Shown here in pieces: positions 1 through 64,000 of a stretch of 64,000 bases of DNA. Numbering within the stretch: position 1 is the stretch's first letter; each line of letters starts with the position of its first letter. A program made the translations under genes and the position numbers. A model generated the notes under the pieces. That model was not told the DNA's origin. It searched no databases and saw only the letters and a program-made list of their open reading frames with translations. The DNA lies in IMG/VR virus record IMGVR_UViG_3300027815_000006, positions 28,389 through 92,388 of that record, one strand, 5' to 3'. The stretch is from a virus.

Positions 1-1675
1 CGTACGGAGAGTACGCCTTGGCCGTGTCCCCCAGGTTCTCCGTGTGCGTCGTGGCGCTGGCCACGAGGTAGTAGGAGATCTGGATGAGCGTGCCGCCCCG
101 CGGGAGGAAGCCCGTGCGGAAGTTCAGCACACCCGTCGTGTAGTTGATCGAGTTGGCCGCCAACCCGAGGTAGGCCGTGGTGTACGTCCCGTCCAGGACG
201 CCCGCAGCCCCCGTGAGACCCCCCACCCCGTTGTCGGTGATGGTGCGCACGACCCCGGCGGTGTCGGTGTAGGTGATGGACACCGTACGCGCCTGAATGG
301 GGATGCCCGCCAGCGTGAGCGTCACGGTCCCGCTGCCTGCGGTCCCCGCGCCTCCCGCGAGCTGCACGATCTGCTGCCGCGCCTGGAGCTGCCTGGGCGC
401 CTCGACCCCGGAAGGCTCCGTGATGGTGATGTAGTCCGACAGCTCGTTGAGCACGTCCACCCACCACTGCGGCGAGGTGGAATCGTTCATCACGAGATCG
501 TCGTACGTCTCCACCACGTCGGAGCGCAGCGTTGCGGGGTTGTAGAGGTACACCGCCGCCTTGAACTTGGTGTACTGCCCCGTGGCGGGGGTGAACCCCA
601 GGGGGTCCCCGCTCACTCGGAGGGAGAGCCCCTGAAGGACACCTCCCACAAGGGCCCCACCCCAGGCACCAGGAGACGCCGCGCGCAGCGCGTAGGTCGC
701 CGTCTGGTAGGTGGCCAGGATGCGCGCGTTGAGGTAGGGCGTGCCCCCCGCCGTGGTCGTGAAGGTGTACGCGCCTGTCGCCGGAGTGAGGGTGCTCCCC
801 CCCGCGAGACCCGAACCCGTGAGCGCACTCACGCCCGCGACGGGCGCCGCCGCCGTCGCCGTGAAGGTGGTGGTCGCGCGGTTGTAGCTCACCGTGAGGG
901 AGGTGGCGATCACCGCGCCGTTGGGGATGTCCGTCCCCGCGAAAAGGATGCTCCAGCTCCGCGTGCGATGATCGAAGGTCATCACCGAGCCCTGCGCCGT
1001 GGTCGCAGAGAGCACCCCGTTGGTAGGCGTGCCCGTGATCGCCTGCGTGCGTGCGCCCGCACCGTCGGGGTTCCATGACACCACGATGGTGCCGGGAACC
1101 ACCACGTCCAGTTCCGCGTCATAGGCAGGAGCCCCCGTGGGGTTGATGACCCCCTCGTAGGCCGCCGTGCCGTTCACCAGGGTGTGCAGCGTCACTCCGT
1201 CCCGCTGGTAGAGGCGCTCGCCCGCCACCGCCGCCCCGGTCCCGCGCCAGCGCAGGGAGAAGGACGTGGCCAGAACAGGAGCCGCTCCCGCGTAGACCGC
1301 CAGAGGCGTCGTTGCGCTCGTCTTGGCGTAGGGCCCGATGCCCCCGGAACCCAGCTCGATCTGCTGGTCCGTGACCTGACTACGAAGCTCCCCCGTCGCC
1401 GTCACCGCATCCGAAGGCGTCACGCGGACGACGTGCGCCTGCGACCCCCCGTTGGCGAAGAAGGCCGCGAGGGTCTGCGCCAGGAGCGAACTGCGCGTGA
1501 AACCCCCGAAGATCCGCTGGAACTCCGCGAAGGAGGTGACGAGCGTGGCCTTGTTCGCCTTGCCCTGCGGGGTGAACCCCAGCACACCACACGCCGAGGA
1601 GGACACAGGGGATGTGATCTGCACCCCACCCGGAACTTCCTCGATGTAGACGCCAGGAACGACGAGCTCTGCCAT
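1..1675 (-). CDS. Contractile tail sheath protein (partial, runs off left edge)
   Basis: Not in the ORF track. Manual translation from ATG 1675 gives MAELVVPGVYIEEVPGG...VLGFTPQG...LVTSFAEFQRIFGG...AAFFANGGRRAHVVRV, the classic sheath N-terminus. Confidence 0.92.
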   Translation of the reverse strand, partial: MAELVVPGVYIEEVPGGVQITSPVSSSACGVLGFTPQGKANKATLVTSFAEFQRIFGGFTRSSLLAQTLAAFFANGGSQAHVVRVTPSDAVTATGELRSQVTDQQIELGSGGIGPYAKTSATTPLAVYAGAAPVLATSFSLRWRGTGAAVAGERLYQRDGVTLHTLVNGTAAYEGVINPTGAPAYDAELDVVVPGTIVVSWNPDGAGARTQAITGTPTNGVLSATTAQGSVMTFDHRTRSWSILFAGTDIPNGAVIATSLTVSYNRATTTFTATAAAPVAGVSALTGSGLAGGSTLTPATGAYTFTTTAGGTPYLNARILATYQTATYALRAASPGAWGGALVGGVLQGLSLRVSGDPLGFTPATGQYTKFKAAVYLYNPATLRSDVVETYDDLVMNDSTSPQWWVDVLNELSDYITITEPSGVEAPRQLQARQQIVQLAGGAGTAGSGTVTLTLAGIPIQARTVSITYTDTAGVVRTITDNGVGGLTGAAGVLDGTYTTAYLGLAANSINYTTGVLNFRTGFLPRGGTLIQISYYLVASATTHTENLGDTAKAYSPY

Positions 1676-1687
1676 GTGTACGTCTCC

Positions 1688-2029
1688 TTACCGCCGCCGC
1701 TTGAACCCCGAGGAAGGTGCGTCCGTCACTTCCGGAGAAGGGACCTCCCCGCCCTCCGTAGGTACCTCTTCACTTCGAGGCGCTTCCTCGAAGGACAACG
1801 CCGCCCCCGAAACGACAGCGATCTCTACCACCGCGGGAGTGGAGATCACCACCACATCGGGCTCCTCGGGGAGACGCACCAGCACACCCGTGTACAGCGC
1901 ATCCCGAACCGCGGGGGACGTGTCCTCCCCTTGGGAGAACTCCACGACGGCCTTCGGCCCGATGGTGAAGGTCTTGTCCCCTGCGGTGATCGGCACCGGG
2001 CGTCGTGTGGTGTTGAAGTACCTGCCCAC
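1688..2029 (-). CDS. Hypothetical virion-associated protein
   Basis: 113 aa, tightly packed between tail completion and sheath genes. Confidence 0.6.
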   Translation of the reverse strand: MGRYFNTTRRPVPITAGDKTFTIGPKAVVEFSQGEDTSPAVRDALYTGVLVRLPEEPDVVVISTPAVVEIAVVSGAALSFEEAPRSEEVPTEGGEVPSPEVTDAPSSGFKRRR

Positions 2030-2038
2030 GTCTGGACC

Positions 2039-2758
2039 TTACCTTGTGACGATGCGGCGGGTCAACCCCGCGTGCACCGTCGGCGCGGAAACTTCCTCCC
2101 CTACATCCAATTCACCCTCGACTCTGATAGACAGATTGAAGGCGACTGTGCGGTCCGACACATCGAAGATGTCGTCCGCGGCATCCATGGACTCCAGGTA
2201 GGCATCGTAGGTGCGCGCATCCCCTACGGAGTCCGTGACGGTGATGAAGCCGTGCGGGTGGAACCGTCGTAGCGCATGACGAAACATAGCCTGCGCCCCT
2301 GTCCTCCGCACCTCGGACACCAGGAGCGTGTAGGACAGATCCATCGGGAGCGCCTGTCCCTTGCCCACCCGGCGACGGAACCCCGCGCGAACAGCACCGT
2401 TCTTGAGCACGGCAGATGCCGCGGCGGAGGTGCTGTCGAAGATGTTGTACTGCTGCGCGCCGGGGTGCCAGCGGTTCATCGCCGGAGCGTGGCTGTCCCG
2501 CCGGAACAGGAAGAAGGGCTGGACGTAGCGCTGGAAGGCATCCTCCGGGTTGGCGGCGTAGACGGGGATGCCTGCAAACCCAGGCGGAGGAGCTACCCCC
2601 TCCACCGTCACGAGGTAGGCCGGATCCGCGGAGGAGCTCTCACCTAGCACCGCCCCCAGTTGCGTGACCATCCCGAGGTCAAAGTCCCGGAGGAAGACCT
2701 CGCCGTTGCGTGCGCGGCCTTGCCTCCGATCCTCGGCTGTCCCCTCGGGGGGCGACAC
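2039..2758 (-). CDS. Putative tail completion / sheath terminator protein (gp15-like position)
   Basis: 239 aa, protein-like composition, upstream of sheath and downstream of neck genes; assignment by synteny. Confidence 0.55.
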   Translation of the reverse strand: MSPPEGTAEDRRQGRARNGEVFLRDFDLGMVTQLGAVLGESSSADPAYLVTVEGVAPPPGFAGIPVYAANPEDAFQRYVQPFFLFRRDSHAPAMNRWHPGAQQYNIFDSTSAAASAVLKNGAVRAGFRRRVGKGQALPMDLSYTLLVSEVRRTGAQAMFRHALRRFHPHGFITVTDSVGDARTYDAYLESMDAADDIFDVSDRTVAFNLSIRVEGELDVGEEVSAPTVHAGLTRRIVTR

Positions 2759-2764
2759 GGGTCA

Positions 2765-3145
2765 CTACTCGGAGTTGGCCTCCAGCTCCGCCAGGACGCG
2801 ACCCTTCAGGTCTGCCGTGCGAAGCTGGGCCAGAAGCTCCCCAACCTCCTCCTCGGAGGGCTCGGCGTCGTCCTCCCCAGGGAGGGCTGTGACCGCGCCC
2901 TCCCCGGAGAGCGTGTCCATCACCTCGTAGAGGATGCCGTCCACGTCCTCCTCGTCCACCTCGAAGGCGTCCATCGCCGCCTCGTAGATGTCCGCGAGGT
3001 ATGCCTCCAGCGCCTGCTCCTCGTCCCCGAGAAGCGGCTCGGCGTCGGGACCGGGCACCTCCCGCGACTTGGAGGCCGGAGAGGATGCAGGAACGGGGGC
3101 TGTGGCCCCTTCGACCAGAAGACGCAGACGTTGGAGAAGCGACAT
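2765..3145 (-). CDS. Acidic hypothetical protein, possible internal head protein
   Basis: 126 aa, very D/E-rich, N-terminal LLVEG. Confidence 0.6.
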   Translation of the reverse strand: MSLLQRLRLLVEGATAPVPASSPASKSREVPGPDAEPLLGDEEQALEAYLADIYEAAMDAFEVDEEDVDGILYEVMDTLSGEGAVTALPGEDDAEPSEEEVGELLAQLRTADLKGRVLAELEANSE

Positions 3146-3152
3146 GGGTTCC

Positions 3153-3947
3153 TCATGGGCGCCGAAGAAGGCGCCGTTGAAACAGACGATACCTCTGAAC
3201 TGACCGCAAGGGTACCAGAACCATTTTTCCTGGCCACCGCTGCCACTTGTAGAAGGTGGAATCCGTCAAGGCCCTGTGGAACTCCCGCCGCCGCCAGAGC
3301 TGTCGCACCCTGGACCGTACGGTCCGAAGGGTGGGGAGCCACAGAGGCCGCGCCTGCGTCGCCTTGGATCCGAACTCCATACGAAGCACCTGGAACGCCA
3401 AGTCCTCTACAACCCGGAGCCCCTCGGAGGGCCTGGGCATCGGCAATCGCACCCCAGCCTGAGACAACGCCGTGCGCCACGCCGTCGCGTCTGCCGCCCG
3501 GAGACGCCGTACCCCCGCCACCTCATCCCGCGTCACCGTCCGATACACCACCCGCGCCGCCCCCCTCGGGGGCTGAACAGGAAGCACATCGGTGGGCCAG
3601 GGAGAATACTGACGGAGAATGTCAATCACCTTCGATGGAGGCTGCCCCTTACGAGGCCGGACGTAGACGACCTGACTGGCCGTGTCGAGTTCCAGGAGCC
3701 GTTTTCGGAGAGGTTCCCCCCTGAGAACGATGGCGAAAGCCTCTCCGGGGCGGAACTTCGTACGCGCAAGAGACAGCCTGGAGGCGTAGGAGGCGTCCAT
3801 AGCGTCCGCCCCCTCTTGGAGGCGCTGGAGCGCGTCCCGCGCGAGGATCTCCAGGGCGCGAGCCTGAAGATGCTGCACCCGGAGGGTGAGCTCCTTGGCG
3901 ACCTTGAAGACCCGCTGGTTATTCTTGAGGGGCTGGATCTCCCACAC
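3153..3947 (-). CDS. Basic virion morphogenesis protein (neck/tail region)
   Basis: 264 aa in the neck operon, overlapping the upstream gene. Confidence 0.55.
   Translation of the reverse strand: MWEIQPLKNNQRVFKVAKELTLRVQHLQARALEILARDALQRLQEGADAMDASYASRLSLARTKFRPGEAFAIVLRGEPLRKRLLELDTASQVVYVRPRKGQPPSKVIDILRQYSPWPTDVLPVQPPRGAARVVYRTVTRDEVAGVRRLRAADATAWRTALSQAGVRLPMPRPSEGLRVVEDLAFQVLRMEFGSKATQARPLWLPTLRTVRSRVRQLWRRREFHRALTDSTFYKWQRWPGKMVLVPLRSVQRYRLFQRRLLRRP
3312..3325. repeat. Dispersed palindrome GGACCGTACGGTCC
   Basis: Perfect copy, intragenic. Confidence 0.95.
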
Positions 3948-4347
3948 GCTCTGCGTCCTTTCGTGCGTAGTAGGTCTCGACCTCCTCTACCAACCGGGCA
4001 AACCGCGAGGGGCCCGGGTACTGAACAAGACGTACCCGCCCGTGATGCAGGAGCACGAAGCGGCGCTTGGACGTTTGCAGCATAGGTAGGTGAGCCTCGC
4101 ACAGCCCCAGCTCCGCCAGGGAGTCCAGATCCCGAACGAGTTGCTGCACCTCCGCCCCACAGACGAAGCACAGCGCGTCCTTCCGCAGCGGACCCTTGTA
4201 CTCCGGGAACGCCATGCCCCGAAGGACGGAACCGCAGTGCGGGCGCCCGCAGGTAAGGTTACCGAGGGCCCTGGACGTGTGATGGTGCTCGCAGGACGCA
4301 CAGAACACCGAGAACCCGTCTGCCACCGCGCGCTCGAAGGGCGTCAT
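3919..4347 (-). CDS. Cys-rich (zinc-binding) hypothetical protein
   Basis: CASC, CGRPHC, CFVC and CEAH motifs; ATGA coupling with the upstream gene. Confidence 0.65.
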   Translation of the reverse strand: MTPFERAVADGFSVFCASCEHHHTSRALGNLTCGRPHCGSVLRGMAFPEYKGPLRKDALCFVCGAEVQQLVRDLDSLAELGLCEAHLPMLQTSKRRFVLLHHGRVRLVQYPGPSRFARLVEEVETYYARKDAERVGDPAPQE

Positions 4348-4925
4348 CGGCGCACGTCAATGCGCCGCTCCGGCGCGAAGTTGGTGACCCTGGTGAGGTT
4401 CAAGGCGATCCCTACGAAGGCCACGTCGGTGAACAGATGCCCCGCATCCGAGACATTCGTGATGGAGAAGTAGAAGCGTTCCCCCGGAAGGTTGTCCCCC
4501 TGCTGCGCCTCGTTGTGGTCGAAGAACGCGCTCCGCCAGAACCCGAGCACGTCCCCTTCGGAGGGCGCGTAGCCCCCCTCCGCCGCCCCGGAGTCCTCCC
4601 ACGCCTTGCGCGCGATCCACGCAGCTGCCGTCCAGGCTGCACGGTACCCCTCCTCACGGACCTCCGGGATGGCGTCCGGTGCGTCCACATGCGCAAACAG
4701 CTTGTAGGGCCCCGCAAACTCGCGCTTGAGGGACTCGCCGTAGAGCGGATCTCGTTGAGCCGCGGTGTGCTCCCGAAGCGCCCAGTATTCCACCTCCACC
4801 CCGGAGATGGCCGTAGACTCCTTCGCCCAGACATCCTGAATCTCCAGGTCCCGCCCATCCAGACGCAGGGGCCCGGAAGGGTAGGGCTTCACGAGGCGCT
4901 GGAACCGCATGGGACGCACCGGCAT
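4344..4925 (-). CDS. Head closure / neck protein (T4 gp14-like)
   Basis: DPLYGE motif and P-x-EGD motif; follows the gp13-like gene. Confidence 0.65.
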   Translation of the reverse strand: MPVRPMRFQRLVKPYPSGPLRLDGRDLEIQDVWAKESTAISGVEVEYWALREHTAAQRDPLYGESLKREFAGPYKLFAHVDAPDAIPEVREEGYRAAWTAAAWIARKAWEDSGAAEGGYAPSEGDVLGFWRSAFFDHNEAQQGDNLPGERFYFSITNVSDAGHLFTDVAFVGIALNLTRVTNFAPERRIDVRR

Positions 4926-4928
4926 GGG

Positions 4929-5657
4929 TCACCCGATGAGGATGGGGAGTGGGAGGCCCGCCTGCATGATCTCTTCATTTAGAGCCTCGATGGCGTCGCT
5001 GGCCTCCTGGAGGAGCGTAGCCCCGTCGAGCCCCGTGGAACCCGCGGCGGTCTGCGCGCTGTCGTACTTGGAGCGCACGCGCCCCAGCTTCTCCTTGCTC
5101 CTGGCGAGGGTCATACGCCGCACGAGGTCATAGGCCCGGTTGTCCAGCTCGCTCAGGACTACGAGGTTCGCCTTGAACTGCACCCGGAGCCTGGAGGCGC
5201 TGGGCGCCGCGAAGATGTAGAGCGTCCGCCCCTCCTGCCGCCAGTCGGGCTCTGCGGAGGTCACCCTGCGCGCCATGTCGAGGTACTGCATGGTCTGCAC
5301 GAGGTTCGAGAAACGCCCTCCGTCGTTGGCACCGTAGAACAGGGACGCCGGGACGGCCTGCCCAGGGAGGAGCCACGCACCCGGGACGATGAAGGAGAGG
5401 TCCGTGGCCCGGAGCGGCCAGTCGATGTTGAGCACCGTGTCCACGTCCGCGGGGATCGTGTACCGCGAGTCCCCCTGCGCCACGTCCAGGAAGTAGTACC
5501 GGGTGACCCCCAGCCGCACGGAGAACCAGAGCTTCGCGTCGTTCACCGCGTCCTCCAGGTCCTCCCGGGTGAGCTCCACCTCCAGCTGCGGAGCTCCTAG
5601 CCGCCGCAGAATCCACTGCTGGATGTCTTCCTCGGACTGACGGACAGGTTCGACCAC
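4929..5657 (-). CDS. Neck protein / head-tail adaptor (T4 gp13-like)
   Basis: N-terminal ILRRLGAPQLEVELT..LEDAVNDA and C-terminal LGRVRSKY...LDGATLLQEA...IG, typical of gp13. Confidence 0.85.
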   Translation of the reverse strand: MVEPVRQSEEDIQQWILRRLGAPQLEVELTREDLEDAVNDAKLWFSVRLGVTRYYFLDVAQGDSRYTIPADVDTVLNIDWPLRATDLSFIVPGAWLLPGQAVPASLFYGANDGGRFSNLVQTMQYLDMARRVTSAEPDWRQEGRTLYIFAAPSASRLRVQFKANLVVLSELDNRAYDLVRRMTLARSKEKLGRVRSKYDSAQTAAGSTGLDGATLLQEASDAIEALNEEIMQAGLPLPILIG

Positions 5658-5660
5658 AGA

Positions 5661-5834
5661 TCACCCCGTCAGTTTCGGACGCTCGGTGTTCTGCGTCCCG
5701 GTGAGGTAGGACTTCCCCTCCTTATCACGGACCTCCGTGAAGCCGCAGGTGGTGCATCGAACCCGCGTGGTGTTCGCCCCCGCCGCTTCGAGAATGAGCG
5801 TGGTGTGGCCCTTCGGGCACTTCGAGGGAATCAT
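5661..5834 (-). CDS. Small zinc-ribbon protein (57 aa)
   Basis: Manual translation MIPSKCPKGH...RCTTCGF; ATGA overlap with the upstream gene; below the track cutoff. Confidence 0.6.
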   Translation of the reverse strand: MIPSKCPKGHTTLILEAAGANTTRVRCTTCGFTEVRDKEGKSYLTGTQNTERPKLTG

Positions 5835-6184
5835 GGTTGCCTCCTCCGCCGTCTTGAGAACTCAGGCACGACAGGGGCCTCCCCGCCGCTGGCTCCCTCT
5901 ACGTCGTACCCACGGACCCCCGAAGGCACCTTTGGAGGCCCCGGGATCTCAATGACGTCCGCCGCGCCCGCTAGCTCCGCAGGGAACTGCACGAAAAAGG
6001 GCGTCATCGCCTTCGCAAGAGGCTGCGGCACCTGTGCGGGCGTTTCCGGAGCGCGCTCGAAGATCTCCGGGTACCTCTCCGCCAGCGGCTCGGAGGACCA
6101 CCGCCTGTCTCCCGGACGAAGCCATCCCCACCCGGAGAGGAACCGCAACGCCACCCCAGGTAGAGTCTTGACCACGAACTCCAT
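5831..6184 (-). CDS. Hypothetical protein
   Basis: 117 aa, operon packing. Confidence 0.55.
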   Translation of the reverse strand: MEFVVKTLPGVALRFLSGWGWLRPGDRRWSSEPLAERYPEIFERAPETPAQVPQPLAKAMTPFFVQFPAELAGAADVIEIPGPPKVPSGVRGYDVEGASGGEAPVVPEFSRRRRRQP

Positions 6185-6193
6185 GGAAACAGC

Positions 6194-6868
6194 CTACGCC
6201 AGCGATTCTCCCGTGTCATCCCCCGAGGGGTCGGAACCTACCGTGGGAGTCGCTTCGGAGGCGGGCGGGGGTACCGGAGCCCCGAGAGCTCCGGCCCGCT
6301 GACGCAGCTCGGCGGCCTGAGCCTCCAGCGCCGCGGCCTGCCGATACAAAAAACCTCGCAGATCCTCGCCCTGCTCGCTGAGTACCCCCTGCGCCCGATG
6401 CGTCGCCTGTGGGGCCCCGCGGACAGCTTCGGACCGTACGGTCCGAGGTCGCGGGGGAGGAGAGAATACAGGCTCGTCCTCCGCATCCTCATCTTCGGCG
6501 GACGACGAGGACGAGGGTGCGGTGTTCGTCCGCAGTGTCGCGGCGAAATTGAATCCCCCCTTCGGAATAGAAGCGCGCACCCCCGGAGCACGGGCTTCTG
6601 GAGCCTGGGCCCCCGACGCGCGACCCTCCGTCACAGGCCGGGAGGGTGTCTCCGCGAACCCTCCCCCGAAATCGTCCTGCCCGTAGGGGTCCCTCTCCAG
6701 GGGCTCTACCTTGGAGAGGATGGCGTCCAGATCCATCCCCCGCGAAGACGATGCGCGCCGTACGGGCTGCCTGGACTCCTGGGTAGGAGAGGACTCCGCG
6801 CGGCGGTGAGGCCAGTCCTGCGTCCCGCCCCGCTTCAGAAGTGCTCGAAGCTCATCCGTTTTTCCCAT
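6194..6868 (-). CDS. Low-complexity hypothetical protein
   Basis: Likely start MGKTDELR at 6868, 7 nt after a TATGGT -10 box. Confidence 0.55.
   Translation of the reverse strand: MGKTDELRALLKRGGTQDWPHRRAESSPTQESRQPVRRASSSRGMDLDAILSKVEPLERDPYGQDDFGGGFAETPSRPVTEGRASGAQAPEARAPGVRASIPKGGFNFAATLRTNTAPSSSSSAEDEDAEDEPVFSPPPRPRTVRSEAVRGAPQATHRAQGVLSEQGEDLRGFLYRQAAALEAQAAELRQRAGALGAPVPPPASEATPTVGSDPSGDDTGESLA
6431..6444. repeat. Dispersed palindrome GGACCGTACGGTCC
   Basis: Perfect copy, intragenic. Confidence 0.95.
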
Positions 6869-6901
6869 GAGAGATACCATACCACACTTCGAGGAGCGCG
6901 G

Positions 6902-7477
6902 TCAGAAGTAGGTGGTCGAGAGATACCACTGACACGGAAAACCAGCGCCTCTGACGCGCACCACGACCTTCCACTGCCCGGACACCAACGCCACGTCCAG
7001 CACCGCCGTCCACGGAAGCGTACCGTGGAGCACAGACACCATAATATCCCCCGAAACAGAGGGATTAGACGCGCCGTTACGGGCGACGATGGCGGACAGC
7101 TCCCACGCCTGCGCCTGGGAGAGGTCTGTTCTACGGGCCTTCACGCGCACGCGCATGAGGAGGGTGGCGTCCGGCGTGACCTCGATGCCTGTGTCTGCGA
7201 CCACCTCTTCAGAAGCCAGGGTAGTCGCATAGGCGAGCTGGATCGGCTCGGGCTGCGCGTACTCCCTTGGAGAGCCGGAGGCGATGGGAAGCTCCAGGAG
7301 GGAGTCCGGGCTGTCCCCTGGCTGCGCCTTGAACAAAAGGCGCGAAAACGCGGTGCCCTGCTGCTCCAGAATGAAGAGCCCCAGCGGCAAACCACCCACC
7401 CCGCCCACCTGGGAGGTGAGGGTCACCACCTGCCCGCGCGTCATCACCGCGATCTTGTGTTCCCGCGAGGCGACCAT
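6902..7477 (-). CDS. Hypothetical beta-rich structural protein
   Basis: 191 aa; its C-terminal half resembles in pattern the C-terminal domain of the neighbouring 521-aa fibre. Confidence 0.55.
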   Translation of the reverse strand: MVASREHKIAVMTRGQVVTLTSQVGGVGGLPLGLFILEQQGTAFSRLLFKAQPGDSPDSLLELPIASGSPREYAQPEPIQLAYATTLASEEVVADTGIEVTPDATLLMRVRVKARRTDLSQAQAWELSAIVARNGASNPSVSGDIMVSVLHGTLPWTAVLDVALVSGQWKVVVRVRGAGFPCQWYLSTTYF

Positions 7478-7486
7478 CCGTGCGCA

Positions 7487-7515
7487 ACCCTAACGAAAGC
7501 TAACGAGATTGACAA
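7487..7515 (-). promoter_or_regulatory. sigma70-type promoter
   Basis: TTGTCA-N17-TAGGGT, 9 nt before ATG 7477. Confidence 0.55.
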
Positions 7516-7638
7516 TCCGCAGGAACATGAAACCGGCCAGACAATTCGTAAAGGAAGGGAGCTAGAGCGGTTGACGCCCCCCAGATTTTCGGAAAACTGC
7601 ATGGGGACGGAACCAACCCCGACCGGAGATAGACCCCC

Positions 7639-9204
7639 ATGGCTCTTCAGTACGCACTCTACACGTCCACCTACGACACGGTGGCCAGTGGGCAGATCGC
7701 CAACGATGCGGTCACCACCAACAAGATCCTCGACGCCAGCGTCACGGCGGCGAAGATCGGCACGGACGCCGTGACCACGGCGAAGATCCTCGACGCCAAC
7801 ATCACGGCGGCGAAGCTGGCCACGGACTCCGTGACCCAGCTCAAGATCGCGGACGGCGCCGTGGTCGCCGCCAAGCTGGCCACGGACTCCGTGACCACGG
7901 CGAAGATCGCCGCCCTCGCGGTCACGGCGGCGAAGGCCGACCTCACGGGGCTCTGGAGCTTCTCCGCGAACATGCTGCGCGTCGCGGGCACCCCCAGCGC
8001 GAGCACCGACGTGGCGAACAAGGACTACGTGGACTCGGTGTCCCAGGGCCTCGACGCCAAGCCCTCGGTCCGTGCCCTGAGCGACGCCAACATCAACACC
8101 TCGTCCCCTGGCGCCTCCCTGGACGGCGTGACCCTGGCGGCCTCGGACAGGATCCTCCTGACGGGACAGACCACCGCGTCGCAGAACGGCATCTGGGTGT
8201 GGAACGGCGCCGCCTCGGCGCTGACCCGCCCCTCGGACTTCAACACCGGCGCCGTGGTCGCCGGGGCCTTCACCTTCGTGGAGGAGGGCACCACATACGC
8301 GGACACCGGCTGGACCTGTTCGTCCAACGCCAGCGCGGCCACCGTCGGCACCAACAACCTGACCTTCGTGCAGTTCTCTGCCGCGGGGCAGATCTCGGCG
8401 GGCGACGGTCTGTCCAAGACCGGCAACACCCTCGCCGTCAACGTGGACAACTCCTCCCTCCAGATCACCTCGGACACCCTCTCGGTGAAGGCGGCGGGGA
8501 TCGCGGAGTCGCACCTCAACACCAGCGTCGCCGGAAGCGGCCTCGCGGGAGGTGGCGGTACGGCCCTGTCCGTCAACGTGGACAGCGTGGGCATCGAGAT
8601 CAACACCGACACGCTGCGCCTGAAGGACCTCGGCGTCACCACGGCCAAGCTCGCGGCCACCTCGGTCACCGCGGCCAAGCTCGGGAGCGACGTGGCCGGG
8701 AACGGCCTGACGGGCGGCAACGGCAGCGCCCTCGCGGTCAACGCCGCCAACTCCACCATCTCCGTGACGCCCACCGGCATCTCCGTCCCCGCGAGCTCCG
8801 CCAGCCAGAACGGCTACATGAGCTCCTCGGACTTCTCCAAGCTCACCAACTACGGGCCGAGCTACCTCGCCACGGGGCAGACCACCAACGCCACCGCGAC
8901 GGACATCGACCTCGGTCTCACCGTGAGCGCCTCCAGCGTCCAGGGCTTCATCGCGGAGGTGAGCGCGCTCAAGAACGACGGGAGCGTCGGGGCGAGCTAC
9001 CTCCTGCACGGGGTCTTCCGGCGCGGCTCCACGGGCAACGCCTCCATCGTCTCGGGGAACATCGCCCTCATCTCCGGGATGAGCGACAACCCCAGCCTCG
9101 CCGCGACGCTGGCGCTCTCCACCAACAACATCGTGGCCCAGGTCACCGGCCTCGCCGCGACCACGATGGACTGGCGCATCCGGGCCCACGCCTGCGAGCG
9201 ATGA
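7639..9204 (+). CDS. Tail/neck fibre-like or head decoration protein with 10-aa repeats
   Basis: Repeats of (A/S)VTxAK(I/L)xxD, then DVANKDYVD..GLDAKPSVRA..LDGVTL...DRILLTGQT..SQNGIW, a common phage fibre domain, then AG-x-GL repeats. Confidence 0.85.
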   Translation: MALQYALYTSTYDTVASGQIANDAVTTNKILDASVTAAKIGTDAVTTAKILDANITAAKLATDSVTQLKIADGAVVAAKLATDSVTTAKIAALAVTAAKADLTGLWSFSANMLRVAGTPSASTDVANKDYVDSVSQGLDAKPSVRALSDANINTSSPGASLDGVTLAASDRILLTGQTTASQNGIWVWNGAASALTRPSDFNTGAVVAGAFTFVEEGTTYADTGWTCSSNASAATVGTNNLTFVQFSAAGQISAGDGLSKTGNTLAVNVDNSSLQITSDTLSVKAAGIAESHLNTSVAGSGLAGGGGTALSVNVDSVGIEINTDTLRLKDLGVTTAKLAATSVTAAKLGSDVAGNGLTGGNGSALAVNAANSTISVTPTGISVPASSASQNGYMSSSDFSKLTNYGPSYLATGQTTNATATDIDLGLTVSASSVQGFIAEVSALKNDGSVGASYLLHGVFRRGSTGNASIVSGNIALISGMSDNPSLAATLALSTNNIVAQVTGLAATTMDWRIRAHACER

Positions 9205-9215
9205 CCTAGCGGGGT

Positions 9216-9243
9216 AGGGCTACCCTCTTCCGGAGGGTAGCCC
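9216..9243 (+). terminator. Stem-loop, probable terminator
   Basis: AGGGCTACCCTC / GAGGGTAGCCCT 12-bp stem right after the fibre gene. Confidence 0.65.
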
Positions 9244-9281
9244 TTGACCCCTCCCCAGAGTTTCCCCCATAGTGCGGGGAA

Positions 9282-9797
9282 ATGTCCCAACCCAAGACCC
9301 TCCACCACATCCTCGGTACCGTCTCCAACGCCCTGAGCGACGGCTTGGAGTTCGACGCCACAGCCCTCACCACCTGGGGTCACGACCTCGGGGTCATGGT
9401 GGGCGCGCTGGAAGCGCAACAGCTCGAAGGCGTGACGAAGCTCCGCGCGGAGAACGAACAGCTCCGGGCGCAGATCGAGAGCATCCGCACGCAGATCGCG
9501 CGCAACGACGCGCAGATCGCCGTGTGCGAAGGCGCGAAGCTCGCGTGTGGGGAGGTGTATCGCTTCATGCGCGAGAGCCTGGACGCCACGGTGTTCAAGG
9601 TCCGCACCCTGCGCCCCGCACAGCAGCCCGCGACGGTCATCGCCCCGCCCCCCGTGCCCGTCCATCCCGGCGCCCTGCGCGTACTGGACATCGGCGCCAC
9701 GGAGGACGCCAACGGCGCTGCTTCCGAGAGCCCCCCCGAACCCGAACCCGCTGAATCCACGGACTCCCCCAGGAAGAGGGCGAAGAGGCCGTCCTAG
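9282..9797 (+). CDS. Coiled-coil hypothetical protein (possible fibre chaperone)
   Basis: Heptad-rich KLRAENEQLRAQIESIRTQIARNDAQI. Confidence 0.65.
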   Translation: MSQPKTLHHILGTVSNALSDGLEFDATALTTWGHDLGVMVGALEAQQLEGVTKLRAENEQLRAQIESIRTQIARNDAQIAVCEGAKLACGEVYRFMRESLDATVFKVRTLRPAQQPATVIAPPPVPVHPGALRVLDIGATEDANGAASESPPEPEPAESTDSPRKRAKRPS

Positions 9798-10198
9798 CGC
9801 GGAGGCGTCTGCTTGACTCCCTCGGGATGCTCCGCACACCAGTGCTCCCCGAGGAAGGTCACGCCCCCCGGCAGGAAGGACAGCGTGGCCACGGCCTGCG
9901 CGACCTTCACGAAGGCGGCGGCACTCTCCCCGCGCTTCCCGCGGTAGAGGAACACGTCCCCCTTGGAGGCGATGTAGGACGCCAGCTCCGGGGCCGACTC
10001 CTGGAGAGCGCTCCAGGGAAGACTACGTAGACGCCCCTGCTCGATGAGCACGGCGGTGTACAGGAGGCCACGCGCCAGCTCCAGCGTGAGCGCCATGGCC
10101 CCTTCCGCGGTAAACGGAGGACCACCCCCGCCGCACCGAGGACACCGGACCGTACGGTCCGAGGACACGGACTCCGATGCGGAGGGGGTGTCAGCCAT
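9794..10198 (-). CDS. Hypothetical protein
   Basis: 134 aa, CPRC motif, coupled to the BtpA-like gene. Confidence 0.6.
   Translation of the reverse strand: MADTPSASESVSSDRTVRCPRCGGGGPPFTAEGAMALTLELARGLLYTAVLIEQGRLRSLPWSALQESAPELASYIASKGDVFLYRGKRGESAAAFVKVAQAVATLSFLPGGVTFLGEHWCAEHPEGVKQTPPR
10147..10160. repeat. Dispersed palindrome GGACCGTACGGTCC
   Basis: Perfect copy, intragenic. Confidence 0.95.
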
Positions 10199-10886
10199 GG
10201 ACGATCTCTACCAGAGCCCGGGTGCGGATGGGATCCAGGACCCCCCACCGCCGCTCGATCCCCGTCGCCACCAAGTAGAGGCTCACGAAGGGGAGGGTTG
10301 CGGGCGCGTTCTCCGGGGTGACCCCGGAGGCCAAACCCAGCGGGACCAACCCCTCCAGCGCGCCGTGGATGCGCTTGATCTTCTCCACCGACGCCGCCCG
10401 CCCCGTCCCGGGCCCGGAGGTGGTCACCACGTCCATGTACTGCGCAGCGATCTTCGTCGCCATCACCTCCCCCTCTGGAGGTAGCGTACGGTGCGTCTTG
10501 AAGGCACACCCGCCCGCCCAGGGCTTCGTGCGCCCCCGGAGGTACGCCGGAAGCTCCATCCGCCCAGACCCGGGGTTCTGAAGCGACACGATGGACTCGT
10601 CCGTCCACACGAGGTCCACGTCCGCGTGGGCGAACGCCACGTCGTTGCCCCCGAGCGGGTTCACCCCGACCACGAAGGGCCCGGGGAAGGTCTTGCGCAC
10701 CCACCCCGCGAGCACGAGAACATCGTGGAGAGAGGCCCCCTGGGTGATGAGGCACACCCCGTCGGCGCCGCTCTCCGCGGCGACTCCGATAGAGTCCCTA
10801 GCACTGCCAGGGGATGCGTGGTGAATGACAGGCAGGATCGCCCGTCCACCTGGGAACTTGCTGGGATCGAAGAGCATGATGGACAT
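10191..10886 (-). CDS. BtpA/SgcQ-family TIM-barrel protein
   Basis: ILPVIH, GADGVCLI, VGVN, TTSGPGTG, LASGVTPEN and LVATGI motifs of the phosphate-binding TIM barrel. Confidence 0.75.
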   Translation of the reverse strand: MSIMLFDPSKFPGGRAILPVIHHASPGSARDSIGVAAESGADGVCLITQGASLHDVLVLAGWVRKTFPGPFVVGVNPLGGNDVAFAHADVDLVWTDESIVSLQNPGSGRMELPAYLRGRTKPWAGGCAFKTHRTLPPEGEVMATKIAAQYMDVVTTSGPGTGRAASVEKIKRIHGALEGLVPLGLASGVTPENAPATLPFVSLYLVATGIERRWGVLDPIRTRALVEIVHG

Positions 10887-10887
10887 C

Positions 10888-11202
10888 TCAGGTGTGGTCG
10901 GTGAAGGCGCCGCGCTTCTGCGCGTCATTGCGCACGCGGTCGGCGGCGTCGTAGAGCTCGAAGGCGAGCGAGGAGAGGGGCGTGAGCGCGACGGGCGTGA
11001 CCGTCACCACCGTGTGGAGCGTAGCGGGCACAGCCGCCTGCACTTCCGCCGCGTCGGACGCGACCACCACGAACGTAGAACCCCCCTGGAGAGACACAGA
11101 GAACAACATCGGAACCTCCTCGCGCATCCTGGCGATGTCACACAACTGCGCGGGATTGTGGGACAGCGGGCGCCGCCCGCAAACGAAACCGAACCCCATC
11201 AC
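10888..11202 (-). CDS. Hypothetical protein
   Basis: GTGA coupling to the upstream gene; alternative start at 11109. Confidence 0.5.
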   Translation of the reverse strand: MMGFGFVCGRRPLSHNPAQLCDIARMREEVPMLFSVSLQGGSTFVVVASDAAEVQAAVPATLHTVVTVTPVALTPLSSLAFELYDAADRVRNDAQKRGAFTDHT

Positions 11203-11465
11203 AGATAGCTGACGAAGGTCAGGATCTCCTCCTTGAGGCCGCTAAGGGCCCCATGGATCTCCCCCGGAGTCCACCCCTCCCCGCAGAGAACCTCCGCGTA
11301 CTCCGCCTCGTCCCACACACACTTCCCCGAGGCGATCTCCAGTCCCTCGATCTCCTGCGTGGCGCGAGAGACCCACGCCGCCATCCGAACGTAGCCCCCG
11401 AAGGGCATGTGACGGGCGGAGGCGATGAGAACCCGGGTGTGCGTGGCCTTGCTGGGCGTGGTCAT
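11199..11465 (-). CDS. Hypothetical early protein (88 aa)
   Basis: MTTPSKAT start follows the repeated promoter/leader and GAAGGA SD; the upstream part of the track ORF is promoter sequence. Confidence 0.65.
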   Translation of the reverse strand: MTTPSKATHTRVLIASARHMPFGGYVRMAAWVSRATQEIEGLEIASGKCVWDEAEYAEVLCGEGWTPGEIHGALSGLKEEILTFVSYL

Positions 11466-11475
11466 GGGGAGAGTC

Positions 11476-11557
11476 CTTCCGCGGAGGCTTCGTTGCCTCC
11501 GTGAACAACAACATAGCAACGCTTTTGCGATTGGCAAGGGGGGTTCTGTACGAATTC
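11476..11557 (-). promoter_or_regulatory. Repeated strong promoter plus leader hairpin, copy 1
   Basis: TTGCCA(11532-37)-N16-TATGTT(11510-15) with extended TG, then GGAGGC-AACGAA-GCCTCC and SD. Confidence 0.85.
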
Positions 11558-11590
11558 GAGGATTGTGCTTGGAATCCGGGGAATGGGTGA

Positions 11591-11671
11591 AATCGTACGG
11601 GAGGGGGTTGCCAATGCCTAAAGCGTTGCTATGTTGTTGCTCACGGGGGCAACGAAGCCTCCGCGGAAGGA
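11591..11671 (+). promoter_or_regulatory. Repeated strong promoter plus leader hairpin, copy 2 (divergent from copy 1)
   Basis: TTGCCA(11608-13)-N16-TATGTT(11630-35), GGGGGC-AACGAA-GCCTCC, GGAAGGA SD. Confidence 0.85.
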
Positions 11672-11679
11672 TCCTCACC

Positions 11680-12039
11680 ATGAGCACCACCCATACGGTT
11701 CCCCAGGATACGGACGAGGGCGTGGAGGTTTCGATGCGCCAGTACGATCCGTACTGCGTGCACAAGGTCGCCGTGGGCCTGACGGCGAAGGGGAAGACCC
11801 GGTTCGTGTACCGGATGAGCGTGGCCCCCGCGCGGTGGGAAAAGCGCGTGCACGTCGTGACAGCGCTCTCCGCGAAGGCCGCGCGGGAGATTGCGGCGCA
11901 GACGCGCGCCGATGCCGCGGCCCTCCGCACAGCCAGGGTCAAGGCGGCCTATCAGGCTGCGCAGTCCGGGAACACCGCGGGCTTCACGGACGTGGAAGTC
12001 CTCACGGGCATCCTCGCCCACGAGAACTTCGAGCAATGA
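11680..12039 (+). CDS. Hypothetical early protein
   Basis: MSTTHTVP start after promoter copy 2. Confidence 0.65.
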   Translation: MSTTHTVPQDTDEGVEVSMRQYDPYCVHKVAVGLTAKGKTRFVYRMSVAPARWEKRVHVVTALSAKAAREIAAQTRADAAALRTARVKAAYQAAQSGNTAGFTDVEVLTGILAHENFEQ

Positions 12040-12710
12040 GCATCGACACCCGTGCCCCCACCACCCGCCCATACTGGCTCGCAGACCAGCCCGATGAAGT
12101 ACCCGCCGACCTCTTCTTCGCGCGGTTTCTGGTGAGCCTCTACCGCCCCGTGTTGAGCGGGGAGACAAACCCCTACGGGCGCACACCGTGGGACATCAAC
12201 CCCACGGACGACAGATACCCCCAGGAGATCATCAAGGGGATGGGGCTGCACGACCGCAGCATCCCGTGGCTAGGGCATGTGCGTGAGTACCCGAACGCCC
12301 CCGCGACCCCCGCGCTCTGTGTGTCGCGGGGCACGCACAGGATACTGCCCGACGCACCGAGCGAGCTTTTCCCAGACTCGGCCCCCATGCCCTACATGGT
12401 GCGACGCCTGCGCTACATCCCCAGAATCAAACGCCGCGACAACCGCAGGTGGGCGCCCGATGCGTGGAGCCTGTGTTTCGCCGTCTCGCTGGAGGAGCTA
12501 TACAGCCGGGCAACGGGAATCTCAGGAGCCTACGAAATCAAGCCCGTGTTCGCAGGAGGAGAGTACGGTCTCCTACGCAAGGAGGGGGATGGCACGCAGA
12601 AGTTCACCCCCATGCCCCAGGTGCGCGCCCTCGACTACATGAACGCCATGAGCGAGTTCCCCTCGATGGAGGCGCCTATGTATGATCGAAGTACCCTCCG
12701 GGGCGTCTGA
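12036..12710 (+). CDS. Hypothetical protein
   Basis: MSIDTRAP start with ATGA coupling; aromatic-rich globular sequence. Confidence 0.65.
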   Translation: MSIDTRAPTTRPYWLADQPDEVPADLFFARFLVSLYRPVLSGETNPYGRTPWDINPTDDRYPQEIIKGMGLHDRSIPWLGHVREYPNAPATPALCVSRGTHRILPDAPSELFPDSAPMPYMVRRLRYIPRIKRRDNRRWAPDAWSLCFAVSLEELYSRATGISGAYEIKPVFAGGEYGLLRKEGDGTQKFTPMPQVRALDYMNAMSEFPSMEAPMYDRSTLRGV

Positions 12711-12740
12711 GGGGAGCGCAGCGCCCCCGATGAGAAAACC

Positions 12741-12754
12741 GGACCATACGGTCC
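12741..12754. repeat. Palindrome variant GGACCATACGGTCC
   Basis: One mismatch, intergenic. Confidence 0.85.
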
Positions 12755-12800
12755 GTCCCTCCCAGCTACCCGAGGACCCCAGAAACCCAACACTCCCTCC

Positions 12801-13292
12801 ATGAATCCCGAAGACCTGGAGAAGCTCAAGCAAACCGTCGATGTGCTGGCGCGCGTCTTCACGGCCATGGCGAACTCCCGGGCTCACCAGCTCGCCGCGG
12901 CCTCCCTCCATCTCCAGCACCACGCCCGAACCCTCCTGACCCCCGGAACGCCGCGCGCCGTCGTCACCCGCGCCACGGTCGCCAACCTCTTCGGCGCCGC
13001 GGCCTTCCTCCTCGAACTCCCCGACGAAGACGCTACCTGGGAGGCCGTTTCCGGAGAAGCCGCGGCGCTCCAGGAAACCCTGAAGTCCTCCGTCGAGGAA
13101 GCCGCGGCGCTGGGCCTGGAAGACTTCCCCTTCCACGCCGCCCTCAGTCGCACGACCGCACACCTTGCCCTGGCGGGCTTCCTCCCCCCGCACCTCCCCG
13201 AGGATATGTCCATGGAGGCGCGACACCGAGAGCTCCGAGCTGCCCTCCCGCCCCTCGCGCTCCTGTTCACCCTCGCCCAGGAACCCCCGTGA
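12801..13292 (+). CDS. Hypothetical helical protein
   Basis: 163 aa, protein-like composition. Confidence 0.6.
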   Translation: MNPEDLEKLKQTVDVLARVFTAMANSRAHQLAAASLHLQHHARTLLTPGTPRAVVTRATVANLFGAAAFLLELPDEDATWEAVSGEAAALQETLKSSVEEAAALGLEDFPFHAALSRTTAHLALAGFLPPHLPEDMSMEARHRELRAALPPLALLFTLAQEPP

Positions 13293-13326
13293 TCTCCAGC
13301 GCCCTCGGGTGCCTCAAGGCGTGACT

Positions 13327-13340
13327 GGACCGTACGGTCC
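13327..13340. repeat. Dispersed palindrome GGACCGTACGGTCC
   Basis: Perfect, extends to 20 bp (ACT..AGT), between convergent genes. Confidence 0.95.
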
Positions 13341-13348
13341 AGTGACCG

Positions 13349-13801
13349 CTACAGGGTGCCCTTGAGCCACGCCTGGAGCCCGTCCCGGACAGCCTTGTAG
13401 GCTTCCTCGGGCGTCTTCCCCTCGGTGCCCACCTTGAAGTCCCGGAGCTGCGTCGCATTGGTGACCCCAGTGGGGCTGCGCTCCATGGTGCTTCCGTCCA
13501 CGCGGCCATCGATGAGCCACAGCTCCGCGTACCCGAAACCCTCCGGGTCCGGCTTCGAGCCCGAGTAGTCCGCAGGCCGCTCCCCCCACCGGATGTAAAA
13601 CTGCCGCCGGAAGGACTGCTTCCCGGTCCCCCTGGAGGTCATCTTCACCGCCGTGGGCTTCGGGTTCAGCTCCTTCTTGAGGCGCGGAAGGAGTTTGGCC
13701 AGTGCGCCGTTGAACTCGTCCGCAGAGCCGGGGGCCGCTTCCTCCCACAGATGACGCCCGGAACACGCCCCGGCACAGTCAGAGTTCCAACACGCACGCA
13801 A
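13349..13801 (-). CDS. Hypothetical protein, possible internal head protein (start uncertain)
   Basis: Only the C-terminal ~150 aa of track ORF 13349..14110 looks globular; LWEEA near its start. Confidence 0.55.
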   Translation of the reverse strand: MRACWNSDCAGACSGRHLWEEAAPGSADEFNGALAKLLPRLKKELNPKPTAVKMTSRGTGKQSFRRQFYIRWGERPADYSGSKPDPEGFGYAELWLIDGRVDGSTMERSPTGVTNATQLRDFKVGTEGKTPEEAYKAVRDGLQAWLKGTL

Positions 13802-15086
13802 CCCCACCCGACGAACGCCTAGTCCGCGCGTAGCAGGCGTCACACTGTCCCTTCCGGAACGCGGGCCTGCCGCAAGCGCAGACCCCCGAAGAGTGCCGCT
13901 GATACTTGGGGTCCGCCCGCCGCTCCGCGGAGAGACATGTGCCGCACTTCCCCCGCGCCTGCACGGGATTCCCCCGCCCGCAGGGACAGACCGTACCTTC
14001 CCCGGTCCTCCGCGGCCTGGAAGCGTAGAAGCACGCCACGCAGAATCCCTTCTTCTTCGCCTCCGCCCCGCACGGACAACGCGCAGGAGCGACAGAGGGC
14101 GCGAGCACAACAGGCGCTACAGGCTCCTGCCCCCGCAGAGGCCTCCCGCGCCGCTGGCGCTCGTAGCACGCATCACAGAGGCCCTTGCGGTAGGCTGTGG
14201 CCCCGCACTGACACGCCCCCTGCACAGGCCGCCGATACCCCGGCTGGTGAATGCGCTCGGCGGAGAGGCAGGACCCACACAGCCCCTTCGCCCACACCTC
14301 CCGTGTGCAGCCCTCCGTCCCGCACACCGTCCCAGGCCCCGTCGTGTGTGTCTGCGTCGCCTCCCAGCACGCCCGACAGAGCCCCGACGCGGTGTACCTC
14401 GGGTTCCCGCAGGCGCAGGGTGTTTCCACGGCCTCCTGGAGCGCGCACATCTCGTGATAGCCCCCCATCCGATCTTCATTCCGGATGTGCTCGGGCGCGT
14501 CCTTGTAGAGCCAGTCCGCGAACTTCTGTGCGAGCGCCCCCGTGTAGGAAAGCTGAACCCGAACGTTCCCCGACTGGGGAACCACCGTCCGGTTGAGCTT
14601 CGGAACTGGGATCCCAAGCGCCTTCTCGATCTCCAACCCCAGGCGCTCCACGAAGGGCACGGCAATGGAGGTGTAGACCAAGGACCGCTGCTTGTTCCCC
14701 CGCGTCCTGGTCTTCTGGACGTAAATGCACCCGTCTGAGTCCCAGAGCCCCCGAATGAAGTGCGGTAGACACGCCTTCGGAAGATCCTCCGGCCACCGGA
14801 GCTTGTCTGACTTCTTCCCCCTGTACCCGTGGACCTGGAGCATCCAGTCAGACAGCGCCCGGGACCGCACAACCGCCACGAAGGCCCCCGGCGCGTGTTT
14901 GTGCTCGTAGAACGGGCGAGTGTCGTCCGTGATGAGTGCCCGCCACCGCGTGATGGTGGAGATAGCACCCGTGCACTGGAGAAGATACCCCGAAGAGGGA
15001 GCACACCCGTCGCCCAAGAAGATGCCGTGCCACCACGCCCGCTCGGGAGACCACGTTTGTAGGAGCTTCCAGTTGATGTTTGCCAT
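13779..15086 (-). CDS. LAGLIDADG endonuclease-domain protein with six Cys-rich zinc repeats
   Basis: Two LAGLIDADG-like motifs (WHGIFLGDG, FIRGLWDSDG) and six CxC..(K/S/R)GxCxxC repeats. Confidence 0.8.
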   Translation of the reverse strand: MANINWKLLQTWSPERAWWHGIFLGDGCAPSSGYLLQCTGAISTITRWRALITDDTRPFYEHKHAPGAFVAVVRSRALSDWMLQVHGYRGKKSDKLRWPEDLPKACLPHFIRGLWDSDGCIYVQKTRTRGNKQRSLVYTSIAVPFVERLGLEIEKALGIPVPKLNRTVVPQSGNVRVQLSYTGALAQKFADWLYKDAPEHIRNEDRMGGYHEMCALQEAVETPCACGNPRYTASGLCRACWEATQTHTTGPGTVCGTEGCTREVWAKGLCGSCLSAERIHQPGYRRPVQGACQCGATAYRKGLCDACYERQRRGRPLRGQEPVAPVVLAPSVAPARCPCGAEAKKKGFCVACFYASRPRRTGEGTVCPCGRGNPVQARGKCGTCLSAERRADPKYQRHSSGVCACGRPAFRKGQCDACYARTRRSSGGVACVLEL

Positions 15087-15111
15087 GCCACACAGCATAG
15101 CAGGTGCGACT

Positions 15112-15137
15112 AATTAGTGCGAATTCTCGCACTAATT
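15112..15137. terminator. AT-rich inverted repeat after the major capsid gene (terminator or operator)
   Basis: AATTAGTGCGA-attc-TCGCACTAATT. Confidence 0.55.
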
Positions 15138-15138
15138 T

Positions 15139-16641
15139 TCACAAGTTGAGCAAACGCAGCTGGGCGTAGTACGAGCTGCGCACCAACTTCTGCGCGTACC
15201 GAGTGCGGACGCCCTTGCGGAGCGACTGGTCGCTCGGGTCGTAGAAGGTGGGGGTGAACTGGATGGGGATGTACGGGGCGTAGACGAAGCCCGCGTCGAG
15301 GAAGTCGGGGCCCTTGAGGCCGAGGACCATGAAGTCCCTGGAGAAGAAGGGGTCCTCGTAGAGGGACCACTTGTTCTTGAGGAGGCCGAGGCGGGCGATG
15401 CCGAACTGGCCGTGCTGGGTGATGGGGCGCCCCATGTCCATCGGGGTCGAGAGGAGGGGCTGCCCGTCGGGGACGAAGACGCCGCGGTAGTCCGCGTGGC
15501 TGGCGAACTGGTCGACGAGGGCACCGACCTCCACGGAGGTGATGGCGAAGTTCGCCGGGGCGCGCAGGGTCTTCTTGTGCACCTGCCCGGAGAGGGAGCT
15601 CATCACGGTGAAGATGGAGCGCAGGTGGTCGATCTCGGGGACGCCGCCCGGAGGCGCGCGGTCCCACACGTCCGCCGTCTCCACGCTGGCCTTGAAGATC
15701 TCGTTGATGATGCCGCGGTCGATCTCCAGCCCGAACTGGAGGGCGAGGTTGGACACCACGGTGGCGTCGGCGTCGAGGCCGTGGAGCGCCTTGAGGTCCT
15801 CCACCGCGTCCTGGGAGGTGAGGGCCTTCGCGCGCCGCGCCTTCGGCGTCACCGGGGCGCTCTTGATGTCGAAGTTCATCTCCGGGATCGCGGTGTTGAG
15901 CTCGGAGTCGTAGTAGTAGAACGCCCGGATGGGGTTCCCGTTGGCGGGGATGTTCTGGAACTTGAAGCCCGTGAGCCCGCCGTTGGAGTAGTTGATCGTG
16001 CCCGCCACGGAACCGCCCGTGGGCACGAAGGTGAAGCCGCCCACGCCGTCGTCCGTGGCCTCCTGCACCACGGCGCCCGTGGTGGCGTTGATCTCCCGGA
16101 TGAGGACCTTGTAGCCCTCCCCGGCGTTGAGCGGACGGACCGGCGCCCAGGCAAGCATTCCGGCCAGCGCCGTGCCGCCACCACCGAAGGCGGCCCCATC
16201 CCCGACGTTGAGGATCTCGCCGTTGATGTACTCAGACGTGTAGTCCGGGTCGAAGTCCTTGGGGAAGATGTTCCCGCGGGTGGTCGGGCCCTTGGTGGAG
16301 CCGTACTGCCAGTCGTAGTAGAACACCGCGCCCACGGGCCCGGTGAGCGGCTGCACGCTCACGACCTCCGGGGCGATGAGGTTCGGCACCATGCGCAGGA
16401 GCAGCGGGAAGAGGCTCTTGGTGTACGGGCCGACGTTGATCGCCCGGACCTCCTCCGAGAGGCTCCGCAGGTAGCGGGCCTGATTCTCAACGAGCATGGC
16501 CGTGACGGCCACCCGGTACCGATCCGCCTCGGTGCGCATCGGGAGCCCGCTCAGGAGCTCGCTCCACTTCTCCACCACCCGCTCTACCAGGGTCGCGTTC
16601 CCGATCCCCGAGAGGCCCTCGATCATCTGTCGTGCTTCCAT
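15139..16641 (-). CDS. Major capsid protein (T4 gp23-like)
   Basis: PNLIAPEVVSVQPLTGPVGAVFY, ARRAKA...EDLKALHGLDA, EIDRGII, DAGFVYAPYIP, GVRTRYA. Confidence 0.96.
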   Translation of the reverse strand: MEARQMIEGLSGIGNATLVERVVEKWSELLSGLPMRTEADRYRVAVTAMLVENQARYLRSLSEEVRAINVGPYTKSLFPLLLRMVPNLIAPEVVSVQPLTGPVGAVFYYDWQYGSTKGPTTRGNIFPKDFDPDYTSEYINGEILNVGDGAAFGGGGTALAGMLAWAPVRPLNAGEGYKVLIREINATTGAVVQEATDDGVGGFTFVPTGGSVAGTINYSNGGLTGFKFQNIPANGNPIRAFYYYDSELNTAIPEMNFDIKSAPVTPKARRAKALTSQDAVEDLKALHGLDADATVVSNLALQFGLEIDRGIINEIFKASVETADVWDRAPPGGVPEIDHLRSIFTVMSSLSGQVHKKTLRAPANFAITSVEVGALVDQFASHADYRGVFVPDGQPLLSTPMDMGRPITQHGQFGIARLGLLKNKWSLYEDPFFSRDFMVLGLKGPDFLDAGFVYAPYIPIQFTPTFYDPSDQSLRKGVRTRYAQKLVRSSYYAQLRLLNL

Positions 16642-16698
16642 GTCCTTGTCCTCGTCCGGCTTGTGCCTGTGTACCCGCGCCCGTGCGCTGTGTCCCTG

Positions 16699-18117
16699 CT
16701 ACTTCATACCCGCCATGCGGCGAACATCCGTGAGCGAAATCCCCAGCCCGTTGTAGTCCCCGCGGCTCCCGTTGGCGCTGGAACTGTCCCCGCGGACCAC
16801 GCCGCGCCCGATGGTCTGGCGCATACGCTCCGTGAGGTCCGAGGAGAGCGCGGGCTGGCCTGCGTCGAACTCCTCCACGATGGCGTCCACCGCCTCCACC
16901 GTCTGTGGATCGGCGGCCTGAAGCACCCTCCGCAGACGCTCCTCCCTCGGATGCCGCCCGAGAACCCGCTCCATGTGGATCTCCACCTGGGACCGCGACC
17001 GCTCCGTCCGAGTAGAGGAGAGCTTCGCACGGAGGGTCTTGTTCTCCTCCTCCAGCGTCCGCTCCCGCTCCACCCTGGCGGCCTCCACGATCTCGTGCCG
17101 AAGCTCATCGAAGCGCGCCCGGAAGTCGTCCGCCGTGGGGAACTGCGCAAGATCCCCCAGCGCCTCGAAGACCGCAGCACGCTCCGCCTCGGGCACCGAA
17201 GTCACCACGAAGTGCTCGTAGACCAACGTCCGGTAGCTGTCCGACACCGCCCGAAGCTCCCGCTCCGTGGTCTGGAGCTTCTCCGTGACCTGAAGCGCCT
17301 CGGCCTGCTTGGTATCCACCACCCGCTGATAGTCCGTCGGGAGGAAGGTTGGGGCGAGAAGCTGCCGGAAGGACGTGAGCGTCGCCAACGCCTCGAAGGC
17401 GAGCTTCGCCTCCCCACGGACCCGCTCCGTGACCTCATGGTCCACCCGCTCCACCAACTCGGTGAGCTCTTCGGTGAGCTTCGCGCGGAGAACCGCCTCC
17501 GTCTCCGCCGCACCCCTCGCCGCGCCCCGACGCTCCGCTTCCTCCAGGAGAGAAGCCTCCAGCGGCCCCTCGTTCGGGGTGCCCGCCCGCTGCACGCTCT
17601 CCTGAACCATCTGGGGGTAGGCGTTCTTGTCCGCCGGATCGATCACGAAGTCGAATGTCACGAGTCGGTAGTCGTCCGACACCTTCTCGTTCACGTCCCC
17701 CTCGATGGCCATGGTGGTCCCGTACCCCCGGGAGGACACCCCGACCTCGCAGCCAGCCTTGAGGATCTCCGCGAGGTTGCGCCCGCAGTCGGTGTTGAGG
17801 ATCTCTGCCTCCCCCTCCACCACCCCGTCCTCCCGGAGCCGGAGCCCCGTGACGACGTGGGAGACGTGCTTCAGGGAGCCCTCCCCGTCCTTGGGATGGT
17901 CGGCCTCACCCAGGACCCGGCGACGCTTCACGTCCTCCTGGATCTTGGACACCTCCCGCTTGAGGAGCGCACGCTCGTAGACGCGCTTGTTCCCCGTTGG
18001 ACGGTCCGCCGCGGCAAACTCCCCACGGACGACCAGCCGCCCGTTGCGAGACTGCTTCTCGTCAATGGTCAGCTTCGTGTTGATCCGCTCCGTGAGTAGC
18101 TTCAGTACCGTCGCCAT
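16699..18117 (-). CDS. Prohead protease (T4 gp21-like) fused to a coiled-coil scaffold region
   Basis: NKRVY, LGEADHP, VSHVV, GVSSRGYG, DFVIDPA motifs; long E/R helical C-terminus; likely start MATVLKLLTE. Confidence 0.92.
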   Translation of the reverse strand: MATVLKLLTERINTKLTIDEKQSRNGRLVVRGEFAAADRPTGNKRVYERALLKREVSKIQEDVKRRRVLGEADHPKDGEGSLKHVSHVVTGLRLREDGVVEGEAEILNTDCGRNLAEILKAGCEVGVSSRGYGTTMAIEGDVNEKVSDDYRLVTFDFVIDPADKNAYPQMVQESVQRAGTPNEGPLEASLLEEAERRGAARGAAETEAVLRAKLTEELTELVERVDHEVTERVRGEAKLAFEALATLTSFRQLLAPTFLPTDYQRVVDTKQAEALQVTEKLQTTERELRAVSDSYRTLVYEHFVVTSVPEAERAAVFEALGDLAQFPTADDFRARFDELRHEIVEAARVERERTLEEENKTLRAKLSSTRTERSRSQVEIHMERVLGRHPREERLRRVLQAADPQTVEAVDAIVEEFDAGQPALSSDLTERMRQTIGRGVVRGDSSSANGSRGDYNGLGISLTDVRRMAGMK

Positions 18118-18293
18118 GATTTCCCCTTGAACGGGCTCGCCGTGCCCAGCACGGATACCGACTTCTTCTTGACCTTTCGGGTGGGCTTGCCGAATCGAAA
18201 ATCCCGCTTGTCCCACCCGATCATCTCCTTACGCCCGGAAGCGTAGGCCGTGCGCCGGTACCGCCACGCTTCCGCGGCGACCGGCGCCGTCAT
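18102..18293 (-). CDS. Small basic protein
   Basis: 63 aa, K/R-rich, ATGA-coupled in the head operon. Confidence 0.5.
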   Translation of the reverse strand: MTAPVAAEAWRYRRTAYASGRKEMIGWDKRDFRFGKPTRKVKKKSVSVLGTASPFKGKSWRRY

Positions 18294-19150
18294 TCCCCCG
18301 GCTCGTCCTCGTCACCCTCCTCGTCGTCCTCGTCGTCCTCGTCGTCCTCGCCCTCGTCGTCCTCGCCCTCGCCCTCGCCCTCGCCCTCGCCCTCGGCCAG
18401 CGGGTCCGCGGCGTCGGCATCCTCATCCTCGGAGCACTCGGAGCACTCCTCCGCGAGGATCGTGTCCAGCTCGCCCATGGCCTCCACGCAGGCGTTGATG
18501 AGCGCGACGTGCTTGAGGAGCTCCTCGTGGATCTCCGAAGGATCCACCTTCTCGTTCGGACGCTTGAGCGCCTCGGTCATCCCCTTGGCGATGATCGCGG
18601 CGTCATCGTTGGCGCCCAGGAGCGTCTCCTCCATCTCCTCGAAGATGTTGGTGTCCCAGGCTGCCCCGAGCGCCCCGAGGTGGTTGGCGAGCAGCCCCTC
18701 GACCAAGGCGATGTTGGCGAAGGCCACCACCGTGTCCTTGGAGTTGAGGTCCACCGCACCCGCCCCCGCGAGGGCGCGCATCTCCAGCACGGAGGCTCCC
18801 ACCTGCGTCTGCCCCTCGGCGTGCGCAGCGTGCCCCGCCGCCCTCGACATGGCGCCCCGGAAAGCGCCCTTGGTGCGGTGCAGGGCCCTGGCGATCTTCT
18901 GAGAGTGCTTCGCCAGCCGCCGCTGCACCTTGGCGCTGCGCGACCGCTTCCGGAGGTAGCTCTTGCGCTTCTTGTTGCGGCGCCTGTCCTCCGCCTTGTC
19001 GGCGCTGGACTCCCGATGCTGCTTGGTCCGGTGGACCTTCCCGTGGGCGTCCACCGTCCCCTTCACCTTCGTGAACTTCCTCTCCAGAAGCTCCGGGAGG
19101 CCGAGGGCCTTGGCATCCTCCGCCAGCGTCGTCAGTCCGAACTCGTTCAT
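18290..19150 (-). CDS. Prohead core protein-like (basic N-terminal half, acidic tail)
   Basis: Start MNEFGLTT with GGAG SD; K/R-rich segment and EGEGEGEDDED tail; position matches T4 gp67/68. Confidence 0.7.
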   Translation of the reverse strand: MNEFGLTTLAEDAKALGLPELLERKFTKVKGTVDAHGKVHRTKQHRESSADKAEDRRRNKKRKSYLRKRSRSAKVQRRLAKHSQKIARALHRTKGAFRGAMSRAAGHAAHAEGQTQVGASVLEMRALAGAGAVDLNSKDTVVAFANIALVEGLLANHLGALGAAWDTNIFEEMEETLLGANDDAAIIAKGMTEALKRPNEKVDPSEIHEELLKHVALINACVEAMGELDTILAEECSECSEDEDADAADPLAEGEGEGEGEGEDDEGEDDEDDEDDEEGDEDEPGE

Positions 19151-19497
19151 GTCTCCACTCCTCGGCTCCGGCTCACCAGCCGCGCGACGAAATCCTCTAC
19201 CACAGATCGGTGCCTGGAGGGGGGCGCCCCCTCCGAAAGCGGCAACGGAACATGCACGGGCGCCCCAAGATGAATGCCCGTCGGGCTCAACACCACAGGG
19301 AGCTCCACACACACACCCGCGGAGGAAAGCACGCGCACACGGTCCGGCCACGTCGCCAGCACCGAGAAGCTCACGCTCTCCCCGAACAGCTTGAGCGCCC
19401 CGAGCGCCTGCACAGCCTCGGACACCCGCACAAGCCGGTGCTCCAGACTCCCCTCGCAGAGAGAACGAAGCTCCTTGGTGGTGGTGCCCTTGCCCAT
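19147..19497 (-). CDS. Hypothetical protein of the head operon
   Basis: 116 aa, directly after a promoter, ATGA-coupled. Confidence 0.6.
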   Translation of the reverse strand: MGKGTTTKELRSLCEGSLEHRLVRVSEAVQALGALKLFGESVSFSVLATWPDRVRVLSSAGVCVELPVVLSPTGIHLGAPVHVPLPLSEGAPPSRHRSVVEDFVARLVSRSRGVET

Positions 19498-19504
19498 CGC
19501 AGAA

Positions 19505-19534
19505 ACGCTACGCCGCCCACGCGGGGTGTGTCAA
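19505..19534 (-). promoter_or_regulatory. Leaderless-type promoter of the head operon
   Basis: TTGACA-N18-TAGCGT, 7 nt before ATG 19497. Confidence 0.7.
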
Positions 19535-19557
19535 GCGCCGAACACACAGGAAACACC

Positions 19558-19571
19558 GGACCGTACGGTCC
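19558..19571. repeat. Dispersed palindrome GGACCGTACGGTCC
   Basis: Perfect, intergenic, upstream of the head-operon promoter. Confidence 0.95.
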
Positions 19572-19608
19572 AGTGTCTCGAAACCCGTACAGCGGTTCCG
19601 ATGGACTC

Positions 19609-21384
19609 TCACGCGGGGGGCCTCGCCCGCAGATCATGGAGGAGGCTGCGAAGATGCTCCATCCGCGCCAGGAGCGCGGCATCCCCCCGAAGGAGCTTCT
19701 CCAGCTTGGCCTCCGCCCGGCGCTCCGCGTCTCGGCTGCCCTGGAGGAGCTCCCGCTCCGTGATGCGGCGAGGGACAGGCCGCAGACGCCCGGCAAAAGA
19801 ACGCCTGGGAGCACTCTCCTGGGACGCACCCCCCTTCGGAGGCTCATCAATCCCCTCGGGGCCCGGCACGAAGTCCGTCGGCGCCTCCTGCGGAGGCCCC
19901 TCATCCTCGTCCCCACCTCCACCCCCCGGGGGCCCCGCACCCCCCTCCCGCTGGAGGTCATCCCCCCTCTCGGTGAAGATCGTCTTGATCTCTTGATCCG
20001 TGAGGTTGAAGATGTGCGAGAGGACCCACCGCATCGAGACGTGCTCTCGCATCCTGGTTGCGAGATCCGCTCTGGCGTTGCGGACCTCTAGCTGCGCGAG
20101 CTCGAAGATCGCGCTGGGCGCCGTCAACGAGACACTAAAATCCACCGAGTAGGGATCAATCCCCAGGGCGGCGAAGTGCACCTGCGCGAGCTGCTTCAGC
20201 ACACGCGCCTCCTCCCGTTGCACACGAAGAATGACACGGGCGAAACGCACGTCCTGCGAGGAAAGCGTTGCGCGCACAACCCCCGTCTCATCTCCCATGT
20301 ACGCCCGCGGAACCTTCGCGGCAGCATAGAAAAGTGTACGGAAGTAGTCGGCGTCGTCCACCGACTGCCATACCGGGGAGGCGAGGGTCTCCACTCTCGT
20401 TTCATCCCCGTTACGGATCGGGATGAACACGTCCTCGTCCTGTGCGACCGGATCGAACTTCAACCCCAGACGCCCGGAGGAATCCACATAGCGCCGTTTA
20501 CGAACCTGCTGCCGGAAACGGTTGACGTAGGCCCATGCCTCCTGGTCGGTCTTGTTCCCGACGTTCAGGTAGTAGGCGTACCGCTCCGGCGCCCTGTCCA
20601 GACGGAAACGTAGAACCGCATCGTCCATGAGGAGCATCCTGCGCCAGACCCACCGGGCGGGCTCCAGGAACGGAGAGCCATACAGAGAGTACGGGTTGCG
20701 CCCCATGAGGCGCGCATGGATCACCTGCCACGGCTCGAAGGGGATGGGTCCCTCGGATCCCAACAGCTCCCGTCCGCGGGCAACAGCCTGCTTCCGACGC
20801 GCCGCGTCACGCTCGTACTTCTGTACGATCTCCTTGAACTCGTTTTCGGAAAATCCCCTCCCCCCGGAGAGGTCCTGCACGAAGCCCAGAAGATCCCCCC
20901 TTGAGTCCTCTACCCGACGCATGGACGCCGGAGGAAGCTGGTTCACACGAACCACCCCCACCTTGTCCGCGAGGATGGGTTCCGCATAGCCGTTGCCGTA
21001 CTTGATTAGGGAACGAACGTCCCCCCAGAGGCGGTCCTCGACGGCGAGATCCTTGTAGAGATCCTCCACGATCTTCTGGTATTTGCGCGTCTTGGCCGTC
21101 ACCGTGAGGACGCGCCCTGTCTGCCAGTCGGTCTGTGTGGTGTCGTCCGCCACGATGTCGAGGACCGCCGCCGCGAGGGGGTACTCATCCATGCACTCGG
21201 CGTCCCCGAAGATGGAGAGGAAGTCCCGCTCCATGCGCAGGTAGGACGCCACAGCGTCCGGCATGACGGAGTAGGAGGCGTCGGGCCCCACAACCCCCAC
21301 CGGAACCCCGCGGGTGGTGTCCTCCCCTGCGCCCCCGTCCAGCGCATCGGTCACCGTCCGTACGAGATCGTCCAAAACGCCCAT
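19609..21384 (-). CDS. Portal protein (T4 gp20-like)
   Basis: YGSPFLEPAR..W..MLLMDDAVLRFRLDRAPERYAYYLNVGN, EDVFIPIR, TRVETL, LSSQDVRFAR. Confidence 0.95.
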   Translation of the reverse strand: MGVLDDLVRTVTDALDGGAGEDTTRGVPVGVVGPDASYSVMPDAVASYLRMERDFLSIFGDAECMDEYPLAAAVLDIVADDTTQTDWQTGRVLTVTAKTRKYQKIVEDLYKDLAVEDRLWGDVRSLIKYGNGYAEPILADKVGVVRVNQLPPASMRRVEDSRGDLLGFVQDLSGGRGFSENEFKEIVQKYERDAARRKQAVARGRELLGSEGPIPFEPWQVIHARLMGRNPYSLYGSPFLEPARWVWRRMLLMDDAVLRFRLDRAPERYAYYLNVGNKTDQEAWAYVNRFRQQVRKRRYVDSSGRLGLKFDPVAQDEDVFIPIRNGDETRVETLASPVWQSVDDADYFRTLFYAAAKVPRAYMGDETGVVRATLSSQDVRFARVILRVQREEARVLKQLAQVHFAALGIDPYSVDFSVSLTAPSAIFELAQLEVRNARADLATRMREHVSMRWVLSHIFNLTDQEIKTIFTERGDDLQREGGAGPPGGGGGDEDEGPPQEAPTDFVPGPEGIDEPPKGGASQESAPRRSFAGRLRPVPRRITERELLQGSRDAERRAEAKLEKLLRGDAALLARMEHLRSLLHDLRARPPA

Positions 21385-23427
21385 CTAGCGGCCTCGCGGA
21401 TACGATCCGTCCGTCACCCAGGCGGAGTCAAGCTCATCCACGCCGCCGACCATGATCGGAGGAAGCGCCGCGCCCCCGCGGGAAAGATACCCCTGCGCAT
21501 CGATGTCCAACGGAATGTCTCCTCCGGGTGTGATGATCGGGAGCGGCTCCTGCTGGAGCCCGAAAGCCTCGGTGAGGGTGTGTACCACCCCCGCCAGGGC
21601 GTCCGCAACGTCCTTCCGGAACCCCTTGGGGTGGTCCACCTTCCCCGTGCGCCCATCTCGCTCCAGCCGCCGGAGCTCCTCGATGAGAGGCGCGTAGTTG
21701 TAGAAGAAGATGCGGTTCTCGTAGAGCGCCGTCTTGAGCGTGTCGTACGGGTCCGCCGTGCGATCCACGGAGAGAATCTCCGCGTCGTAGCCCTTCGCGC
21801 GGAGTTGCTGCAAACCATCCCGACTCTGGTAGGTATCTGACGTAACCTTCGTAATTCTGAAGCCCTTGCTCGACATGAGATATAGAAGACGACGCACGTC
21901 CCCCATGACGATCTCGTCCCCGAGGGGAGGGACGATCTGGAGGAGGAAGTCCACGATGATGACGGGGGCCCGCTCCAGAACACGCGCCTGCTCCACCTTC
22001 GAGGACCGAAGGACGTTGCGGTACCCAGCAACGTGTGCAACCACAAGCCCCGTGGCGTCCCCCGTAAGCGAGGGATCAATGTGAGCGTGGCGAGGACGCT
22101 GGGGATTGATGCGCGGGACGGAGACGGTCTCGGTCCCGTAGGTATCCCGGCGCTCCACGTCGCGCACGAGAAGCTCCCAGAGGAAGTCCCCGCGCTGTGT
22201 CGGATCGTAGGACTCCACAGAGAACGGATGCTTCAGCTTCGGGTGGATGGCCTGCTCGATGGCGCTCCGGCGCTGAATGTACGGGCTCATGGCCACCGTG
22301 GAGATCCCCGCGATGTCCCGGATGGCCTGCTCCAGGTCTTGCTCGAAATCCCGGCGATAGTCCTCCGGTACGTCAATCATCACCACGTCGGCGGGGAGCT
22401 CCGCCCGGATGGCATCCCGCTCCCCAGGCTTGAGAATCCTGGAGGGGATCTGCTCGTTGCCCACGAGAACCTGGAAGGTCTCGTCCGAGGAGTACCTGGA
22501 CTTCGGAACCGTCTCCCAAATCGCGTAGTCTCGCACGAACAGGTGAGGATCCTCCCTGGAGGTGCGAACCAGCTTCTCCGTGAAATCCGCACGGGTGCGC
22601 TTGGAGGAGACGATGAACAAGATGCCAGGGAGCTTCCCCTGCCGCGCGAAGCGCGACTTCAACCGGCGCTTGAGCGTGTAGTAGATGGACTCCGCGCGCC
22701 CCACAACGCCGTGACGCTTTTGGTCCTTGGATGCATCGGGCATGAAGTTGCCTTCGTCCATGAAGGCCGAGATGCAGTTCAGGCCGAGCGCCGATGTGTC
22801 CGTAGAAGCACGCGCCGCCACCCACACGGAGCGCGGAAAGCGAAGCTCCTTCTTCGTCGCCGTGAACGGAAAGTGCTCCTTGAAGTACGGGCTGGCCTGG
22901 ATCTTCGTGACGATGTTCTCGAAGACCACCTTCACGGCCAGGGCCTCAGACACGGAAAGACACACCACGGAGATGTTGGTCCCCGGCGCCAGCCCGTAGG
23001 ACTTGTGCGGGTCTTTCAGGCACGAGATCTCGTAGAGAACACGGCAAACGCCTACGCTCGCGGCAAAGCTCTTGCCGCTCCCGATGGAGCCTGTGAAGAG
23101 ACACTCTGTGTAATCTCCCTCAAATAGCTCCTTGAGATCCGCCAGCCAAACGTCATAGAGAGCGTCGCACGTCTCCCCGAGGTAGTAGGGATCGCGGACG
23201 AACGTCTCCATGTCTACAGGGGTACGGGCGTACTCCATCCGCGATGCCCGCGCGAAGAGAAGATCCTCTGTAGGATCCCCCTCCTCGTTGGCAGCCATCT
23301 CTGCGAGCATCTGCCGCAGAGCCTCCTGCTCTGCGGGGGTCATGCCCTTCATGTCCTGGAGAAGAAGACTCAGCTCCTCATCGTAGGTACGAACAGAGCG
23401 CGCCTTCCCGGAGTTCTCAACGATCAC
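21385..23427 (-). CDS. Terminase large subunit
   Basis: Walker A TGSIGSGKS, Walker B FMDE, nuclease HIDPSLTGDATG, and DHPKGFRKDVADA. Confidence 0.93.
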   Translation of the reverse strand: MIVENSGKARSVRTYDEELSLLLQDMKGMTPAEQEALRQMLAEMAANEEGDPTEDLLFARASRMEYARTPVDMETFVRDPYYLGETCDALYDVWLADLKELFEGDYTECLFTGSIGSGKSFAASVGVCRVLYEISCLKDPHKSYGLAPGTNISVVCLSVSEALAVKVVFENIVTKIQASPYFKEHFPFTATKKELRFPRSVWVAARASTDTSALGLNCISAFMDEGNFMPDASKDQKRHGVVGRAESIYYTLKRRLKSRFARQGKLPGILFIVSSKRTRADFTEKLVRTSREDPHLFVRDYAIWETVPKSRYSSDETFQVLVGNEQIPSRILKPGERDAIRAELPADVVMIDVPEDYRRDFEQDLEQAIRDIAGISTVAMSPYIQRRSAIEQAIHPKLKHPFSVESYDPTQRGDFLWELLVRDVERRDTYGTETVSVPRINPQRPRHAHIDPSLTGDATGLVVAHVAGYRNVLRSSKVEQARVLERAPVIIVDFLLQIVPPLGDEIVMGDVRRLLYLMSSKGFRITKVTSDTYQSRDGLQQLRAKGYDAEILSVDRTADPYDTLKTALYENRIFFYNYAPLIEELRRLERDGRTGKVDHPKGFRKDVADALAGVVHTLTEAFGLQQEPLPIITPGGDIPLDIDAQGYLSRGGAALPPIMVGGVDELDSAWVTDGSYPRGR

Positions 23428-24187
23428 CCGAGCCCCCCACAGCCTTTGTAGGAGACTCCGTGGGGGAGTCTCCCGTGGGGAGCTGGGTCTGGAGCTTCGC
23501 CGCGAAGTCCGCGCGGGTGCGCTGGAGGGTCAAGAGGCGCTCCGCGATCTGAATGACTTTCCGCCGCGCCTCCGGGGCGTCCATCACCTGCTGCACTTCC
23601 GGAGAGCCGAAGGTCTGCCCGCTGTCCGACTCCGCATCCTGCGCCGGATCATGGACGCCCTGGCGCTGGTAGATCCCCATGGACAGCTTGAGCTCCACCG
23701 ACCGGGCGAGGATCTCCGCGGTGGTCACGATCTCCCGGTTCATCTGGGGCGAGAGAATCTGGAGCTTCTGCTCGTAGGCCAGCCCGATACGGAGGCGGTC
23801 CTGCTGCTTGCGGTAGAGCGCTTCGAGCTCCTGGAGCTCATCGAGGCGCTGAATCACCTCGGCCTTGACCGCCATCTGGGGGAGCCGCCCCCTGGCGGCG
23901 GCGAACTCCCACCGCGGGATGCCCTGCTTGTACTCCTTGAGTACCTCCCGGACGACGTATTTGTTGACGTCCTCCGCCCCGCGGACATTGGTCTGCACGA
24001 AGGTGCACACGTCATCCAGGGAGCGCCCCTCGACGAACAGCCGCCGAACCTCCTCCACCTGCACCGAAGCCAGGAGAGTAGACCGGAACCGAAGGTGCGC
24101 CTGGGGGCGCGCGGCTACAGGCTGCGGCGCCTGCTTGCTCTGCGCGGCCTTCACCCGTCCGGTCGGTGTCTGGGGATCGCGGGACAC
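23417..24187 (-). CDS. Putative terminase small subunit
   Basis: HTH-like N-terminus and coiled coil, directly upstream of TerL; GTG 24187 lies 6 nt after a TATGGT box. Confidence 0.6.
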   Translation of the reverse strand: MSRDPQTPTGRVKAAQSKQAPQPVAARPQAHLRFRSTLLASVQVEEVRRLFVEGRSLDDVCTFVQTNVRGAEDVNKYVVREVLKEYKQGIPRWEFAAARGRLPQMAVKAEVIQRLDELQELEALYRKQQDRLRIGLAYEQKLQILSPQMNREIVTTAEILARSVELKLSMGIYQRQGVHDPAQDAESDSGQTFGSPEVQQVMDAPEARRKVIQIAERLLTLQRTRADFAAKLQTQLPTGDSPTESPTKAVGGSGDR

Positions 24188-24193
24188 ACCGAA

Positions 24194-24223
24194 ACCATAG
24201 CAGACATTACGGAATGGGCGCAA
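24194..24223 (-). promoter_or_regulatory. Leaderless-type promoter of the packaging operon
   Basis: TTGCGC-N18-TATGGT. Confidence 0.6.
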
Positions 24224-24998
24224 CCTCCGCGGGGATCCACCCGTGCGCCCAACCCGCGGCCACTGCCGCCGCCTTGGATAGGCCGCCGAAGTCCCCGTCC
24301 CGCGCCACTCCAAGCCGAGCCTGCGCGGCCTTCACGATGCACTCATCCTCGGACCGCGCATAGTCCACGCCCCGAAAGCCCCGCGCCTTCAGGGTGTGGA
24401 AGATGGCGTCCCCGGGATCCCCGGGCCCCCGCTGCACGGTCTGGTTCCTGTGCCCGAAGACCCCCGGAGGCCGCACAGCCCCCGTCAGACGGTCCAGGAC
24501 CCCCACCACAGGCTCGCTCCCCACCCACGGAATCCACGGCTGAATCTGGTAGTGCTGGCAGAGCACCTCCACCAAGAGGCCGGTGGCGTTGAGCGTGGCC
24601 TCGTAGATCTCCCCCTTCTCCGTCTGCACCATCTCGATCCCGACGGTGTAGGCGTTCACCCCGCCCGCGTGCCACGTATACCGCTGGGTGGGGTCGTTCT
24701 GCTGGTAGACCACCCCCGCCCTGTCCACCGTGAAATCCCAGGAGGCGATGGCTGCGTGCCCCACCGTACGAAGATTCGCGCGGGTCCACCCCCTCGCTCC
24801 GAGCGGCCCGGCTCCAGGAAGCGTCGGGCCCCGCTTCCCGTACACGGTGTGAAGGATGACGGCCCCCACCTTGCGCGGTCGAGGATTGGTCTTCCCCGCG
24901 GGAAGCCAGCCCACGCCCTCCAGATCCCCCACCTCGCCCCCAAACTCTACAACCTGCCCGCTCAGAACGAGTGCGCTCACCCCCAGAGAGAACCACAA
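24207..24998 (-). CDS. N-acetylmuramoyl-L-alanine amidase (endolysin) with PG-binding tail
   Basis: VILHT, TWHAGGVNAYTVGIE, FGHR...DPG Amidase_2 motifs; QARLGVARDGDFG. Confidence 0.88.
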   Translation of the reverse strand: MWFSLGVSALVLSGQVVEFGGEVGDLEGVGWLPAGKTNPRPRKVGAVILHTVYGKRGPTLPGAGPLGARGWTRANLRTVGHAAIASWDFTVDRAGVVYQQNDPTQRYTWHAGGVNAYTVGIEMVQTEKGEIYEATLNATGLLVEVLCQHYQIQPWIPWVGSEPVVGVLDRLTGAVRPPGVFGHRNQTVQRGPGDPGDAIFHTLKARGFRGVDYARSEDECIVKAAQARLGVARDGDFGGLSKAAAVAAGWAHGWIPAEVAPIP

Positions 24999-25000
24999 CC

Positions 25001-25014
25001 GGACCGTACGGTCC
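25001..25014. repeat. Dispersed palindrome GGACCGTACGGTCC
   Basis: Perfect, between polA and amidase. Confidence 0.95.
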
Positions 25015-25028
25015 AGTCCGAAGGAAGC

Positions 25029-26864
25029 CTACTTCTCCGCCCAGGAGTCTCCAACAGCAGCGGGGGCCCGCACAGGCACCGAAGGCAAGAGCGGCTGCAT
25101 CCCCTCCACCATGGCCTGTGACAGCGCCTTGGACCACTCTCGCAGAAGCTCAGGCTCCTCCGGGCACTCCGTAGCGATCTCGTCATGGACGTGGTGAACC
25201 ATCCGCACCCCAGGGAACTTCCTGGCGGCCTCGTAGACACGCCGGAGCGCTCGCTTCAGCCCATCGGCAGCGGTCCCCTGCACCTCCAGGTTGAAGCACG
25301 CCGCGTACTCCTTCTCGGGGTCAATGAACCGCCGCCGCCCCGACAGGGTACGCAGCGCGCCGTCTCGCTCCGCCTTGGCGATCACCTTCCTGTGCCACGT
25401 CCGCACCCCAGGGAAGGACTCGAAGTAGGTATCGCGGATCCTCTCGGCGTCCTTCAGCGAGAACACAACACCGTACCCTACCAGCGCGTAGGACACGAAC
25501 TTCTCCGCACCCAAAGCGAAAGCAAACCCGAAATTTGCTGGTTTGGCCTGCTGGCGCTGCTCCTTCGTGACCTCGCTCTCGGGCACCCCGGAGATCTTCG
25601 ATGCGGTGAAGCGGTGAATGTCCCCGTCGCTGCGGATGATTTGCAGAAGATTTCGGTCCTGCGTGACCTCCGCGAGCACCACCATCTCAATCGCAGAGTA
25701 GTCCGCGATGACGAGTTTCCTCCCAGCCTCAGGACGGAAACACGCCCGGTAGTTCTTGCCCCTCGGGATCTGTCCCAGGTTGGGCTTGGAGTGTGCGAAA
25801 CGCCCGGTCGCCAGCATCGGATAGTAGGATGCGTGAATGCGGAGCGTAGCGGGATTCAGGAACTTCAGGTAGTCCGGCCCGAAGGCCGTGGTGGCCTTGG
25901 CATACCCGTTGTACTCGATGACGTCCTTGATGATAGGATCCTTCTGCGCGAACACCGCGAGTGTAGCCTCCTTGGTGTCCTCAATAGGGATCCACGCATC
26001 ACGGCCTACGCGGGTCTTGAGCCCGTACTTCCGGAGGCTCTGCAAGAGCTGCGTACGCGAGTCAATCGAGAACTTCGGATCGTAGCCGAACAGCCCTAGC
26101 TGATTGGAGGGGCTTGGAAGGACACGCTCCAGCTTCTCCCGCAGCTGCGTGGCCTTCTGCTTGTTCGTCTCGTAGAGCGTCAGCCACGCCTCGGCGTCCA
26201 GACGGAAGCCGTTGCGCTCCACGCTCGCCTCCGGGGTGATGGACTCGAACTCAAGGAGTGCGGTCTTGTGGAGCCCCTCCTCCCGGATCTTCGGCCTGAG
26301 CTTCTCGTACACTTTCGGAAGCCAGATCACGTCGTCCGCGGCGTAGTCTAGCTGCTCCCTGGTGAGGTCAGACCGGGACCAATCGGAGCCGCCTAGCTCC
26401 TCCACCTGCGGCGCCATCTTGAGCTCCCGCAGATAGATCGAGAACAGGTCGTGGCTCATACCCCGCTCGCCCCCGAGCCCGTTGTAGAGCATCGCGGAGG
26501 CGCGGAAGGTATCGAAGATCGGCCAGAGCTCCACCCCGTAGTGGTGCAGGAGGAACAGGGCATCGAACTTGAGGTTCTGCCCCACCACGATAGGGCGCCC
26601 CTCCCCCACACACATCCCAGGGTTGTTGAGCACCTCCATGATCGGCGCCAACGTGCCCGTCTTGAAGGCGTCCACCACGTAGACATTCCGCCCCGTGTTC
26701 AGGGACAGGAGCCGAACGCGGCAGGTGTGGGGGTCAAACCCCGTCGTCTCCGTGTCCAGCGCGAGGAGCTGCGCCCCTCGGACCTCCTGGGCGATGAACG
26801 GAAGCTCCCCCGCGTCCGTGACGTACTGGTAGGTGTACCCGGCGTGTGTGAGCTTCTCCGCCAC
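25029..26864 (-). CDS. polA: DNA polymerase family A (3'-5' exonuclease plus polymerase)
   Basis: ALDTETTG, NLKFD, YAADD, TGRF..SKPNLGQIPR, ADYSAIE, RQQAKPANFG, VQGTAAD, VHDE. Confidence 0.96.
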   Translation of the reverse strand: MAEKLTHAGYTYQYVTDAGELPFIAQEVRGAQLLALDTETTGFDPHTCRVRLLSLNTGRNVYVVDAFKTGTLAPIMEVLNNPGMCVGEGRPIVVGQNLKFDALFLLHHYGVELWPIFDTFRASAMLYNGLGGERGMSHDLFSIYLRELKMAPQVEELGGSDWSRSDLTREQLDYAADDVIWLPKVYEKLRPKIREEGLHKTALLEFESITPEASVERNGFRLDAEAWLTLYETNKQKATQLREKLERVLPSPSNQLGLFGYDPKFSIDSRTQLLQSLRKYGLKTRVGRDAWIPIEDTKEATLAVFAQKDPIIKDVIEYNGYAKATTAFGPDYLKFLNPATLRIHASYYPMLATGRFAHSKPNLGQIPRGKNYRACFRPEAGRKLVIADYSAIEMVVLAEVTQDRNLLQIIRSDGDIHRFTASKISGVPESEVTKEQRQQAKPANFGFAFALGAEKFVSYALVGYGVVFSLKDAERIRDTYFESFPGVRTWHRKVIAKAERDGALRTLSGRRRFIDPEKEYAACFNLEVQGTAADGLKRALRRVYEAARKFPGVRMVHHVHDEIATECPEEPELLREWSKALSQAMVEGMQPLLPSVPVRAPAAVGDSWAEK

Positions 26865-26902
26865 GCTCGAATCCTACAGCCCCCGCCGCCCCCCGCAAGC
26901 CG

Positions 26903-27292
26903 TCAGAGAAGAGACTGGACCGTACGGTCCAGTGCGGGCCGAAGGGCATCCCTGAGTACGGTCACCAGCTCCTCATCATCTTCGGCCATTTCCTGCCAGA
27001 AGAGGAGCCACGGATGATCCTCCACCTCGCGCTCCATGAGCGCGTGCGTCGCCGGAACGAACAGGAAGTCCTCTCCCCCGCCCCTGGGATGCACCACATG
27101 GCGGTCATGCCCGAGGTCCTCGTAGCGTCCGATGGCCCCGAACCCGTCGTAGAACGTGTTGGCGTAGAGACGAAGCTGCACCTCGTCATCCTCCCCACCC
27201 CCCATGGGGGGCACGAACACGTCCCGGAGCATACAGAAGGCCGTCGCTCCCCCAGGAAGCCGCGCGTAATAGGGTGTCTCGGGCGTCAGCAT
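26903..27292 (-). CDS. Hypothetical protein
   Basis: 129 aa, immediately downstream of the giant ORF. Confidence 0.6.
   Translation of the reverse strand: MLTPETPYYARLPGGATAFCMLRDVFVPPMGGGEDDEVQLRLYANTFYDGFGAIGRYEDLGHDRHVVHPRGGGEDFLFVPATHALMEREVEDHPWLLFWQEMAEDDEELVTVLRDALRPALDRTVQSLL
26917..26930. repeat. Dispersed palindrome GGACCGTACGGTCC
   Basis: Perfect, gene 3' end, upstream of polA. Confidence 0.95.
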
Positions 27293-27293
27293 C

Positions 27294-30200
27294 TCAGAAC
27301 CCGCTCGCCTTCAGGTGCTTCTCGTAGATGTCCTTGGTGCTGTCCCCCACCACCACGAAGTCCTCGATCTTCTGCCCGTTGAACTCCGTAATGCCGTTGC
27401 TCTTGAGGTTGTCGATCACTTGAGTCCTGACGTATGCACTCCCGCACGCGATCTTCACGATGTACTTGGGATCAATCCCGCGTCGCCAGTTCTGCTCGTT
27501 CCCCCCGGAAGCCGTACCCGTACCCACAATATCCCCCAGCGTATCGCTCAAGGATTGACGGTTTTTATAGGTCGGATGGTTTGGTTTGTTGACGCCAAAC
27601 GAATCCCCGTTATAGGCGTACGAGTCCAACCTATCCGCCACGGACGGATGAACAATGTAGTTGATAGGCCCTGTAATGGAACCCGCGTACTGGCACGTCT
27701 GCCCCGCGTTCATGGTCCCCTCGGTCGCAACCCGCGTCAGGAACCCGTCCCCGCTACCGCTGTTGACATCCAACTCGTAGGACTTGCCGTTTTCCTGTGT
27801 GCCCGGTAGCCCCGGAGGAATCCCCGTCTGGTTGCGCGCCACGATACCAAGCAACCCCTTCGTAAGAATGCTGGTAGCGAGCTCCGGCTGACTACTACCC
27901 GCGAAAAAGAACTTGAGGCCCGTGGCTTGCTGGATCTTCTTGTATCTCCCTGGGAGAACCGTAGCGAAGTACCCCGGACTGACCTCCCGAGACTCCAGCT
28001 TGTCCATGTCCGCCTCGGACACGCCCGCATCCTTCAGTTTTTGACGCATAGACGCAGGTGTCTCGTTCTTGAGAGACTTCACCTGCGCATCGAACGTCTG
28101 GGGCGCAACGTCGAACAGGAGATCTGCGAGGCGTCCTACTTCCTTCTCCTGGGGTGTCGGATCCCGCAGCATATCCGCGGCAAAATCCGTCCCGCACAGA
28201 GACAACGCCCGATAGACCCCCGCGTCGAGAGACTCCCCTGGCTTCAGGTAGACCTTCGCAGCCACTTGGTGATTGTATCCGTACTGCTCCGAATCCACCC
28301 CCAGGAGCACCGACGTGTCCCCGTCCGCCCACCGCTTCCCCTTGACCCCAACACGCTGCCACGTCTTGTCCTTGTCTACGTACAGATCCTTGTCTGCGTT
28401 GTAGAATCCGTCTGAGAACAGCTGCGCGTCGGGGTTAGGCATCGTGCCCCCCGAGGGCGGAGGTTTCGGCACTGTCGGACTCACGTTCGTACCCCCCGCC
28501 ATGGAGGGGAGCGCCACCTGGGGTCGCAGACGGAAGAAGACCCGGTAGTATTCCTTCCCCTGGGGATCATTGTGCTTCTGGATGGTCATGGCCTGCCCCA
28601 TGACCGACAGCCCGTCGTGCTGCACCATCGTGTTGCTCCCGAGAGAGCCGCCCAGCCCCACCTCGTGCATCACCTGGGTGTAGCCCTTCGGAGAGAGAGA
28701 GGGCGTGAGCGCCGCCACCTGCGAGGTAGATGTCGCGGTGGGCGCCGGGGGCGGAGGAATCGGGACTTGCTGCCACCCATGCTGCGCGGTCAGAGACGCC
28801 CATTGGTCCTGGGTCAGCGTGATCCCGTACTTCTGCGACCCGTGGGGCTTGGCCTCCGCCGTGATCCCGAGCTTCTTGAGCTTGTCTACGACTGCCTGCG
28901 CCTTTGCGGGCCCGTCCGGCTGCGCGTAGAACGCCTGGAGCTTGAGCGTGATCTTGCTCGCGTCCGAAACCTGACCCACTCCCTCCCCGGGCTTCAAGGC
29001 GTAGAACTCGGGCATCTTCTGAATGATGGCCTGCCCCGTGTGGGGCACGAACATCATCCCCGGCTCCGCAGCCTCCCCGGTGGGGAGCACCGTAAGCGGG
29101 GGAGGTGGTGGTGGCGTGTAGACGGGGAGGTTCCCTGCGCCCACAGCGCTCTTCGGGTACTGGAAGGTCTCCCCCGCCCCCAGCTCCCCGCGCGCCTGCT
29201 TGAACGCCGTCCACATCGCCTCGAAGTCGCTGCGCAGCGACTTCTTGCGCGCGAGAGCGTTCTTCGTTACCGCCTCGCGGTTCTCCTTCGGGAGCGTTAG
29301 GAGATACGGCTGGAGGATGGCCTTGTAGTCCGCGTCGGAGATGGCCTCGGCGGCCTCAATCGCCGGAAGCATGTCCGCGGGGTTGAGCTCGGCCTTGCCC
29401 TCCTTGTACGCCGCGAACAGGTCGCTGTAGAGAGAACTTCCCCCCTCGGCCCCCTTGTAGGAGAGGTCGAGGAGAGCGTTGGCGTCCGATGCCGTCGTGC
29501 CAGCGAAATGCCGGAAAGCTCGGCTCTTGCCCTTGCTGACAGGAACCCCCGTCTCGCCCACGAGGAACCGAGAGGCCTGCGCGTCGTGGTTGCCGATCAA
29601 CCAGTCGAGGACGCGCTCCTTGAGGAGCTGCGCCTTGGCTTCGGGCGCGAACTTCGCCGGGTCTGTGTCGGAACTGGCCGACAGCTCCGTGTGCCCCTTC
29701 GGCACCGCTTGGATCACCCCGTCCTTGAAGGGAGTTACCGAGACGAAAGCGTCCCCGAGCACCAACGACGCCAGCTTCGCGCCCGTCACCCCCGCGGCGA
29801 CTCGCGGGGCTGGAATGTCCCCCGCCGGGTGATACTTCCACTCGTTTCCGGAGGCGTCCGCGTAGAGCCCGCCCCCCTTGTCCGTCAGACTGGCCGCCAC
29901 AGGCCCCACCAACGGCGCGGCCTTCGGAGACGTGTGCTGGAGTGAGAACCCCGCCGCATCCCCGGGTGGCTTGTTCTTGGTAGGCGGCGGAGGTGCTGGA
30001 ATTGCCGGAGGAGCCGGGGGAGCCGGGGGAGCCGGTGAAGGTGACCCCACGCCCCCCGCTCCGACACCGGCACCGGCACCGGCACCGGCACCGGCACCGG
30101 CACCCGCACCGGCACCCGCTCCGGCACCCGCTCCGGCTCCCGCTCCGGCTCCCGCTCCCGCTCCCGCACCCGCACCGGCACCACCCCCGCTCGCTCCAGC

Positions 30201-33200
30201 GCCTCCAGACACCTTTGGAGGTGGGGGCTGCTGGAGCACGGACACCGCATTGGCGGCCAACGTCTCCTGCGCCATCGTGGCAGGCCACGCGACCCCGAAC
30301 ACCGCCTCAAGATGCGCGACGTGTTCGGGGTTTTTGATGCTGCTCTGGAACTTGTCCGCGAGCTTCTTCAGACTGCTGGGAGTTGGAGGCTTCTTCGTGA
30401 GCGCCGCAGGAAAAGACTTGTGAGCATGGCCCACCACGCCAGTCACGAGATCCTCCCCTAAGAGATCCATGACGGTCTTACCCTCGGCAACCCACGCATC
30501 CCCCTTGGAAATTGCGGTGTCCACAGACGGAGCACTCGTGCCCTTGGCTGCCTGCCCGGCGGCGCAGAGCTGCGCGATGTACTTCTTCGCCGCGTCTTGA
30601 TCCCCGAGGTACGTCCCGATTTGCAGGACATACTTTCCGCTGACCTTGTTTTTGGCCAGCGCGGTGATCTTCTTCTCCCACCACTCGGGGGTGTGCAACG
30701 CGCCCAGACCATAGGCCCCCACAATACGCCTCGCCACCCTCAACGAGGCCATGTGCAGCCAGCCAGGGCCACTCTCCCCCACCAACCCCGGTGTCAACGG
30801 CATGGTCCAGGGCCAGCCCGCCTTGGAAAGCCATGACCACCCAGGCCATGTAAGCCCTCCCTCGGCACTGAACGCCGATACCTGCGCTTCCCCCTTCGAG
30901 GGCTCGGACTTCGGTTCGGGCTTCGGCTCTGACTTCGGCTCTAACTTCGCAGGAGCACCCCCGATGCCCATGTGCTTCTTGACCTGAGCGAGGAAGTCCG
31001 CGGGATCGGACCCCCCATAGCCTAGCGCCACAAGGGTACTAGTGGCGGGTGTAAGTGGAGGGAACTGCGCCAAAAACGTCGCCGCCCACAACGTCGCCGC
31101 GTCCGGTCCGAGAGCCGCTTTTACCCCCGCGACACTCTTACCCGCGAGATCCTGAGCAAGGGCCGCGAGCCCCGCCTTCGTAAACCCCTTGAGAGGACCC
31201 GTCATCACCGGCCCTGAGCCGGTTGGTGTGATAACCGCCTGAAGGTACCCGTGGAGCTTCGCCTTGAGAACCGGCCATGGCGTGCCGGTCATGGCCTCAA
31301 TGTCCGCCTCGGGAATACCGAAATTACTAGGAAGAGTAGCGAGCGCGGACGCCACGGTCTGACCGGAGGCGTGAACCTTGACGGACGCCGCGCCCCCTAG
31401 AATCTTCTCCGCCCAGAAGTCCCCGTAGAGATCCTTGAGCTTCTTCTCCTCGCCAGACAAAAACCCCGGCGTACTGGGAGAATTCGACCACGCCTGGAAA
31501 TCGCTCGCCAAGCTGGCGATGGACTTCCCCGCGAAAGGCCCCGCAGCGTCCCACATTGCGACTGAAGGCTGCACATCCGCCACGCCCCCCGCACCCGCCA
31601 TGTACCCCTTGATCTTCTCGACGTACTCCCCCGAAGGATAGGGAATACCCATCGCACCCGCCCATGCCGGGCCGTCAGGGTCCGCACTCGGACCGCCTAC
31701 AGCCCCCGCCTCCTTCGCAATGATGAACCCGGCGGTGAGGAACGTGGCGTAGTCCGGGCCGTAATCCTTCTCCAGATCCACCGCGGAGCTTGTGTTGTAC
31801 TGGAGGAAAAGCTCCTCAAGCCCTCCCTTGGTCCAGCCCTTGAGGGGCCCCGTCATCTTGGGCTCCTGCTCCGCCGGACCCGCCATCAAAAACCCGTGAG
31901 TCTGCGCCGCGAGAAGAGGCAGTGTGGTGCCCGCCGCCGCCGCCACACCCTTCCACATATCCTGCACGCTGGGCTGACTCAGCAAATCCGAGAGCTTCGT
32001 GGCTACAAACCCGGCCCCCGAACTGTCTGCGGCGTGCGCGGCGAGAAGAAGAGGCGCCCACTGCTCGCCGTACGCCTTCTTCAGGAGAGCAACAGCGCTG
32101 GGCTCCTGGACACTCGTAAGCGCAGGATGAGTGTCCACGGGCGCGGCGTTATACGCCGTCCACATCGCCGCCAACGCCGCTTGATCCTTGCCCGCCAGAG
32201 GCCCTGCCGAACTCCACATCTCTACGGCGGAGCCCGTGTCAGACTTGGAGGGGGAAGCGCCACTCCCCGCAGGCCCACCGGAAGAGCTCCCCGTGGAGGC
32301 CGCGGCCTCCTTCTTCTTCAGCGCGGCTACGTACCCCTCGATCTTGGCCTGGAACGCCTGCTTGTCGGCATCGGAGCCGGGGTAACTGTAACCGAAGGAC
32401 GCAAGGTCCATGCCGGATGCGTAGGCCCCCCCGAGGAGCAACTCCTTCCAATCGGGTCCGTAAAGCGCCTGGAGCTTACCCGCACTCGCGCTTGTGGGGA
32501 CTAACAAAGCCAGAGACAGCCCAGGATGCGTCGTGGCGGGCGCATTCGAGTATTCCACCCACAGGGCCTTCAGCCCATCCACCGTGTAACCCTTCAACGG
32601 TCCAAGCGCTGCGTCCCCAGGGTTATCCACAACCGGCTTGTCTGCGACAGGCTTGTCTACCGTAGGTGTGCCTGCGGGATTGTCCTTGAGGGCTGGGACT
32701 ACGTGGGCACCCTTCGGAGCCCAGCCTCCGGCGAAGGTGAAGGCGCCATCCTGCCCGAGACGCTTCTTGTAGAGCTTGGTGAGGAACGCCTCGAAGTCCT
32801 TCCGGACGTTCTTCTTTCGCTCCAGCGCCGCCTGGACAAACGCATCCGTACTGTTCTCGTGCCCCGGAGGCAGGGATGCCGCGTAGTCCTTGAGGAGCTT
32901 CGTGTACGCGGCATCGTCAAATTCCTCGACGGACTCAATCGCGGGAAGCATGGACTTCGGATCGAAGTCCATGGTGTTGTCCTTGAAGGCGTTCCAGAAG
33001 GTGTTGTAGTAGGGCGGGATGGGGTTGGGGTTGTAGTCCGCGGAGAGATCGTCCTCCCCGAAGTTCTTGAACCCCTGCTCCTTGTCGATCCCGAGTACGC
33101 GGGTGACCCCGCCCACCTTCGCCCGCACGAAGTTGTCGAAGTAGCTGTCGTGGTTGGAGGTCACCCAGTCCACGATGTGCTCCATGGCCACGTCCAGCTT

Positions 33201-36041
33201 GGATGTGTCCGAGAGCTTCTCCGGCGCGTTCGCCCACTGCTGGAGCGTCGCGCGCGGAGTGGCCTCAATCCACGGACGCAGAAGCCCCGGCATCCCGTTG
33301 ATGGTCTCCATCCGCACGGGAGGCGAAAAGGGCTTCACGACCTGCTGAAGCGCCGTACAGATCTCGTGAGACTTAGGACGCCACGGCTCCTTCTTGCTAG
33401 TGTTCCCCTTCTGCACAGCCCACTGGAAAAAGAAAAGGCTCCCCCCGTGCTTCGGGGCCTCCTGAACGTGCTGGAGCCAGGCGCCCCCATACTTTGCCTG
33501 GAGCCCCGCCGCCGCGACGTTGGAGATGTAAATGTCCTTCTTCCCCGCGCCCCCCAACGCAATCGTCCCTGGGGGGAGCTTCGTCAGCTCCGACACCGGA
33601 GGGATCGTGGAGACGAAGGGGAGGTCCTCCACCCCCGTGTCGTTCTCCGGGGGAACCGCCGAGGTGTCGAGCGCCGCCGGGGCCGCCGAAGCCCCCTCTG
33701 TAGGCGCAAGGATCGGCGCCGTGAACGGAACCTTCAGCGAGAGCGCGCCCTCGGCCCCCGGAGCGGCGGTCAGCGCCAGCACGGCCTCGTTCTTCCAGGG
33801 CCCCCCAGAAAACAGATCGCTCAGGAGCTCAGACTCATCGGGAGAAAGTCCCGCCGCCAGCGCGTCCATCTTCGCGCCCGCGCCCCCAGGAGGATACGGG
33901 GCCGTCGCATCGGGCGAAGAGAGGAGCATCCCGAGGGCCGCCGCCTGCGCCCAGTCGGAGCCGACATCCTTGGCCACGGAAGCCATGACCTCGGGGTCTT
34001 CGAGGATCGCGGTGACCGCCTTGGGTACGGACCCGTAGAGCTCCTTGAGCTTCTTGGCGTAGGTCTGAAGACCCCCCACCGTCGCGGAGGCAAGCTGCAC
34101 CGGAGAAGCCGCGGGCTCCTTCGGCTGGGGTACGTCAATCTCCGGCTCGGGCTCCGACGGGGGTTCGGGTGGCAGCACCGGATCCGACGCAGCCGGGTTT
34201 ACGGGAGCGGACCCGTACTTTTGCATCATCCCCCAGAGCGCCGTGACCTTCTCCGCACCGCCTAGCAGTGCGACCGATGTGGGGAAGTTTGTAAGAAACG
34301 CCCCCAACCCCCCAGCGAGCAGCACCGTCTGCTTGAAGGTGCCCAGCATCGCCTTCCCCGTAGTAATAGCGGCGAGAACAGTATCGAAGCTCCCGTAGTA
34401 CCCCGTCAAGAGCTTCTGGATATCAGCGCTCATCCCGCCGTACCCCGCGGGGTTGTGCGCGGAGGCTAGCTGTAGCAGGGCGAGCTCCTTGGAGCTCGTG
34501 AGATCAAAGGTGTCCCCGAGGAAGGTGAACGCCTGGACGGTCTGCGCGGGAGGAGAAGACTTCGCCGTACCGCCGTCCGGCGACGCCGCCAGATCAATGC
34601 TGGGCTCGGAGGGCTTGACCTTCGGCTTCGTGGACGCCTCGTAGGCACCCTTCCAGTCCGCAAAGCCCGCGCCCTGAACATACCCGTTCAGTTTCGCCAT
34701 GAACTCGGCGGAGAACAGATCCTCGGGGAAATTGTCGGCGCCCCCGAAGCCATGAACCAGCGCAGCTACGTCCGCCATCGCATTTGTGGAGGTGGGGAGC
34801 GCGCCTCCCCAAGCCCACCCGCTCTCCTCCTTCTGGATGTCCTTGACGAGCTTGACGTGATCGTCGTAGTCCGCGGCCCACCCGGAGGGAAGGAGGAGCT
34901 CCGTGTCGTGCACAAAGGACGGCCAGTCCGCCTTGAGCTCCGCTGTGGTCGCACCCCCAAAAAGCGCGTGCAGGGCCTTGAGCACCCCCACGGAGAGCGG
35001 CTCCTCAGGAACGACCGCGTGATCTGCGAGGATCGCAACGATCCCGTCGTACTTCTTGTTCCACTCTACCTGCTTCGCCACCGCCGCCTTCAACGGACCG
35101 ATGTGCTGCTTGGCAATAGCAAGCCAGCCGTCCCCAGAAATCTGCCCCACCGTATTCACCGTCCCGGGGGACAGCGCGTCCAAATCATCCACCGCACCGG
35201 CAGGTGCGAAGTTTGTCAGGAGGGCCGCGGTCTGCGTGAACCACGACTCCGCAGGGAGCGGATAGACCACCGGAGCGGCCTTGACCTCGGGAGGCGTGTC
35301 GGCCTTCGGCATCGCGCCGGTCCCCCCGTCCGCGGCGGGCGGCGGAGGGGGCTCATGCCACGGATCCTCCGGCTCGGGCTCTGGAGGAAGAACAGGCGGA
35401 GCATCCTTCGCTTCCGGAGGGGGCGCGGGCGGTGGCGTGGGCTCCGGCTCCGCCTTCAGAGCCGGGGGCTCGGGTTCCGGCTCGGGTTCCGGCTCGGGTT
35501 CTGAGGGCTCCGTAGGCTCCGCGGACGGGGCGGGCGTAGCCGGTTCGGGTGCTGCGGAAGGCTCCGGCTCGGGTACCGTACCCTTCGGGAGCTTCGAGAC
35601 AACCAGGGCTTGCCAGCCAGCCTTCATGTCCGGGTGCGTGAGCGCCACGGTGAGCTTCGGCTTCCAGTCGGCGCCCAGCCACTTCGTGAGCTGCTTCACC
35701 AGCCCCGCATGGACAGCATCCACCGCCGCCTTCTGCGCCTCGGGCGTCGCCGCGTTTACAACCGCGCCCAGCGCCTTGACGTTCTCGCCCGAGGGCGTGG
35801 CGAGATACTTCCAGTTGGCCGCACCCGCCCCCGGCTTGTCATCGTATTTGATGTAGAGAAGCTGCTTCGGCGGCTTCCCGTAGAGCTGCACCGTCCCCTT
35901 GGGCCAGTTGTCGCTCGCCTTGGCTTCCTCCAGGGCAAACGCCTCGGGGGAGAGCGTGTCCGCGTCCCCGTGGAGCGTGTCCCACAGATGGTCTGCGGAC
36001 CACCAATCGGAGGCGCCCCCGTCGTGCCCAGGCGCCCTCAC
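27294..36041 (-). CDS. Giant multidomain (polyvalent-type) protein: two HipA/PI3K-like kinase domains, five internal repeats, possible C-terminal ART-like domain
   Basis: 2915-aa ORF; VDWVTSNHDSYFDN..LGIDKEQGF and LDWLIGNHDAQASRF; repeats starting GP(L/F)xG; Pro-rich and (GA)n linkers. Confidence 0.8.
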   Translation of the reverse strand: MRAPGHDGGASDWWSADHLWDTLHGDADTLSPEAFALEEAKASDNWPKGTVQLYGKPPKQLLYIKYDDKPGAGAANWKYLATPSGENVKALGAVVNAATPEAQKAAVDAVHAGLVKQLTKWLGADWKPKLTVALTHPDMKAGWQALVVSKLPKGTVPEPEPSAAPEPATPAPSAEPTEPSEPEPEPEPEPEPPALKAEPEPTPPPAPPPEAKDAPPVLPPEPEPEDPWHEPPPPPAADGGTGAMPKADTPPEVKAAPVVYPLPAESWFTQTAALLTNFAPAGAVDDLDALSPGTVNTVGQISGDGWLAIAKQHIGPLKAAVAKQVEWNKKYDGIVAILADHAVVPEEPLSVGVLKALHALFGGATTAELKADWPSFVHDTELLLPSGWAADYDDHVKLVKDIQKEESGWAWGGALPTSTNAMADVAALVHGFGGADNFPEDLFSAEFMAKLNGYVQGAGFADWKGAYEASTKPKVKPSEPSIDLAASPDGGTAKSSPPAQTVQAFTFLGDTFDLTSSKELALLQLASAHNPAGYGGMSADIQKLLTGYYGSFDTVLAAITTGKAMLGTFKQTVLLAGGLGAFLTNFPTSVALLGGAEKVTALWGMMQKYGSAPVNPAASDPVLPPEPPSEPEPEIDVPQPKEPAASPVQLASATVGGLQTYAKKLKELYGSVPKAVTAILEDPEVMASVAKDVGSDWAQAAALGMLLSSPDATAPYPPGGAGAKMDALAAGLSPDESELLSDLFSGGPWKNEAVLALTAAPGAEGALSLKVPFTAPILAPTEGASAAPAALDTSAVPPENDTGVEDLPFVSTIPPVSELTKLPPGTIALGGAGKKDIYISNVAAAGLQAKYGGAWLQHVQEAPKHGGSLFFFQWAVQKGNTSKKEPWRPKSHEICTALQQVVKPFSPPVRMETINGMPGLLRPWIEATPRATLQQWANAPEKLSDTSKLDVAMEHIVDWVTSNHDSYFDNFVRAKVGGVTRVLGIDKEQGFKNFGEDDLSADYNPNPIPPYYNTFWNAFKDNTMDFDPKSMLPAIESVEEFDDAAYTKLLKDYAASLPPGHENSTDAFVQAALERKKNVRKDFEAFLTKLYKKRLGQDGAFTFAGGWAPKGAHVVPALKDNPAGTPTVDKPVADKPVVDNPGDAALGPLKGYTVDGLKALWVEYSNAPATTHPGLSLALLVPTSASAGKLQALYGPDWKELLLGGAYASGMDLASFGYSYPGSDADKQAFQAKIEGYVAALKKKEAAASTGSSSGGPAGSGASPSKSDTGSAVEMWSSAGPLAGKDQAALAAMWTAYNAAPVDTHPALTSVQEPSAVALLKKAYGEQWAPLLLAAHAADSSGAGFVATKLSDLLSQPSVQDMWKGVAAAAGTTLPLLAAQTHGFLMAGPAEQEPKMTGPLKGWTKGGLEELFLQYNTSSAVDLEKDYGPDYATFLTAGFIIAKEAGAVGGPSADPDGPAWAGAMGIPYPSGEYVEKIKGYMAGAGGVADVQPSVAMWDAAGPFAGKSIASLASDFQAWSNSPSTPGFLSGEEKKLKDLYGDFWAEKILGGAASVKVHASGQTVASALATLPSNFGIPEADIEAMTGTPWPVLKAKLHGYLQAVITPTGSGPVMTGPLKGFTKAGLAALAQDLAGKSVAGVKAALGPDAATLWAATFLAQFPPLTPATSTLVALGYGGSDPADFLAQVKKHMGIGGAPAKLEPKSEPKPEPKSEPSKGEAQVSAFSAEGGLTWPGWSWLSKAGWPWTMPLTPGLVGESGPGWLHMASLRVARRIVGAYGLGALHTPEWWEKKITALAKNKVSGKYVLQIGTYLGDQDAAKKYIAQLCAAGQAAKGTSAPSVDTAISKGDAWVAEGKTVMDLLGEDLVTGVVGHAHKSFPAALTKKPPTPSSLKKLADKFQSSIKNPEHVAHLEAVFGVAWPATMAQETLAANAVSVLQQPPPPKVSGGAGASGGGAGAGAGAGAGAGAGAGAGAGAGAGAGAGAGAGAGAGAGVGAGGVGSPSPAPPAPPAPPAIPAPPPPTKNKPPGDAAGFSLQHTSPKAAPLVGPVAASLTDKGGGLYADASGNEWKYHPAGDIPAPRVAAGVTGAKLASLVLGDAFVSVTPFKDGVIQAVPKGHTELSASSDTDPAKFAPEAKAQLLKERVLDWLIGNHDAQASRFLVGETGVPVSKGKSRAFRHFAGTTASDANALLDLSYKGAEGGSSLYSDLFAAYKEGKAELNPADMLPAIEAAEAISDADYKAILQPYLLTLPKENREAVTKNALARKKSLRSDFEAMWTAFKQARGELGAGETFQYPKSAVGAGNLPVYTPPPPPPLTVLPTGEAAEPGMMFVPHTGQAIIQKMPEFYALKPGEGVGQVSDASKITLKLQAFYAQPDGPAKAQAVVDKLKKLGITAEAKPHGSQKYGITLTQDQWASLTAQHGWQQVPIPPPPAPTATSTSQVAALTPSLSPKGYTQVMHEVGLGGSLGSNTMVQHDGLSVMGQAMTIQKHNDPQGKEYYRVFFRLRPQVALPSMAGGTNVSPTVPKPPPSGGTMPNPDAQLFSDGFYNADKDLYVDKDKTWQRVGVKGKRWADGDTSVLLGVDSEQYGYNHQVAAKVYLKPGESLDAGVYRALSLCGTDFAADMLRDPTPQEKEVGRLADLLFDVAPQTFDAQVKSLKNETPASMRQKLKDAGVSEADMDKLESREVSPGYFATVLPGRYKKIQQATGLKFFFAGSSQPELATSILTKGLLGIVARNQTGIPPGLPGTQENGKSYELDVNSGSGDGFLTRVATEGTMNAGQTCQYAGSITGPINYIVHPSVADRLDSYAYNGDSFGVNKPNHPTYKNRQSLSDTLGDIVGTGTASGGNEQNWRRGIDPKYIVKIACGSAYVRTQVIDNLKSNGITEFNGQKIEDFVVVGDSTKDIYEKHLKASGF
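30058..30185. repeat. Hexamer tandem repeat encoding about 20 Gly-Ala units
   Basis: (GCACCG/GCTCCG/GCTCCC)n. Confidence 0.9.
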
Positions 36042-36757
36042 GGCCCCTCCCAGATACGACCCTTCGAGTCCTTCCGCGCGACGATGAAGAAGCTCAGGTT
36101 CTTCCGGGCATGGAGCTGCCGCACACAGCGGGAAACCCCTGCTTTGGCGGCCCGGACCAACATGAAGAGATCCTCTACCACAAAACCTGCGGCCTCATAA
36201 TGCCGGATGAGCTCTACGTGCGTCAAGCGCTGCCTGTTCGCGCAGACCTCATCCTGGCACTTCACCACGTAGACCCCGTTGTCACACAAAACCCGCGCGT
36301 GCTCCTTGAATCCCTCGAAGTAGAAGGACAGAAGCGCCTCGTGCCACTTCCCCTCTGGCGTCTCCTCTGGGGGCGCCCCCTCCCCGACCTTGTAGTACGA
36401 CCTGAAGGCTTGGTGTTCTGAGGTCTGGTAGGTGGAGTCCCCCGAAGGCCGAAGGTACGGAGGATCGAAGACGAGAAGCTCCAGGGAGCCGGAGGAGTAG
36501 GGGAGGTGCCGGGCGTCCGTGCCCGTCTGAATGTCCGATAGGTAGCGGGTCTTGTATTGGTCGTCCGGGATTCGCCGCCAGAAGACCCCCGTCCCGTAGG
36601 TCACGTCCGCAATGCGGGAATCCTGCCGCGCGTAGAGCTGGAGGATCGTGGGGAAAATGTCGGAGGAGTCCCCCACCACGGCGGCCTGCACAAGATCCGT
36701 GCGTGCGCTACCCCTCGGGGACTTCCGAGACTTCGCGGGCTGGATCTCCGTGGTCAT
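36038..36757 (-). CDS. DNA amino-methyltransferase (probably m6A)
   Basis: DVTYGTG SAM motif and FDPPY catalytic motif; start MTTEIQ. Confidence 0.85.
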   Translation of the reverse strand: MTTEIQPAKSRKSPRGSARTDLVQAAVVGDSSDIFPTILQLYARQDSRIADVTYGTGVFWRRIPDDQYKTRYLSDIQTGTDARHLPYSSGSLELLVFDPPYLRPSGDSTYQTSEHQAFRSYYKVGEGAPPEETPEGKWHEALLSFYFEGFKEHARVLCDNGVYVVKCQDEVCANRQRLTHVELIRHYEAAGFVVEDLFMLVRAAKAGVSRCVRQLHARKNLSFFIVARKDSKGRIWEGP

Positions 36758-36939
36758 TCTGAGGGAGGATCGCCGTTCTCGTCCTGTACATCCTCGCGGC
36801 CTTCGCCCTTGGCCCACATGATCACAAGCTCCGCGAGTTCCTTGTGGATGCCGAGGAGCATCGAGAGCTCGTGCGGGGAGTGAGCCTCCAGAGGCTTCGC
36901 CAGCGGGGGCGGTGTGTGTTCGTTGGCGGTCTCGGTCAT
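36754..36939 (-). CDS. Small hypothetical protein
   Basis: MTETANEH, ATGA-coupled at both ends. Confidence 0.55.
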   Translation of the reverse strand: MTETANEHTPPPLAKPLEAHSPHELSMLLGIHKELAELVIMWAKGEGREDVQDENGDPPSE

Positions 36940-37997
36940 TTGACCCATCCTAGCTTCTTGAAGAGCCCGTCCATGGCCTCCCCGATGGGCTTGAAGTCCT
37001 CGTCCGACCACTGCATCGGGACAGAGCTGGACTGGTACCTCTTGAGCTGCTGGAGGAGCAGCGGATTCTGTGAGCGCGTGGCGATGTACTGCGCGTACGC
37101 CCGCGCGAACATCTCGTACCGCTTGAGGAGGTAGGTCCGCAACGGCGCGGGAACGACGGGGGATGGCTTGTTCAAGGTCTGGATGGCCTGAGAGTCGTCC
37201 ATCGCCTTCATCACCGCGTGGTACTCAGGCATCTTCGAGTGCTTGCTCCCCGAGTGTTGAGGAGTACCCGTGGCGTTGTAGTCCAGGTAGTGCCCGAACT
37301 CGTGCACGAAGGTGAGCTCCGGGCTCTTGTTGGACGGGGACTTCGACACCACAATCTCGTTGGGGATGTTCCCCGCGTAGCTTAGGTATGCCCCTGAAAC
37401 TTTTTTGAGATCCACGGACGACCGTACGGGGATGTTGGGGAGCGCTTTGGGGGGGAGCCCGAGGCCGTGCACCGACGCAATGATCTTGAACGCATCCTTG
37501 ATCGCCTGCGCATGAACGTGCTCCGGCCCGTCCTTCACCGTCACGGCCTTCGAGGGATCCATCCCCTGCGGCTGGAGCTTCACGGGAGGGGTGGGGACCG
37601 GCGGCTGGGTTTCCGGATGGACCGCCGGAACCACCGGGGGCTGGACATGCGCCGGAGGTACCTCGGGGGTGTGCTTCGTGACGGGCACGGTCACGATGCC
37701 CCCGCCATCCACAGGATGCGGCTTGCCGTGCTCGCCCCCCAGGACCGCGTTGGCCTTGGGAGTGCCCACCGTGGCGTAGTATTTCCAGTTCTTGCCCCCG
37801 GCGCCCACGGTGTCCGCGATCTTGACGTAAATGTGCTTCCCGTAGGTCTTGTAGGTGCCCACAGGCAGCGCGTCCGTCTCCCCCTCCTGGAGGGGCACGA
37901 TGAGGGTGTCCAGGGCAACCCACTCGCCGCAGAGGGAAAAGATCCGTTCACCGAGGGAGGACATGCGGGGCATCCTTGGAGAAGTGGTCTGCGACAT
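36936..37997 (-). CDS. Zincin metallopeptidase-domain protein
   Basis: TFVHEFGHYLD and EMFARAYAQY; N-terminal module shared with the giant protein; alternative start at 37964. Confidence 0.8.
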   Translation of the reverse strand: MSQTTSPRMPRMSSLGERIFSLCGEWVALDTLIVPLQEGETDALPVGTYKTYGKHIYVKIADTVGAGGKNWKYYATVGTPKANAVLGGEHGKPHPVDGGGIVTVPVTKHTPEVPPAHVQPPVVPAVHPETQPPVPTPPVKLQPQGMDPSKAVTVKDGPEHVHAQAIKDAFKIIASVHGLGLPPKALPNIPVRSSVDLKKVSGAYLSYAGNIPNEIVVSKSPSNKSPELTFVHEFGHYLDYNATGTPQHSGSKHSKMPEYHAVMKAMDDSQAIQTLNKPSPVVPAPLRTYLLKRYEMFARAYAQYIATRSQNPLLLQQLKRYQSSSVPMQWSDEDFKPIGEAMDGLFKKLGWVK

Positions 37998-38796
37998 GGA
38001 GAAGCGCGGCCCTCATGGCTAGGTCTACATCCCCAGGCGGCTCCTTGTCCACCACGGCGCGGAGGAACCTGTCGAGCGCGCCCTTGGAGGCTTTGGACAG
38101 GGGGATGTAGACATGCTCGCGCCCCCCGAGGGTGAGCACCATGTAGGAGTGCTGGAGCGTGCTGCCGTGATCCTCCTGGAGGCGCTTCACGATGGCCGCC
38201 AGCTCGTCGGTGGTCCGGGCCTGCTTCGCCTGCTTGTCGTACTTCGCCAGCGCATCCTCGGGGGTGCCGTGGGACTGGAGGGCCTTCCGGGTCGTCTCCA
38301 CCATGGCCCGCCATTGGTCGTCCTCCGTCACGGCGAAGAGCTTGCGGACTTCCTGGGCACTCCGTTTGGCCACGAATTCGTGGAGGAGCCGCGCGAGTTT
38401 CTCAGGATTGGGCTTCCCCCGGATGTTGTTCAGCCGGAAGGACAGCGCCTTCTGCACGTCCTCGTCCTCGAAGTCCTCTACGGGCAGGATGATCGCGGAT
38501 ACCTCGGGGAGATGCAGGTGCTCCGCAGCCCGCCACCGATACTCCCCCCCAAGGATCCGGTATTCGAGGTGCCCGATGGGCACGAGGATGAGGGCCTCCA
38601 GGAACCCTACGGTCTGGATCTCCTCTACCAGCGCCGCGAAGGTCGCCGGAGTCTGCTCGTTGACGTTCCACCCCGTCGGCACACAGGCCGACGTGGGCAC
38701 CAGCTCCGGCATGAGCACCCGGACAGGACCCCCAGGTCCCAGACCCGCACCCTCCGGGGCATCGGACCGTACGGTCCGGTTTCGAGGACGACCCAT
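37948..38796 (-). CDS. ParB/Srx-family protein
   Basis: WNVNEQT...LVEEIQTVGFLEALIL...YRILGGEYRWRAA (GxxRxxA-type box), LNNIRG, followed by an HTH-like segment. Confidence 0.85.
   Translation of the reverse strand: MGRPRNRTVRSDAPEGAGLGPGGPVRVLMPELVPTSACVPTGWNVNEQTPATFAALVEEIQTVGFLEALILVPIGHLEYRILGGEYRWRAAEHLHLPEVSAIILPVEDFEDEDVQKALSFRLNNIRGKPNPEKLARLLHEFVAKRSAQEVRKLFAVTEDDQWRAMVETTRKALQSHGTPEDALAKYDKQAKQARTTDELAAIVKRLQEDHGSTLQHSYMVLTLGGREHVYIPLSKASKGALDRFLRAVVDKEPPGDVDLAMRAALLHVADHFSKDAPHVLPR
38764..38777. repeat. Dispersed palindrome GGACCGTACGGTCC
   Basis: Perfect, at the 5' end of the ParB-like gene. Confidence 0.95.
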
Positions 38797-38806
38797 GACC
38801 CGTAGC

Positions 38807-38983
38807 CTACTCCGGTTTGGTCAGCTCGGACAGAGCCTCCAGCTTGACCGCCAGGAGATGAAGGGTAGCCGAGACCTCTTCGTCCGAAGAGGCCACCGAC
38901 TCACACCGCCGCGCCACCGCCGCGAGGCTACGCTGGGCCGACGCCAGCTCGTCCAGGAGCACCACCAACGCTAAAGATTCCAC
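38807..38983 (-). CDS. Small helical hypothetical protein (58 aa)
   Basis: Manual translation VESLALVVLLDELASAQR...ELTKPE fills the operon gap. Confidence 0.5.
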   Translation of the reverse strand: MESLALVVLLDELASAQRSLAAVARRCESVASSDEEVSATLHLLAVKLEALSELTKPE

Positions 38984-38989
38984 GGGGAC

Positions 38990-39865
38990 CTACTGATTAG
39001 GTGAGGGTGAGGGTGAGGGGGTGTACTGCGAGTCGAAGATCACGTTGTCACTGCTCTCCAGCGCAATGATACGCAGCCCCAGCGCGTCCGCGAGAGAGCG
39101 TAGGAGGAGCGCGCGGGAATGCTCGGACACCGTGAAGGCGTTGGATGCGAGGAACTGCGTGCAGACGAGGGAGAGGTTGTGGGACGGCACCTCGCTCCCA
39201 GAGGCCTCCTGCGCCCGGTCGAGGGCCTGCTGAACCACCTGGAGCTGTCCGGGGTGCAGCATGAAGACCTTGCGCGTGAGCACGTCCGACGGCGACACCT
39301 GAATCGCAGGAAGCTCCGCCTCGGGACTTCCTGGGCTCGCGGCTTCGTAGGGCGCGGAGGAACCCGCCCCCTGTGTGGGACTGCTGGCGCTCTGGGCCTT
39401 GGTGAGCTGCGCCTTGACGGTGACCTCCAGGTCCGCGAAGGACTTCTTCTCCGCGTAGTCCACCCACTGCGGGAGCGTGTCCTTCGCCGCGACCCGAAGG
39501 ATCTCCCGAGCCTTGGTCCACCCCACGGCCTCCAGCCGTGGCCGGAGCTCCGGTTGCCCTTCGAGCACGCTCTCCGCCCTGTCCGCGATGAGCCGGAGAG
39601 CATTGGCCTTGTGCGGGTTGAGCCCGAGGTCCTGGTACACCCACTCGTTCCAGGACTTGTAGCCCCAGGTCGTGCAAACCAGCGGTTTCGAGGGATCGTC
39701 CTCGACGTGCGTGCGGTAGACGATGGATAGGATCATCGCCAAGTCCATGTAGGACTGCTCCAGCACCTTCACCGCGGTACGCGCCCGGGTGCGGATCATC
39801 ACCCCCCACGCCTTCGTCCCCGGTGCCTTGTCCTTCGCCGTCGTCATTGCCGTATGTTCAGCCAC
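38990..39865 (-). CDS. Putative DNA-binding protein
   Basis: WGYKSWNEWV..LGL..KANALRLIA and VGWTKAREI helical motifs. Confidence 0.6.
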   Translation of the reverse strand: MAEHTAMTTAKDKAPGTKAWGVMIRTRARTAVKVLEQSYMDLAMILSIVYRTHVEDDPSKPLVCTTWGYKSWNEWVYQDLGLNPHKANALRLIADRAESVLEGQPELRPRLEAVGWTKAREILRVAAKDTLPQWVDYAEKKSFADLEVTVKAQLTKAQSASSPTQGAGSSAPYEAASPGSPEAELPAIQVSPSDVLTRKVFMLHPGQLQVVQQALDRAQEASGSEVPSHNLSLVCTQFLASNAFTVSEHSRALLLRSLADALGLRIIALESSDNVIFDSQYTPSPSPSPNQ

Positions 39866-40667
39866 CGTCGGCCTCCTCGAAACAGGGGGTTACAAGGTCG
39901 CAACGCTGCGCGAAGGCATCCGTGGCCGCCCCACACACCCGCGCGGGCAACGCGCCGCCATCGAGCCCTTCCCGAAGGATTCGTACTTCCTCCCGCAGCG
40001 CCACCACAATCTCGGGGTCGAAATCCACCGTGTGCTCCACCAAAGCGTCCACCCCCTTCCCCGCCTTGTGCCAGTAGAGGATCGTCCCCCACCGCAGCCC
40101 CGTCAGGTGCATATAAACGTGTACCTGTAGGACATGCGCATACAGGGGGGCCTCCTCGATCTGAGGCCGGTACCCGACGGACTTGGCCTCGAAGATCCCC
40201 AGGTCCTCCCGCCACGGAACCCGGAGGAACCCGTCGGGGTGGCCCTGGAGGCCGTCGCCCTGGAGAAACATCTCCTGGTAGCCGAACTCCCGCGAGCCGC
40301 ACGGACACTGCCGCGGACGCAGGACGAGCTGGGCGGGATCGAAGTCCCCCATGCACACGCTGGCCGGTCCCCCTACAGAATCACCGCACCCCAGACACCC
40401 CCAGCGCCCCACCAGCACCTCCAGCTCCGGGAGGAGTCTGTTCTGGACCGCCCAATGGATCGCGTCCCCGTGGAGGAAAGTCATGCGCGCGTCTGCGGTG
40501 TCCTGCCGAAGGAGCGGGAGGCGCCGCCGAGCGCGAAGAACCTCGAACCGCGGGCACAGCGCGTGGATTCCGGAGGCCCGAACACCCTCGGAGCCGATGC
40601 CCGTCAGCGGAGCCTGCGTGCTCTCGCGGGTGAACCGGGCGTCTACCAGTGCCTTGAGGGTGTTCAC
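39858..40667 (-). CDS. Cas4-like / PD-(D/E)XK exonuclease
   Basis: RASGI..LCPR, GDAIH, GHPDG, FEAKS, QVHVYM, terminal C..C..C; start GTG 40667. Confidence 0.8.
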   Translation of the reverse strand: MNTLKALVDARFTRESTQAPLTGIGSEGVRASGIHALCPRFEVLRARRRLPLLRQDTADARMTFLHGDAIHWAVQNRLLPELEVLVGRWGCLGCGDSVGGPASVCMGDFDPAQLVLRPRQCPCGSREFGYQEMFLQGDGLQGHPDGFLRVPWREDLGIFEAKSVGYRPQIEEAPLYAHVLQVHVYMHLTGLRWGTILYWHKAGKGVDALVEHTVDFDPEIVVALREEVRILREGLDGGALPARVCGAATDAFAQRCDLVTPCFEEADGG

Positions 40668-41191
40668 GCCGCCTCCAGAAGAGTGCGCGCCTCCAGGAAA
40701 GACAGTCCGAGCCAGCGCCCGTGTTCCGGGTCGGACGCCCGGAAGCTCAAGAAGATGGCGCCGACCTTGGGGGGCTCCGTCTGAAACGCCGCGCGCACAG
40801 CCTCGCTGTGCAACGGGATGGAGTGATGGGTGGTCTCGTAGCCGGTGACCTTCAAGGTCTGGAGCTCCCGCCGGAAGAGGACGTAGCGCGCGGGGAGGAA
40901 CAGCATCTCCAGGTCTGCGTTGGAGAACCGCACAGCCAGCGCCGGGGCCTTGCCTACGCGCAGCGCCGCGATGCGTACGACCTCCAGCCACCGAAGCTGG
41001 AGCTGGAGCACGTCCTTCTCCGTGCGCTTGTGCTCGATGAGGGCCTTGGGGTGTACAAGGTCCGCCCCTGCGGTCTGCGCCCCGGCGTAGGGCTTGGAGC
41101 CCGAGGCGGGAAGGCGCCGCGCGCCGAGAGCCTGCGCCGCCGCGTTCTCCACCCGCTTTGTCTCGCGGCTGCGACGGCGACGTTCGTCCAC
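40664..41191 (-). CDS. PD-(D/E)XK nuclease, Holliday junction resolvase-like
   Basis: E..AAQALGARRLPASGS, ADL, IEHKRT. Confidence 0.7.
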   Translation of the reverse strand: MDERRRRSRETKRVENAAAQALGARRLPASGSKPYAGAQTAGADLVHPKALIEHKRTEKDVLQLQLRWLEVVRIAALRVGKAPALAVRFSNADLEMLFLPARYVLFRRELQTLKVTGYETTHHSIPLHSEAVRAAFQTEPPKVGAIFLSFRASDPEHGRWLGLSFLEARTLLEAA

Positions 41192-41195
41192 GGGG

Positions 41196-42338
41196 CTACT
41201 TGAGAAGCACGGCCAGGAGCGCGTCCCGGACCTGCGCCTTGTAGTCCGCGCTCTCCATGAGCCCCGTCTCGACGTGGCTTCGAGTGGGGAACTCCTTATC
41301 CAAAAGGAGGTACCGCATCCCCACCTTCGTCAGGAGTCCGGCGTACTCCGCATCGTCCACCATCGCCGTCTCATCTCCCACGTCCCCGCGCTTCTTCAGC
41401 CCGGAGTCCGCGAAGAAAAGCCTGTACTCCCCCTGTGTCCGAGGCGCGGCCACCTTGGACTTCACCACCGTCACGGTGTTGGTGGCGTACACGGGAAACT
41501 CCTTCCGGGCCTCCTTGTCCTCCACCATCTCCACCTTGCCCCCCGAAGTACGGATCTCCACCGCGTTCAGATACCCCACCGCGAACCCCCCGGCCTGCAC
41601 GATGGGCGAGCCCCAGACGACCCCGACTTTGGAGCGCTCCTGTGAGACCGTGAGGAGCGTGGGGCGGCGTCCGGTGAGGTTGCCCTGCGCGTTGAGGGCG
41701 GCCACGATGCGCCTGGATGCCTCCGTGAGAAGGCGTGCCTGCGCGCCCGGAGTGGGCTGGTTGACCTCCCGGTCGATCTCCTTCGCAGGCTGGAGGAAGG
41801 CGATGGAGTCCAGGACCACGAGGTTGCACGTCCCGCTGCGCAGAAGCGTCTCCACGATCTCCACAGCGTCCTCCCCCGTGGAAGGCTGGGTGTAGAGGAG
41901 CCGCTCCACCTGCACCCCGAGGTGCGCGAGCCACCGTAGGTCGGTGGTGCCCTCCACGTCCACGTAGGCCGCCAGGAGGTCGTCAGGCTCCTTGCACGCA
42001 CAGGGACGGCGTTGGTAGCACCGCGCGCAGAGGCGCTGGGCCTGCGCAACCGTCTTGGCGCACAGGGCGCTCTTGGCACTGGACTTCGGCCCCCAGAAGG
42101 AGGTCACGAGACCCACGGGGACACCCCCACCCAACCCCACGTCCAGCGGGTATACGCCCGTGGGGATGACCTGCCGGTTCAGGAGCACACGGTTCTCCGA
42201 GGCCACGCCGAAGGCGTGCTCCCCAAAGCGCTTGCGGAGCGCCTTCCCGATGCTTCCCTGAAGGAGCCCCTGGAGCTTGTCCTCGGCCATGGGCTCCGGC
42301 GGCGCCCCCTTCTTGGCCTTCGGCGTCGGCTCGCTCAA
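41196..42338 (-). CDS. recA: RecA-like recombinase
   Basis: IPTGVYPLDVGLGGGVPVG, GPKSSAKS, YVDVEG, VVLDSIA, QARLL, VVKSKV; carries a Cys insertion. Confidence 0.92.
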   Translation of the reverse strand: MSEPTPKAKKGAPPEPMAEDKLQGLLQGSIGKALRKRFGEHAFGVASENRVLLNRQVIPTGVYPLDVGLGGGVPVGLVTSFWGPKSSAKSALCAKTVAQAQRLCARCYQRRPCACKEPDDLLAAYVDVEGTTDLRWLAHLGVQVERLLYTQPSTGEDAVEIVETLLRSGTCNLVVLDSIAFLQPAKEIDREVNQPTPGAQARLLTEASRRIVAALNAQGNLTGRRPTLLTVSQERSKVGVVWGSPIVQAGGFAVGYLNAVEIRTSGGKVEMVEDKEARKEFPVYATNTVTVVKSKVAAPRTQGEYRLFFADSGLKKRGDVGDETAMVDDAEYAGLLTKVGMRYLLLDKEFPTRSHVETGLMESADYKAQVRDALLAVLLK

Positions 42339-42670
42339 AACGGTGCCTCGTTGAGGTTGGGCTTGGGCTTGGTGTTCGGCTGGGTGTGCCCGTGGAGCGC
42401 GCCCAGGTGTGCCTGCACGAACGCCTGCGCCTGCTTGTAGGCCGCCTCGATGGCGATGGACGTGGGCGCACAGGGCAGGGTGACGTGCACCGTCACCCTG
42501 AGCGACTCGAAGTTTCCGAGGTTCCGGGTGAAACCCTCCTCGTACCCCACATGCGCGCAGGGGAGGTCCGTGGGCTCTACGGGAATGGGGAGGTCCGCGG
42601 CCTCCACGGTCTTGCTCCCGCTGGAGGACTTCTCCGTCGTGATGTTCGCGCTCGCCTTGGCTGTTTGCAT
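42335..42670 (-). CDS. Hypothetical protein
   Basis: TRNLGNFESLRV motif; coupled to recA. Confidence 0.65.
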   Translation of the reverse strand: MQTAKASANITTEKSSSGSKTVEAADLPIPVEPTDLPCAHVGYEEGFTRNLGNFESLRVTVHVTLPCAPTSIAIEAAYKQAQAFVQAHLGALHGHTQPNTKPKPNLNEAPF

Positions 42671-42692
42671 CGCTTCCTCGGGGAGAAGTATT

Positions 42693-42706
42693 GGACCGTA
42701 CGGTCC
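42693..42706. repeat. Dispersed palindrome GGACCGTACGGTCC
   Basis: Perfect, intergenic. Confidence 0.95.
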
Positions 42707-42728
42707 AACTGTTAGCCCTTACGAAAGG

Positions 42729-43574
42729 CTACAGCGCGATGGTGGCGGAGTCCGCGACGGTCACCCCGTCGTACTTCGCCCAAGCTGCGCGGACCTCCTC
42801 GTGGAAGGCGCGCTGATTCGCCTCGGAGTGCAGGGTACCCACCCGCTGAATCGCAGCGCGGGCTGCCTCGATCATGTCGAGGGTGTACAGGCGGTGCCGC
42901 TTGGAGGTGGGCTTGAACGGCGTCTCGGGGAGGACCCCGGAGCGCTCCATCTGCGACACCGTGGAGATGTTCCGCTCCAACGCGAGGGCCATCGCCCCCA
43001 CCCGAAGGAGGTAGAGCCGCTGGCGCGTCCCGTCGGGGAAGAGCACGTCGCGCGCGAGGACCGGCACGTCCCGCACCCGCGGCACCGCCCGGTCCAGGTG
43101 GATCCGCCCCTTGGCCTGGAGAAGCCCCAGGATCGTCTCCATGTGCTCCACGGTGTACACCCGCTCCCCGGTCGTGCCCCAGAAGGACGGGCCTGGGATC
43201 ACCCCCCGCTCCTCCCAGCCCCGGAGTGCCTGGAGGGACACCCCCGCCACGAAGGCCAGAGCCGAAATGGGGTAGCCGTAGACCGTCGTCCGACGCTCCA
43301 CGCCCCCCTCCGTGATGAGCACCTCCACCGCCACAGGATCGTGGTCCCGGCGCAGGAGGTAGTCATTGACCTTCACCGCATCCCTCACCACCTGCTGCGC
43401 GGCGAGCTTCTCCTCCTTCATCCGGTTGCGCGCGTCCCGGTTGATCTTGAGAATGTGCGCCCGGTAGGCCGGATCGGTCCAATATCGCTGTGTACGCCGG
43501 ACGTTACGGTTCTCACCCCCCTCGCCTGCGTTCCACGCCGCATACCGAGTGGACTGCTGTGCTGGATCTGCCAT
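42729..43574 (-). CDS. Transcription regulator with two MerR-like HTH domains
   Basis: ISALAFVAGVSLQALRGWEERGVIP..ERVYT and VGAMALALERNISTVSQMERSGVLP..HRLYT. Confidence 0.8.
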   Translation of the reverse strand: MADPAQQSTRYAAWNAGEGGENRNVRRTQRYWTDPAYRAHILKINRDARNRMKEEKLAAQQVVRDAVKVNDYLLRRDHDPVAVEVLITEGGVERRTTVYGYPISALAFVAGVSLQALRGWEERGVIPGPSFWGTTGERVYTVEHMETILGLLQAKGRIHLDRAVPRVRDVPVLARDVLFPDGTRQRLYLLRVGAMALALERNISTVSQMERSGVLPETPFKPTSKRHRLYTLDMIEAARAAIQRVGTLHSEANQRAFHEEVRAAWAKYDGVTVADSATIAL

Positions 43575-43580
43575 GCCCAG

Positions 43581-43609
43581 AGCATAGCAACGTTCGGGCG
43601 ATGGGTCAA
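43581..43609 (-). promoter_or_regulatory. Leaderless-type promoter
   Basis: TTGACC-N17-TATGCT, 6 nt before ATG 43574. Confidence 0.75.
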
Positions 43610-45984
43610 GCCCCCGGAGGCGCCTGCAACCACCCCAGGTCCAGGTAGAACCTGTCCCGGTACTCCCCCATCGCCCGAAGCCGCGGAACCCCGTCGTCCC
43701 GCACGTCCACCACCACAGGCTCCTTCTTCCCCGGATGAAGCCGGAGGATGCGCCCCACCGCCTGTTCCGGGTCCGAGAAGGGCGTAGCCATCACCAGCAC
43801 GTCCAGCTCGGGGATGTCCAGCCCCTCCAGCACAAGCTGAAGCGTCGCCGCGACCACCTGAGCCTGCGCCGCCGCCTTCAGCTCCGCGGGCTTCCTCCCC
43901 CCGACGAAGTGCCCTACGGTGAAGGGGTGGGTGGGGAGGCGCTTCCGGAGGCCCTCCGTGAGCACGTCCAGGTGCTCCAGACGCTCAGACACCAGAAGGA
44001 TTTTTCTCCCCCGCTGGACGGCATCTGCCAGCGTCCGCACGAGGAGATCGTTCCGTGTGGTGTTCTTCGCCAACCAGTTGATGAGGAACGGACGCTTCAC
44101 CAGCCGCGGGTTGATGTTCTCCGACAGCTTGAACCTGGAGTTCACGAAGTGGAGCTTGGGCTTGAGGTACGATTCCTTGTGGGAGAAGAGAACGTCCCCG
44201 AAGGTGTCCTTGAACACCGCCTCCGCGCCATCTGCGCGGCGCATCGTACCGGAGAGCCCCAGGAACCACTCCGCCGGGAATCGTCGAGGGATGGGCCCCC
44301 AGGTGGGGGCGCCTACACGGTGACACTCGTCCGCGACAACGAGGCCGAAGGTCTTGTAGAAGTTGTTGCAGTAGGTGCGCTCGCGGAAGGACTGGATCAT
44401 CCCCACCGCGATGTGCACGCCCTCAAACTCGCACTGCGGCCCCTGCACCCGCCCGACCTTCGCGCCGGGGAGGAACTGCGCGATGCGCTCGGACCACTGG
44501 TCCATGAGGAACTGCTTGTGAACCAGCACGAGGGTAGGCACCTTGAGCGCCGCCACGATGGCGCATAGGGTAACCGTGTTGTGCGTGACCGTGAAGTCCC
44601 CGAGAAGAAACCGCCCATCCCCGTCCAGAGTAAAGCCCGCGTACGCCCCCACCCCCAACGCCTCCACTCGGAATCCGCATCGCGTCACGCACTTGCGGTG
44701 CTTCGCCCCCCTCGGGGTCTTCCGCGGAATGCGCAGAGGCAGTTGCGTCAGCTCCCCCGACACATGAACCCGCCAGTACGTCTGGCCCTTTACGATCTTG
44801 CTCCCGATGGTGGCCAGCAACCCCAACGAGCGCGCGAGGAACGCAATCCCATCCGCGTACGCCCGCCGCTTCTGAATGATCTCGAATACGTCAGCGCTGG
44901 CCGCGTAGTAGCCGTCCGAGTCCAGCAACCCGGCCAAGAACGCAGCCCTGTCCTCTCTGGCTGCCGTCAGATACGAAAACGGGAGATGCTCCGCGCGTCC
45001 CACCACGTCGCGCAGCGTCGTCAGCAGAGGATTGCCCCCCGCCCCCCGCCCCGCGGGTCGCGCCAGATGATACGTCGGACACCCCCCCGTCCCGAAGTCC
45101 GTGCGCACCCGCACCCCGAACGCCTCTGCCACGGCCTCACAAGCCCTCTGGATCTCAATGTCTGGCTTACTCACCGCCACCTCGGTGAGCACCCCGGACT
45201 CGCTCAAGGTCTTGTCGCCGTCTCCGAACCACACGCCGAGGAAATACGGGTCCAGCGGGAGAGGCACCGACGGAGGCGAGAACGCCACCCCCCGCGGCGG
45301 CGTGAACTGCTTGTACCTGGACTTCTTCCACGCCCCCCACCGCAGCCATTCCTGGAGCGAAACATCCACCACGGCATCCGTCTCCGTGTGCACGAGCGTC
45401 AGGATGTGGGCGTCGTTGCAGACCCAGGACGCACCCTTCACCGGAACAATCCGGTAAAGAGGACCCACCCCCCGCGTCGTGCTCAACACTCGCCGGGGGG
45501 TGCTGTCTGACCCCAAGAGGACATCCCCCGCCCGCACGTCCTCCACCCGCACCGTACGCCCGTCATGTAACAGAACCGGGGTACCTAGCCCCAGACACTT
45601 ACCAAATGCCGGGGCGGCCTCCAGAAGCCCCCCGAGGAAGTTGGGGTCCTGTGTCTTTTCCAGAACGACCTTCAGAGCCTCCGCCTGCTTTGGGTAGAGC
45701 TCTCCCTGGAACGTGAGGGGCGAGGGTAGCGGTGCGCCTCGGGTGGTGGACCGTACGGTCCGATGCCTGTCTGGGACGAAGTGCCGCTGGTAGTACCCGC
45801 GGGGTAGCCCGAAAGCATCCTCCCTCTCCATGAACAGCTCGACGGGCGTCGCGTCCTTGTCGTCCTGGAAGTCCTTGGGGATTCTGGGGGTGACCGTGAG
45901 TGCCGCGCGCAGCCTCTCCAGTTGGAGGGGCGTGAGGGCCCGCTTGGGGAGCCACGCATGGGTATCCACGGTCACGTCAAACAA
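43606..45984 (-). CDS. SF2 DExH helicase (UvsW-like) containing an intein
   Basis: AFGK|T split Walker A, DECH, LSGT, EGLDIP, QAVGRILR. Confidence 0.92.
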   Translation of the reverse strand: MFDVTVDTHAWLPKRALTPLQLERLRAALTVTPRIPKDFQDDKDATPVELFMEREDAFGLPRGYYQRHFVPDRHRTVRSTTRGAPLPSPLTFQGELYPKQAEALKVVLEKTQDPNFLGGLLEAAPAFGKCLGLGTPVLLHDGRTVRVEDVRAGDVLLGSDSTPRRVLSTTRGVGPLYRIVPVKGASWVCNDAHILTLVHTETDAVVDVSLQEWLRWGAWKKSRYKQFTPPRGVAFSPPSVPLPLDPYFLGVWFGDGDKTLSESGVLTEVAVSKPDIEIQRACEAVAEAFGVRVRTDFGTGGCPTYHLARPAGRGAGGNPLLTTLRDVVGRAEHLPFSYLTAAREDRAAFLAGLLDSDGYYAASADVFEIIQKRRAYADGIAFLARSLGLLATIGSKIVKGQTYWRVHVSGELTQLPLRIPRKTPRGAKHRKCVTRCGFRVEALGVGAYAGFTLDGDGRFLLGDFTVTHNTVTLCAIVAALKVPTLVLVHKQFLMDQWSERIAQFLPGAKVGRVQGPQCEFEGVHIAVGMIQSFRERTYCNNFYKTFGLVVADECHRVGAPTWGPIPRRFPAEWFLGLSGTMRRADGAEAVFKDTFGDVLFSHKESYLKPKLHFVNSRFKLSENINPRLVKRPFLINWLAKNTTRNDLLVRTLADAVQRGRKILLVSERLEHLDVLTEGLRKRLPTHPFTVGHFVGGRKPAELKAAAQAQVVAATLQLVLEGLDIPELDVLVMATPFSDPEQAVGRILRLHPGKKEPVVVDVRDDGVPRLRAMGEYRDRFYLDLGWLQAPPGA
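44578..45597 (-). mobile_element. Intein (340 aa) with LAGLIDADG homing endonuclease
   Basis: Begins CLGLGTPV and ends VTHN before T; contains CNDAH, YFLGVWFGDG and FLAGLLDSDG. Confidence 0.95.
45748..45761. repeat. Dispersed palindrome GGACCGTACGGTCC
   Basis: Perfect, in the helicase gene. Confidence 0.95.
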
Positions 45985-46180
45985 AGGGAGCCCCGTGTTG
46001 CTTCCGCCGATGCGCCTGGAGTTCAGCTTCCACCCCCTTCCACCACTCAGGGAAGGGTGTCCGTAGACTGTCGGGGTGGGCCCAGACCTCCTGATTGATC
46101 TGGACCCGCCCCTCCATGTCCTCGACCCACACCACGAGGCGCCGTGTCTGAAAATCCCAGACGACCTGTAGGATCTTCAT
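45977..46180 (-). CDS. Small hypothetical protein
   Basis: MKILQVVWDF, 67 aa, fills the operon gap. Confidence 0.55.
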   Translation of the reverse strand: MKILQVVWDFQTRRLVVWVEDMEGRVQINQEVWAHPDSLRTPFPEWWKGVEAELQAHRRKQHGAPFV

Positions 46181-46194
46181 GGCGCCCCCAGCCC

Positions 46195-47010
46195 TCAGAA
46201 GGGCGAGTCGTCCTGCGCGCCAGCCGCCGCCCCGGGCTTGGAGGACGAGACGATGCCCCCCTCCTCCGCGTCGGGCCGGTTGCGCCGGAAGAACTGCTTC
46301 ATCACCTTCGGCTCCATGGGCCGCAGGAGGTTCATGTAGTTGAAGGGCAGGATGCCGTACACCGGCTTGCCGTCCTCCCACGAGGGGTTCCAGAGGTGGG
46401 CGAGCACGTCCTTCCCGCGTGGCGACTCCATGGCGTCGCGCCAGTAGGCGGCGAGCTTCTTCCCCCGGAGGGTGGCCCAGGCAAACAGCGCCGCGACCTT
46501 CTCCGGGGGGCACGGCGCGAGGTACTCGAAGGTCTCGCCGCACTGCGCCTCGCTCTTGTCGTCCCTGGACACCCGGAGCTTGGCATAGGCGAAGCCCCCG
46601 TGGGTCGCCTTGATCCGCGCCAGCTTCTTCACGACCGCGGAGGTCGCAGGGAAAAGCTTGAGCTCCCCGCGCCCCTTCGTCTCCCCGCCCCTGGCGATGT
46701 AGCCCGTGGCGTCGATCACCGTGTACAGCCCCGTCCACCGAGGATCCCGCTTGAGCACCCGGCAGCACTCCCCGCCGTCGTCCGGGTAGGCGTCCGCGTT
46801 GCAGGTGAGGTGGTTGTTCCAGTTGTCGTCCCGCTTGAAGTTGTGCTCCCGGATGCCGATGCACTCGTCATCCACGAAGATCACCTCCTTGGAGGCCCCC
46901 ACGGGGAGCCAGAAGCGGTCGGGCTTGAGCCGCCGAAGCGTCTCCACCGCGTCCGCGTCCATGATGGACTCCTCACCCCGCGTGTACCACTGCTGCGCTG
47001 CGTCTGTCAT
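46195..47010 (-). CDS. Single-stranded DNA-binding protein (gp32-like)
   Basis: H/C zinc ligands, aromatic OB-like strands, acidic tail ending DDSPF. Confidence 0.7.
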   Translation of the reverse strand: MTDAAQQWYTRGEESIMDADAVETLRRLKPDRFWLPVGASKEVIFVDDECIGIREHNFKRDDNWNNHLTCNADAYPDDGGECCRVLKRDPRWTGLYTVIDATGYIARGGETKGRGELKLFPATSAVVKKLARIKATHGGFAYAKLRVSRDDKSEAQCGETFEYLAPCPPEKVAALFAWATLRGKKLAAYWRDAMESPRGKDVLAHLWNPSWEDGKPVYGILPFNYMNLLRPMEPKVMKQFFRRNRPDAEEGGIVSSSKPGAAAGAQDDSPF

Positions 47011-47079
47011 ACATCACCTCAAGGCACATCGTGCCTCGCTCCAGACCGGGACCACCCCCGGCATGTGCGCCCTCAGGCG

Positions 47080-47155
47080 CGGAGCTTCGTGCGGGACTCG
47101 AACCCGCGAGAGACTGTGCCGCGACACAACCCCTGCTCCCTGTGAGCGCCGAAGC
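47080..47155 (-). ncRNA. tRNA-like RNA lacking a canonical anticodon loop
   Basis: Acceptor GCTTCG/CGAAGC, D-arm GCTC-ACAGG-GAGC, T-arm GCGGG-TTCGAGT-CCCGC; the anticodon arm is a ~10-bp stem with a 4-nt loop. Confidence 0.65.
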
Positions 47156-47166
47156 CACCCTCCCCG

Positions 47167-47442
47167 CTAGAGTACCCCCTTCTCCGCGAGGAGATAGAGC
47201 GCGTAGGCGATCTTCGCCCGCTGCGCCTTCCTCGCGTCCGTGTAGGCCCCCTTGAGGTCCTTGGCGATCTCCAGTGCCCCCTGGAGCTTCATGTCGCTCT
47301 CCTGCGACTTGTCCGTCTCCACCAAGGCTGTCTCCGCCTCGATCACCACGTCCCGGAGAGACGCCGCCCCCATGGCGTCGGCCTCCTCCGCCCAGCCCGT
47401 CGGAAGCTGCTTCTTCAGCCGCGTGAGCTTCTTGTGCTCCAT
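47167..47442 (-). CDS. Small helical hypothetical protein
   Basis: 91 aa, coiled-coil-like. Confidence 0.65.
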   Translation of the reverse strand: MEHKKLTRLKKQLPTGWAEEADAMGAASLRDVVIEAETALVETDKSQESDMKLQGALEIAKDLKGAYTDARKAQRAKIAYALYLLAEKGVL

Positions 47443-47451
47443 GGCGTCGGC

Positions 47452-47823
47452 TTACGCCCCCACCGACGGATCCACGGGGAGCTCGAAGGCCGCGGGCGCC
47501 GCCCCGTCCCCCTTCTCCATGAGCACGGGCGGAAGCTCCCGCCCCCGGCCCTTGCGGGTGAGCTCCACCCGCTGCACCACCTTCTCCAGCGCATCCTGGC
47601 AGTCCCCGCAGAGGTCATCGAAGGACACCTCCGTGACCCCCTTCTCGTTGCGGAAGATGAGCTTGAGCGCCGGGTCCTTCGACACCTGCGAAGGGACCGC
47701 GCCCGGGTCCAGCGGCTTGTCCTCCGTGACCTTGGCGCAGCGGTCACAGATGCGGGTGATGCGAGCGAGAATCATGGGTACCCCTGGAGCGGTGCGGAGG
47801 GGGTGAAAGTACCCCCGCGCCAC
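47452..47823 (-). CDS. Zinc-binding hypothetical protein
   Basis: CDRC and DLCGDC motifs; start at 47823 or 47775. Confidence 0.6.
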   Translation of the reverse strand: MARGYFHPLRTAPGVPMILARITRICDRCAKVTEDKPLDPGAVPSQVSKDPALKLIFRNEKGVTEVSFDDLCGDCQDALEKVVQRVELTRKGRGRELPPVLMEKGDGAAPAAFELPVDPSVGA

Positions 47824-47825
47824 CC

Positions 47826-49007
47826 TCAGAGTATAGCTAACTCCCGCTGATTGGCAACAGGCTGACGCGCTAGAAAATCCCGCAGAAACACTTCACCCTC
47901 GGGGGCCTCGCGCAGGAGGCGGGCGCGCTCCTCGTCCGGCAGTTCGTCGGGGTCTTTCCCCTCGGGGGTCTGCGCGATGCGCACGGGCATGACCGGACGT
48001 AGCGTCTTGTAGAAGTTATGGGCGATGACCCGCCCGGCATGATCCCCGTCGGGGAAGATGGTGATGGCGGAGAAGAGGCGGCGGAGCTGCCGAAGCTGCC
48101 ACCACGACAGCCAGGAGCCCATGGCGGCCACACAGGGATACCCGGCCTGCGCGACGGCCATGGCGTCGAAGTGCCCCTCGACCAGCACCCCCTCTCCCGA
48201 AGCCCCCGCTGCGTGGTCCTCCCCGAACAGCGCGAAGTCCCGTCGGAAACCCGTGGAGTGCAGGTACTTCGGGGGCTGCCCCCGCTCGCACCGTGGACAA
48301 CGCTTGCGGTCCTTGCCCCCGAGATGGACCGTGAGGTAGGTCACGTTGCACCGCGGACAGAGGAAGTCGTTCGCGCGGCGCCCTGTGATCGCCAGAAGCC
48401 CCCCGTGCTCGTTGCGCACAGGGACGGCAAGACGTTGTGCGCGCGGGTGCCACAGAACCCCGAAGCGGTCCAGAGTCTCGCGGGTGATGTACCGCTTCTT
48501 GAACTGGTGCCACTCCATCACGTCCTCCGGGAGGAACCGGAAGTGCCACAGCTCGCTCTCGGGGAGAGGCGGGGGCTGCACCTGGGGGTCCGTCGCCACC
48601 GGACCGTACGGTCCGGGCTCGGCCTTGAGTCCGAGGCGCTGCGCACGGAGTTCCTGGTAGACGACCTCGGGCTCCTTCGAAAGGCGGTCCAGCCGCGCCT
48701 GAAGCGCCGCGAGCGTCTCCCGGTTGTGCGCCTGGATGAACCGCTGCACTTCCGGATGGCGCGTGTTGCTGTGCCCCTCCACCGCCCAGAGAAGCTCGAA
48801 GAGGGAGCCTCCGATGCCGCAGCCAAAGCACCGGAAGCGGGACTCTCTGTCCGGGTCTATGGAGATCCCGAAGGACGGGTTGAGGTCGTGCCCGCCTTTG
48901 TGCCGCCACCGCGCCAGGGGACAGGTTCCGTTGACGTAGCGATGCCCGCGCTTGAGCTGCCTGGAGCCGAGGGCCCGCAGGACGAAGGACACCTCGTCGG
49001 CGTTCAC
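47826..49007 (-). CDS. DNA primase (CHC2 zinc finger plus TOPRIM)
   Basis: CPL..H..D.NPSF..CFGC, VLVEGHFDAM, FPDGDHAG, KDPDE. Confidence 0.92.
   Translation of the reverse strand: MNADEVSFVLRALGSRQLKRGHRYVNGTCPLARWRHKGGHDLNPSFGISIDPDRESRFRCFGCGIGGSLFELLWAVEGHSNTRHPEVQRFIQAHNRETLAALQARLDRLSKEPEVVYQELRAQRLGLKAEPGPYGPVATDPQVQPPPLPESELWHFRFLPEDVMEWHQFKKRYITRETLDRFGVLWHPRAQRLAVPVRNEHGGLLAITGRRANDFLCPRCNVTYLTVHLGGKDRKRCPRCERGQPPKYLHSTGFRRDFALFGEDHAAGASGEGVLVEGHFDAMAVAQAGYPCVAAMGSWLSWWQLRQLRRLFSAITIFPDGDHAGRVIAHNFYKTLRPVMPVRIAQTPEGKDPDELPDEERARLLREAPEGEVFLRDFLARQPVANQRELAIL
47830..47857 (-). promoter_or_regulatory. Strong sigma70-type promoter
   Basis: TTGCCA-N16-TATACT, 6 nt before GTG 47823. Confidence 0.75.
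48601..48614. repeat. Dispersed palindrome GGACCGTACGGTCC
   Basis: Perfect, in the primase linker. Confidence 0.95.
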
Positions 49008-49041
49008 GGAGGAAGTCTACCCAAAGCTACGGACCGCGGGA

Positions 49042-49368
49042 CTACTTCGTGGTCGCCGTATCCTTCGCTGGAGCCTTCGTGCTCGGCGGGTTGGCCGCGA
49101 GGAGCTTCCCGTAGAGGAGATCGAAGCGGTAGGTCTTCACCACCCGGTCGTGGTTGGCGTGCTTGAGGTTGCGCTCCCGCCCCTTCGGAGTGAGGCGCAC
49201 CTCTTCCAGAGGCCCCGTGAGAGACCCGGGCGTGAGATACCCGTACTTCACCAGCTGCGCCCGCGCGATGTCGATGGCGCTCTGAAGCCGGTGGACGCCC
49301 TTGTGGTCCAGGTCCGCGTCGGACTCGTGGATCGCCAGCGCCATGTGCTTGAGGAGGGCAGGGATCAC
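49042..49368 (-). CDS. Hypothetical protein (possible winged helix)
   Basis: QLVKYGYL...LTPKGRER. Confidence 0.55.
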   Translation of the reverse strand: MIPALLKHMALAIHESDADLDHKGVHRLQSAIDIARAQLVKYGYLTPGSLTGPLEEVRLTPKGRERNLKHANHDRVVKTYRFDLLYGKLLAANPPSTKAPAKDTATTK

Positions 49369-49374
49369 CCTCGA

Positions 49375-49415
49375 AGACTACCGCGGTTGACACTGCCTGA
49401 GCAACGCCGGAGACT
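49375..49415. promoter_or_regulatory. Overlapping divergent leaderless-type promoters
   Basis: Minus strand TTGCTC-N18-TAGTCT 6 nt before GTG 49368; plus strand TTGACA-N17-GAGACT 6 nt before ATG 49422. Confidence 0.6.
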
Positions 49416-49421
49416 GCGGAA

Positions 49422-50444
49422 ATGAACACCTCCTATCCCATGCGCCCTGAACCCCGTCCGGGCTTCTACGTCCAGGTATGGCTCGGCGCCATCCGTGGCT
49501 CCGAACCCCAACGGGAGAAGCAACTCCTGGAATTCACCCGACGGGCGCGCAACATCGGCGTGGACGGCATCATCCTGCACGCCTTCCCCCGTGGACTGGC
49601 GCGGACCTGGGACAAGTGGAGCGCCCTCGTGGCAAGCGAGGGCCTCCCCGCCCTGGCCTCCTGGGGCCTCGATGGGAAGAAGGACGATGACGGCACCCCC
49701 CTCACCGCGAAGGAGAAGGGCGAACTCTGCGGGAGCGTCGCCGCGGAGGAGAACTGCCTCGGGTCGTACCTCGACGCCGAGGGACAGTGGGACACTGACC
49801 AAGGCGAGGATGACGACATGGACGAGCGGGGGGCGGTGGTCTTCGGGCACGCCTTCCGCAAGGAGGCGCCGTTGGCGTGGGTGGGGGACCAATGCTGGTT
49901 CGCCATCGACTCCCACGGAGGGCTACGGCGCAGCGCCTTGCCCCTGGAGGCGGGCAGGGTGTTCCGGGGCTTCCCGGTGGACGAGTTCGCCGCCTCGGTG
50001 GTGAACGGCGACCGGGCGCGGCAGGCGTACTGGGCAAACTTCTTCCGGCAGTGGGGCAAGGACGCCTACGAGCGGATCATCGCCTGGATGGAGCGGGACT
50101 GGGCTCGGATCCGTCCGACGATGCTGGCTGCGGGCCTCGCACGCACCGAGGCCGTGTCCGTCCAGGGCTACGCGCACCCGGACACCGTGGACTTCGTGGA
50201 CTGCCTGCTCGACTGGGGCGTCAACCGCCAGACCCGGGTGGTCATCTGGAGCGAGCCCTTCCCCTCCGAGATGGTCCTCGCCGCCATCGCCATTGCCCAC
50301 CAACTGCGCCATCGGGGCTTCGCCCGCGCCGGGGTGGACCCCAAGACGGCCATCCGGGCCTTCCAGCGGGATGCGGGGATCACCGTGGACGGCTTCGCCT
50401 TCCGACAGGTCGCCCAGGCCCTCGGCATCCCCGTCCCCACCTGA
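49422..50444 (+). CDS. Putative glycoside hydrolase (TIM-barrel) with PG-binding domain
   Basis: YLDAE motif as in GH25-like lysins; C-terminal AIRAFQRDAGITVDG peptidoglycan-binding motif. Confidence 0.6.
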   Translation: MNTSYPMRPEPRPGFYVQVWLGAIRGSEPQREKQLLEFTRRARNIGVDGIILHAFPRGLARTWDKWSALVASEGLPALASWGLDGKKDDDGTPLTAKEKGELCGSVAAEENCLGSYLDAEGQWDTDQGEDDDMDERGAVVFGHAFRKEAPLAWVGDQCWFAIDSHGGLRRSALPLEAGRVFRGFPVDEFAASVVNGDRARQAYWANFFRQWGKDAYERIIAWMERDWARIRPTMLAAGLARTEAVSVQGYAHPDTVDFVDCLLDWGVNRQTRVVIWSEPFPSEMVLAAIAIAHQLRHRGFARAGVDPKTAIRAFQRDAGITVDGFAFRQVAQALGIPVPT

Positions 50445-50446
50445 AC

Positions 50447-51406
50447 TCAGAGCTGGACCGCACGGTCCAGCTCCTCCTCGGACAGCCCCACCCTGCCAGG
50501 GAGGTTGTAGAGCCACTTACCCGGGGGATCGAAACGCAACCGGGAGCCCTGCACGTAGGAAGGCTCCCTCTCGACGGAGAGCCAGTGGCGCTGAAGATCC
50601 TCCGCGATACGCCCCGTGGTGTTGGAGCCCGCGAAGATATCCAGCACGCAGTCCCCGGGCTCCGTCAGGAGCTTCACGAAGAACTCAGGGAGTGCTCCTG
50701 GAAACCGCGCCGGGTGGGGCTTGAGCCCGACGGCTTTGCAGCGCCGGAGATACTCGGAGGTGGCCTCCGAGTGCGAGAGCGTGAGCATGTTGGAGGGGAT
50801 CGAGCCACCGAGATCCTGGGCGAACCCCTCCCCTACCACATGCCCCGAAGGGCTGCGCCGAAGACGTCTCCCCGTGGAGATGAGATCGCGCATGGCTTCG
50901 GAGTATGGCTGGAGTACGCGGCGGGTGTCGGCCTTTGGCCATGGGGTCTTGGAAAACCAGTAGACAAGCTCCGTAGCGTCCTTGAGGCGGAGCCTTCGCA
51001 CGGTGACCCACTCCGCGGGCATGGGGAGCTTCGTCGGGGAGTACCAGAAACACTCCTGCGCGAGGTGCCACCCCCACTCCCTGCACATCCTCAAGGGTAA
51101 CTCCAGGTGTACGAGCGAGCGCGTCGGCGTACCCCGCTGATACGCCCCGCCGATGTTCACCACGAAACTTCCCGTGGACCTGAGCACCCGCTGAACCCCG
51201 CGCGCAAAGGGCTCGAACCACCGGAGGTACTTGCTGGAAGATTCGTTGCCGTACGCCTTCTGCGTGAGAAGCGCGTAGGGAGGGGAAGTGAACACGAGGT
51301 CCACGCTATCCGGAGGGAGCTGAGAGAGGAGCCAGCGCGCGTCCGCGCAGAACGCCCGCCCCCACGCCGTCTCGTAGGCGGCTGGAACCTGGACCGACGG
51401 CAGCAC
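50447..51406 (-). CDS. beta-class DNA methyltransferase (m4C/m6A, PvuII-like)
   Basis: VDLVFTSPPY, HPARFP, VLDIFAGSNTTG. Confidence 0.92.
   Translation of the reverse strand: MLPSVQVPAAYETAWGRAFCADARWLLSQLPPDSVDLVFTSPPYALLTQKAYGNESSSKYLRWFEPFARGVQRVLRSTGSFVVNIGGAYQRGTPTRSLVHLELPLRMCREWGWHLAQECFWYSPTKLPMPAEWVTVRRLRLKDATELVYWFSKTPWPKADTRRVLQPYSEAMRDLISTGRRLRRSPSGHVVGEGFAQDLGGSIPSNMLTLSHSEATSEYLRRCKAVGLKPHPARFPGALPEFFVKLLTEPGDCVLDIFAGSNTTGRIAEDLQRHWLSVEREPSYVQGSRLRFDPPGKWLYNLPGRVGLSEEELDRAVQL
50455..50468. repeat. Palindrome variant GGACCGCACGGTCC
   Basis: One mismatch, extended GAGCT/AGCTC arms, methylase 3' end. Confidence 0.85.
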
Positions 51407-51410
51407 GAGG

Positions 51411-51680
51411 TCAGGCGCTCGGGTCGTTCCGACGATAGCGGCCCTTGCCGTAGACCGAGATCTGCTTGGACTCCACGAGGCGGGAGAGAATCACGGCTAC
51501 GCGCGGGAGCGCCTCGGAGAGGAGCTTCAGCTTCTCCGTGAGGGTCACCACCGTGTAGCCCATCCCCGTGTCGTCCCCGTTCAGGGCTTGAAGGATCTGC
51601 GCCGTAAGCTCGGGCTCAGGGCCTACGACAGCGGCGGGGGGTAGTCTCGGGCGCTTCGTCTTCGAGGGTGTCTTGCTCAT
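51411..51680 (-). CDS. Small winged-helix-like protein
   Basis: MSKTPSK start; YTVVTLTEKL...ILSRLVESKQI. Confidence 0.55.
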   Translation of the reverse strand: MSKTPSKTKRPRLPPAAVVGPEPELTAQILQALNGDDTGMGYTVVTLTEKLKLLSEALPRVAVILSRLVESKQISVYGKGRYRRNDPSA

Positions 51681-51712
51681 GGAAACCTGTTCTTCTGCGT
51701 ATGGAGGAGGAC

Positions 51713-53272
51713 TCAGAAAACCCTGGAGTGCGGAAGCCCGTAGAAGGGGTCGTTCGGGTCCTCGTCTACGGGCTGCGGGCGATAGGGCTTGTGCTCCGTG
51801 GAAGGCTCCGGGAGGGCTGGGTCGTTGAGCACCCCGATCTCCTGCCCCGGAGTATAGGTCACCCCCGCGCCAGGACGCTCGGAAAAGTCCATGCGGTCGA
51901 AGTCCCAGTTCAACTGGATCGCGGGGATGAGCTCCCCCTCCCGGATCTTGAGCGCCTTCAGGGTGAGGCGCCCGTCCGTCACGTCGTCCTCCGTGCGGTA
52001 GAGCGCGAACACCGCGTCCGCGTTCCACCCGGCGCGGTCCGTGAGCCCGATGTTCTCTACCAGCGCTTCCTTGGCGCCCTGCCTGTTGAACTGCGTGGTG
52101 GTGATGACGGGCTTCTGGACGCGCTGCGCCATGGTCTTCAGGAAGTCGAAGACCCGGGCGGCGCTCTCCGTGGCGGTGTTCCCCTGCATCGCCAGAAGGT
52201 AAGCGCCGTCCACGAGGACAAGCTCAGGCTCGTACTGCTCCACCTGGGCCTGGAGGATTTCCGGATTGGCCGAGAAGCCCCCGCCGGAGATGTACAGGTC
52301 GGGGAGGCGCTTGAGCGCGTCCAGCGCAGGGAGTTTGCGGAAGAACACCTCCGCGGCCTCGGGGAGCTGCCCCCGGCGGAAGTCCCCGAAAGGAAAGCGG
52401 CACGCGGAGGCGATCATGCGCCGGGCGATGGCCAGGGCCCCCATCTCCATCGTGGCGAAGAGCACCTTGTGCCCCTTGAGCCACGCATGGATCGCCATGA
52501 CCACCGCCGCCTGCGTCTTCCCGGCCCCCAGCCGGGCCACGAAGGTCACGAGGTCCGCGGGCCACCACCCGAGGGTGGCCTTCGTCACCGTAGGCCACGG
52601 AGACGGAATCCCGCAGAGCCCCGCCTTCACCTTGTCGTAGTGGGTGAGGAGGTCTGGGAGCATCCCCATGAGCGTCGTGACGGAGGCGCTGGCCTCGCGC
52701 CTGCGCGCATCCCGCTGAAGCTGCGAAAGAACCTCCAGCGCCTTGTAGGGATTCTGCGCCTCCAGGTGCCGGAGCACCTGCCGCACACCCTCCGTGATGT
52801 GCTGCGCCATCTCGCGCTTGTAGATCTCGTCCAGGAAGAACTCCGCCGTCCCCTTGGGGGTCTCCGCCTGGAACCGAAAACGCTCTGCGAGGATTGCGAG
52901 CGTCGGGAACGCCCTGTACTCATCCGCGTAGCTGCGCACGAACACGAATATCTCTCGAAGATCGGGCCGAAGCAGCGAGGGATCGAAACCCTTGCGGAGA
53001 ACCGCGTTGAGCGCCGTGGTCCCGCCCTGAAGCACCGCGTGGAGAAAATGCCGCTCCAGATCCGAGGCGGGCTCCGGCTCTGTGAAGCTCGGCGCCTCAG
53101 ACTCCGGGTCCTCCGCCTGCGGCTCTTCCTCTGACTGCTCGAAGGAGAACGGCTCCGCCCCCGCTTCGGGAATGTCTGCGAACGGATCCTCGGAGGAGAG
53201 AGGCGCGGGCGGGGGTGTGTTTGAGGGTGTCACGGTGGCTAGAAGTAGAGCTTCGGGGTCTGCGCGCTCCAC
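51713..53272 (-). CDS. dnaB: Replicative DnaB-like helicase
   Basis: VARLGAGKT, ATMEM, LVLVDGAYL, TTQFNR, WNAD, LKIREG. Confidence 0.92.
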   Translation of the reverse strand: MERADPEALLLATVTPSNTPPPAPLSSEDPFADIPEAGAEPFSFEQSEEEPQAEDPESEAPSFTEPEPASDLERHFLHAVLQGGTTALNAVLRKGFDPSLLRPDLREIFVFVRSYADEYRAFPTLAILAERFRFQAETPKGTAEFFLDEIYKREMAQHITEGVRQVLRHLEAQNPYKALEVLSQLQRDARRREASASVTTLMGMLPDLLTHYDKVKAGLCGIPSPWPTVTKATLGWWPADLVTFVARLGAGKTQAAVVMAIHAWLKGHKVLFATMEMGALAIARRMIASACRFPFGDFRRGQLPEAAEVFFRKLPALDALKRLPDLYISGGGFSANPEILQAQVEQYEPELVLVDGAYLLAMQGNTATESAARVFDFLKTMAQRVQKPVITTTQFNRQGAKEALVENIGLTDRAGWNADAVFALYRTEDDVTDGRLTLKALKIREGELIPAIQLNWDFDRMDFSERPGAGVTYTPGQEIGVLNDPALPEPSTEHKPYRPQPVDEDPNDPFYGLPHSRVF

Positions 53273-53814
53273 GCCGCCACGAAGGAGGGGAGGTTGAGCG
53301 TGGTCATTAGGGTGATGAGAAGATTGGCCTCCCGCTCCCGTACGAGGGCCTCCCAGCGCGCCTCCCCGAAGAACTTGTCAAGACCTTCGGCGTAGCTGTA
53401 GTTGTCGATGAGGAGCGCGGGGACCGTGCGCACCCGGGTCAGGAGGATCGGGAACCGCTCCCGGTCCTTGGAGCCGTCCGTGATCTCCGACGCGGAGAGG
53501 AAAAGCGCAGGGATGAGGTGCGCGCGAAGGTGTTTGAGCACCACCGTGGCGGCGCTTGTCTTGCCCGCGCCCCCGAAGAAAAGCATCCCCGTGCCTCCGG
53601 CACACACGGTGGGAACGTCGTTCATGTAATGCGCCACGCCCCGCCGAACATGAGAGGGTACGAGGTTCAGGTCCGACGCCCAGAAGCGCCGGGGGATCCG
53701 CATGGCGAGGAAGTCCGCGTCCGTGAGCGTCCGCGTCCGAATGTACGCCGTCTTGTCCACCGTATAGCGGTCCAGACAGTCCGCGGGTGTTCTGATTTCC
53801 TCCAGCACCGCCAT
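53239..53814 (-). CDS. DnaC/IstB-like helicase loader ATPase
   Basis: IPRRF, GMLFFGGAGKT, LLIDN, R..N..TLMTT. Confidence 0.75.
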   Translation of the reverse strand: MAVLEEIRTPADCLDRYTVDKTAYIRTRTLTDADFLAMRIPRRFWASDLNLVPSHVRRGVAHYMNDVPTVCAGGTGMLFFGGAGKTSAATVVLKHLRAHLIPALFLSASEITDGSKDRERFPILLTRVRTVPALLIDNYSYAEGLDKFFGEARWEALVREREANLLITLMTTLNLPSFVAAWSAQTPKLYF

Positions 53815-53820
53815 GGTCCT

Positions 53821-53848
53821 AGCCTACGTACCCCTTCCGTGACCGCAA
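53821..53848 (-). promoter_or_regulatory. Leaderless-type promoter
   Basis: TTGCGG-N16-TAGGCT, 6 nt before ATG 53814. Confidence 0.6.
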
Positions 53849-53867
53849 ACAGTCACCGATGCAGCCC

Positions 53868-56483
53868 TCACTCACTCGCCCACGGATCCCCGGAGACGGG
53901 CTCCGGGAGGGCTACGGAGGTGCTCTCCGGGAGCGCTTCTGAGGGCGCGGGGAGAGGCAGCTCCGGGACGGGGGTGTCCCCGACGAAGCGCGGCGCGTGC
54001 CAGGGCCCGAACGCCTCCTTGGGCGCAGAAGACCTCTTGGAGGTCCCACCGGGGAGGAACCCGTTGAGCTTCACCCGGGCGGCGTCCAGGATCGGGCCGC
54101 GCTTGTCCGCGGGAATCACCTGCACGTCCTGGGTGATGCCGTGGTAGGCGAGGTGGACCTCCGCCTGCGCGTGCGCGAGACCCATCTCCGCGGGGATGGG
54201 CTTACCTGAAGCGCGGAGGGTATCCATCGCGCGACAGATCTTCAGGGCCCCGAGCACCTGCACCGCGGTCGGGCAAATGTCCGCGTGGCAGGCGAAGAAC
54301 AGCTTGAGGGGCGGATGCCCCACAGCCTTGAACCGGGGCCGGTAGAACGTGTCCCACAAGCGCACGAAGAACCGCACCCCCGCGCTCACGACGGAGGTCG
54401 CCTTGGCGCCGCCCCCGTAGGCCGCGAAGATCCCCTTGAGCTGGGCGTGCTCCTTCGCACCCCAGAGCGGCAGAAGGAGCGTCGGGTCCAGAGCCTCCAT
54501 CGCCGTACGCCACGCCGTCTCCACCTGCTGATACCACGCGAGCGCCGCAGGATCCCGCGGCGCGGACATGGATCGCCGCGCCCCCTTCCGCGCCCCAGCC
54601 TTCCCAGCCCCCCGGGAGGGAGAACGCTCCGGCGTCACACACGCCGTGGATGCGCGCTTCGCGGCGAGTGTCTTGCGCAACCCGGCCAGCTTGGCGTCGA
54701 GCGCCTTCGGCGTGTCCTGCGCTGCGGGGGGCACCACCCGAAGGGAAGGTCGGACCGTACGGTCCAACTTCGAGGACGCCTCGGAAGCGCCAGACACCTC
54801 GCAGTCCTCCGGCGGACCCTCATCTTCCTCGGACACCTTCCGGAGCCCCGCGGGCCCAGGCAAACCCCCCTCCCCGAAGGTCGCCTCATCCCCCACCTCG
54901 TCCACTCCCAGAAGATCCTCCAGGGACGCATCTCCCCCGGCGCCAAGAAACACCCCCTTGCGGGCGCCCGAGGACCCCGGGACGGGAGAGAGGGCGGGAG
55001 CCCCCCCTTCCCGCGACTCTACCCCCCGCCGCGGTCCGGCGACGCCCCCCTCCGTGTTCTTCCCCCCGGGCACCACCCGAAGGGGCCCCTGGGTGATGCG
55101 CGCCAGCCGACGTAGAAGGGCGGGGTCTGTCGGATCGGTCATGGAGTCCTCCGTGGGGATGGGGGTGGGGGGTAGGGGGGTAGGGGGGTAGGGGGCACGT
55201 CCCGGGGCCGAAGGCGCCGGGACTGTCTCTGCGCCGCAGGTCATAGGATCGGTCTCGGGCTCCTCTTGGGTAGGCTCCTCCAGGAAATCCCAGGAGGTGT
55301 CCTTCTCCCCGACCGGGTTACCTCCCGGGGCGACGGCCACGGTGCCATCCTGGGTGCTCAGTGGAACCGCGGCGCTCCCCACGGTCACGGTACCGACGCA
55401 AGGTGCCCCCGAGGGGGCCACACCGAGCACGTTCCTCACACCAAGTGGCGCCCCTTGAGCTGCCTGGGGAAGCGAAGCCTGAGAAGCAGCGTCGCCAGGA
55501 GGTGTCCCTGGAGTCGAAGTCGGTACCCTGAAGGTTACTGAGGACGAAGACTCCGAAGGAGTCGAGGACTCAGTAACCTGAAAGGGTACTGACTGAGACG
55601 TAAGGGATACCTCCTCTCCCTTATCTCTTAGCGTTCCACTCCCTTCTCTCTTCTGGCGCGGCCCTGGGGTGTCCGAACCGCCCGCTGCGGCGCTGCCCCC
55701 CGAGGGGACCCCTCCCCCCCTCCCCACCCCTCCCGAACCCCCTGGGGGGTGGAGGTACCAGGGACCCCGGGGAGCCCTCGCCACGAGGGCCGCTACGTCC
55801 GGGCAGTCCCTCCCTGCGTAGGGGAGCGCCCGTGGCGGCGGTGGGGGAGACACTGTAGGTGTCTGTGCGGGGGTGTCGGGTTTCGGAGGCCCCGCGGTAC
55901 GCGGCGGGAGGGGGTTGCCGTCCGGGTCCACGTCGTCCGGGTCCCCGACCTCGGGGGCATCGTCGTAGGGGACGAGGACGGCTTTCGGATCTCCGTCGGC
56001 CACGCGGCGCAGGAGGGTCTTGTAGAAGGTGGTGCTCTCGATGAGCCGCCGGGCGGCGGCCTTGTCATGGTCCGCGATGCGCTTGTCCATGAAGGTGTCC
56101 AGGAAGAGCTGCTCCTTCCCCTGGGCGTCCAGGTACCCGAGGATGTAGATGTGGTTGCGCCACTTGTCCGCGATCCGGGTGATGACCCCGAGGTCCAGGA
56201 GCACCTTCAAGCTCCGCCGAACCTGGGAGGACCCCACGTCCGACATCTCCGCCAGGGTGTCCTGCGTCGCCCGCGCTACCAAAAGCCCTCGCGCCCACCA
56301 AAAGGACAGCGCCCCGCGGCGAGCCCTCCAGATGTGGATGAGGAGCGCCTGATAGACGCAGTAGTTCACCGCGCCCCCCAACGCCCCCACTACCCCCGCC
56401 CGGATGTTGTCGTGGTACACCTTCGTGAAGTACCCCTTCCTCCGCGGATCCCCCTCCGCCTCCAAAGCCTCGGCTGCACTCAC
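53868..56483 (-). CDS. Putative replication initiator (N-terminal wHTH, long disordered linker)
   Basis: ATQDTLAEMSDVGSSQVRRSLKVLLDLGVI HTH; position upstream of loader and helicase. Confidence 0.7.
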   Translation of the reverse strand: MSAAEALEAEGDPRRKGYFTKVYHDNIRAGVVGALGGAVNYCVYQALLIHIWRARRGALSFWWARGLLVARATQDTLAEMSDVGSSQVRRSLKVLLDLGVITRIADKWRNHIYILGYLDAQGKEQLFLDTFMDKRIADHDKAAARRLIESTTFYKTLLRRVADGDPKAVLVPYDDAPEVGDPDDVDPDGNPLPPRTAGPPKPDTPAQTPTVSPPPPPRALPYAGRDCPDVAALVARAPRGPWYLHPPGGSGGVGRGGGVPSGGSAAAGGSDTPGPRQKREGSGTLRDKGEEVSLTSQSVPFQVTESSTPSESSSSVTFRVPTSTPGTPPGDAASQASLPQAAQGAPLGVRNVLGVAPSGAPCVGTVTVGSAAVPLSTQDGTVAVAPGGNPVGEKDTSWDFLEEPTQEEPETDPMTCGAETVPAPSAPGRAPYPPTPLPPTPIPTEDSMTDPTDPALLRRLARITQGPLRVVPGGKNTEGGVAGPRRGVESREGGAPALSPVPGSSGARKGVFLGAGGDASLEDLLGVDEVGDEATFGEGGLPGPAGLRKVSEEDEGPPEDCEVSGASEASSKLDRTVRPSLRVVPPAAQDTPKALDAKLAGLRKTLAAKRASTACVTPERSPSRGAGKAGARKGARRSMSAPRDPAALAWYQQVETAWRTAMEALDPTLLLPLWGAKEHAQLKGIFAAYGGGAKATSVVSAGVRFFVRLWDTFYRPRFKAVGHPPLKLFFACHADICPTAVQVLGALKICRAMDTLRASGKPIPAEMGLAHAQAEVHLAYHGITQDVQVIPADKRGPILDAARVKLNGFLPGGTSKRSSAPKEAFGPWHAPRFVGDTPVPELPLPAPSEALPESTSVALPEPVSGDPWASE
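54752..54765. repeat. Dispersed palindrome GGACCGTACGGTCC
   Basis: Perfect, in the initiator linker. Confidence 0.95.
55518..55594. other. Long imperfect inverted repeat, candidate origin element
   Basis: Nested arms AGTC/GACT, GTACCCT/AGGGTAC, AGGTTACTGAG/CTCAGTAACCT and GACTCC/GGAGTC in a lower-GC patch. Confidence 0.5.
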
Positions 56484-56605
56484 AGCACACCTCCCCTGAA
56501 GTCGTGGGAATTCCGCATGGACGCAGCAATACCGCTGTTCCTTGCGCGCGGCTAGTACCGAGACCGACGATTTTCAGGATCCCTCGGGAGTTACCGAGGA
56601 ATTAT

Positions 56606-57115
56606 TCAGCGGCGGGTGGGCTTCGCCGGACGGAAGCGCGTACAGGAGTCGGCCCCTGATGTGGGGAAGGTGCACGCGGCGTGGGGACCGGCGACTTCGT
56701 GGGTACAGGTTCCAGCGCAGCGCTCTGCGATCTGCCCCGGGGGGAGGATGGCGCGGTTGTAGAGGCACCTGTGCTCCGTGGAGAGGAGCGAGACGACGGA
56801 AAGCGGACGGTGCCCTTGCGGGGCTGCGCGTTCTCCGAGGTTGCGGGAGACCGCAGGGGGGCGGAAGGCCGTGGGGGTGGGAGGAGGCGGCGGGGGAACA
56901 TCCCGGTGGCGCACCTCGGTGGGGGGAGGCGCTGCGAGGTGTTGAAGACCGAGGCGCACGAGTTCGGACACGGCCTCGTGGTAGGAGATGCTCCGAGCCT
57001 GGGCGAGGTGGAGCGCACCGTCCCGAAGCTCCTTGCGCAAACTCACCGCCGCGGGCCAGGGCTTGTGGGCCGCGTCCTCTTGCGGCGCGGGAGGGGGGGC
57101 TTCGGCAGGGGTCAT
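56606..57115 (-). CDS. Ribbon-helix-helix-like regulator with Cys-rich tail
   Basis: AVSLRKELRDGALHLAQARSISYHEAVSELVRLGL. Confidence 0.6.
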   Translation of the reverse strand: MTPAEAPPPAPQEDAAHKPWPAAVSLRKELRDGALHLAQARSISYHEAVSELVRLGLQHLAAPPPTEVRHRDVPPPPPPTPTAFRPPAVSRNLGERAAPQGHRPLSVVSLLSTEHRCLYNRAILPPGQIAERCAGTCTHEVAGPHAACTFPTSGADSCTRFRPAKPTRR

Positions 57116-57363
57116 CGTCTCGCTCGCAGGGTTTCTTCGTGCTGACGAAGGTGCGGGGCCAGCACGCCGTATTTGAGATTTCGCAGGTGAGCCTTCACCA
57201 GCGCGCACGGCTCATAATGAGCACACTCCGAGCACGCGGACAAGTCGCGCTGGAGCTGGCACGCCTCGACCTTCTTCGCCACAACCAGGGCTTCGTGGAG
57301 GGGCGTCCCCGGAGGGTGCCCCTCCAGCTCTACCGCCAGTCGGGTTGTGGCGTCGGCGTTCAT
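57112..57363 (-). CDS. Cys-rich hypothetical protein
   Basis: MNADATT start; CQ..CSEC..C; ATGA coupling. Confidence 0.6.
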   Translation of the reverse strand: MNADATTRLAVELEGHPPGTPLHEALVVAKKVEACQLQRDLSACSECAHYEPCALVKAHLRNLKYGVLAPHLRQHEETLRARR

Positions 57364-57629
57364 GCGCCCGCGGGCGCTCCGGGGACTTCGAGCTTCTCGG
57401 CCTCCTGCGCCAGCGCAAGGTCCCTCGCCTTGACAGCCTCGACGCGATTTCGGAGGAGCTCCAGCACGTCCTTGGGGCGCCCCAGGATCTCGGTCACGCA
57501 GTCGCCGTGCATCTTCCCCCAACTGGAAGATCCTACGAGCGTCCCCTTCGGGCCGACCACCCCCGTAATGACCTCCGCCGCTTGTGTACCGGGAAGGAGC
57601 TTACCACCACACACCACGCACTTTTCCAT
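57360..57629 (-). CDS. Zinc-finger hypothetical protein
   Basis: CVVC and HGDC motifs. Confidence 0.6.
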   Translation of the reverse strand: MEKCVVCGGKLLPGTQAAEVITGVVGPKGTLVGSSSWGKMHGDCVTEILGRPKDVLELLRNRVEAVKARDLALAQEAEKLEVPGAPAGA

Positions 57630-57683
57630 GCATTCCTCCACGGGAAGCATACGCCCGGGGAACGCAAATGTAAGCCCCGCCTG

Positions 57684-58352
57684 TCAGAATGGGGGTGCGT
57701 CTGGGGGTACGGGCTTCACGGGGACAGGGAGGTTGAGGTGCTGTCGCAGAATGTCCATGTCTGTGAGGAGCTCCCCACGGATGACCTGAATCGTGCGGGC
57801 ATCCAATCCTGCGAGCATCGCCGGGTGCCACGTCACCCGCGCGGGGATCCCCTCCCACTGAAACCACTGATTCCGTAGGTATCGCAGATCCCGGCGCACC
57901 CCGAGGAGCTGAGAAGCCGCGATGCCTCCGAGGAGGAGAATGGCGGCGGGGTGCAGAAGCCGAAGGGCTTGCTCCAGGTGAGGTAGGCACTTGGAGAGCT
58001 CCCCGGGGGAGGGCGCTCCGTACCCCTGACAGGCCACGGCATTTCCGATCCAGGTCTGCGCCTCGGGAATCCCCACCTCCTGAAGAACCTCCCGCAGACA
58101 CAGGGTCTCCCGCTGTCCCAGCGGAGAGGTAGGGCTCTTGCCCACGGGCGCCTCCCCCAGGAGCACCAGAAGAGGCGCCGTCGCGCCGCCCCCGAGGAAG
58201 GCCAGCTCGCGAGTCCTGTGCCGCGCACAGAGTACGCAGGACTGGACCGTACGGTCCAACCGCTGAAGCCCCGCCAGGGCATCGCCGTCTCGCAGTACCG
58301 ATTTGGCCAGGAGCGGGAGCTGGTTGGGATCCCCAGGCTTCTTCGCCTTCAC
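57684..58352 (-). CDS. Uracil-DNA glycosylase family 4-like
   Basis: CVLC, LLGEAP, NAVAC, KCLPHL, LLGGIA, TWHPA. Confidence 0.85.
   Translation of the reverse strand: MKAKKPGDPNQLPLLAKSVLRDGDALAGLQRLDRTVQSCVLCARHRTRELAFLGGGATAPLLVLLGEAPVGKSPTSPLGQRETLCLREVLQEVGIPEAQTWIGNAVACQGYGAPSPGELSKCLPHLEQALRLLHPAAILLLGGIAASQLLGVRRDLRYLRNQWFQWEGIPARVTWHPAMLAGLDARTIQVIRGELLTDMDILRQHLNLPVPVKPVPPDAPPF
58244..58257. repeat. Dispersed palindrome GGACCGTACGGTCC
   Basis: Perfect, in the UDG N-terminus. Confidence 0.95.
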
Positions 58353-58359
58353 CGAAAAC

Positions 58360-58635
58360 TCAGGGGCGCGGCGGGGAGTAGCCCCGCACGAGGAGGTGCG
58401 CGACGTGGGGAACCTCGGAGGCATTCCGGAGCGTCGCCGCGGGGAAGGCATCCCGACCGCACCGCAGACAGCGCGCGGGAGGCGTCGGGCCCAGGTAGAG
58501 CCGTCCGCAGCAGAGCGCGGCATGAACCGCAGGACCCCCCTCGAAGGGAACGTAGAGCCCCTCCAACGTGAGCTCCACCTCCCGAAGCGAGGGCGGGGTG
58601 CCGCCGAGCGGCGCAATCGGTGGGGGCGATGCCAT
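58360..58635 (-). CDS. Zinc-ribbon hypothetical protein
   Basis: CCGR and CLRC motifs. Confidence 0.5.
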   Translation of the reverse strand: MASPPPIAPLGGTPPSLREVELTLEGLYVPFEGGPAVHAALCCGRLYLGPTPPARCLRCGRDAFPAATLRNASEVPHVAHLLVRGYSPPRP

Positions 58636-58720
58636 CCCGCAAAGCCTTGCCTCTGTGCGCCCGAGCGCAAGCCCGAGGGCCCTCGTTCGCACGAAATGCC
58701 CTGAATTCAAGGGCTCCGCA

Positions 58721-58803
58721 GAATTCGTACGGAACCCCCCTTGCCAATCGCAAAGGCGTTGCTATGTTGTTGTTCACGGGGGCAACGAAGCCCCCCGGAA
58801 AGG
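58721..58803 (+). promoter_or_regulatory. Repeated strong promoter plus leader hairpin, copy 3
   Basis: TTGCCA(58741-46)-N16-TATGTT(58763-68), GGGGGC-AACGAA-GCCCCC; near-identical to 11476-11557. Confidence 0.85.
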
Positions 58804-58811
58804 CTCCCATC

Positions 58812-59717
58812 ATGTCCACCGTACGGTCCTGCTCCCACTGTCTGCGGGCCCTCACCGACGCGGCGTCCTTGGACGCGGGCGTCGGCCCGATCTGCCGGGG
58901 ATTCGAGAACAAGCTGTACGCGAAGGCCCTCGCGGCGGACGCGAGGGCGGCGCGGGACGCCTTCACGGCGGCCCTTCTCCTCGGGGTTGCGCCGGAGACG
59001 GCGGAGGTGCTGGAGGCGGTCCACGCGGACGTCCTGGAGACCGTCCTCGGCGGAGGGGAGGAGGACCTCCGCAAGCTGGTGAAGCGGGTGGACTGGGCGC
59101 TCTCGTACGCCCACCCCAAGGGTACGCGAACGCTGCTCATCCAGGGCGTGAAGGCCCTGGGATACATCGGGCTCGCGGCGATCCTTGCGCAGTCCGCGGG
59201 GACGGGCGCCGCGACGGTGGTGGTGGACGGGACGGTTCTGAGGCTGACAGCGCCTCAGAACAAGGCGGCGTCCTTCGCGTTCAAGAAGATCCCCGGGCGG
59301 ATCTTCTCCTCCGTCACGAAGCGCTGGACCTTCCCGGTCTGGCAGGTGGCGAAGGTCAAGGCGGTGGTCCAGGAGTTCTATCCGTGCTCCACCGTGGAGT
59401 GGGCGACGATTGAGATGGTGGCCGCCATCCTCCAGGCTCCCGTCGCGGAGATCGCGCCTCCCGCGCCTCCCCCGGCGGGCAAGACCTCGGTGACGCGGCA
59501 CCAGGGCACCCACACGGCGTTCCTTCGGGTGGTGGCGCCGTACAACCCGGCCTTCATCGCCGCGGTGAAGGCGCTCCCGTATCAGGACCGTGCGTGGAAC
59601 GCCGGGCTCAAGATGTGGGAGGTGCGGGCGAACCAGGAGACGGCGGTGCTCACCCTCATCGCTACCCACTACGGGGAGACGCCCGTGGTGGTGGATGCCG
59701 CCGCCGCGGCGGCATGA
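58812..59717 (+). CDS. DUF6011-like zinc domain plus two HARP-like domains
   Basis: CSHCLRALTDAASLDAGVGPIC; FKKIPGRIFSSVTKRWTFP and PYNPAFIAAVKALP..RAWNAGLKMW. Confidence 0.75.
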   Translation: MSTVRSCSHCLRALTDAASLDAGVGPICRGFENKLYAKALAADARAARDAFTAALLLGVAPETAEVLEAVHADVLETVLGGGEEDLRKLVKRVDWALSYAHPKGTRTLLIQGVKALGYIGLAAILAQSAGTGAATVVVDGTVLRLTAPQNKAASFAFKKIPGRIFSSVTKRWTFPVWQVAKVKAVVQEFYPCSTVEWATIEMVAAILQAPVAEIAPPAPPPAGKTSVTRHQGTHTAFLRVVAPYNPAFIAAVKALPYQDRAWNAGLKMWEVRANQETAVLTLIATHYGETPVVVDAAAAAA

Positions 59718-59726
59718 CGGAACAAC

Positions 59727-59939
59727 GTGGAAAGGAGACTCATCATGGACATCTGCACCTGTGGCCGCGAGGCCGATTTCATCACCGTTCTGGGCCCCTG
59801 CTGCTGGGCCTGCACCCCGACCCTGGTTGCCGATGTGGAGGCCGTTCGCGCCTTCCGGTCCGTTCGCACGGGGCGGGTGTTCGCCAAGGGCTCCACGATC
59901 CCCCTGGCCTTCCTCCTGGACCTGGAGGTGGTGAAGTGA
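59727..59939 (+). CDS. Small Cys-rich hypothetical protein
   Basis: CTCG and CCWAC motifs. Confidence 0.55.
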   Translation: MERRLIMDICTCGREADFITVLGPCCWACTPTLVADVEAVRAFRSVRTGRVFAKGSTIPLAFLLDLEVVK

Positions 59940-60170
59940 GAACTAACGGAGGGGGAACGTATCCCCTCCAGGATGGCAATGATCCCCACGGACACGGTGG
60001 GGGGAGCTCGGAGCCCGGAGGCGACTGGAGATCCAGTAAGGGCAAGTAGCGCGAAACGCCACCTGTGCGGGGGTGGCGGAGGGCAGTCCCGAAAGGGACA
60101 CTCTTCCCAGGACCGCACGCCTTCGGCCCGGTAGGACACGCGAGAGCGTGAGCCCCGGGCCTGTGGCGGT

Positions 60171-60890
60171 ATGAAGACCACCACATCCCGAACGGAGTTC
60201 CTAGCCCGCGACGCGGAGGCCCTCCGCGAACAAACCCTCACTCGAAGCCAGGCAGTCGCAACCTGGAGGTTGGCCCGAGCCTACGGACACCTGTGGGCCG
60301 GGGTGGACCTTCCGGAGGAGCGCTATGAGGGAGACATCCGAGTAGGAGACCTTCAGGATCGGTGCCCGCCCTCCGCCCTCGGGGGCATCACGGGCCCGGA
60401 CGTGGCGCCCGAGACGGGGGAGGTGGCCCACGGCACCGCATCGGGGCGTCTCCGATGGGTAGTGAGTCGAGAGGGGGTATGCACCCTCACGATTCACCGC
60501 CCTCCGGCGGACGGGATCGGGCGGGGCCCTGTGTGCCTCGAAGCTACGGTGGACCACGCACGACAGGCGTGGTCCGGCGACGGTGCCGTACGCATCATCG
60601 GGGGTGGGGCCCTCGCTCTCCCCCGGCATGTGGTCGCGCTGGAGGAAGCCCTCCGGGCGCTCCTGGGAACGAGGGGGGCGTTGGACGCGGTGCTCGAAGC
60701 CCCCGCGTGTCGCGTCCGGGGGGTCGTTCTCGCCCTGGTCTGCGAGGACAGCGGAACTCCCCACCTACGACTGTGGGACGCGGAAACCCCCGCGGGCTCT
60801 ACGCAGGTGATCCCCCTCCACACGGAGGGGTGCCTCCCCCGGTCCGTCACGGAGGCCATGACCTTCCTCAAAGGGAAGATGTCCCGGTAG
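60171..60890 (+). CDS. Hypothetical protein
   Basis: 239 aa in the accessory plus-strand operon. Confidence 0.55.
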   Translation: MKTTTSRTEFLARDAEALREQTLTRSQAVATWRLARAYGHLWAGVDLPEERYEGDIRVGDLQDRCPPSALGGITGPDVAPETGEVAHGTASGRLRWVVSREGVCTLTIHRPPADGIGRGPVCLEATVDHARQAWSGDGAVRIIGGGALALPRHVVALEEALRALLGTRGALDAVLEAPACRVRGVVLALVCEDSGTPHLRLWDAETPAGSTQVIPLHTEGCLPRSVTEAMTFLKGKMSR

Positions 60891-60929
60891 TGCGTCCGTC
60901 CCCAATCCCGTTCTCGGAAAGGTACTCCC

Positions 60930-61193
60930 ATGTCAGAAATCCTCACCGATGGCGTCCGAACCTATGCATGGCTGACCGTGGAGGGAGCCCGCACCCTCTG
61001 CCGGGTGCAGCTCGACCCGGAAAGCACGGCGACCTTCTCCGTGCGCCTCGGGCGCGCGGTGGAGCCCCGACCACGGCTCCAGACAGTGACCCCCACGTCC
61101 CGAGCCCCGGCGAGCCTCCAGCCCTACACGGGGGAGCGCCGATGGGCCTTCGAGGTCGCAGTTGCCCACCGAGAGACCGAGGTGTCGCTGTGA
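60930..61193 (+). CDS. Hypothetical protein
   Basis: AAAGG SD, 87 aa. Confidence 0.55.
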   Translation: MSEILTDGVRTYAWLTVEGARTLCRVQLDPESTATFSVRLGRAVEPRPRLQTVTPTSRAPASLQPYTGERRWAFEVAVAHRETEVSL

Positions 61194-61732
61194 GCAAGAT
61201 CCTCTCCGCCGCCTGCACGGCCTACCTTGCGGAGCGCGCGGCCTACACCCGCGCTGTGGCGCGCTGGCACGCGCTCGGAGTCGCAGTGGGGGCGGAGGTC
61301 TGGCTGGCCCCCGGAGAAGCCCCCGTCCCCTCCCCCGAAGTCCGGGCAGAGATGGAAGCGGTGAAGATGGAAGCGGCGAAGACCGCGGAGGCCGCGAACA
61401 TGGCGCGAGGCGAGCGCTCCCTGCGAGGCCTTGTGGGCTACGCGCGGGAGCTCCACCAGGAAGGCCTCGCACTCCCTGTGAACGGAGAGCGCCCCTGGGC
61501 GCCGAAGGAGCGCCTGCTCGGAGCGCCACCAGGACTCCGGGTGGCCCTTCGGCTGGCGGAGGTTCTTCCTTGGGAAGGAAGTCGTCAGGACGCGGTGCTG
61601 GTGTCAGCCTGCCTCGTGCAGCGCGCGGAGGCCGCGCTCATGCACGCGGAGACCACCCCCGCAGACGTGTTGGAGGCGGAGGGTGTCGCGTTGGATGCCT
61701 ACACGGCGCTCTACGCCCTCTGGTCCAAGTAA
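61190..61732 (+). CDS. Hypothetical helical protein
   Basis: GTGA-coupled start VSKILSAA. Confidence 0.55.
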   Translation: MSKILSAACTAYLAERAAYTRAVARWHALGVAVGAEVWLAPGEAPVPSPEVRAEMEAVKMEAAKTAEAANMARGERSLRGLVGYARELHQEGLALPVNGERPWAPKERLLGAPPGLRVALRLAEVLPWEGSRQDAVLVSACLVQRAEAALMHAETTPADVLEAEGVALDAYTALYALWSK

Positions 61733-62057
61733 TCCCAGGTCTCCGAGTCGAACGAAACGGCGATGGGCCCATCGCCTACACCACTGTCCCTGGGTGGACA
61801 ACCTCCCCGGCCTTCTACCGGCTCCGTCAGCTTTTCAGGGCCTTCGGCGGTTCTACCCAGAGGTGGCCACCTCTGAGCTTCCCCGTGGTTGTGAGGGTTG
61901 CTCCCCGTGCCGAGTACGCGCGCAAAGCAACGGCCCTCACCGTGCCGCTTGAACTACCCCCGCGCCGCGAGCGGAGCAACGGGGCCGTAGGGGCATCACC
62001 CCCTACGGGAGGGGCCGACCGGGCCCCGTATCAGGGTAGGGCGCCCCGGCGAGGACG

Positions 62058-63254
62058 CTACAGAATTCTGTCTCGACGGACCAGGAGGACCGTCCCCACG
62101 ATCACGCGGCCTGCGAGCACGCTCGCGCCGGGGTTGAGTTTGGAGTCCTTCTTGAGTCTCCCTTCCTCGTCCACGACAAGGAGGACCTCCTTGTTGCGGA
62201 CGGGCACCAGCTCGATGTAGCCCCCGACGAAGCCCTGAAGCTCCTCCAGGGTGTAGTCCGTGCCGTTCGCCGGACGGACCTCCCGCACCTCCCCTTCGGG
62301 GGTGATGAGCCTGTCCGGAGAGATCTCTGGCTTGGAGGTCATAGTGCGGGCTCCCCCCCACCACGCATCGGGCTCCGCAGACACGAAGGACAACCTCGGG
62401 TCCGTGTGCAGCGCAGCGCCCATGGGGATGTGACGGAGGAAGCGCTCCCCGTCCGCGTCGAGCGCGTGGAGGCGGTCCCTGAGCGCGGCGCCCTCGTGTC
62501 GCAGGGAGAGCACCCACTGTACGCAGGCCAGATCGTCCCGATGATGAAGGGTGTTCAGGATCTCCTCCGTGGAAATTGAAGTCTCGAAGCGGAGAAGCTC
62601 CTCCGTAAGGAGCCCCGCATCTCGCACGGCGATGGCCTCGATGGCCGCCGCGAGCTCCCTCGGGATTTGCTTGACCACCCGGCGTGCCCGCTCCACGGGC
62701 GTAATGCCCCCAGACAGGACAAGACGCCGCTCCGTGGGCGTCGTGGGCGCCCACAACCGCAGGATCGCCCCCAGCGCGACAAACCTGTCCAAGGGGAGCG
62801 GGGACGCCGCCCGCTCCATCACGAGCGAGAACAGCCAGGGCGCGCAGCCTACGCACTCCTGGCCGCCAAACAGCCCCGGCACGTCCAACGTCAGGAGCCC
62901 GGAGCTCCAAGGAGAGGACGAAACCGGACGAACGGAGGGGCTGTTCCGCCGCACCTCGCACACCACCCAGCCGTCCACCTCCATGAAGGCGAGGAACTCG
63001 CGGGTGTCGCTGACGACATGCCGCGCGTGGCTGTACCCGGGTCCGTCGGGCAGCTCCCGGGTAGCTCCGCGGAACACCCCGAGGGTGTCCTCCGTCTGAA
63101 GCTCCAGGGCGGCGAGAAGAGGCTGGGGGAGGGTGTGTGCCATGGGAGGGAGTGCCCCCGAGAAGAAGCGCCCTGGGTTGGTCTTGTTGACGAAGTAACC
63201 CGGGGCCGTACTGCGGGGGCAAGGGGAGTATGGGGACTCGGAGAGGCGCTGCAA
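62058..63254 (-). CDS. Hypothetical protein with C-terminal DUF3846-like domain
   Basis: TLEELQGFVGGYIE..LVVDEEGRLK..LNPGAS..IVGTVLLV; an internal ATG at 62342 could start the domain separately. Confidence 0.65.
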   Translation of the reverse strand: MQRLSESPYSPCPRSTAPGYFVNKTNPGRFFSGALPPMAHTLPQPLLAALELQTEDTLGVFRGATRELPDGPGYSHARHVVSDTREFLAFMEVDGWVVCEVRRNSPSVRPVSSSPWSSGLLTLDVPGLFGGQECVGCAPWLFSLVMERAASPLPLDRFVALGAILRLWAPTTPTERRLVLSGGITPVERARRVVKQIPRELAAAIEAIAVRDAGLLTEELLRFETSISTEEILNTLHHRDDLACVQWVLSLRHEGAALRDRLHALDADGERFLRHIPMGAALHTDPRLSFVSAEPDAWWGGARTMTSKPEISPDRLITPEGEVREVRPANGTDYTLEELQGFVGGYIELVPVRNKEVLLVVDEEGRLKKDSKLNPGASVLAGRVIVGTVLLVRRDRIL

Positions 63255-63262
63255 TCAAGAAG

Positions 63263-64000
63263 CTACGCCGTGCGTAGCTTCTCTTCCAGGCACTCCAGGG
63301 CAGAGACGAGGCGCTCGGAGTCGGACTCGAAGGCGTAGACCACGGGCCCCGTGTACTCCCAGAGGGCCTCGCGGAGGAGCTCCCACTCGGTCGAGGAGGC
63401 GTACCCGAGGAGGAGCACGGCCCGGAGCCTCCCCCGGCGCAGCGTGTTCAGGAGGTCCGGGAGCGCGACATAGAACGTGGCCTTCAGGTCCAGGGCGGTC
63501 AGCGCATCCCAGACGTACCCGGAGATGGGCGCGCCCCAGAGTCCGAAGCTCGCTGGGGTGGGGCACGCCGCACGGAGGAGGGGGAAGCTCTTGTCCGTGT
63601 AGCCCTTGAGGTTTCCGGAGAGCAGCGGAGCCCCCAACCCCTGACGGCCCCCCACGGCGAGGTGCCGTAGTTCTCGGATGGTTCTGGCCTGGGCGATGAG
63701 GGCCCGCCAGGGGGCGTCGTCCTCGCGGGAGATGCCCTGGATGTACCCGAGGGAGGGCCGCGCCTCGACCTGCTTTGCCAGGAGCCGGATGGTCTTGCGG
63801 ACATCTTCGGGAGGGAGGCCCTGCGCCACGAGGAGGCGGGCCCTGGCGGCAAACTCCGTCAGCCACGCGGCGTACGCCTCCCGGTCCTCCGGCGGGGCAG
63901 CGGCCACCGCGCGGACCTCCGCGTACAGCACCTCCGCCCCCTCCCTCAGTAGGACCGTACGGTCCAGCCCCTCGGCGGACTCCTCGGGCTCGCCTGTCGC
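63263..64000 (-). CDS. Hypothetical protein (partial, open at the right edge)
   Basis: The frame stays open to position 64000. Confidence 0.6.
   Translation of the reverse strand, partial: ATGEPEESAEGLDRTVLLREGAEVLYAEVRAVAAAPPEDREAYAAWLTEFAARARLLVAQGLPPEDVRKTIRLLAKQVEARPSLGYIQGISREDDAPWRALIAQARTIRELRHLAVGGRQGLGAPLLSGNLKGYTDKSFPLLRAACPTPASFGLWGAPISGYVWDALTALDLKATFYVALPDLLNTLRRGRLRAVLLLGYASSTEWELLREALWEYTGPVVYAFESDSERLVSALECLEEKLRTA
63952..63965. repeat. Dispersed palindrome GGACCGTACGGTCC
   Basis: Perfect, intragenic. Confidence 0.95.

Follow-up and report, generated by a model that had tools for sequence, protein, structure and literature searches.

The DNA of an uncultured large phage analysed here, a window of 64 kb comprising bases 28389-92388 of a 92,388-bp IMG/VR viral contig (G000), carries 14 exact and two one-mismatch copies of the palindrome GGACCGTACGGTCC, where 0 are expected. 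This palindrome of 14-16 bases recurs about once per 4 kb, in genes and gaps alike, and its distribution supports selection at the DNA level. The reader of the array is, on balance, probably the phage's own partner-less protein of the ParB/Noc/KorB type (37948-38718, minus strand), which would bind the sites as a dimer.

In 100 dinucleotide-preserving shuffles of the window, GGACCGTACGGTCC did not occur once. The complete contig G000 contains 23 exact copies, and a 14-kb continuation present as a separate IMG/VR contig (L037), which overlaps the right end of G000 by 133 bp at 99%, contributes four more, resulting in 27 exact copies in both contigs together against 0 expected. Together, they represent about 107 of about 156 kb, the length of a contig that also records the ParB-like protein. 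Copies in G000 follow one another at more regular distances than random placement would give (CV 0.61, P=0.004).

All 14 exact copies and both one-mismatch copies listed in the original prediction were recovered at their positions. Between genes, exact copies are found at 10147-10160 (30 bp past a stop codon and 50 bp ahead of the next start, minus strand), at 13327-13340 between the convergent genes 12801-13292 (plus strand) and 13349-13807 (minus strand), at 19558-19571 downstream of the portal gene (19609-21375, minus strand), at 25001-25014 between the minus-strand genes for DNA polymerase A (25029-26864) and an amidase (24207-24998), and at 42693-42706, 22 bp past the stop codon of a MerR-like gene. 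The copy at 6431-6444 falls into a weakly supported 84-aa ORF and is probably intergenic, too, while the one at 38764-38777 lies 45 bp upstream of the likeliest start of the ParB-like gene, or within its N-terminus under a longer 282-aa database call. The remaining exact copies reside in minus-strand genes: at 3312-3325 near the 3' end of gene 3153-3947, which has orthologues in relatives (read as RTVRS); at 26917-26930 in the final codons of ORF 26903-27232; at 45748-45761 in the N-terminal part of an intein-bearing helicase (43606-45984, again RTVRS); at 48601-48614 in the linker of the primase gene (47826-49007, GPYGP); at 54752-54765 within an 865-aa gene (53868-56465); at 58244-58257 in the N-terminal part of a UDG-family gene (57684-58352, LDRTVQ); and at 63952-63965 within gene 63263-64000, which runs past the window end. 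The one-mismatch copies are GGACCATACGGTCC at 12741-12754 and GGACCGCACGGTCC at 50455-50468, the latter at the 3' end of an N6/N4 methyltransferase gene (50447-51406).

Copies outside called genes make up 13 of the 27, compared to 10.8% of the genome being intergenic (P=1e-6), which corresponds to an about fivefold enrichment. Inside genes, the codon-preserving shuffle proposed earlier was carried out and gave 0.07 copies in contrast to the 14 observed. These copies rely on the rare codons CGT, GTA and GGT/GGA, distort the encoded peptides (DRTV occurs 10 times vs 0.6 expected) and, in line with the original prediction, are read in all three frames as DRTV, RTVRS or GPYGP; compared with orthologues, the in-gene sites involve no indels. 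Selection on the DNA is supported because rare codons, distorted peptides, use of all frames and intergenic enrichment coincide. The preference for a pyrimidine before and a purine after the palindrome was likewise reproduced (13 of 14 window copies), and the symmetrised flank is 90% pyrimidine across all 30 copies and variants. GC content, put at ~69% in the original prediction, was measured as 66.7%.

The motif appears private to this phage. Among 2.9 million viral contigs, only L037 besides the source contig carries more than one copy of GGACCGTACGGTCC, and the matches listed from 185,579 species genomes show one copy each, as chance predicts, so that no host array, and no abundant host repeat of the HIP1, uptake-sequence or Chi kind, is seen among them. 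An assembly or adapter artefact is unlikely, given in-frame copies in genes with orthologues, occurrence of the motif on the separate contig L037 and presence of the ParB-like protein also on the 156-kb contig.

Related phages with 30-58% protein identity carry different palindromes of common 6+2+6 layout with a central pyrimidine-purine step. Each of G001, G004, G005, G007, G008 and G015 has its own distinct palindrome, that of sister phage G001 being GAGYCA-YR-TGRCTC with 27 copies, and the central dinucleotide is YR (TA, CA/TG or CG) in every genome without exception. The motif sequence is thus private and fast-evolving among relatives, and a reader, homologous or analogous between the phages, whose specificity shifts over time would be expected to leave such different motifs of common layout. 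Even spacing was detected in five genomes, namely G000 (P=0.004), G001 (P=0.00015), G004 (P=0.005), G005 (P<5e-5) and the complete G015 (P<1e-4), which bears the densest even array. Dissimilarity to bacterial parS, as claimed initially, holds for the G000 motif, and canonical parS GTTTCACGTGAAAC has 0 copies in G000 and L037; the claim does not extend to sister G001, whose motif has seven of the eight inner bases in common with parS (TCAC|ATGA vs TCAC|GTGA), and the G015 motif is centred on CACGTG as in parS.

The copies have the appearance of double-stranded sites for a dimeric protein and not of hairpins, because the half-sites of G001 vary independently and the flanks do not covary. Sense-strand positions 4 and 11 in G001 combine as T-A (5), C-G (8), T-G (7) and C-A (7), and no flank complementarity exists beyond a sequence preference at the one or two adjacent positions. 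A role as hairpins in RNA or single-stranded DNA, i.e. as terminators, processing or stability elements, or primosome signals, is therefore very improbable. Folding into a GC stem of 5 bp and a GUAC loop is possible, and roughly half of the copies directly follow stop codons of minus-strand genes, but the C-A mismatch in seven of 27 G001 copies is as frequent as the U-G alternative, many copies lie mid-gene, a T-run is absent, and terminators would not be expected to be evenly spaced. REP, hairpin and intrinsic terminator elements were rejected as a class on compensatory pairing, post-gene position and T-run.

The candidate reader is an orphan ParB/Noc/KorB-like protein of 256 aa, comprising a ParB_N domain with a GGEYRWRAA box followed by a helical domain. 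It matches Pfam ParB_N (PF02195) with 35.5 bits vs a cut-off of 26.3 and a ParB-like PHROG with 2e-32. Top Foldseek matches of its structure model are Noc, ParB, PadC and KorB, with Noc structures scoring best, and about 190-240 columns align with the N-terminal and DNA-binding domains of Noc, ParB and KorB, thus extending past the N domain. The box is of the GxxRxxA type (box II) and aligns with AGERRWRAA of canonical ParBs, Tyr replacing the first Arg of ERR. Relative to canonical ParB, the alignment has a gap of 9 residues in place of the first HTH helix, in a region with a pLDDT of 55-78; the C-terminal half of the model is of low confidence, with pLDDT below 55 in the C-terminal third, where a dimerisation domain would be expected in a ParB protein. 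Where ParB_N domains occur beside methylases or polyvalent proteins, they are frequently interpreted as modules with nuclease or NTPase function rather than as site readers. Hence, the neighbourhood of the G000 gene, with a polyvalent protein and a weak methylase-like gene, counts against its protein as site reader. A ParA partner (PF13614/PF01656) was not matched in G000 (incomplete), L037, G001, G004 or the complete G005, the sole weak ParA-profile match falling within the DnaB gene.

Comparison with relatives, including the co-occurrence with ParB orthologues suggested at the outset, argues for the ParB-like protein as a member of a domain class. Among 12 classifiable related genomes, a small and phylogenetically non-independent sample, evenly spaced arrays are confined to five (G000, G001, G004, G005, G015), all of which encode a ParB_N protein, while an even array is absent from all seven genomes without ParB_N, of which five are 98-100% complete. 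This gives a Fisher P of 0.016 for a lenient table and, by arithmetic, 1/792 for the strict table of 5/0 vs 0/7. Palindrome sets together with a weak ParB_N match or none occur in G007 and G008, whose contigs are 42% and 29% complete. At least three ParB_N subtypes are represented in the array-bearing genomes: a 250-aa phage type in G000 and G001, a ParB-HTH fused to an MT-A70 methylase in G004 and G005, and two 250-aa types in G015. Since these proteins are not one orthologous family, the association is with the domain class and not with one protein. In G015, a site is located at the 5' end of the ORF of one ParB_N gene; in G001, none lies within about 800 bp of the ParB-like orthologue.

Other readers have to be weighed against the ParB-like protein. 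Reading by a different phage DNA-binding protein, for instance one encoded in the ~35% of the genome outside G000 and L037, appears rather unlikely; ParB_N would then co-occur only as part of the same accessory gene set. Such a gene could have escaped notice with about 107 of about 156 kb covered and most proteins lacking a family assignment, and array-bearing genomes do not share one orthologous ParB_N protein, yet profiling returned no other gene common to array-bearing and missing from array-free genomes, and the ParB_N association spans three ParB subtypes. Two further candidates had been named initially. An RHH protein was not found, and reading by the MerR-like protein (42729-43574, minus strand), which has basic N-terminal helices and two tandem winged-HTH modules, in a RacA-like manner is now considered quite unlikely. 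Its gene is a core gene of the replication module with conserved synteny across G000, G001, G004, G005, G007 and G008 (two MerR-type modules in the first three, one in the others), its model matches only MerR-family DNA-binding domains including RacA, all weakly (E>=0.01), and a site directly follows its stop codon in G000 and G004. Between the four genomes with a GCA core in their motifs, the recognition helix is near-identical, but this similarity simply follows phylogeny. Moreover, MerR-like homologues occur in array-free genomes, i.e. G009 and the complete G011 and G013 (E about 1e-62 in the latter two), and none was found in complete G015 despite its array. A RacA/ram-like system is disfavoured by this lack of co-occurrence.

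It is improbable, too, that the palindromes are targets of an enzyme instead of a structural binder, with the central YR step as point of action. Such an enzyme might nick or cut specifically at the sites, for instance to initiate recombination-dependent replication or to load a clamp, or it might be a ParB-methylase that modifies them; the palindromes could also be recombination hotspots. The invariable YR centre recalls cleavage or crossover centres, although parS and NBS typically have one, too. In favour of an enzyme, ParB_N domains may act as nucleases, the core genes include a recombination module (exonuclease, resolvase, RecA-like), G004 and G005 carry ParB-HTH-MT-A70 fusions, and the ParB-like gene of G000 has methylase-like and polyvalent neighbours. 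However, MT-A70 is missing from G001, none of the relatives has a homologue of the strong G000 N6/N4 methylase (50447-51406), and 14-16 specified bases far exceed usual methylase or nickase targets. A restriction-modification target is disfavoured, as the distribution of N6/N4 methylase and MT-A70 leaves no cognate methylase conserved with the motif.

With the ParB-like protein as preferred reader, a working mechanism can be sketched. The copies would serve as double-stranded binding sites for a dimeric, phage-encoded, sequence-specific protein, and selection may keep about one site per 4 kb over the whole chromosome, placed between genes where possible and otherwise in tolerant gene parts. 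The predicted target of the 256-aa protein is YGGACCGTACGGTCCR. By analogy with ParB, Noc and KorB, each palindrome would be a loading site for a dimer, which might then move or spread along the neighbouring DNA, perhaps through CTP-dependent clamping or sliding, so that a regular row of such sites could allow the reader to cover the whole genome. The array may serve to silence transcription or set its timing, to anchor or compact the phage DNA, or to mark it as self. Classical segregation is an unlikely purpose because no ParA is encoded, even in the complete relative. The earlier idea of a phage protein organising the chromosome thus gains from the dimer-type double-stranded sites and the ParB_N co-occurrence, but segregation as one of its suggested roles becomes unlikely.

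Several known systems resemble this array in part. The stoperators of Cluster A mycobacteriophages and the dispersed operators of phiC31 and P1 provide tens of repressor-site copies per phage genome, the site co-evolving with the repressor; stoperators and P1 C1 operators are asymmetric, oriented with transcription and belong to temperate phages with an immunity repressor. In contrast, the phage described here has evenly spaced palindromes as its sites and shows neither an integrase nor a repressor. Noc, a ParB paralogue of B. subtilis without ParA partner, acts at chromosome level through about 70 scattered 14-bp palindromes, many of them in genes. The phage system shares the ParA-less ParB-type protein and the scattered palindromes, and Noc is the best fold match of the phage model, but the NBS, the 14-bp palindrome ATTTCCCGGGAAAT, is unrelated in sequence, and Noc is a cellular protein tying DNA to the membrane via an N-terminal amphipathic helix, while no N-terminal extension is evident in the phage alignment. 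Similarly, ParABS systems (parS TGTTTCACGTGAAACA) resemble the phage system in their ParB_N domain, which has a GxxRxxA-type box, and in a palindrome of 16 bp around a YR step; they differ in that their few sites lie near the origin instead of being tens of evenly spread copies, and neither canonical parS nor ParA was found in the phage. In plasmid RK2, 12 OB sites of 13 bp (TTTAGCSGCTAAA) occur at about one per 5 kb. Their reader KorB is a ParB-family CTPase sliding clamp and global repressor that slides up to about 1.5 kb (PMC11790492). Here, the likeness consists in a ParB-family protein with many copies of one short palindrome across a mobile genome, and the loading and sliding of KorB offers a model of how regular spacing could be important. 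However, OB is unrelated to the phage palindrome and lies near promoters rather than in genes, KorB works with KorA and IncC/ParA, the latter having no counterpart found here, and it matches the phage ParB-like protein only weakly in structure and sequence. RacA of Bacillus subtilis combines a MerR-type wHTH with a coiled coil and recognises TGACGCCGGCGTCA in 25 regions; its binding to these scattered 14-bp ram palindromes serves to anchor or compact the chromosome (PMC4914108). The phage has 14-bp GC-rich palindromes and a MerR-like protein with long helices as well, but in the relatives, presence of this family is not linked to presence of an array.

Among published systems, the Cluster O mycobacteriophages (Corndog and relatives) come closest. 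Their unexplained 17-bp repeat is a dyad of 5'-TGTTCGG-N3-CCGAACA present in >30 exact copies, about 40% intergenic and the rest in genes, which is absent from the host and for which a dimeric binding protein was suggested (PMC4351075, PMC6439249). Both systems feature a private palindrome with tens of copies in and between genes and encode a ParB-like protein. They differ in architecture (7+3+7 with an A/T-rich centre vs 6+2+6 with a YR centre) and in the phage itself, a Mycobacterium siphovirus as opposed to the unrelated gp23-type large phage studied here. Tens of exact copies in and between genes, with relatives carrying their own version of the motif, were found here, and even spacing, motif divergence among relatives and ParB co-occurrence, for which the Cluster O paper gives no analysis, have been examined in the present case. 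Whole-genome marking of the proposed kind has barely been described for viruses.

The phage chromosome under study (G000) carries a private palindrome that selection maintains at regular intervals. The palindrome has the features expected of a duplex site bound by a dimer and, within this clade, occurs together with ParB_N genes. Originally, 14 perfect and two one-mismatch copies of GGACCGTACGGTCC had been listed, and a search of the window allowing for up to one mismatch recovers exactly these; in 100 dinucleotide-preserving shuffles, not a single copy was obtained. The window represents the right end (64 kb) of a viral IMG/VR contig of 92,388 bp with an estimated completeness of 59%, and the full contig contains 23 perfect copies. 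Among 2.9 million viral contigs searched, only one other, the 14.4-kb IMG/VR contig L037, also carries more than one copy. It overlaps with the contig end over 133 bp at 99% identity and contributes four additional copies. Taken as a single stretch of 106.6 kb, both contigs harbor 27 perfect copies and three centre variants (GGACCA-TA-, -CA- and -TG-), and the motif including its flanks reads YY-GGACCGTACGGTCC-RR. Gaps between the copies are more regular than expected for random placement (CV of 0.61 vs 0.96, P=0.004), the single long gap of 11.8 kb corresponding to a giant gene. In a scan of genomes, one for each of 185,579 species, the matches listed comprise single copies only, scattered over high-GC species and, among these matches, as numerous as chance predicts. 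Among the matches listed, the palindrome shows no sign of being a host repeat.

Selection on the DNA rather than on the encoded protein, as claimed in the original prediction, is borne out by several measures. Using our own, approximate gene calls based on third-position GC, 13 of the 27 copies are not fully contained within a called gene, compared with 10.8% of all 14-bp windows (P=1.3e-6). The proposed comparison with a codon-preserving shuffle likewise confirmed the excess, as 14 in-gene copies are observed where 0.07 are expected upon shuffling of synonymous codons within genes. Moreover, the codons forced by in-gene copies are rare: CGT accounts for 11% of Arg codons, GTA for 7% of Val codons, and GGA and GGT for 10% each of Gly codons. 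Even the proteome is distorted by these copies, with ten occurrences of the peptide DRTV (0.6 expected) and six of RTVR (0.9 expected). Insertion of a mobile mini-element was considered as another origin of the copies. In alignments with orthologues from a relative, however, in-gene copies fall in variable stretches and are free of indels; hence, they arose by substitution, and insertion is ruled out.

Based on Pfam and PHROGs matches, the phage encodes a gp23-type major capsid protein, a gp20-type portal, an S77 prohead protease and a terminase. Its replication genes comprise DNA polymerase A, a RecA-like protein, a Cas4/RecB-like exonuclease, a resolvase, an intein-bearing helicase, a primase, a DnaB-type helicase, a UDG-family protein and an N6/N4 methyltransferase. 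A close cultured phage was not found, as megablast gave no matches and the best capsid protein identity was below 30%. The intein of the helicase (43606-45984, minus strand) consists of Hint and a LAGLIDADG homing endonuclease. Next to the capsid gene, gene 13779-15098 (minus strand) probably holds a second intein or an inserted endonuclease, since its product is about 80 aa longer than the orthologue in the relative G001 and gives a LAGLIDADG match. The N6/N4 DNA methyltransferase (50447-51406, minus strand) is a strong assignment (Pfam 8.8e-41) with a one-mismatch palindrome copy at its 3' end; no homologue was found in any related genome, and the gene is probably a recent acquisition. The giant gene (2,915 aa, 27294-36041, minus strand), which is adjoined by genes for an LPD1 protein and the ParB_N protein, is devoid of palindrome copies. 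In G001, the counterpart gene (3,585 aa) includes a single copy close to its 5' end and accounts for a gap of 13.7 kb. In the window, this region displays a lower GC content (63-66%), and a recently acquired or fast-changing gene would fit. On L037, a non-palindromic word, GAAATGTCACA, recurs in five copies, four of which read GGAAATGTCACA, possibly representing a promoter element of an early region. Additionally, GAC-N3-GTC (a Tth111I-type site) is absent from the contig and L037, with 18-86 occurrences for other spacings of the same arms; among relatives, it occurs 0 times in G006, 7 times in G005 and 147 times in G001. Such depletion would fit avoidance of a restriction site linked to particular hosts. 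An apparent avoidance of GCA-N6-TGC in G000 and G001 was set aside, as it rested on a poor null model and small counts.

Related phages carry palindromes of their own. G001 (148 kb), identified by a capsid-protein search, is syntenic with 30-58% protein identity, and the remaining relatives were found via the capsid protein, a MerR-like protein and a UvrD-like helicase; whole genomes were scanned de novo. The G000 site, written as YGGACCGTACGGTCCR, is distinct from that of G001, in which no copy of it occurs. Instead, G001 harbors 27 copies of GAGYCA-YR-TGRCTC, mostly inside cGGAG...CTCCg, and none of a reversed-pattern control; these copies are evenly spaced (P=0.00015) and enriched between genes (P=1.3e-6). 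Further motifs are GGCAAT-YR-ATTGCC in G004 (148 kb, 11 copies), GGCAGT-CG-ACTGCC in G005 (191 kb, complete, 20-22 copies), cGGCA-NN-CG-NN-TGCCg in G007 (81 kb, 15 copies), GTGCAGA-CG-TCTGCAC in G008 (56 kb, 5 copies) and ACCGCAACAC-GTGTTGCGGT in G015 (93 kb, complete, 30 copies). All motifs of the relatives share a layout of two arms flanking a central pyrimidine-purine step. Even spacing was observed in G004 (P=0.005), G005 (P<5e-5), G008 (P=0.025) and G015 (P<1e-4), and was not found for the degenerate motif set of G007. Two complete genomes without ParB_N carry sparse, unevenly spaced and longer palindromes, which might represent some other kind of operator or terminator: G016 (record of L295) has 12 copies of AGTTGTAACCTC|GAGGTTACAACT (P=0.18), and G017 (record of L299) six copies of GTGTGGCCCC|GGGGCCACAC in pairs (P=0.9).

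Two of these relatives contain a second set of sites. In G004 (record of L067), CAAAG-TTT-CTTTG occurs 12 times from 45215 to 132628, and in nine of these copies the plus strand carries TTT; copies lie just upstream of one ParB_N gene and just downstream of the other. With its arms and 3-bp A/T centre, this palindrome resembles the Corndog repeat. Apparent inverted terminal repeats of G004 turned out to be a 99-bp assembly-type end repeat. Besides its own array, G005 (record of L060) carries five copies of the canonical parS of bacteria (TGTTTCACGTGAAACA, or a form varying at one end) at 50277, 83875, 126798, 140581 and 165445. Neither a canonical ParB nor ParA was found in this complete genome, which may borrow host ParB or SMC loading.

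Inverted repeats of this kind could also act as hairpins or terminators. In G001, where all genes lie on one strand, positions 4 and 11 would be hairpin partners and read T-A, C-G, T-G and C-A on the sense strand in 5, 8, 7 and 7 sites, respectively, in line with the 5.3, 8.3, 6.7 and 6.7 predicted by independent half-site variation; an RNA stem would not tolerate such a pattern. Flank complementarity beyond a sequence preference at ±1-2 was found in none of the genomes, and a first impression of extended flank pairing was gone on counting. On the strength of the independent half-sites and the lack of flank covariation, a hairpin or terminator was rejected, and the sites look, from their sequence, like dimer targets on duplex DNA. 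The centre of the G001 motif is asymmetric, and its polarity follows position across the 27 sites: on the sense strand, most intergenic sites show CACATG (9 of 12) and most in-gene sites CATGTG (12 of 15). Three intergenic sites have their ATG in frame with the gene that follows, and GGAG of the motif might serve there as ribosome-binding site. A CG centre, which would make the palindrome perfect, is never seen in the 27 sites, despite a GC content of 71%.

Three proteins had originally been named as potential readers of the sites, a ParB-like, a MerR-like and an RHH protein, of which the last was not found among the 62 window proteins scanned. The MerR-like protein (42729-43574, minus strand) was favored for being core and syntenic, its gene always being located between the RecA-like gene and a helicase. 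It combines a conserved basic N-terminal helix region (YF..YYEKNK...RY..DPEYR) with one or two MerR-type winged-HTH modules, and the family was found in 10 of 16 related genomes and contigs searched. Its structural model gave weak matches, all to MerR-family DNA-binding domains including RacA, which recognizes 14-bp ram palindromes in 25 regions of the chromosome (PMC4914108). Once the sample was widened, however, a family HMM detected clear members in two complete genomes free of arrays, G011 and G013, and a less clear one in G009, likewise free of arrays, but none in G015, whose array is the densest. Hence, the MerR-like protein is not associated with arrays, and it was dropped as general reader.

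The ParB-like protein (37948-38718, minus strand) scores above the Pfam cut-off for ParB_N, and its GGEYRWRAA box aligns with the GERRxRA box of canonical ParBs. The best matches of its structural model are two-domain structures of Noc, ParB and KorB; the first helix of a canonical HTH is absent, and the C-terminal third is modelled poorly. Its nearest ESM Atlas clusters contain ParB_N proteins of about 250 aa that are almost entirely viral. The inner bases TCAC|ATGA of the G001 motif nearly match TCAC|GTGA of parS. In G000, the likely start of the ParB-like gene has a copy 45 bp upstream, and in G015 the ORF holding one ParB_N gene has a copy at its 5' end; as a rule, a site beside the candidate reader gene is inconsistent across genomes. 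Classical partition is unlikely, because G000, G001, G004 and the complete G005 all lack a gene for ParA.

Each genome of the comparative set was searched for ParB_N genes, and the co-occurrence suggested in the original prediction was indeed observed. All five genomes with even arrays (G000, G001, G004, G005, G015) encode ParB_N. Seven genomes are devoid of it (G006, G009, G011, G012, G013, G016, G017), none of which has an even array, the first five being free of any array. Counting even arrays only, the table of 5/0 vs 0/7 corresponds to 1/792 by arithmetic, and a lenient table with every palindrome set as an array gives 6/0 vs 2/5 (Fisher P=0.016), both for a small sample of genomes related to one another. 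G000 and G001 possess the 250-aa type, G015 two 250-aa forms, G004 a canonical ParB-HTH together with a ParB-HTH-MT-A70 fusion, and G005 such a fusion together with a small form. This involvement of three different ParB subtypes argues for an association that arose repeatedly. Profiling of other genes shared by array-bearing genomes turned up nothing beyond shadow ORFs and two proteins, one with a HAD domain and a small one with a zinc ribbon.

CTP clamps of the ParB family are known to segregate chromosomes and plasmids (ParB), to mediate nucleoid occlusion (Noc) and to silence genes across a plasmid (KorB). By analogy to KorB and ParB, the phage ParB-like protein would bind every copy and may close as a clamp and slide over a limited distance, which is about 1.5 kb for KorB (PMC11790492). 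With a site every few kb, it could cover the whole chromosome, candidate purposes being genome-wide transcriptional control, anchoring or compaction, and self-marking of phage DNA. For a lytic-type large phage to hold a loading-site-like palindrome every few kb, despite rare codons and altered proteins, implies a function requiring whole-genome coverage, and since the code changes by lineage, such a label must be private. Tentatively, and with considerable doubt, an orphan ParB-type protein and its private, even palindrome array might form a general, hitherto undescribed phage system, in which the protein, loaded at every site, covers the whole chromosome, and in which a fast-changing site code lets each phage mark only its own DNA. 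If true, this self/non-self label could ensure that phage DNA, and not the DNA of host or rival phages, is protected, compacted, replicated or packaged. Confirmation would also provide a role for many partner-less ParB-like genes of phages as well as orthogonal protein-site pairs for engineering. The comparative set of about ten related genomes, five of them with different even arrays, is ready for specificity swaps.

Lacking both canonical parS and ParA, the G000 system is not a member of ParABS. Its closest mechanistic models, by analogy, are the KorB/OB and Noc/NBS pairs of protein and site. Among published cases, the array comes nearest to a 17-bp dyad repeat in Cluster O mycobacteriophages, which is present in 34 copies, 14 of them intergenic, is absent from the host and has no assigned function (PMC4351075). 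These phages encode a ParB-like protein, too (PMC6439249), and confirmation of the system in G000 would account for their repeat, unexplained for a decade.

Follow-up and report, generated by a model that had tools for sequence, protein, structure and literature searches.

A ParB-like protein as candidate reader of a genome-wide palindrome array in an uncultured T4-like phage

A 64,000-nucleotide stretch of the genome of an uncultured T4-like phage (hereafter the window) carries many copies of one short palindrome and, among them, an orphan ParB-like gene. Does the protein encoded by this gene read the palindromes, and does it repress its own gene through the copy lying at the gene's 5' end? 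The original prediction, made from the window's sequence, proposed both.

A palindrome array and a ParB-like protein

The palindrome is a 14-mer, GGACCGTACGGTCC, with a 16-mer form, CGGACCGTACGGTCCG, and its arms follow a 5-4-5 geometry (GGACC-GTAC-GGTCC). The window contains 14 exact copies and two with one mismatch, against 0.6 expected. The 92-kb source record (G000) is about 59% complete, for a phage of about 156 kb, and holds 23 exact copies, which become 27 when the overlapping contig L038 is joined to it. L038 is the sole IMG/VR contig with five copies of the 14-mer and is a continuation of the same phage; 43 IMG/VR contigs have one copy each, which we took as chance. The joined sequence amounts to 106 kb examined. 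About one third of the genome is thus unseen, and for this reason another reader, or a ParA, might be encoded there.

Copies are spread across the whole 106 kb at intervals of about 4 kb. Their spacing is even, with a CV of 0.41-0.62 for this array and the TGCAA arrays described below, versus about 0.95 for random placement. Twelve of 25 copies in G000 are intergenic in a genome that is 92% coding (P = 7.5e-8), which points to DNA-level selection on the copies in this phage. Intergenic copies of the window lie at 10147..10160, 12741..12754 (one mismatch), 19558..19571, 25001..25014 and 42693..42706, and an exact copy at 13327..13340 separates two convergent genes. The remaining copies of G000 fall in gene segments that vary; the exact copy at 48601..48614, for instance, lies in a linker of the primase, where it reads GPYGP. 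Others are found in the helicase gene (45748..45761, exact), at the 3' end of a gene (26917..26930, exact) and at the 3' end of the methylase gene (50455..50468, one mismatch). Further exact copies are at 3312..3325, 6431..6444, 54752..54765, 58244..58257 and 63952..63965. Overall, around half of the copies are at gene boundaries and around half inside genes, in different frames. In the flanks of the copies we found nothing conserved beyond 2 nt on either side. A restriction-site logic was rejected, since the rest of the genome shows no avoidance of GTAC, CGTACG, GGACC or GGTCC. We also considered the palindrome as an insertion, and gave this up because the primase copy is in a variable linker where no clean indel can be called against the relative G001.

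By its sequence, the ParB-like protein (P0001) is a ParA-less member of the phage-specific ParB family phrog_26387. Its longest form in the window's ORF list has 282 aa and spans 37948..38796 on the minus strand. Pfam, profile alignment, Foldseek and an AF2 model (pLDDT 88) describe a three-part build: a ParB/Srx N-domain, a helical middle domain and a small alpha/beta C-domain, the last of which probably dimerises. The ParB N-domain with a GGEYRWRAA box, seen by the original prediction, was confirmed: Pfam ParB_N (PF02195) matches residues 53-110 above its cut-off (E 1.3e-8), and the box occupies residues 83-91. In the sequence and family alignment, box II (GGEYR, residues 83-87, codons at 38536..38550, minus strand) has a Tyr at a position that is His in about 90% of the family (GGEHR). 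Compared with the arginine pair of canonical ParB (GERRxRA), the first position is Tyr and the second Arg is kept. The profile of phrog_26387, labelled "ParB-like partition nuclease", aligns its positions 11-216 (of 252) to residues 31-241 with an E-value of 2.3e-32; the "partition nuclease" annotation is probably wrong for this protein. We collected 1261 family representatives at E<=1e-3, most of which align over residues 33-245 or so. The modelled N-domain resembles KorB, PadC and Srx (Z 11-13), and in Foldseek the protein matches Noc, ParB and KorB best, with alignments of about 190-230 columns. A megablast search of positions 36000-44000 against phages and plasmids gave no match.

The proposed HTH-like segment stood in part. 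The family profile aligns to residues 19-209 of Geobacillus Noc, HTH included (E 1.7e-21), so that the segment is colinear with the Noc HTH; the alignment has a five-residue deletion and low posterior probability in that stretch. Against the proposal, the Pfam scan found no HTH match (PF17762 included), and the middle domain alone has structural matches only to generic helical bundles. Among phages with the TGCAA dyad, no polar residue is conserved in the putative recognition helix, and co-variation of this helix with the dyad word gave an uninformative pattern.

The ParB-like family and dyad arrays in other phages

Other members of the family are also found with dyad arrays, counting as arrays only dense or many-copy dyad sets. 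Evenly spaced TGCAA-N4-TTGCA dyads occur in eight cultured siphophages (RcTiptonus, DLP_5, RHph_Y1_11, VH2_2019, PG28, V-YDF132, RcZahn and JP1) and in five IMG/VR loci that carry phrog_26387. Six of these cultured phages have 26-49 sites each, and PG28 and V-YDF132 also have arrays. Their ParB-like proteins are 21-33% identical to the one studied here over about 200 residues. They share with our phage the 5-4-5 dyad, the even spacing and the mixture of intergenic and in-gene copies, and differ in the half-site, in box II (GGHHR, SGHHR or DGEHR versus GGEYR) and in the gene cassette (glycosyltransferase, ParB-like, TerS-like, TerL). The genome paper PMC8601537 makes no mention of these arrays.

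Among the SIO-2-like vibriophages, all three phages with the ParB-like gene have the array (exact sites: 10 in PG28, 25 in V-YDF132, 10 in VH2_2019), whereas it is absent from the three that lack the gene (3 in SIO-2, 1 in LV6, 3 in VHB1). Among the VH2 ORFs conserved across array phages, the ParB-like gene is the only core gene absent from SIO-2, and no other shared DNA-binding gene tracks the arrays. The TerL-related phages Colly_1, RHph_TM30 and phiLo, which lack the ParB-like gene, have no dense arrays. One replication and packaging module is common to the siphophage carriers and our phage; hence, these co-occurrences are not phylogenetically independent.

Not all carriers have an array. 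The syntenic relative G001 (41.8 kb, 22 genes in common with our phage) has no repeated dyad where ours has about 13 copies, even though its ParB-like gene is present. We found no dyad array in the carrier G005 or in the Arthrobacter phages KellEzio and DanielleIgnace. The carrier G004 has one dyad in two copies and no array; ACGAGCTCGT was considered as a small array in G004 and discarded because its three copies equal the reversed control. The close relative G003, whose ParB-like protein is 38% identical, has eight dispersed copies of a different, sparse 18-bp dyad, and control phages that lack the gene can have sparse repeated dyads as well (phiLo, four copies).

We give the ParB-like protein an even chance of being the reader of the palindrome array, judging from these genomic patterns. 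Its designation as cognate binder and best candidate reader gained from a family that tracks arrays and from a build like that of ParB, Noc and KorB; four array-less carriers and the lack of recognisable specificity residues weigh on the other side. If the protein is the reader, a dimer of it would bind the 14-16-bp dyad YGGACCGTACGGTCCR, found roughly every 4 kb along the phage chromosome. The copies would then be loading sites for an action over the whole genome, as the sites on RK2 are for KorB and those on the Bacillus chromosome for Noc, and the protein might clamp or spread in a nucleotide-dependent manner. The downstream effect could be compaction or a packaging mark, transcription control, or the guiding of a DNA-modifying enzyme.

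KorB is the best N-domain match of our model (8qa8, Z 13.0, rmsd 1.9 Å over 91 residues). This protein has 12 OB operators on the IncP-1 plasmid RK2, loads at them and slides up to 1.5 kb (McLean et al. 2025, PMC11790492), a range that fits sites placed every 2-4 kb. In both cases palindromic sites are scattered over a whole replicon, in ours as predicted sites of a ParB-family protein. KorB, however, is plasmid-borne, its HTH is defined, and its system includes a partner (KorA) and a ParA (IncC). Our system belongs to a lytic T4-like phage in which no ParA was found, has more and more evenly spaced sites, and has GGEYR in place of the arginine pair; its reader role is a prediction from sequence and model, with binding inferred from co-occurrence. 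Noc (7nfu) is the best sequence and Foldseek match of the protein, at about 17-19% identity. It is an orphan ParB paralogue whose 14-bp palindromic sites (NBS) are dispersed over the Bacillus chromosome, and reading such sites is the role considered here. Noc is cellular, and the HTH region of the phage protein is shortened relative to it and not significant by itself. Noc uses an N-terminal amphipathic helix to anchor DNA at the membrane.

Genome-wide dyad arrays have been known in phages, with neither reader nor function assigned, since the description of the Cluster O mycobacteriophages, whose 17-bp dyad TGTTCGGNNNCCGAACA is a case in point (Cresawn et al. 2015, PMC4351075). The authors predicted that this dyad binds a dimeric protein and did not link gp90 to the repeats (PMC4351075). 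As in our phage, many copies are intergenic and an orphan ParB-like gene is present (Corndog gp90); about one third of the Cluster O copies are in genes, and these phages have no parA. Cluster O differs in dyad sequence, host and phage type, and gp90 (502 aa) matches the phrog_26387 family only over the N-domain (E 2.4e-11).

Orphan ParB-fold proteins are common in phages and mostly uncharacterised (PMC12704722). We consider, tentatively and at slightly less than even chance, that a phage-specific ParB family without a ParA uses evenly spaced dyads as loading points and coats or marks the entire chromosome, with different dyad words in different lineages. If so, lytic phages would have a chromosome-wide ParB system, which may serve to package DNA, to mark self against non-self or to guide DNA-modifying enzymes, and the Cluster O arrays, unexplained since 2015, might be accounted for as well. 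Clamps of the ParB/KorB type would then be a general means for lytic phages to act on the chromosome as a whole. The vibriophages provide natural plus/minus pairs in culture (V-YDF132, PG28 and VH2_2019 versus SIO-2, LV6 and VHB1).

Other readings of the gene and of the palindromes

The protein might instead work apart from the array, as a nucleotide-binding helper or activator for an enzyme of DNA transactions, with the palindromes read by another protein, possibly specific to G000. The original prediction had named a role in DNA modification, as for phage ParB-like proteins near methylases, as its alternative. We regard this as a possibility to be kept in mind, though a doubtful one. Candidate enzymes would act in packaging, recombination, or DNA modification by a neighbouring methylase or glycosyltransferase; ParB-activated phage thymine dioxygenases have been described (O'Toole et al. 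2026, PMC13229309). The four carriers without an array fit such a role, and so do gene neighbourhoods. A glycosyltransferase directly precedes the ParB-like gene in all eight cultured carriers whose neighbourhood was inspected, the six proteobacterial ones among them have it one gene before TerL, and the Arthrobacter phages have a methylase nearby. Recombination genes and a giant polyvalent protein flank the gene in both G000 and G001, and a methylase adjoins it in G000. No conserved DNA-reading residues were found in the family, and its inteins are inserted at the GF|TD motif, a placement resembling that in catalytic proteins of DNA metabolism.

The 5mYOX enzymes are activated on dsDNA by ParB homologues in which no DNA-binding domain is evident (PMC13229309). 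Like our protein, these activators are orphan phage ParB proteins with N- and C-domains, encoded beside modification genes; they differ in that PMC13229309 reports no link to a palindrome array and in that no Tet_JBP gene was found in G000. Searches for Tet_JBP (PF12851) gave no match at E<=1 in G000, L038, G001, RcTiptonus and DLP_5, and the glycosyltransferase of the siphophage cassette has no homologue in G000, L038 and G001. Moreover, a role independent of the array leaves unexplained the vibriophage contrast, in which, of the core genes, the ParB-like gene alone tracks the array. Reading the array and assisting modification are compatible roles, since an array-loaded ParB could recruit an enzyme.

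The palindromes might also form an operator or "stoperator"-like transcription network read by the MerR-type HTH protein encoded at 42729-43571, or by another phage regulator. This protein has a MerR_1 HTH match (E 3e-9) and the phrog label "transcriptional regulator", MerR proteins are dyad binders, and the copy at 42693..42706 lies 22 nt past the stop of its gene. The share of copies at gene boundaries fits an operator network as well. Yet the in-gene half of the copies does not, no promoter elements stand at a fixed distance from the copies, and the MerR-like gene is kept in the array-less G001. The gene is also not common to the TGCAA-array phages, where it has only a weak match in VH2 and is absent from the core list. 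We thus find this reading improbable.

It is still harder to see the palindromes as RNA hairpins (terminators, processing sites or stabilisers) unrelated to the ParB-like gene. In favour of hairpins, folding of the 16-mer gives a stem of 6 bp and a loop of 4 nt (-9.5 kcal/mol); a stop codon precedes many copies by 20-40 nt, and two copies separate convergent genes. Against such a very unlikely function, no T-run follows the copies, those in coding sequence stand in different frames, and the copies are evenly spaced along the genome. Because its loop is a palindrome too, the element forms a perfect dyad at the DNA level. Readings of the copies as terminators or promoters were rejected for their lack of T-runs, of sigma70-like promoters and of conserved flanks.

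Least probable of all, and only barely credible, is a true partition ParB of a plasmid-prophage, similar to SopB of N15, with its ParA in the unsequenced third of the genome. N15 has SopB centromere sites dispersed among phage genes, the record is incomplete, and a protein identical to ours is on record on a 156-kb contig. The sites of F sopC and N15 also contain GGACC...GGTCC arms. But N15 lives as a plasmid, encodes SopA and has just four sites, whereas the gene set of G000 is that of a T4-like lytic phage and the family adjoins TerL in siphophages. The copies are spread over the whole 106 kb, unlike the clustering of parS near the par locus in canonical ParABS. The prediction had reported no ParA in the window; extending the search to the 106 kb upheld it, with no match to PF13614 or PF01656 in G000, L038 or the relative G001, and none of the relatives has a ParA beside the ParB-like gene. 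The N-terminus of the protein, MGRPRNRTVRSDAPEGAGLGPGGP, also lacks the LG(K/R)GL-type ParA-binding motif, given as (L/F/I)G(K/R)G(L/F/I) for ParB N-termini (PMC12704722).

The start of the gene and its palindrome copy

An exact copy of the 14-mer occupies 38764..38777, at +20 to +33 from the ATG at 38796. A perfect palindrome 20-33 nt past the start, as had been claimed, is thus correct for the longest ORF. The putative starts are this ATG, a GTG at 38718 and an ATG at 38712 (38712..38720, minus strand), which we compared by codon score, homologue alignment starts and RBS. Homologue alignments begin only at residue 25-31 or so. The codon score favours the GTG at 38718, which has a GGGGG Shine-Dalgarno sequence. 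The ATG at 38796 lies only 10 nt past the TAG of a small upstream ORF (58 aa, 38807..38983, minus strand). In relatives the ParB-like gene is tightly coupled to the upstream stop (ATGA overlaps), and this coupling favours the ATG at 38796. With this start, the copy covers codons 7-11 (NRTVRS); with the GTG, it would be in the 5'-UTR, about 41-52 nt upstream.

The original prediction had the protein repress its own gene through this copy, downstream of a TAGGCT -10 box. The letters of the box are indeed present 7 nt before the ATG, but the stop codon of the upstream ORF forms part of them, and a scan of 38600-39000 for sigma70-like promoters found none. In the relatives G001, G003, G004 and G005 the ParB-like gene abuts the upstream stop without a dyad, and in siphophage carriers the nearest dyads have no conserved position relative to the gene. 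Since gene boundaries account for about half of the copies, one near this gene is expected by chance. With no sigma70-like promoter found and no relative with a dyad at the 5' end, self-repression gained no support: we consider it unlikely and suggest dropping it from further accounts of the gene. The copy is most simply one more gene-boundary copy of the array rather than a dedicated autoregulatory operator.

The palindrome array and the ParB-like family

The window holds 14 exact and two one-mismatch copies of the palindrome, against 0.6 expected. Exact copies number 23 in the parent phage record (G000; 92,388 bp, estimated at ~59% complete, with the window at bases 28389-92388) and 27 in this record joined to L038 (IMGVR_UViG_3300027815_000149; 14,392 bp), a contig with five further copies. 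L038 overlaps the right end of G000 by 133 nt at 99% identity, and therefore continues the same phage for another 14.3 kb. The copies are spaced more evenly than random (CV 0.60, P = 0.005), and 12 of 25 are intergenic although the genome is 92% coding (binomial P = 7.5e-8; coding fraction and intergenic counts rest on the codon-based gene calls made in this analysis). The remaining copies lie within genes, e.g., in the primase gene (47826-49007, minus strand), where the copy at 48601-48614 reads GPYGP and falls in the variable linker that joins the zinc finger to the Toprim domain. A direct effect on expression is most likely for the copy at 22991-23004 of G000 (window -5397), which ends 10 nt ahead of the start codon (ATG) of a 1597-aa gene, touching its AGAGGAG ribosome-binding site. 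The longest palindrome-free stretch (26931-38763, 11.8 kb) spans the genes of a 2915-aa polyvalent protein, a methylase, an LPD1 protein and the ParB-like protein. Its GC content is slightly lower (0.62-0.66; the window has ~66%), which could mean that this block was acquired more recently.

The ParB-like protein (P0001), of which an identical copy is recorded on a 156-kb contig, belongs to phrog_26387 (“ParB-like partition nuclease”, E = 2.3e-32), a family with 1261 representatives at E ≤ 1e-3. The ParB N-domain with a GGEYRWRAA box, described in the original prediction, was confirmed by Pfam (ParB_N, residues 53-110, E = 1.3e-8); the corresponding GGEHR of the family has His in ~90% of members and Tyr in P0001. 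From 108 homologues, AlphaFold2 gave a three-part model (pLDDT 88): a ParB/Srx N-domain, a helical middle domain, and a small C-domain with a beta-hairpin and two helices. The modelled N-domain matches KorB (8qa8; Z = 13.0, rmsd 1.9 Å over 91 residues), as well as PadC (Z = 12.7) and sulfiredoxin (Z = 11), and the top Foldseek matches of the model are Noc, ParB and KorB, over ~190-230 columns. The HTH-like segment fared less clearly. The family profile aligns with Geobacillus Noc over residues 19-209 and thus runs through its HTH (E = 1.7e-21), but this stretch is five residues shorter and of low alignment confidence, the Pfam search of P0001 returned no HTH, and the middle domain searched alone matched only generic helical bundles. 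Inteins (Hint and LAGLIDADG) are found at the conserved GF|TD motif of members P0026, P0034, P0036, P0093 and P0152, which marks this motif as functionally important. Another member, P0067, carries a fused DprA domain.

Dyad arrays among carriers of the family

The family was present by tblastn in 20 cultured phage records. We counted dyads over the fetched whole genomes, and found many TGCAA-N4-TTGCA sites (≤1 mismatch) in six siphophages: RcTiptonus (TGCAATCGATTGCA, 49 sites), DLP_5 (TGCAATnnATTGCA, 41), RHph_Y1_11 (GTGCAAnnnnTTGCAC, 29), VH2_2019 (TTGCAATTAATTGCAA, 36), RcZahn (TGCAATnnATTGCA, 26) and JP1 (TTGCAAACGTTTGCAA, 40). Their mean spacing is 1.9-3.7 kb, in all cases more even than random (CV 0.41-0.62), and they share with G000 the geometry of 5-bp arms flanking 4 bp. 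In RcTiptonus, 6 of 14 copies within the annotated 31 kb at the start of the genome are intergenic, much as in G000; the repeat goes unmentioned in the Rhodobacter phage paper on RcTiptonus (PMC8601537). With these six included, the cultured genomes bearing 10-50 evenly spaced TGCAA-N4-TTGCA sites each are MW677527, NC_042082, MN988558, MN794238, MW677529, PQ741606, MT735630 and ON075462. TGCAA-type dyads also flank distant full-length family relatives at five IMG/VR loci.

Four phages (SIO-2, Colly_1, RHph_TM30 and phiLo) that have a related TerL, and in which hmmsearch detected no member of the family, showed no dense array. The split between presence and absence of gene and array is clean within the SIO-2-like vibriophages: those with the gene by profile have 10 (PG28), 25 (V-YDF132) and 10 (VH2_2019) exact TGCAA-N4-TTGCA sites, whereas those without it have 3 (SIO-2), 1 (LV6) and 3 (VHB1). 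The array of V-YDF132, with 25 exact copies of TGCAATTAATTGCA, was in effect a prediction, since this phage was not among the tblastn matches. Of the VH2 ORFs that at least four of the five other array phages conserve, SIO-2 lacks just one, the ParB-like gene. Over all genomes examined, 14 carriers have a TGCAA-type or dense dyad array and six do not, against none and six of the non-carriers (Fisher’s exact P ~0.004, which overstates independence because these genomes are related).

The carriers without a dense array limit this association. In the 41.8 kb of the relative G001, where G000 shows ~13 copies, not a single dyad is repeated, and none was found in the relative G005 or in two Arthrobacter phages; in G004 a single 14-bp dyad is present twice. 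In the closest large relative, G003 (168 kb, 80% complete, ParB-like protein 38% identical), the repeated dyad is another one, of 18 bp, TGCGTCCAT(A/G)TGGACGCA, with only ~8 dispersed copies (loci L165-L173; for example, positions 10969, 56343, 90842, 101466, 126214, 144364, 161279 and 163420), none of them near its ParB-like gene. Sparse repeated dyads also occur in the control phiLo, which lacks the gene. Hence, the family is at best necessary, not sufficient, for an array, and a lineage effect is possible because the G000 and siphophage groups share TerL and a replication module. The putative recognition helix showed no polar residues both conserved across the TGCAA-sharing phages and different elsewhere. 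The proposal that this protein is the best candidate reader thus gains from the way the family tracks arrays in cultured phages, and loses from array-less carriers and from the lack of identifiable reading residues. Judged from sequence comparisons, it is the best available hypothesis, and we put the chances that the ParB-like protein would read the dyads at about even.

The protein may have a role in DNA modification, which would be compatible with loading on the array. ParB homologues serve as activators for phage thymine dioxygenases on dsDNA (PMC13229309), and a glycosyltransferase or methylase gene adjoins the ParB-like gene in cultured carriers, but no homologue of Tet_JBP or of the glycosyltransferases was found in G000, L038 or G001. 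In the six Gram-negative siphophages inspected, from Rhodobacter, Stenotrophomonas, Rhizobium, Vibrio and Agrobacterium (L055:8571-15127, L056, L057, L058, L060 and L061), the cassette reads glycosyltransferase, (small ORF), ParB-like, ~200-aa gene in the TerS position, TerL; the glycosyltransferase of RcZahn lies at the opposite end of its permuted record. SIO-2 retains the TerS-position gene and TerL without the glycosyltransferase/ParB-like pair. The Arthrobacter phages encode the glycosyltransferase, then the ParB-like protein, at the right genome end, with a methylase nearby. As an alternative reader, the scan of window genes offered just one other clear HTH protein, the MerR-like protein (42729-43571), but its gene is retained in the array-less G001 and is not common to the TGCAA phages. 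Reading the palindromes as RNA hairpins does not fit the copies inside genes, the absence of T-runs or the even spacing.

With the ParB-like protein as reader, the candidate ParB-dyad system of G000 is, by analogy, of the KorB/Noc kind, here in a lytic phage. Mechanistically, the closest model is KorB, whose OB sites are dispersed over RK2 and which, as a CTP-dependent clamp, can slide as far as 1.5 kb from where it was loaded (PMC11790492); Noc and its NBS sites come next. Among phage phenomena already described, the closest is the array of 17-bp dyads in Cluster O mycobacteriophages, given as of unknown function, where the authors set aside the orphan ParB-like gp90 (PMC4351075); gp90 has only the N-domain in common with our family. 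A 2025 survey reported many orphan phage ParB-fold proteins and made no connection to arrays (PMC12704722).

Start codon and regulation of the ParB-like gene

The sequence facts of the original prediction hold overall, except that the start codon is ambiguous and the promoter call is not supported. The ORF (37948-38796, minus strand) encodes 282 aa, and the 14-mer GGACCGTACGGTCC, said to lie 20-33 nt past the start, is indeed at 38764-38777, i.e., +20 to +33 from ATG 38796. A later start is suggested by homologue alignments, which begin only at ~residue 25-31, and by the codon score, which favours GTG 38718, with GGGGG ~9 nt upstream. In four relatives the ParB-like gene overlaps or abuts (ATGA) the stop of a small upstream ORF; this speaks for ATG 38796, which lies only 10 nt past the upstream TAG and matches this stop-coupled pattern. 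Depending on the start, the palindrome is therefore codons 7-11 or a 5'-UTR element ~41-52 nt upstream.

The TAGGCT taken for a -10 box contains the upstream stop codon, and our scan of 38600-39000 revealed neither a sigma70-like promoter nor a terminator. Self-repression through the 5'-end copy was not substantiated either: no sigma70-like promoter was found, and relatives have no dyad at that position, the nearest ones in the siphophages being 0.3-4 kb from the gene or within its 3' part. The copy beside the gene is unremarkable, since about half of the copies are at gene boundaries. We thus consider it improbable that the protein represses its own gene in this way. The reported absence of ParA was upheld when the search was extended beyond the window, with no ParA family match in G000, L038 or G001.

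Gene content of the phage

The window has the gene set of a T4-like phage. G000 encodes a Gp23-type capsid protein, a T4-type portal and a prohead protease, along with PolA, a helicase that bears an intein, primase, DnaB, RecA, a resolvase and an exonuclease. The product of 21385-23427 (minus strand, 680 aa) has no Pfam match, although it is a large terminase (TerL) by similarity to annotated genes of SIO-2-like, DLP_5-like and other phages (31-37% identity); the likely TerS gene (23417-24154) adjoins it. The ParB-like gene sits between a recombination block upstream (MerR-like gene, RecA, resolvase, exonuclease, an unknown 285-aa gene and a 58-aa ORF) and a cargo block downstream (LPD1 protein, methylase and the 2915-aa polyvalent protein). 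G001 is syntenic with G000 (22 common genes, 28-53% identity) and shares the gene order near the ParB-like gene, which in G001 is directly followed by the gene of a 3114-aa protein.

A second, strong N6_N4 DNA methylase (50447-51406, minus strand, E = 9e-41) is absent from G001 and G003, and the one-mismatch palindrome GGACCGCACGGTCC lies 8 nt ahead of its stop codon. The intein of the helicase gene (43606-45984, minus strand) contains a LAGLIDADG homing endonuclease, and a free-standing LAGLIDADG-like gene (13779-15086, minus strand) adjoins the capsid gene.
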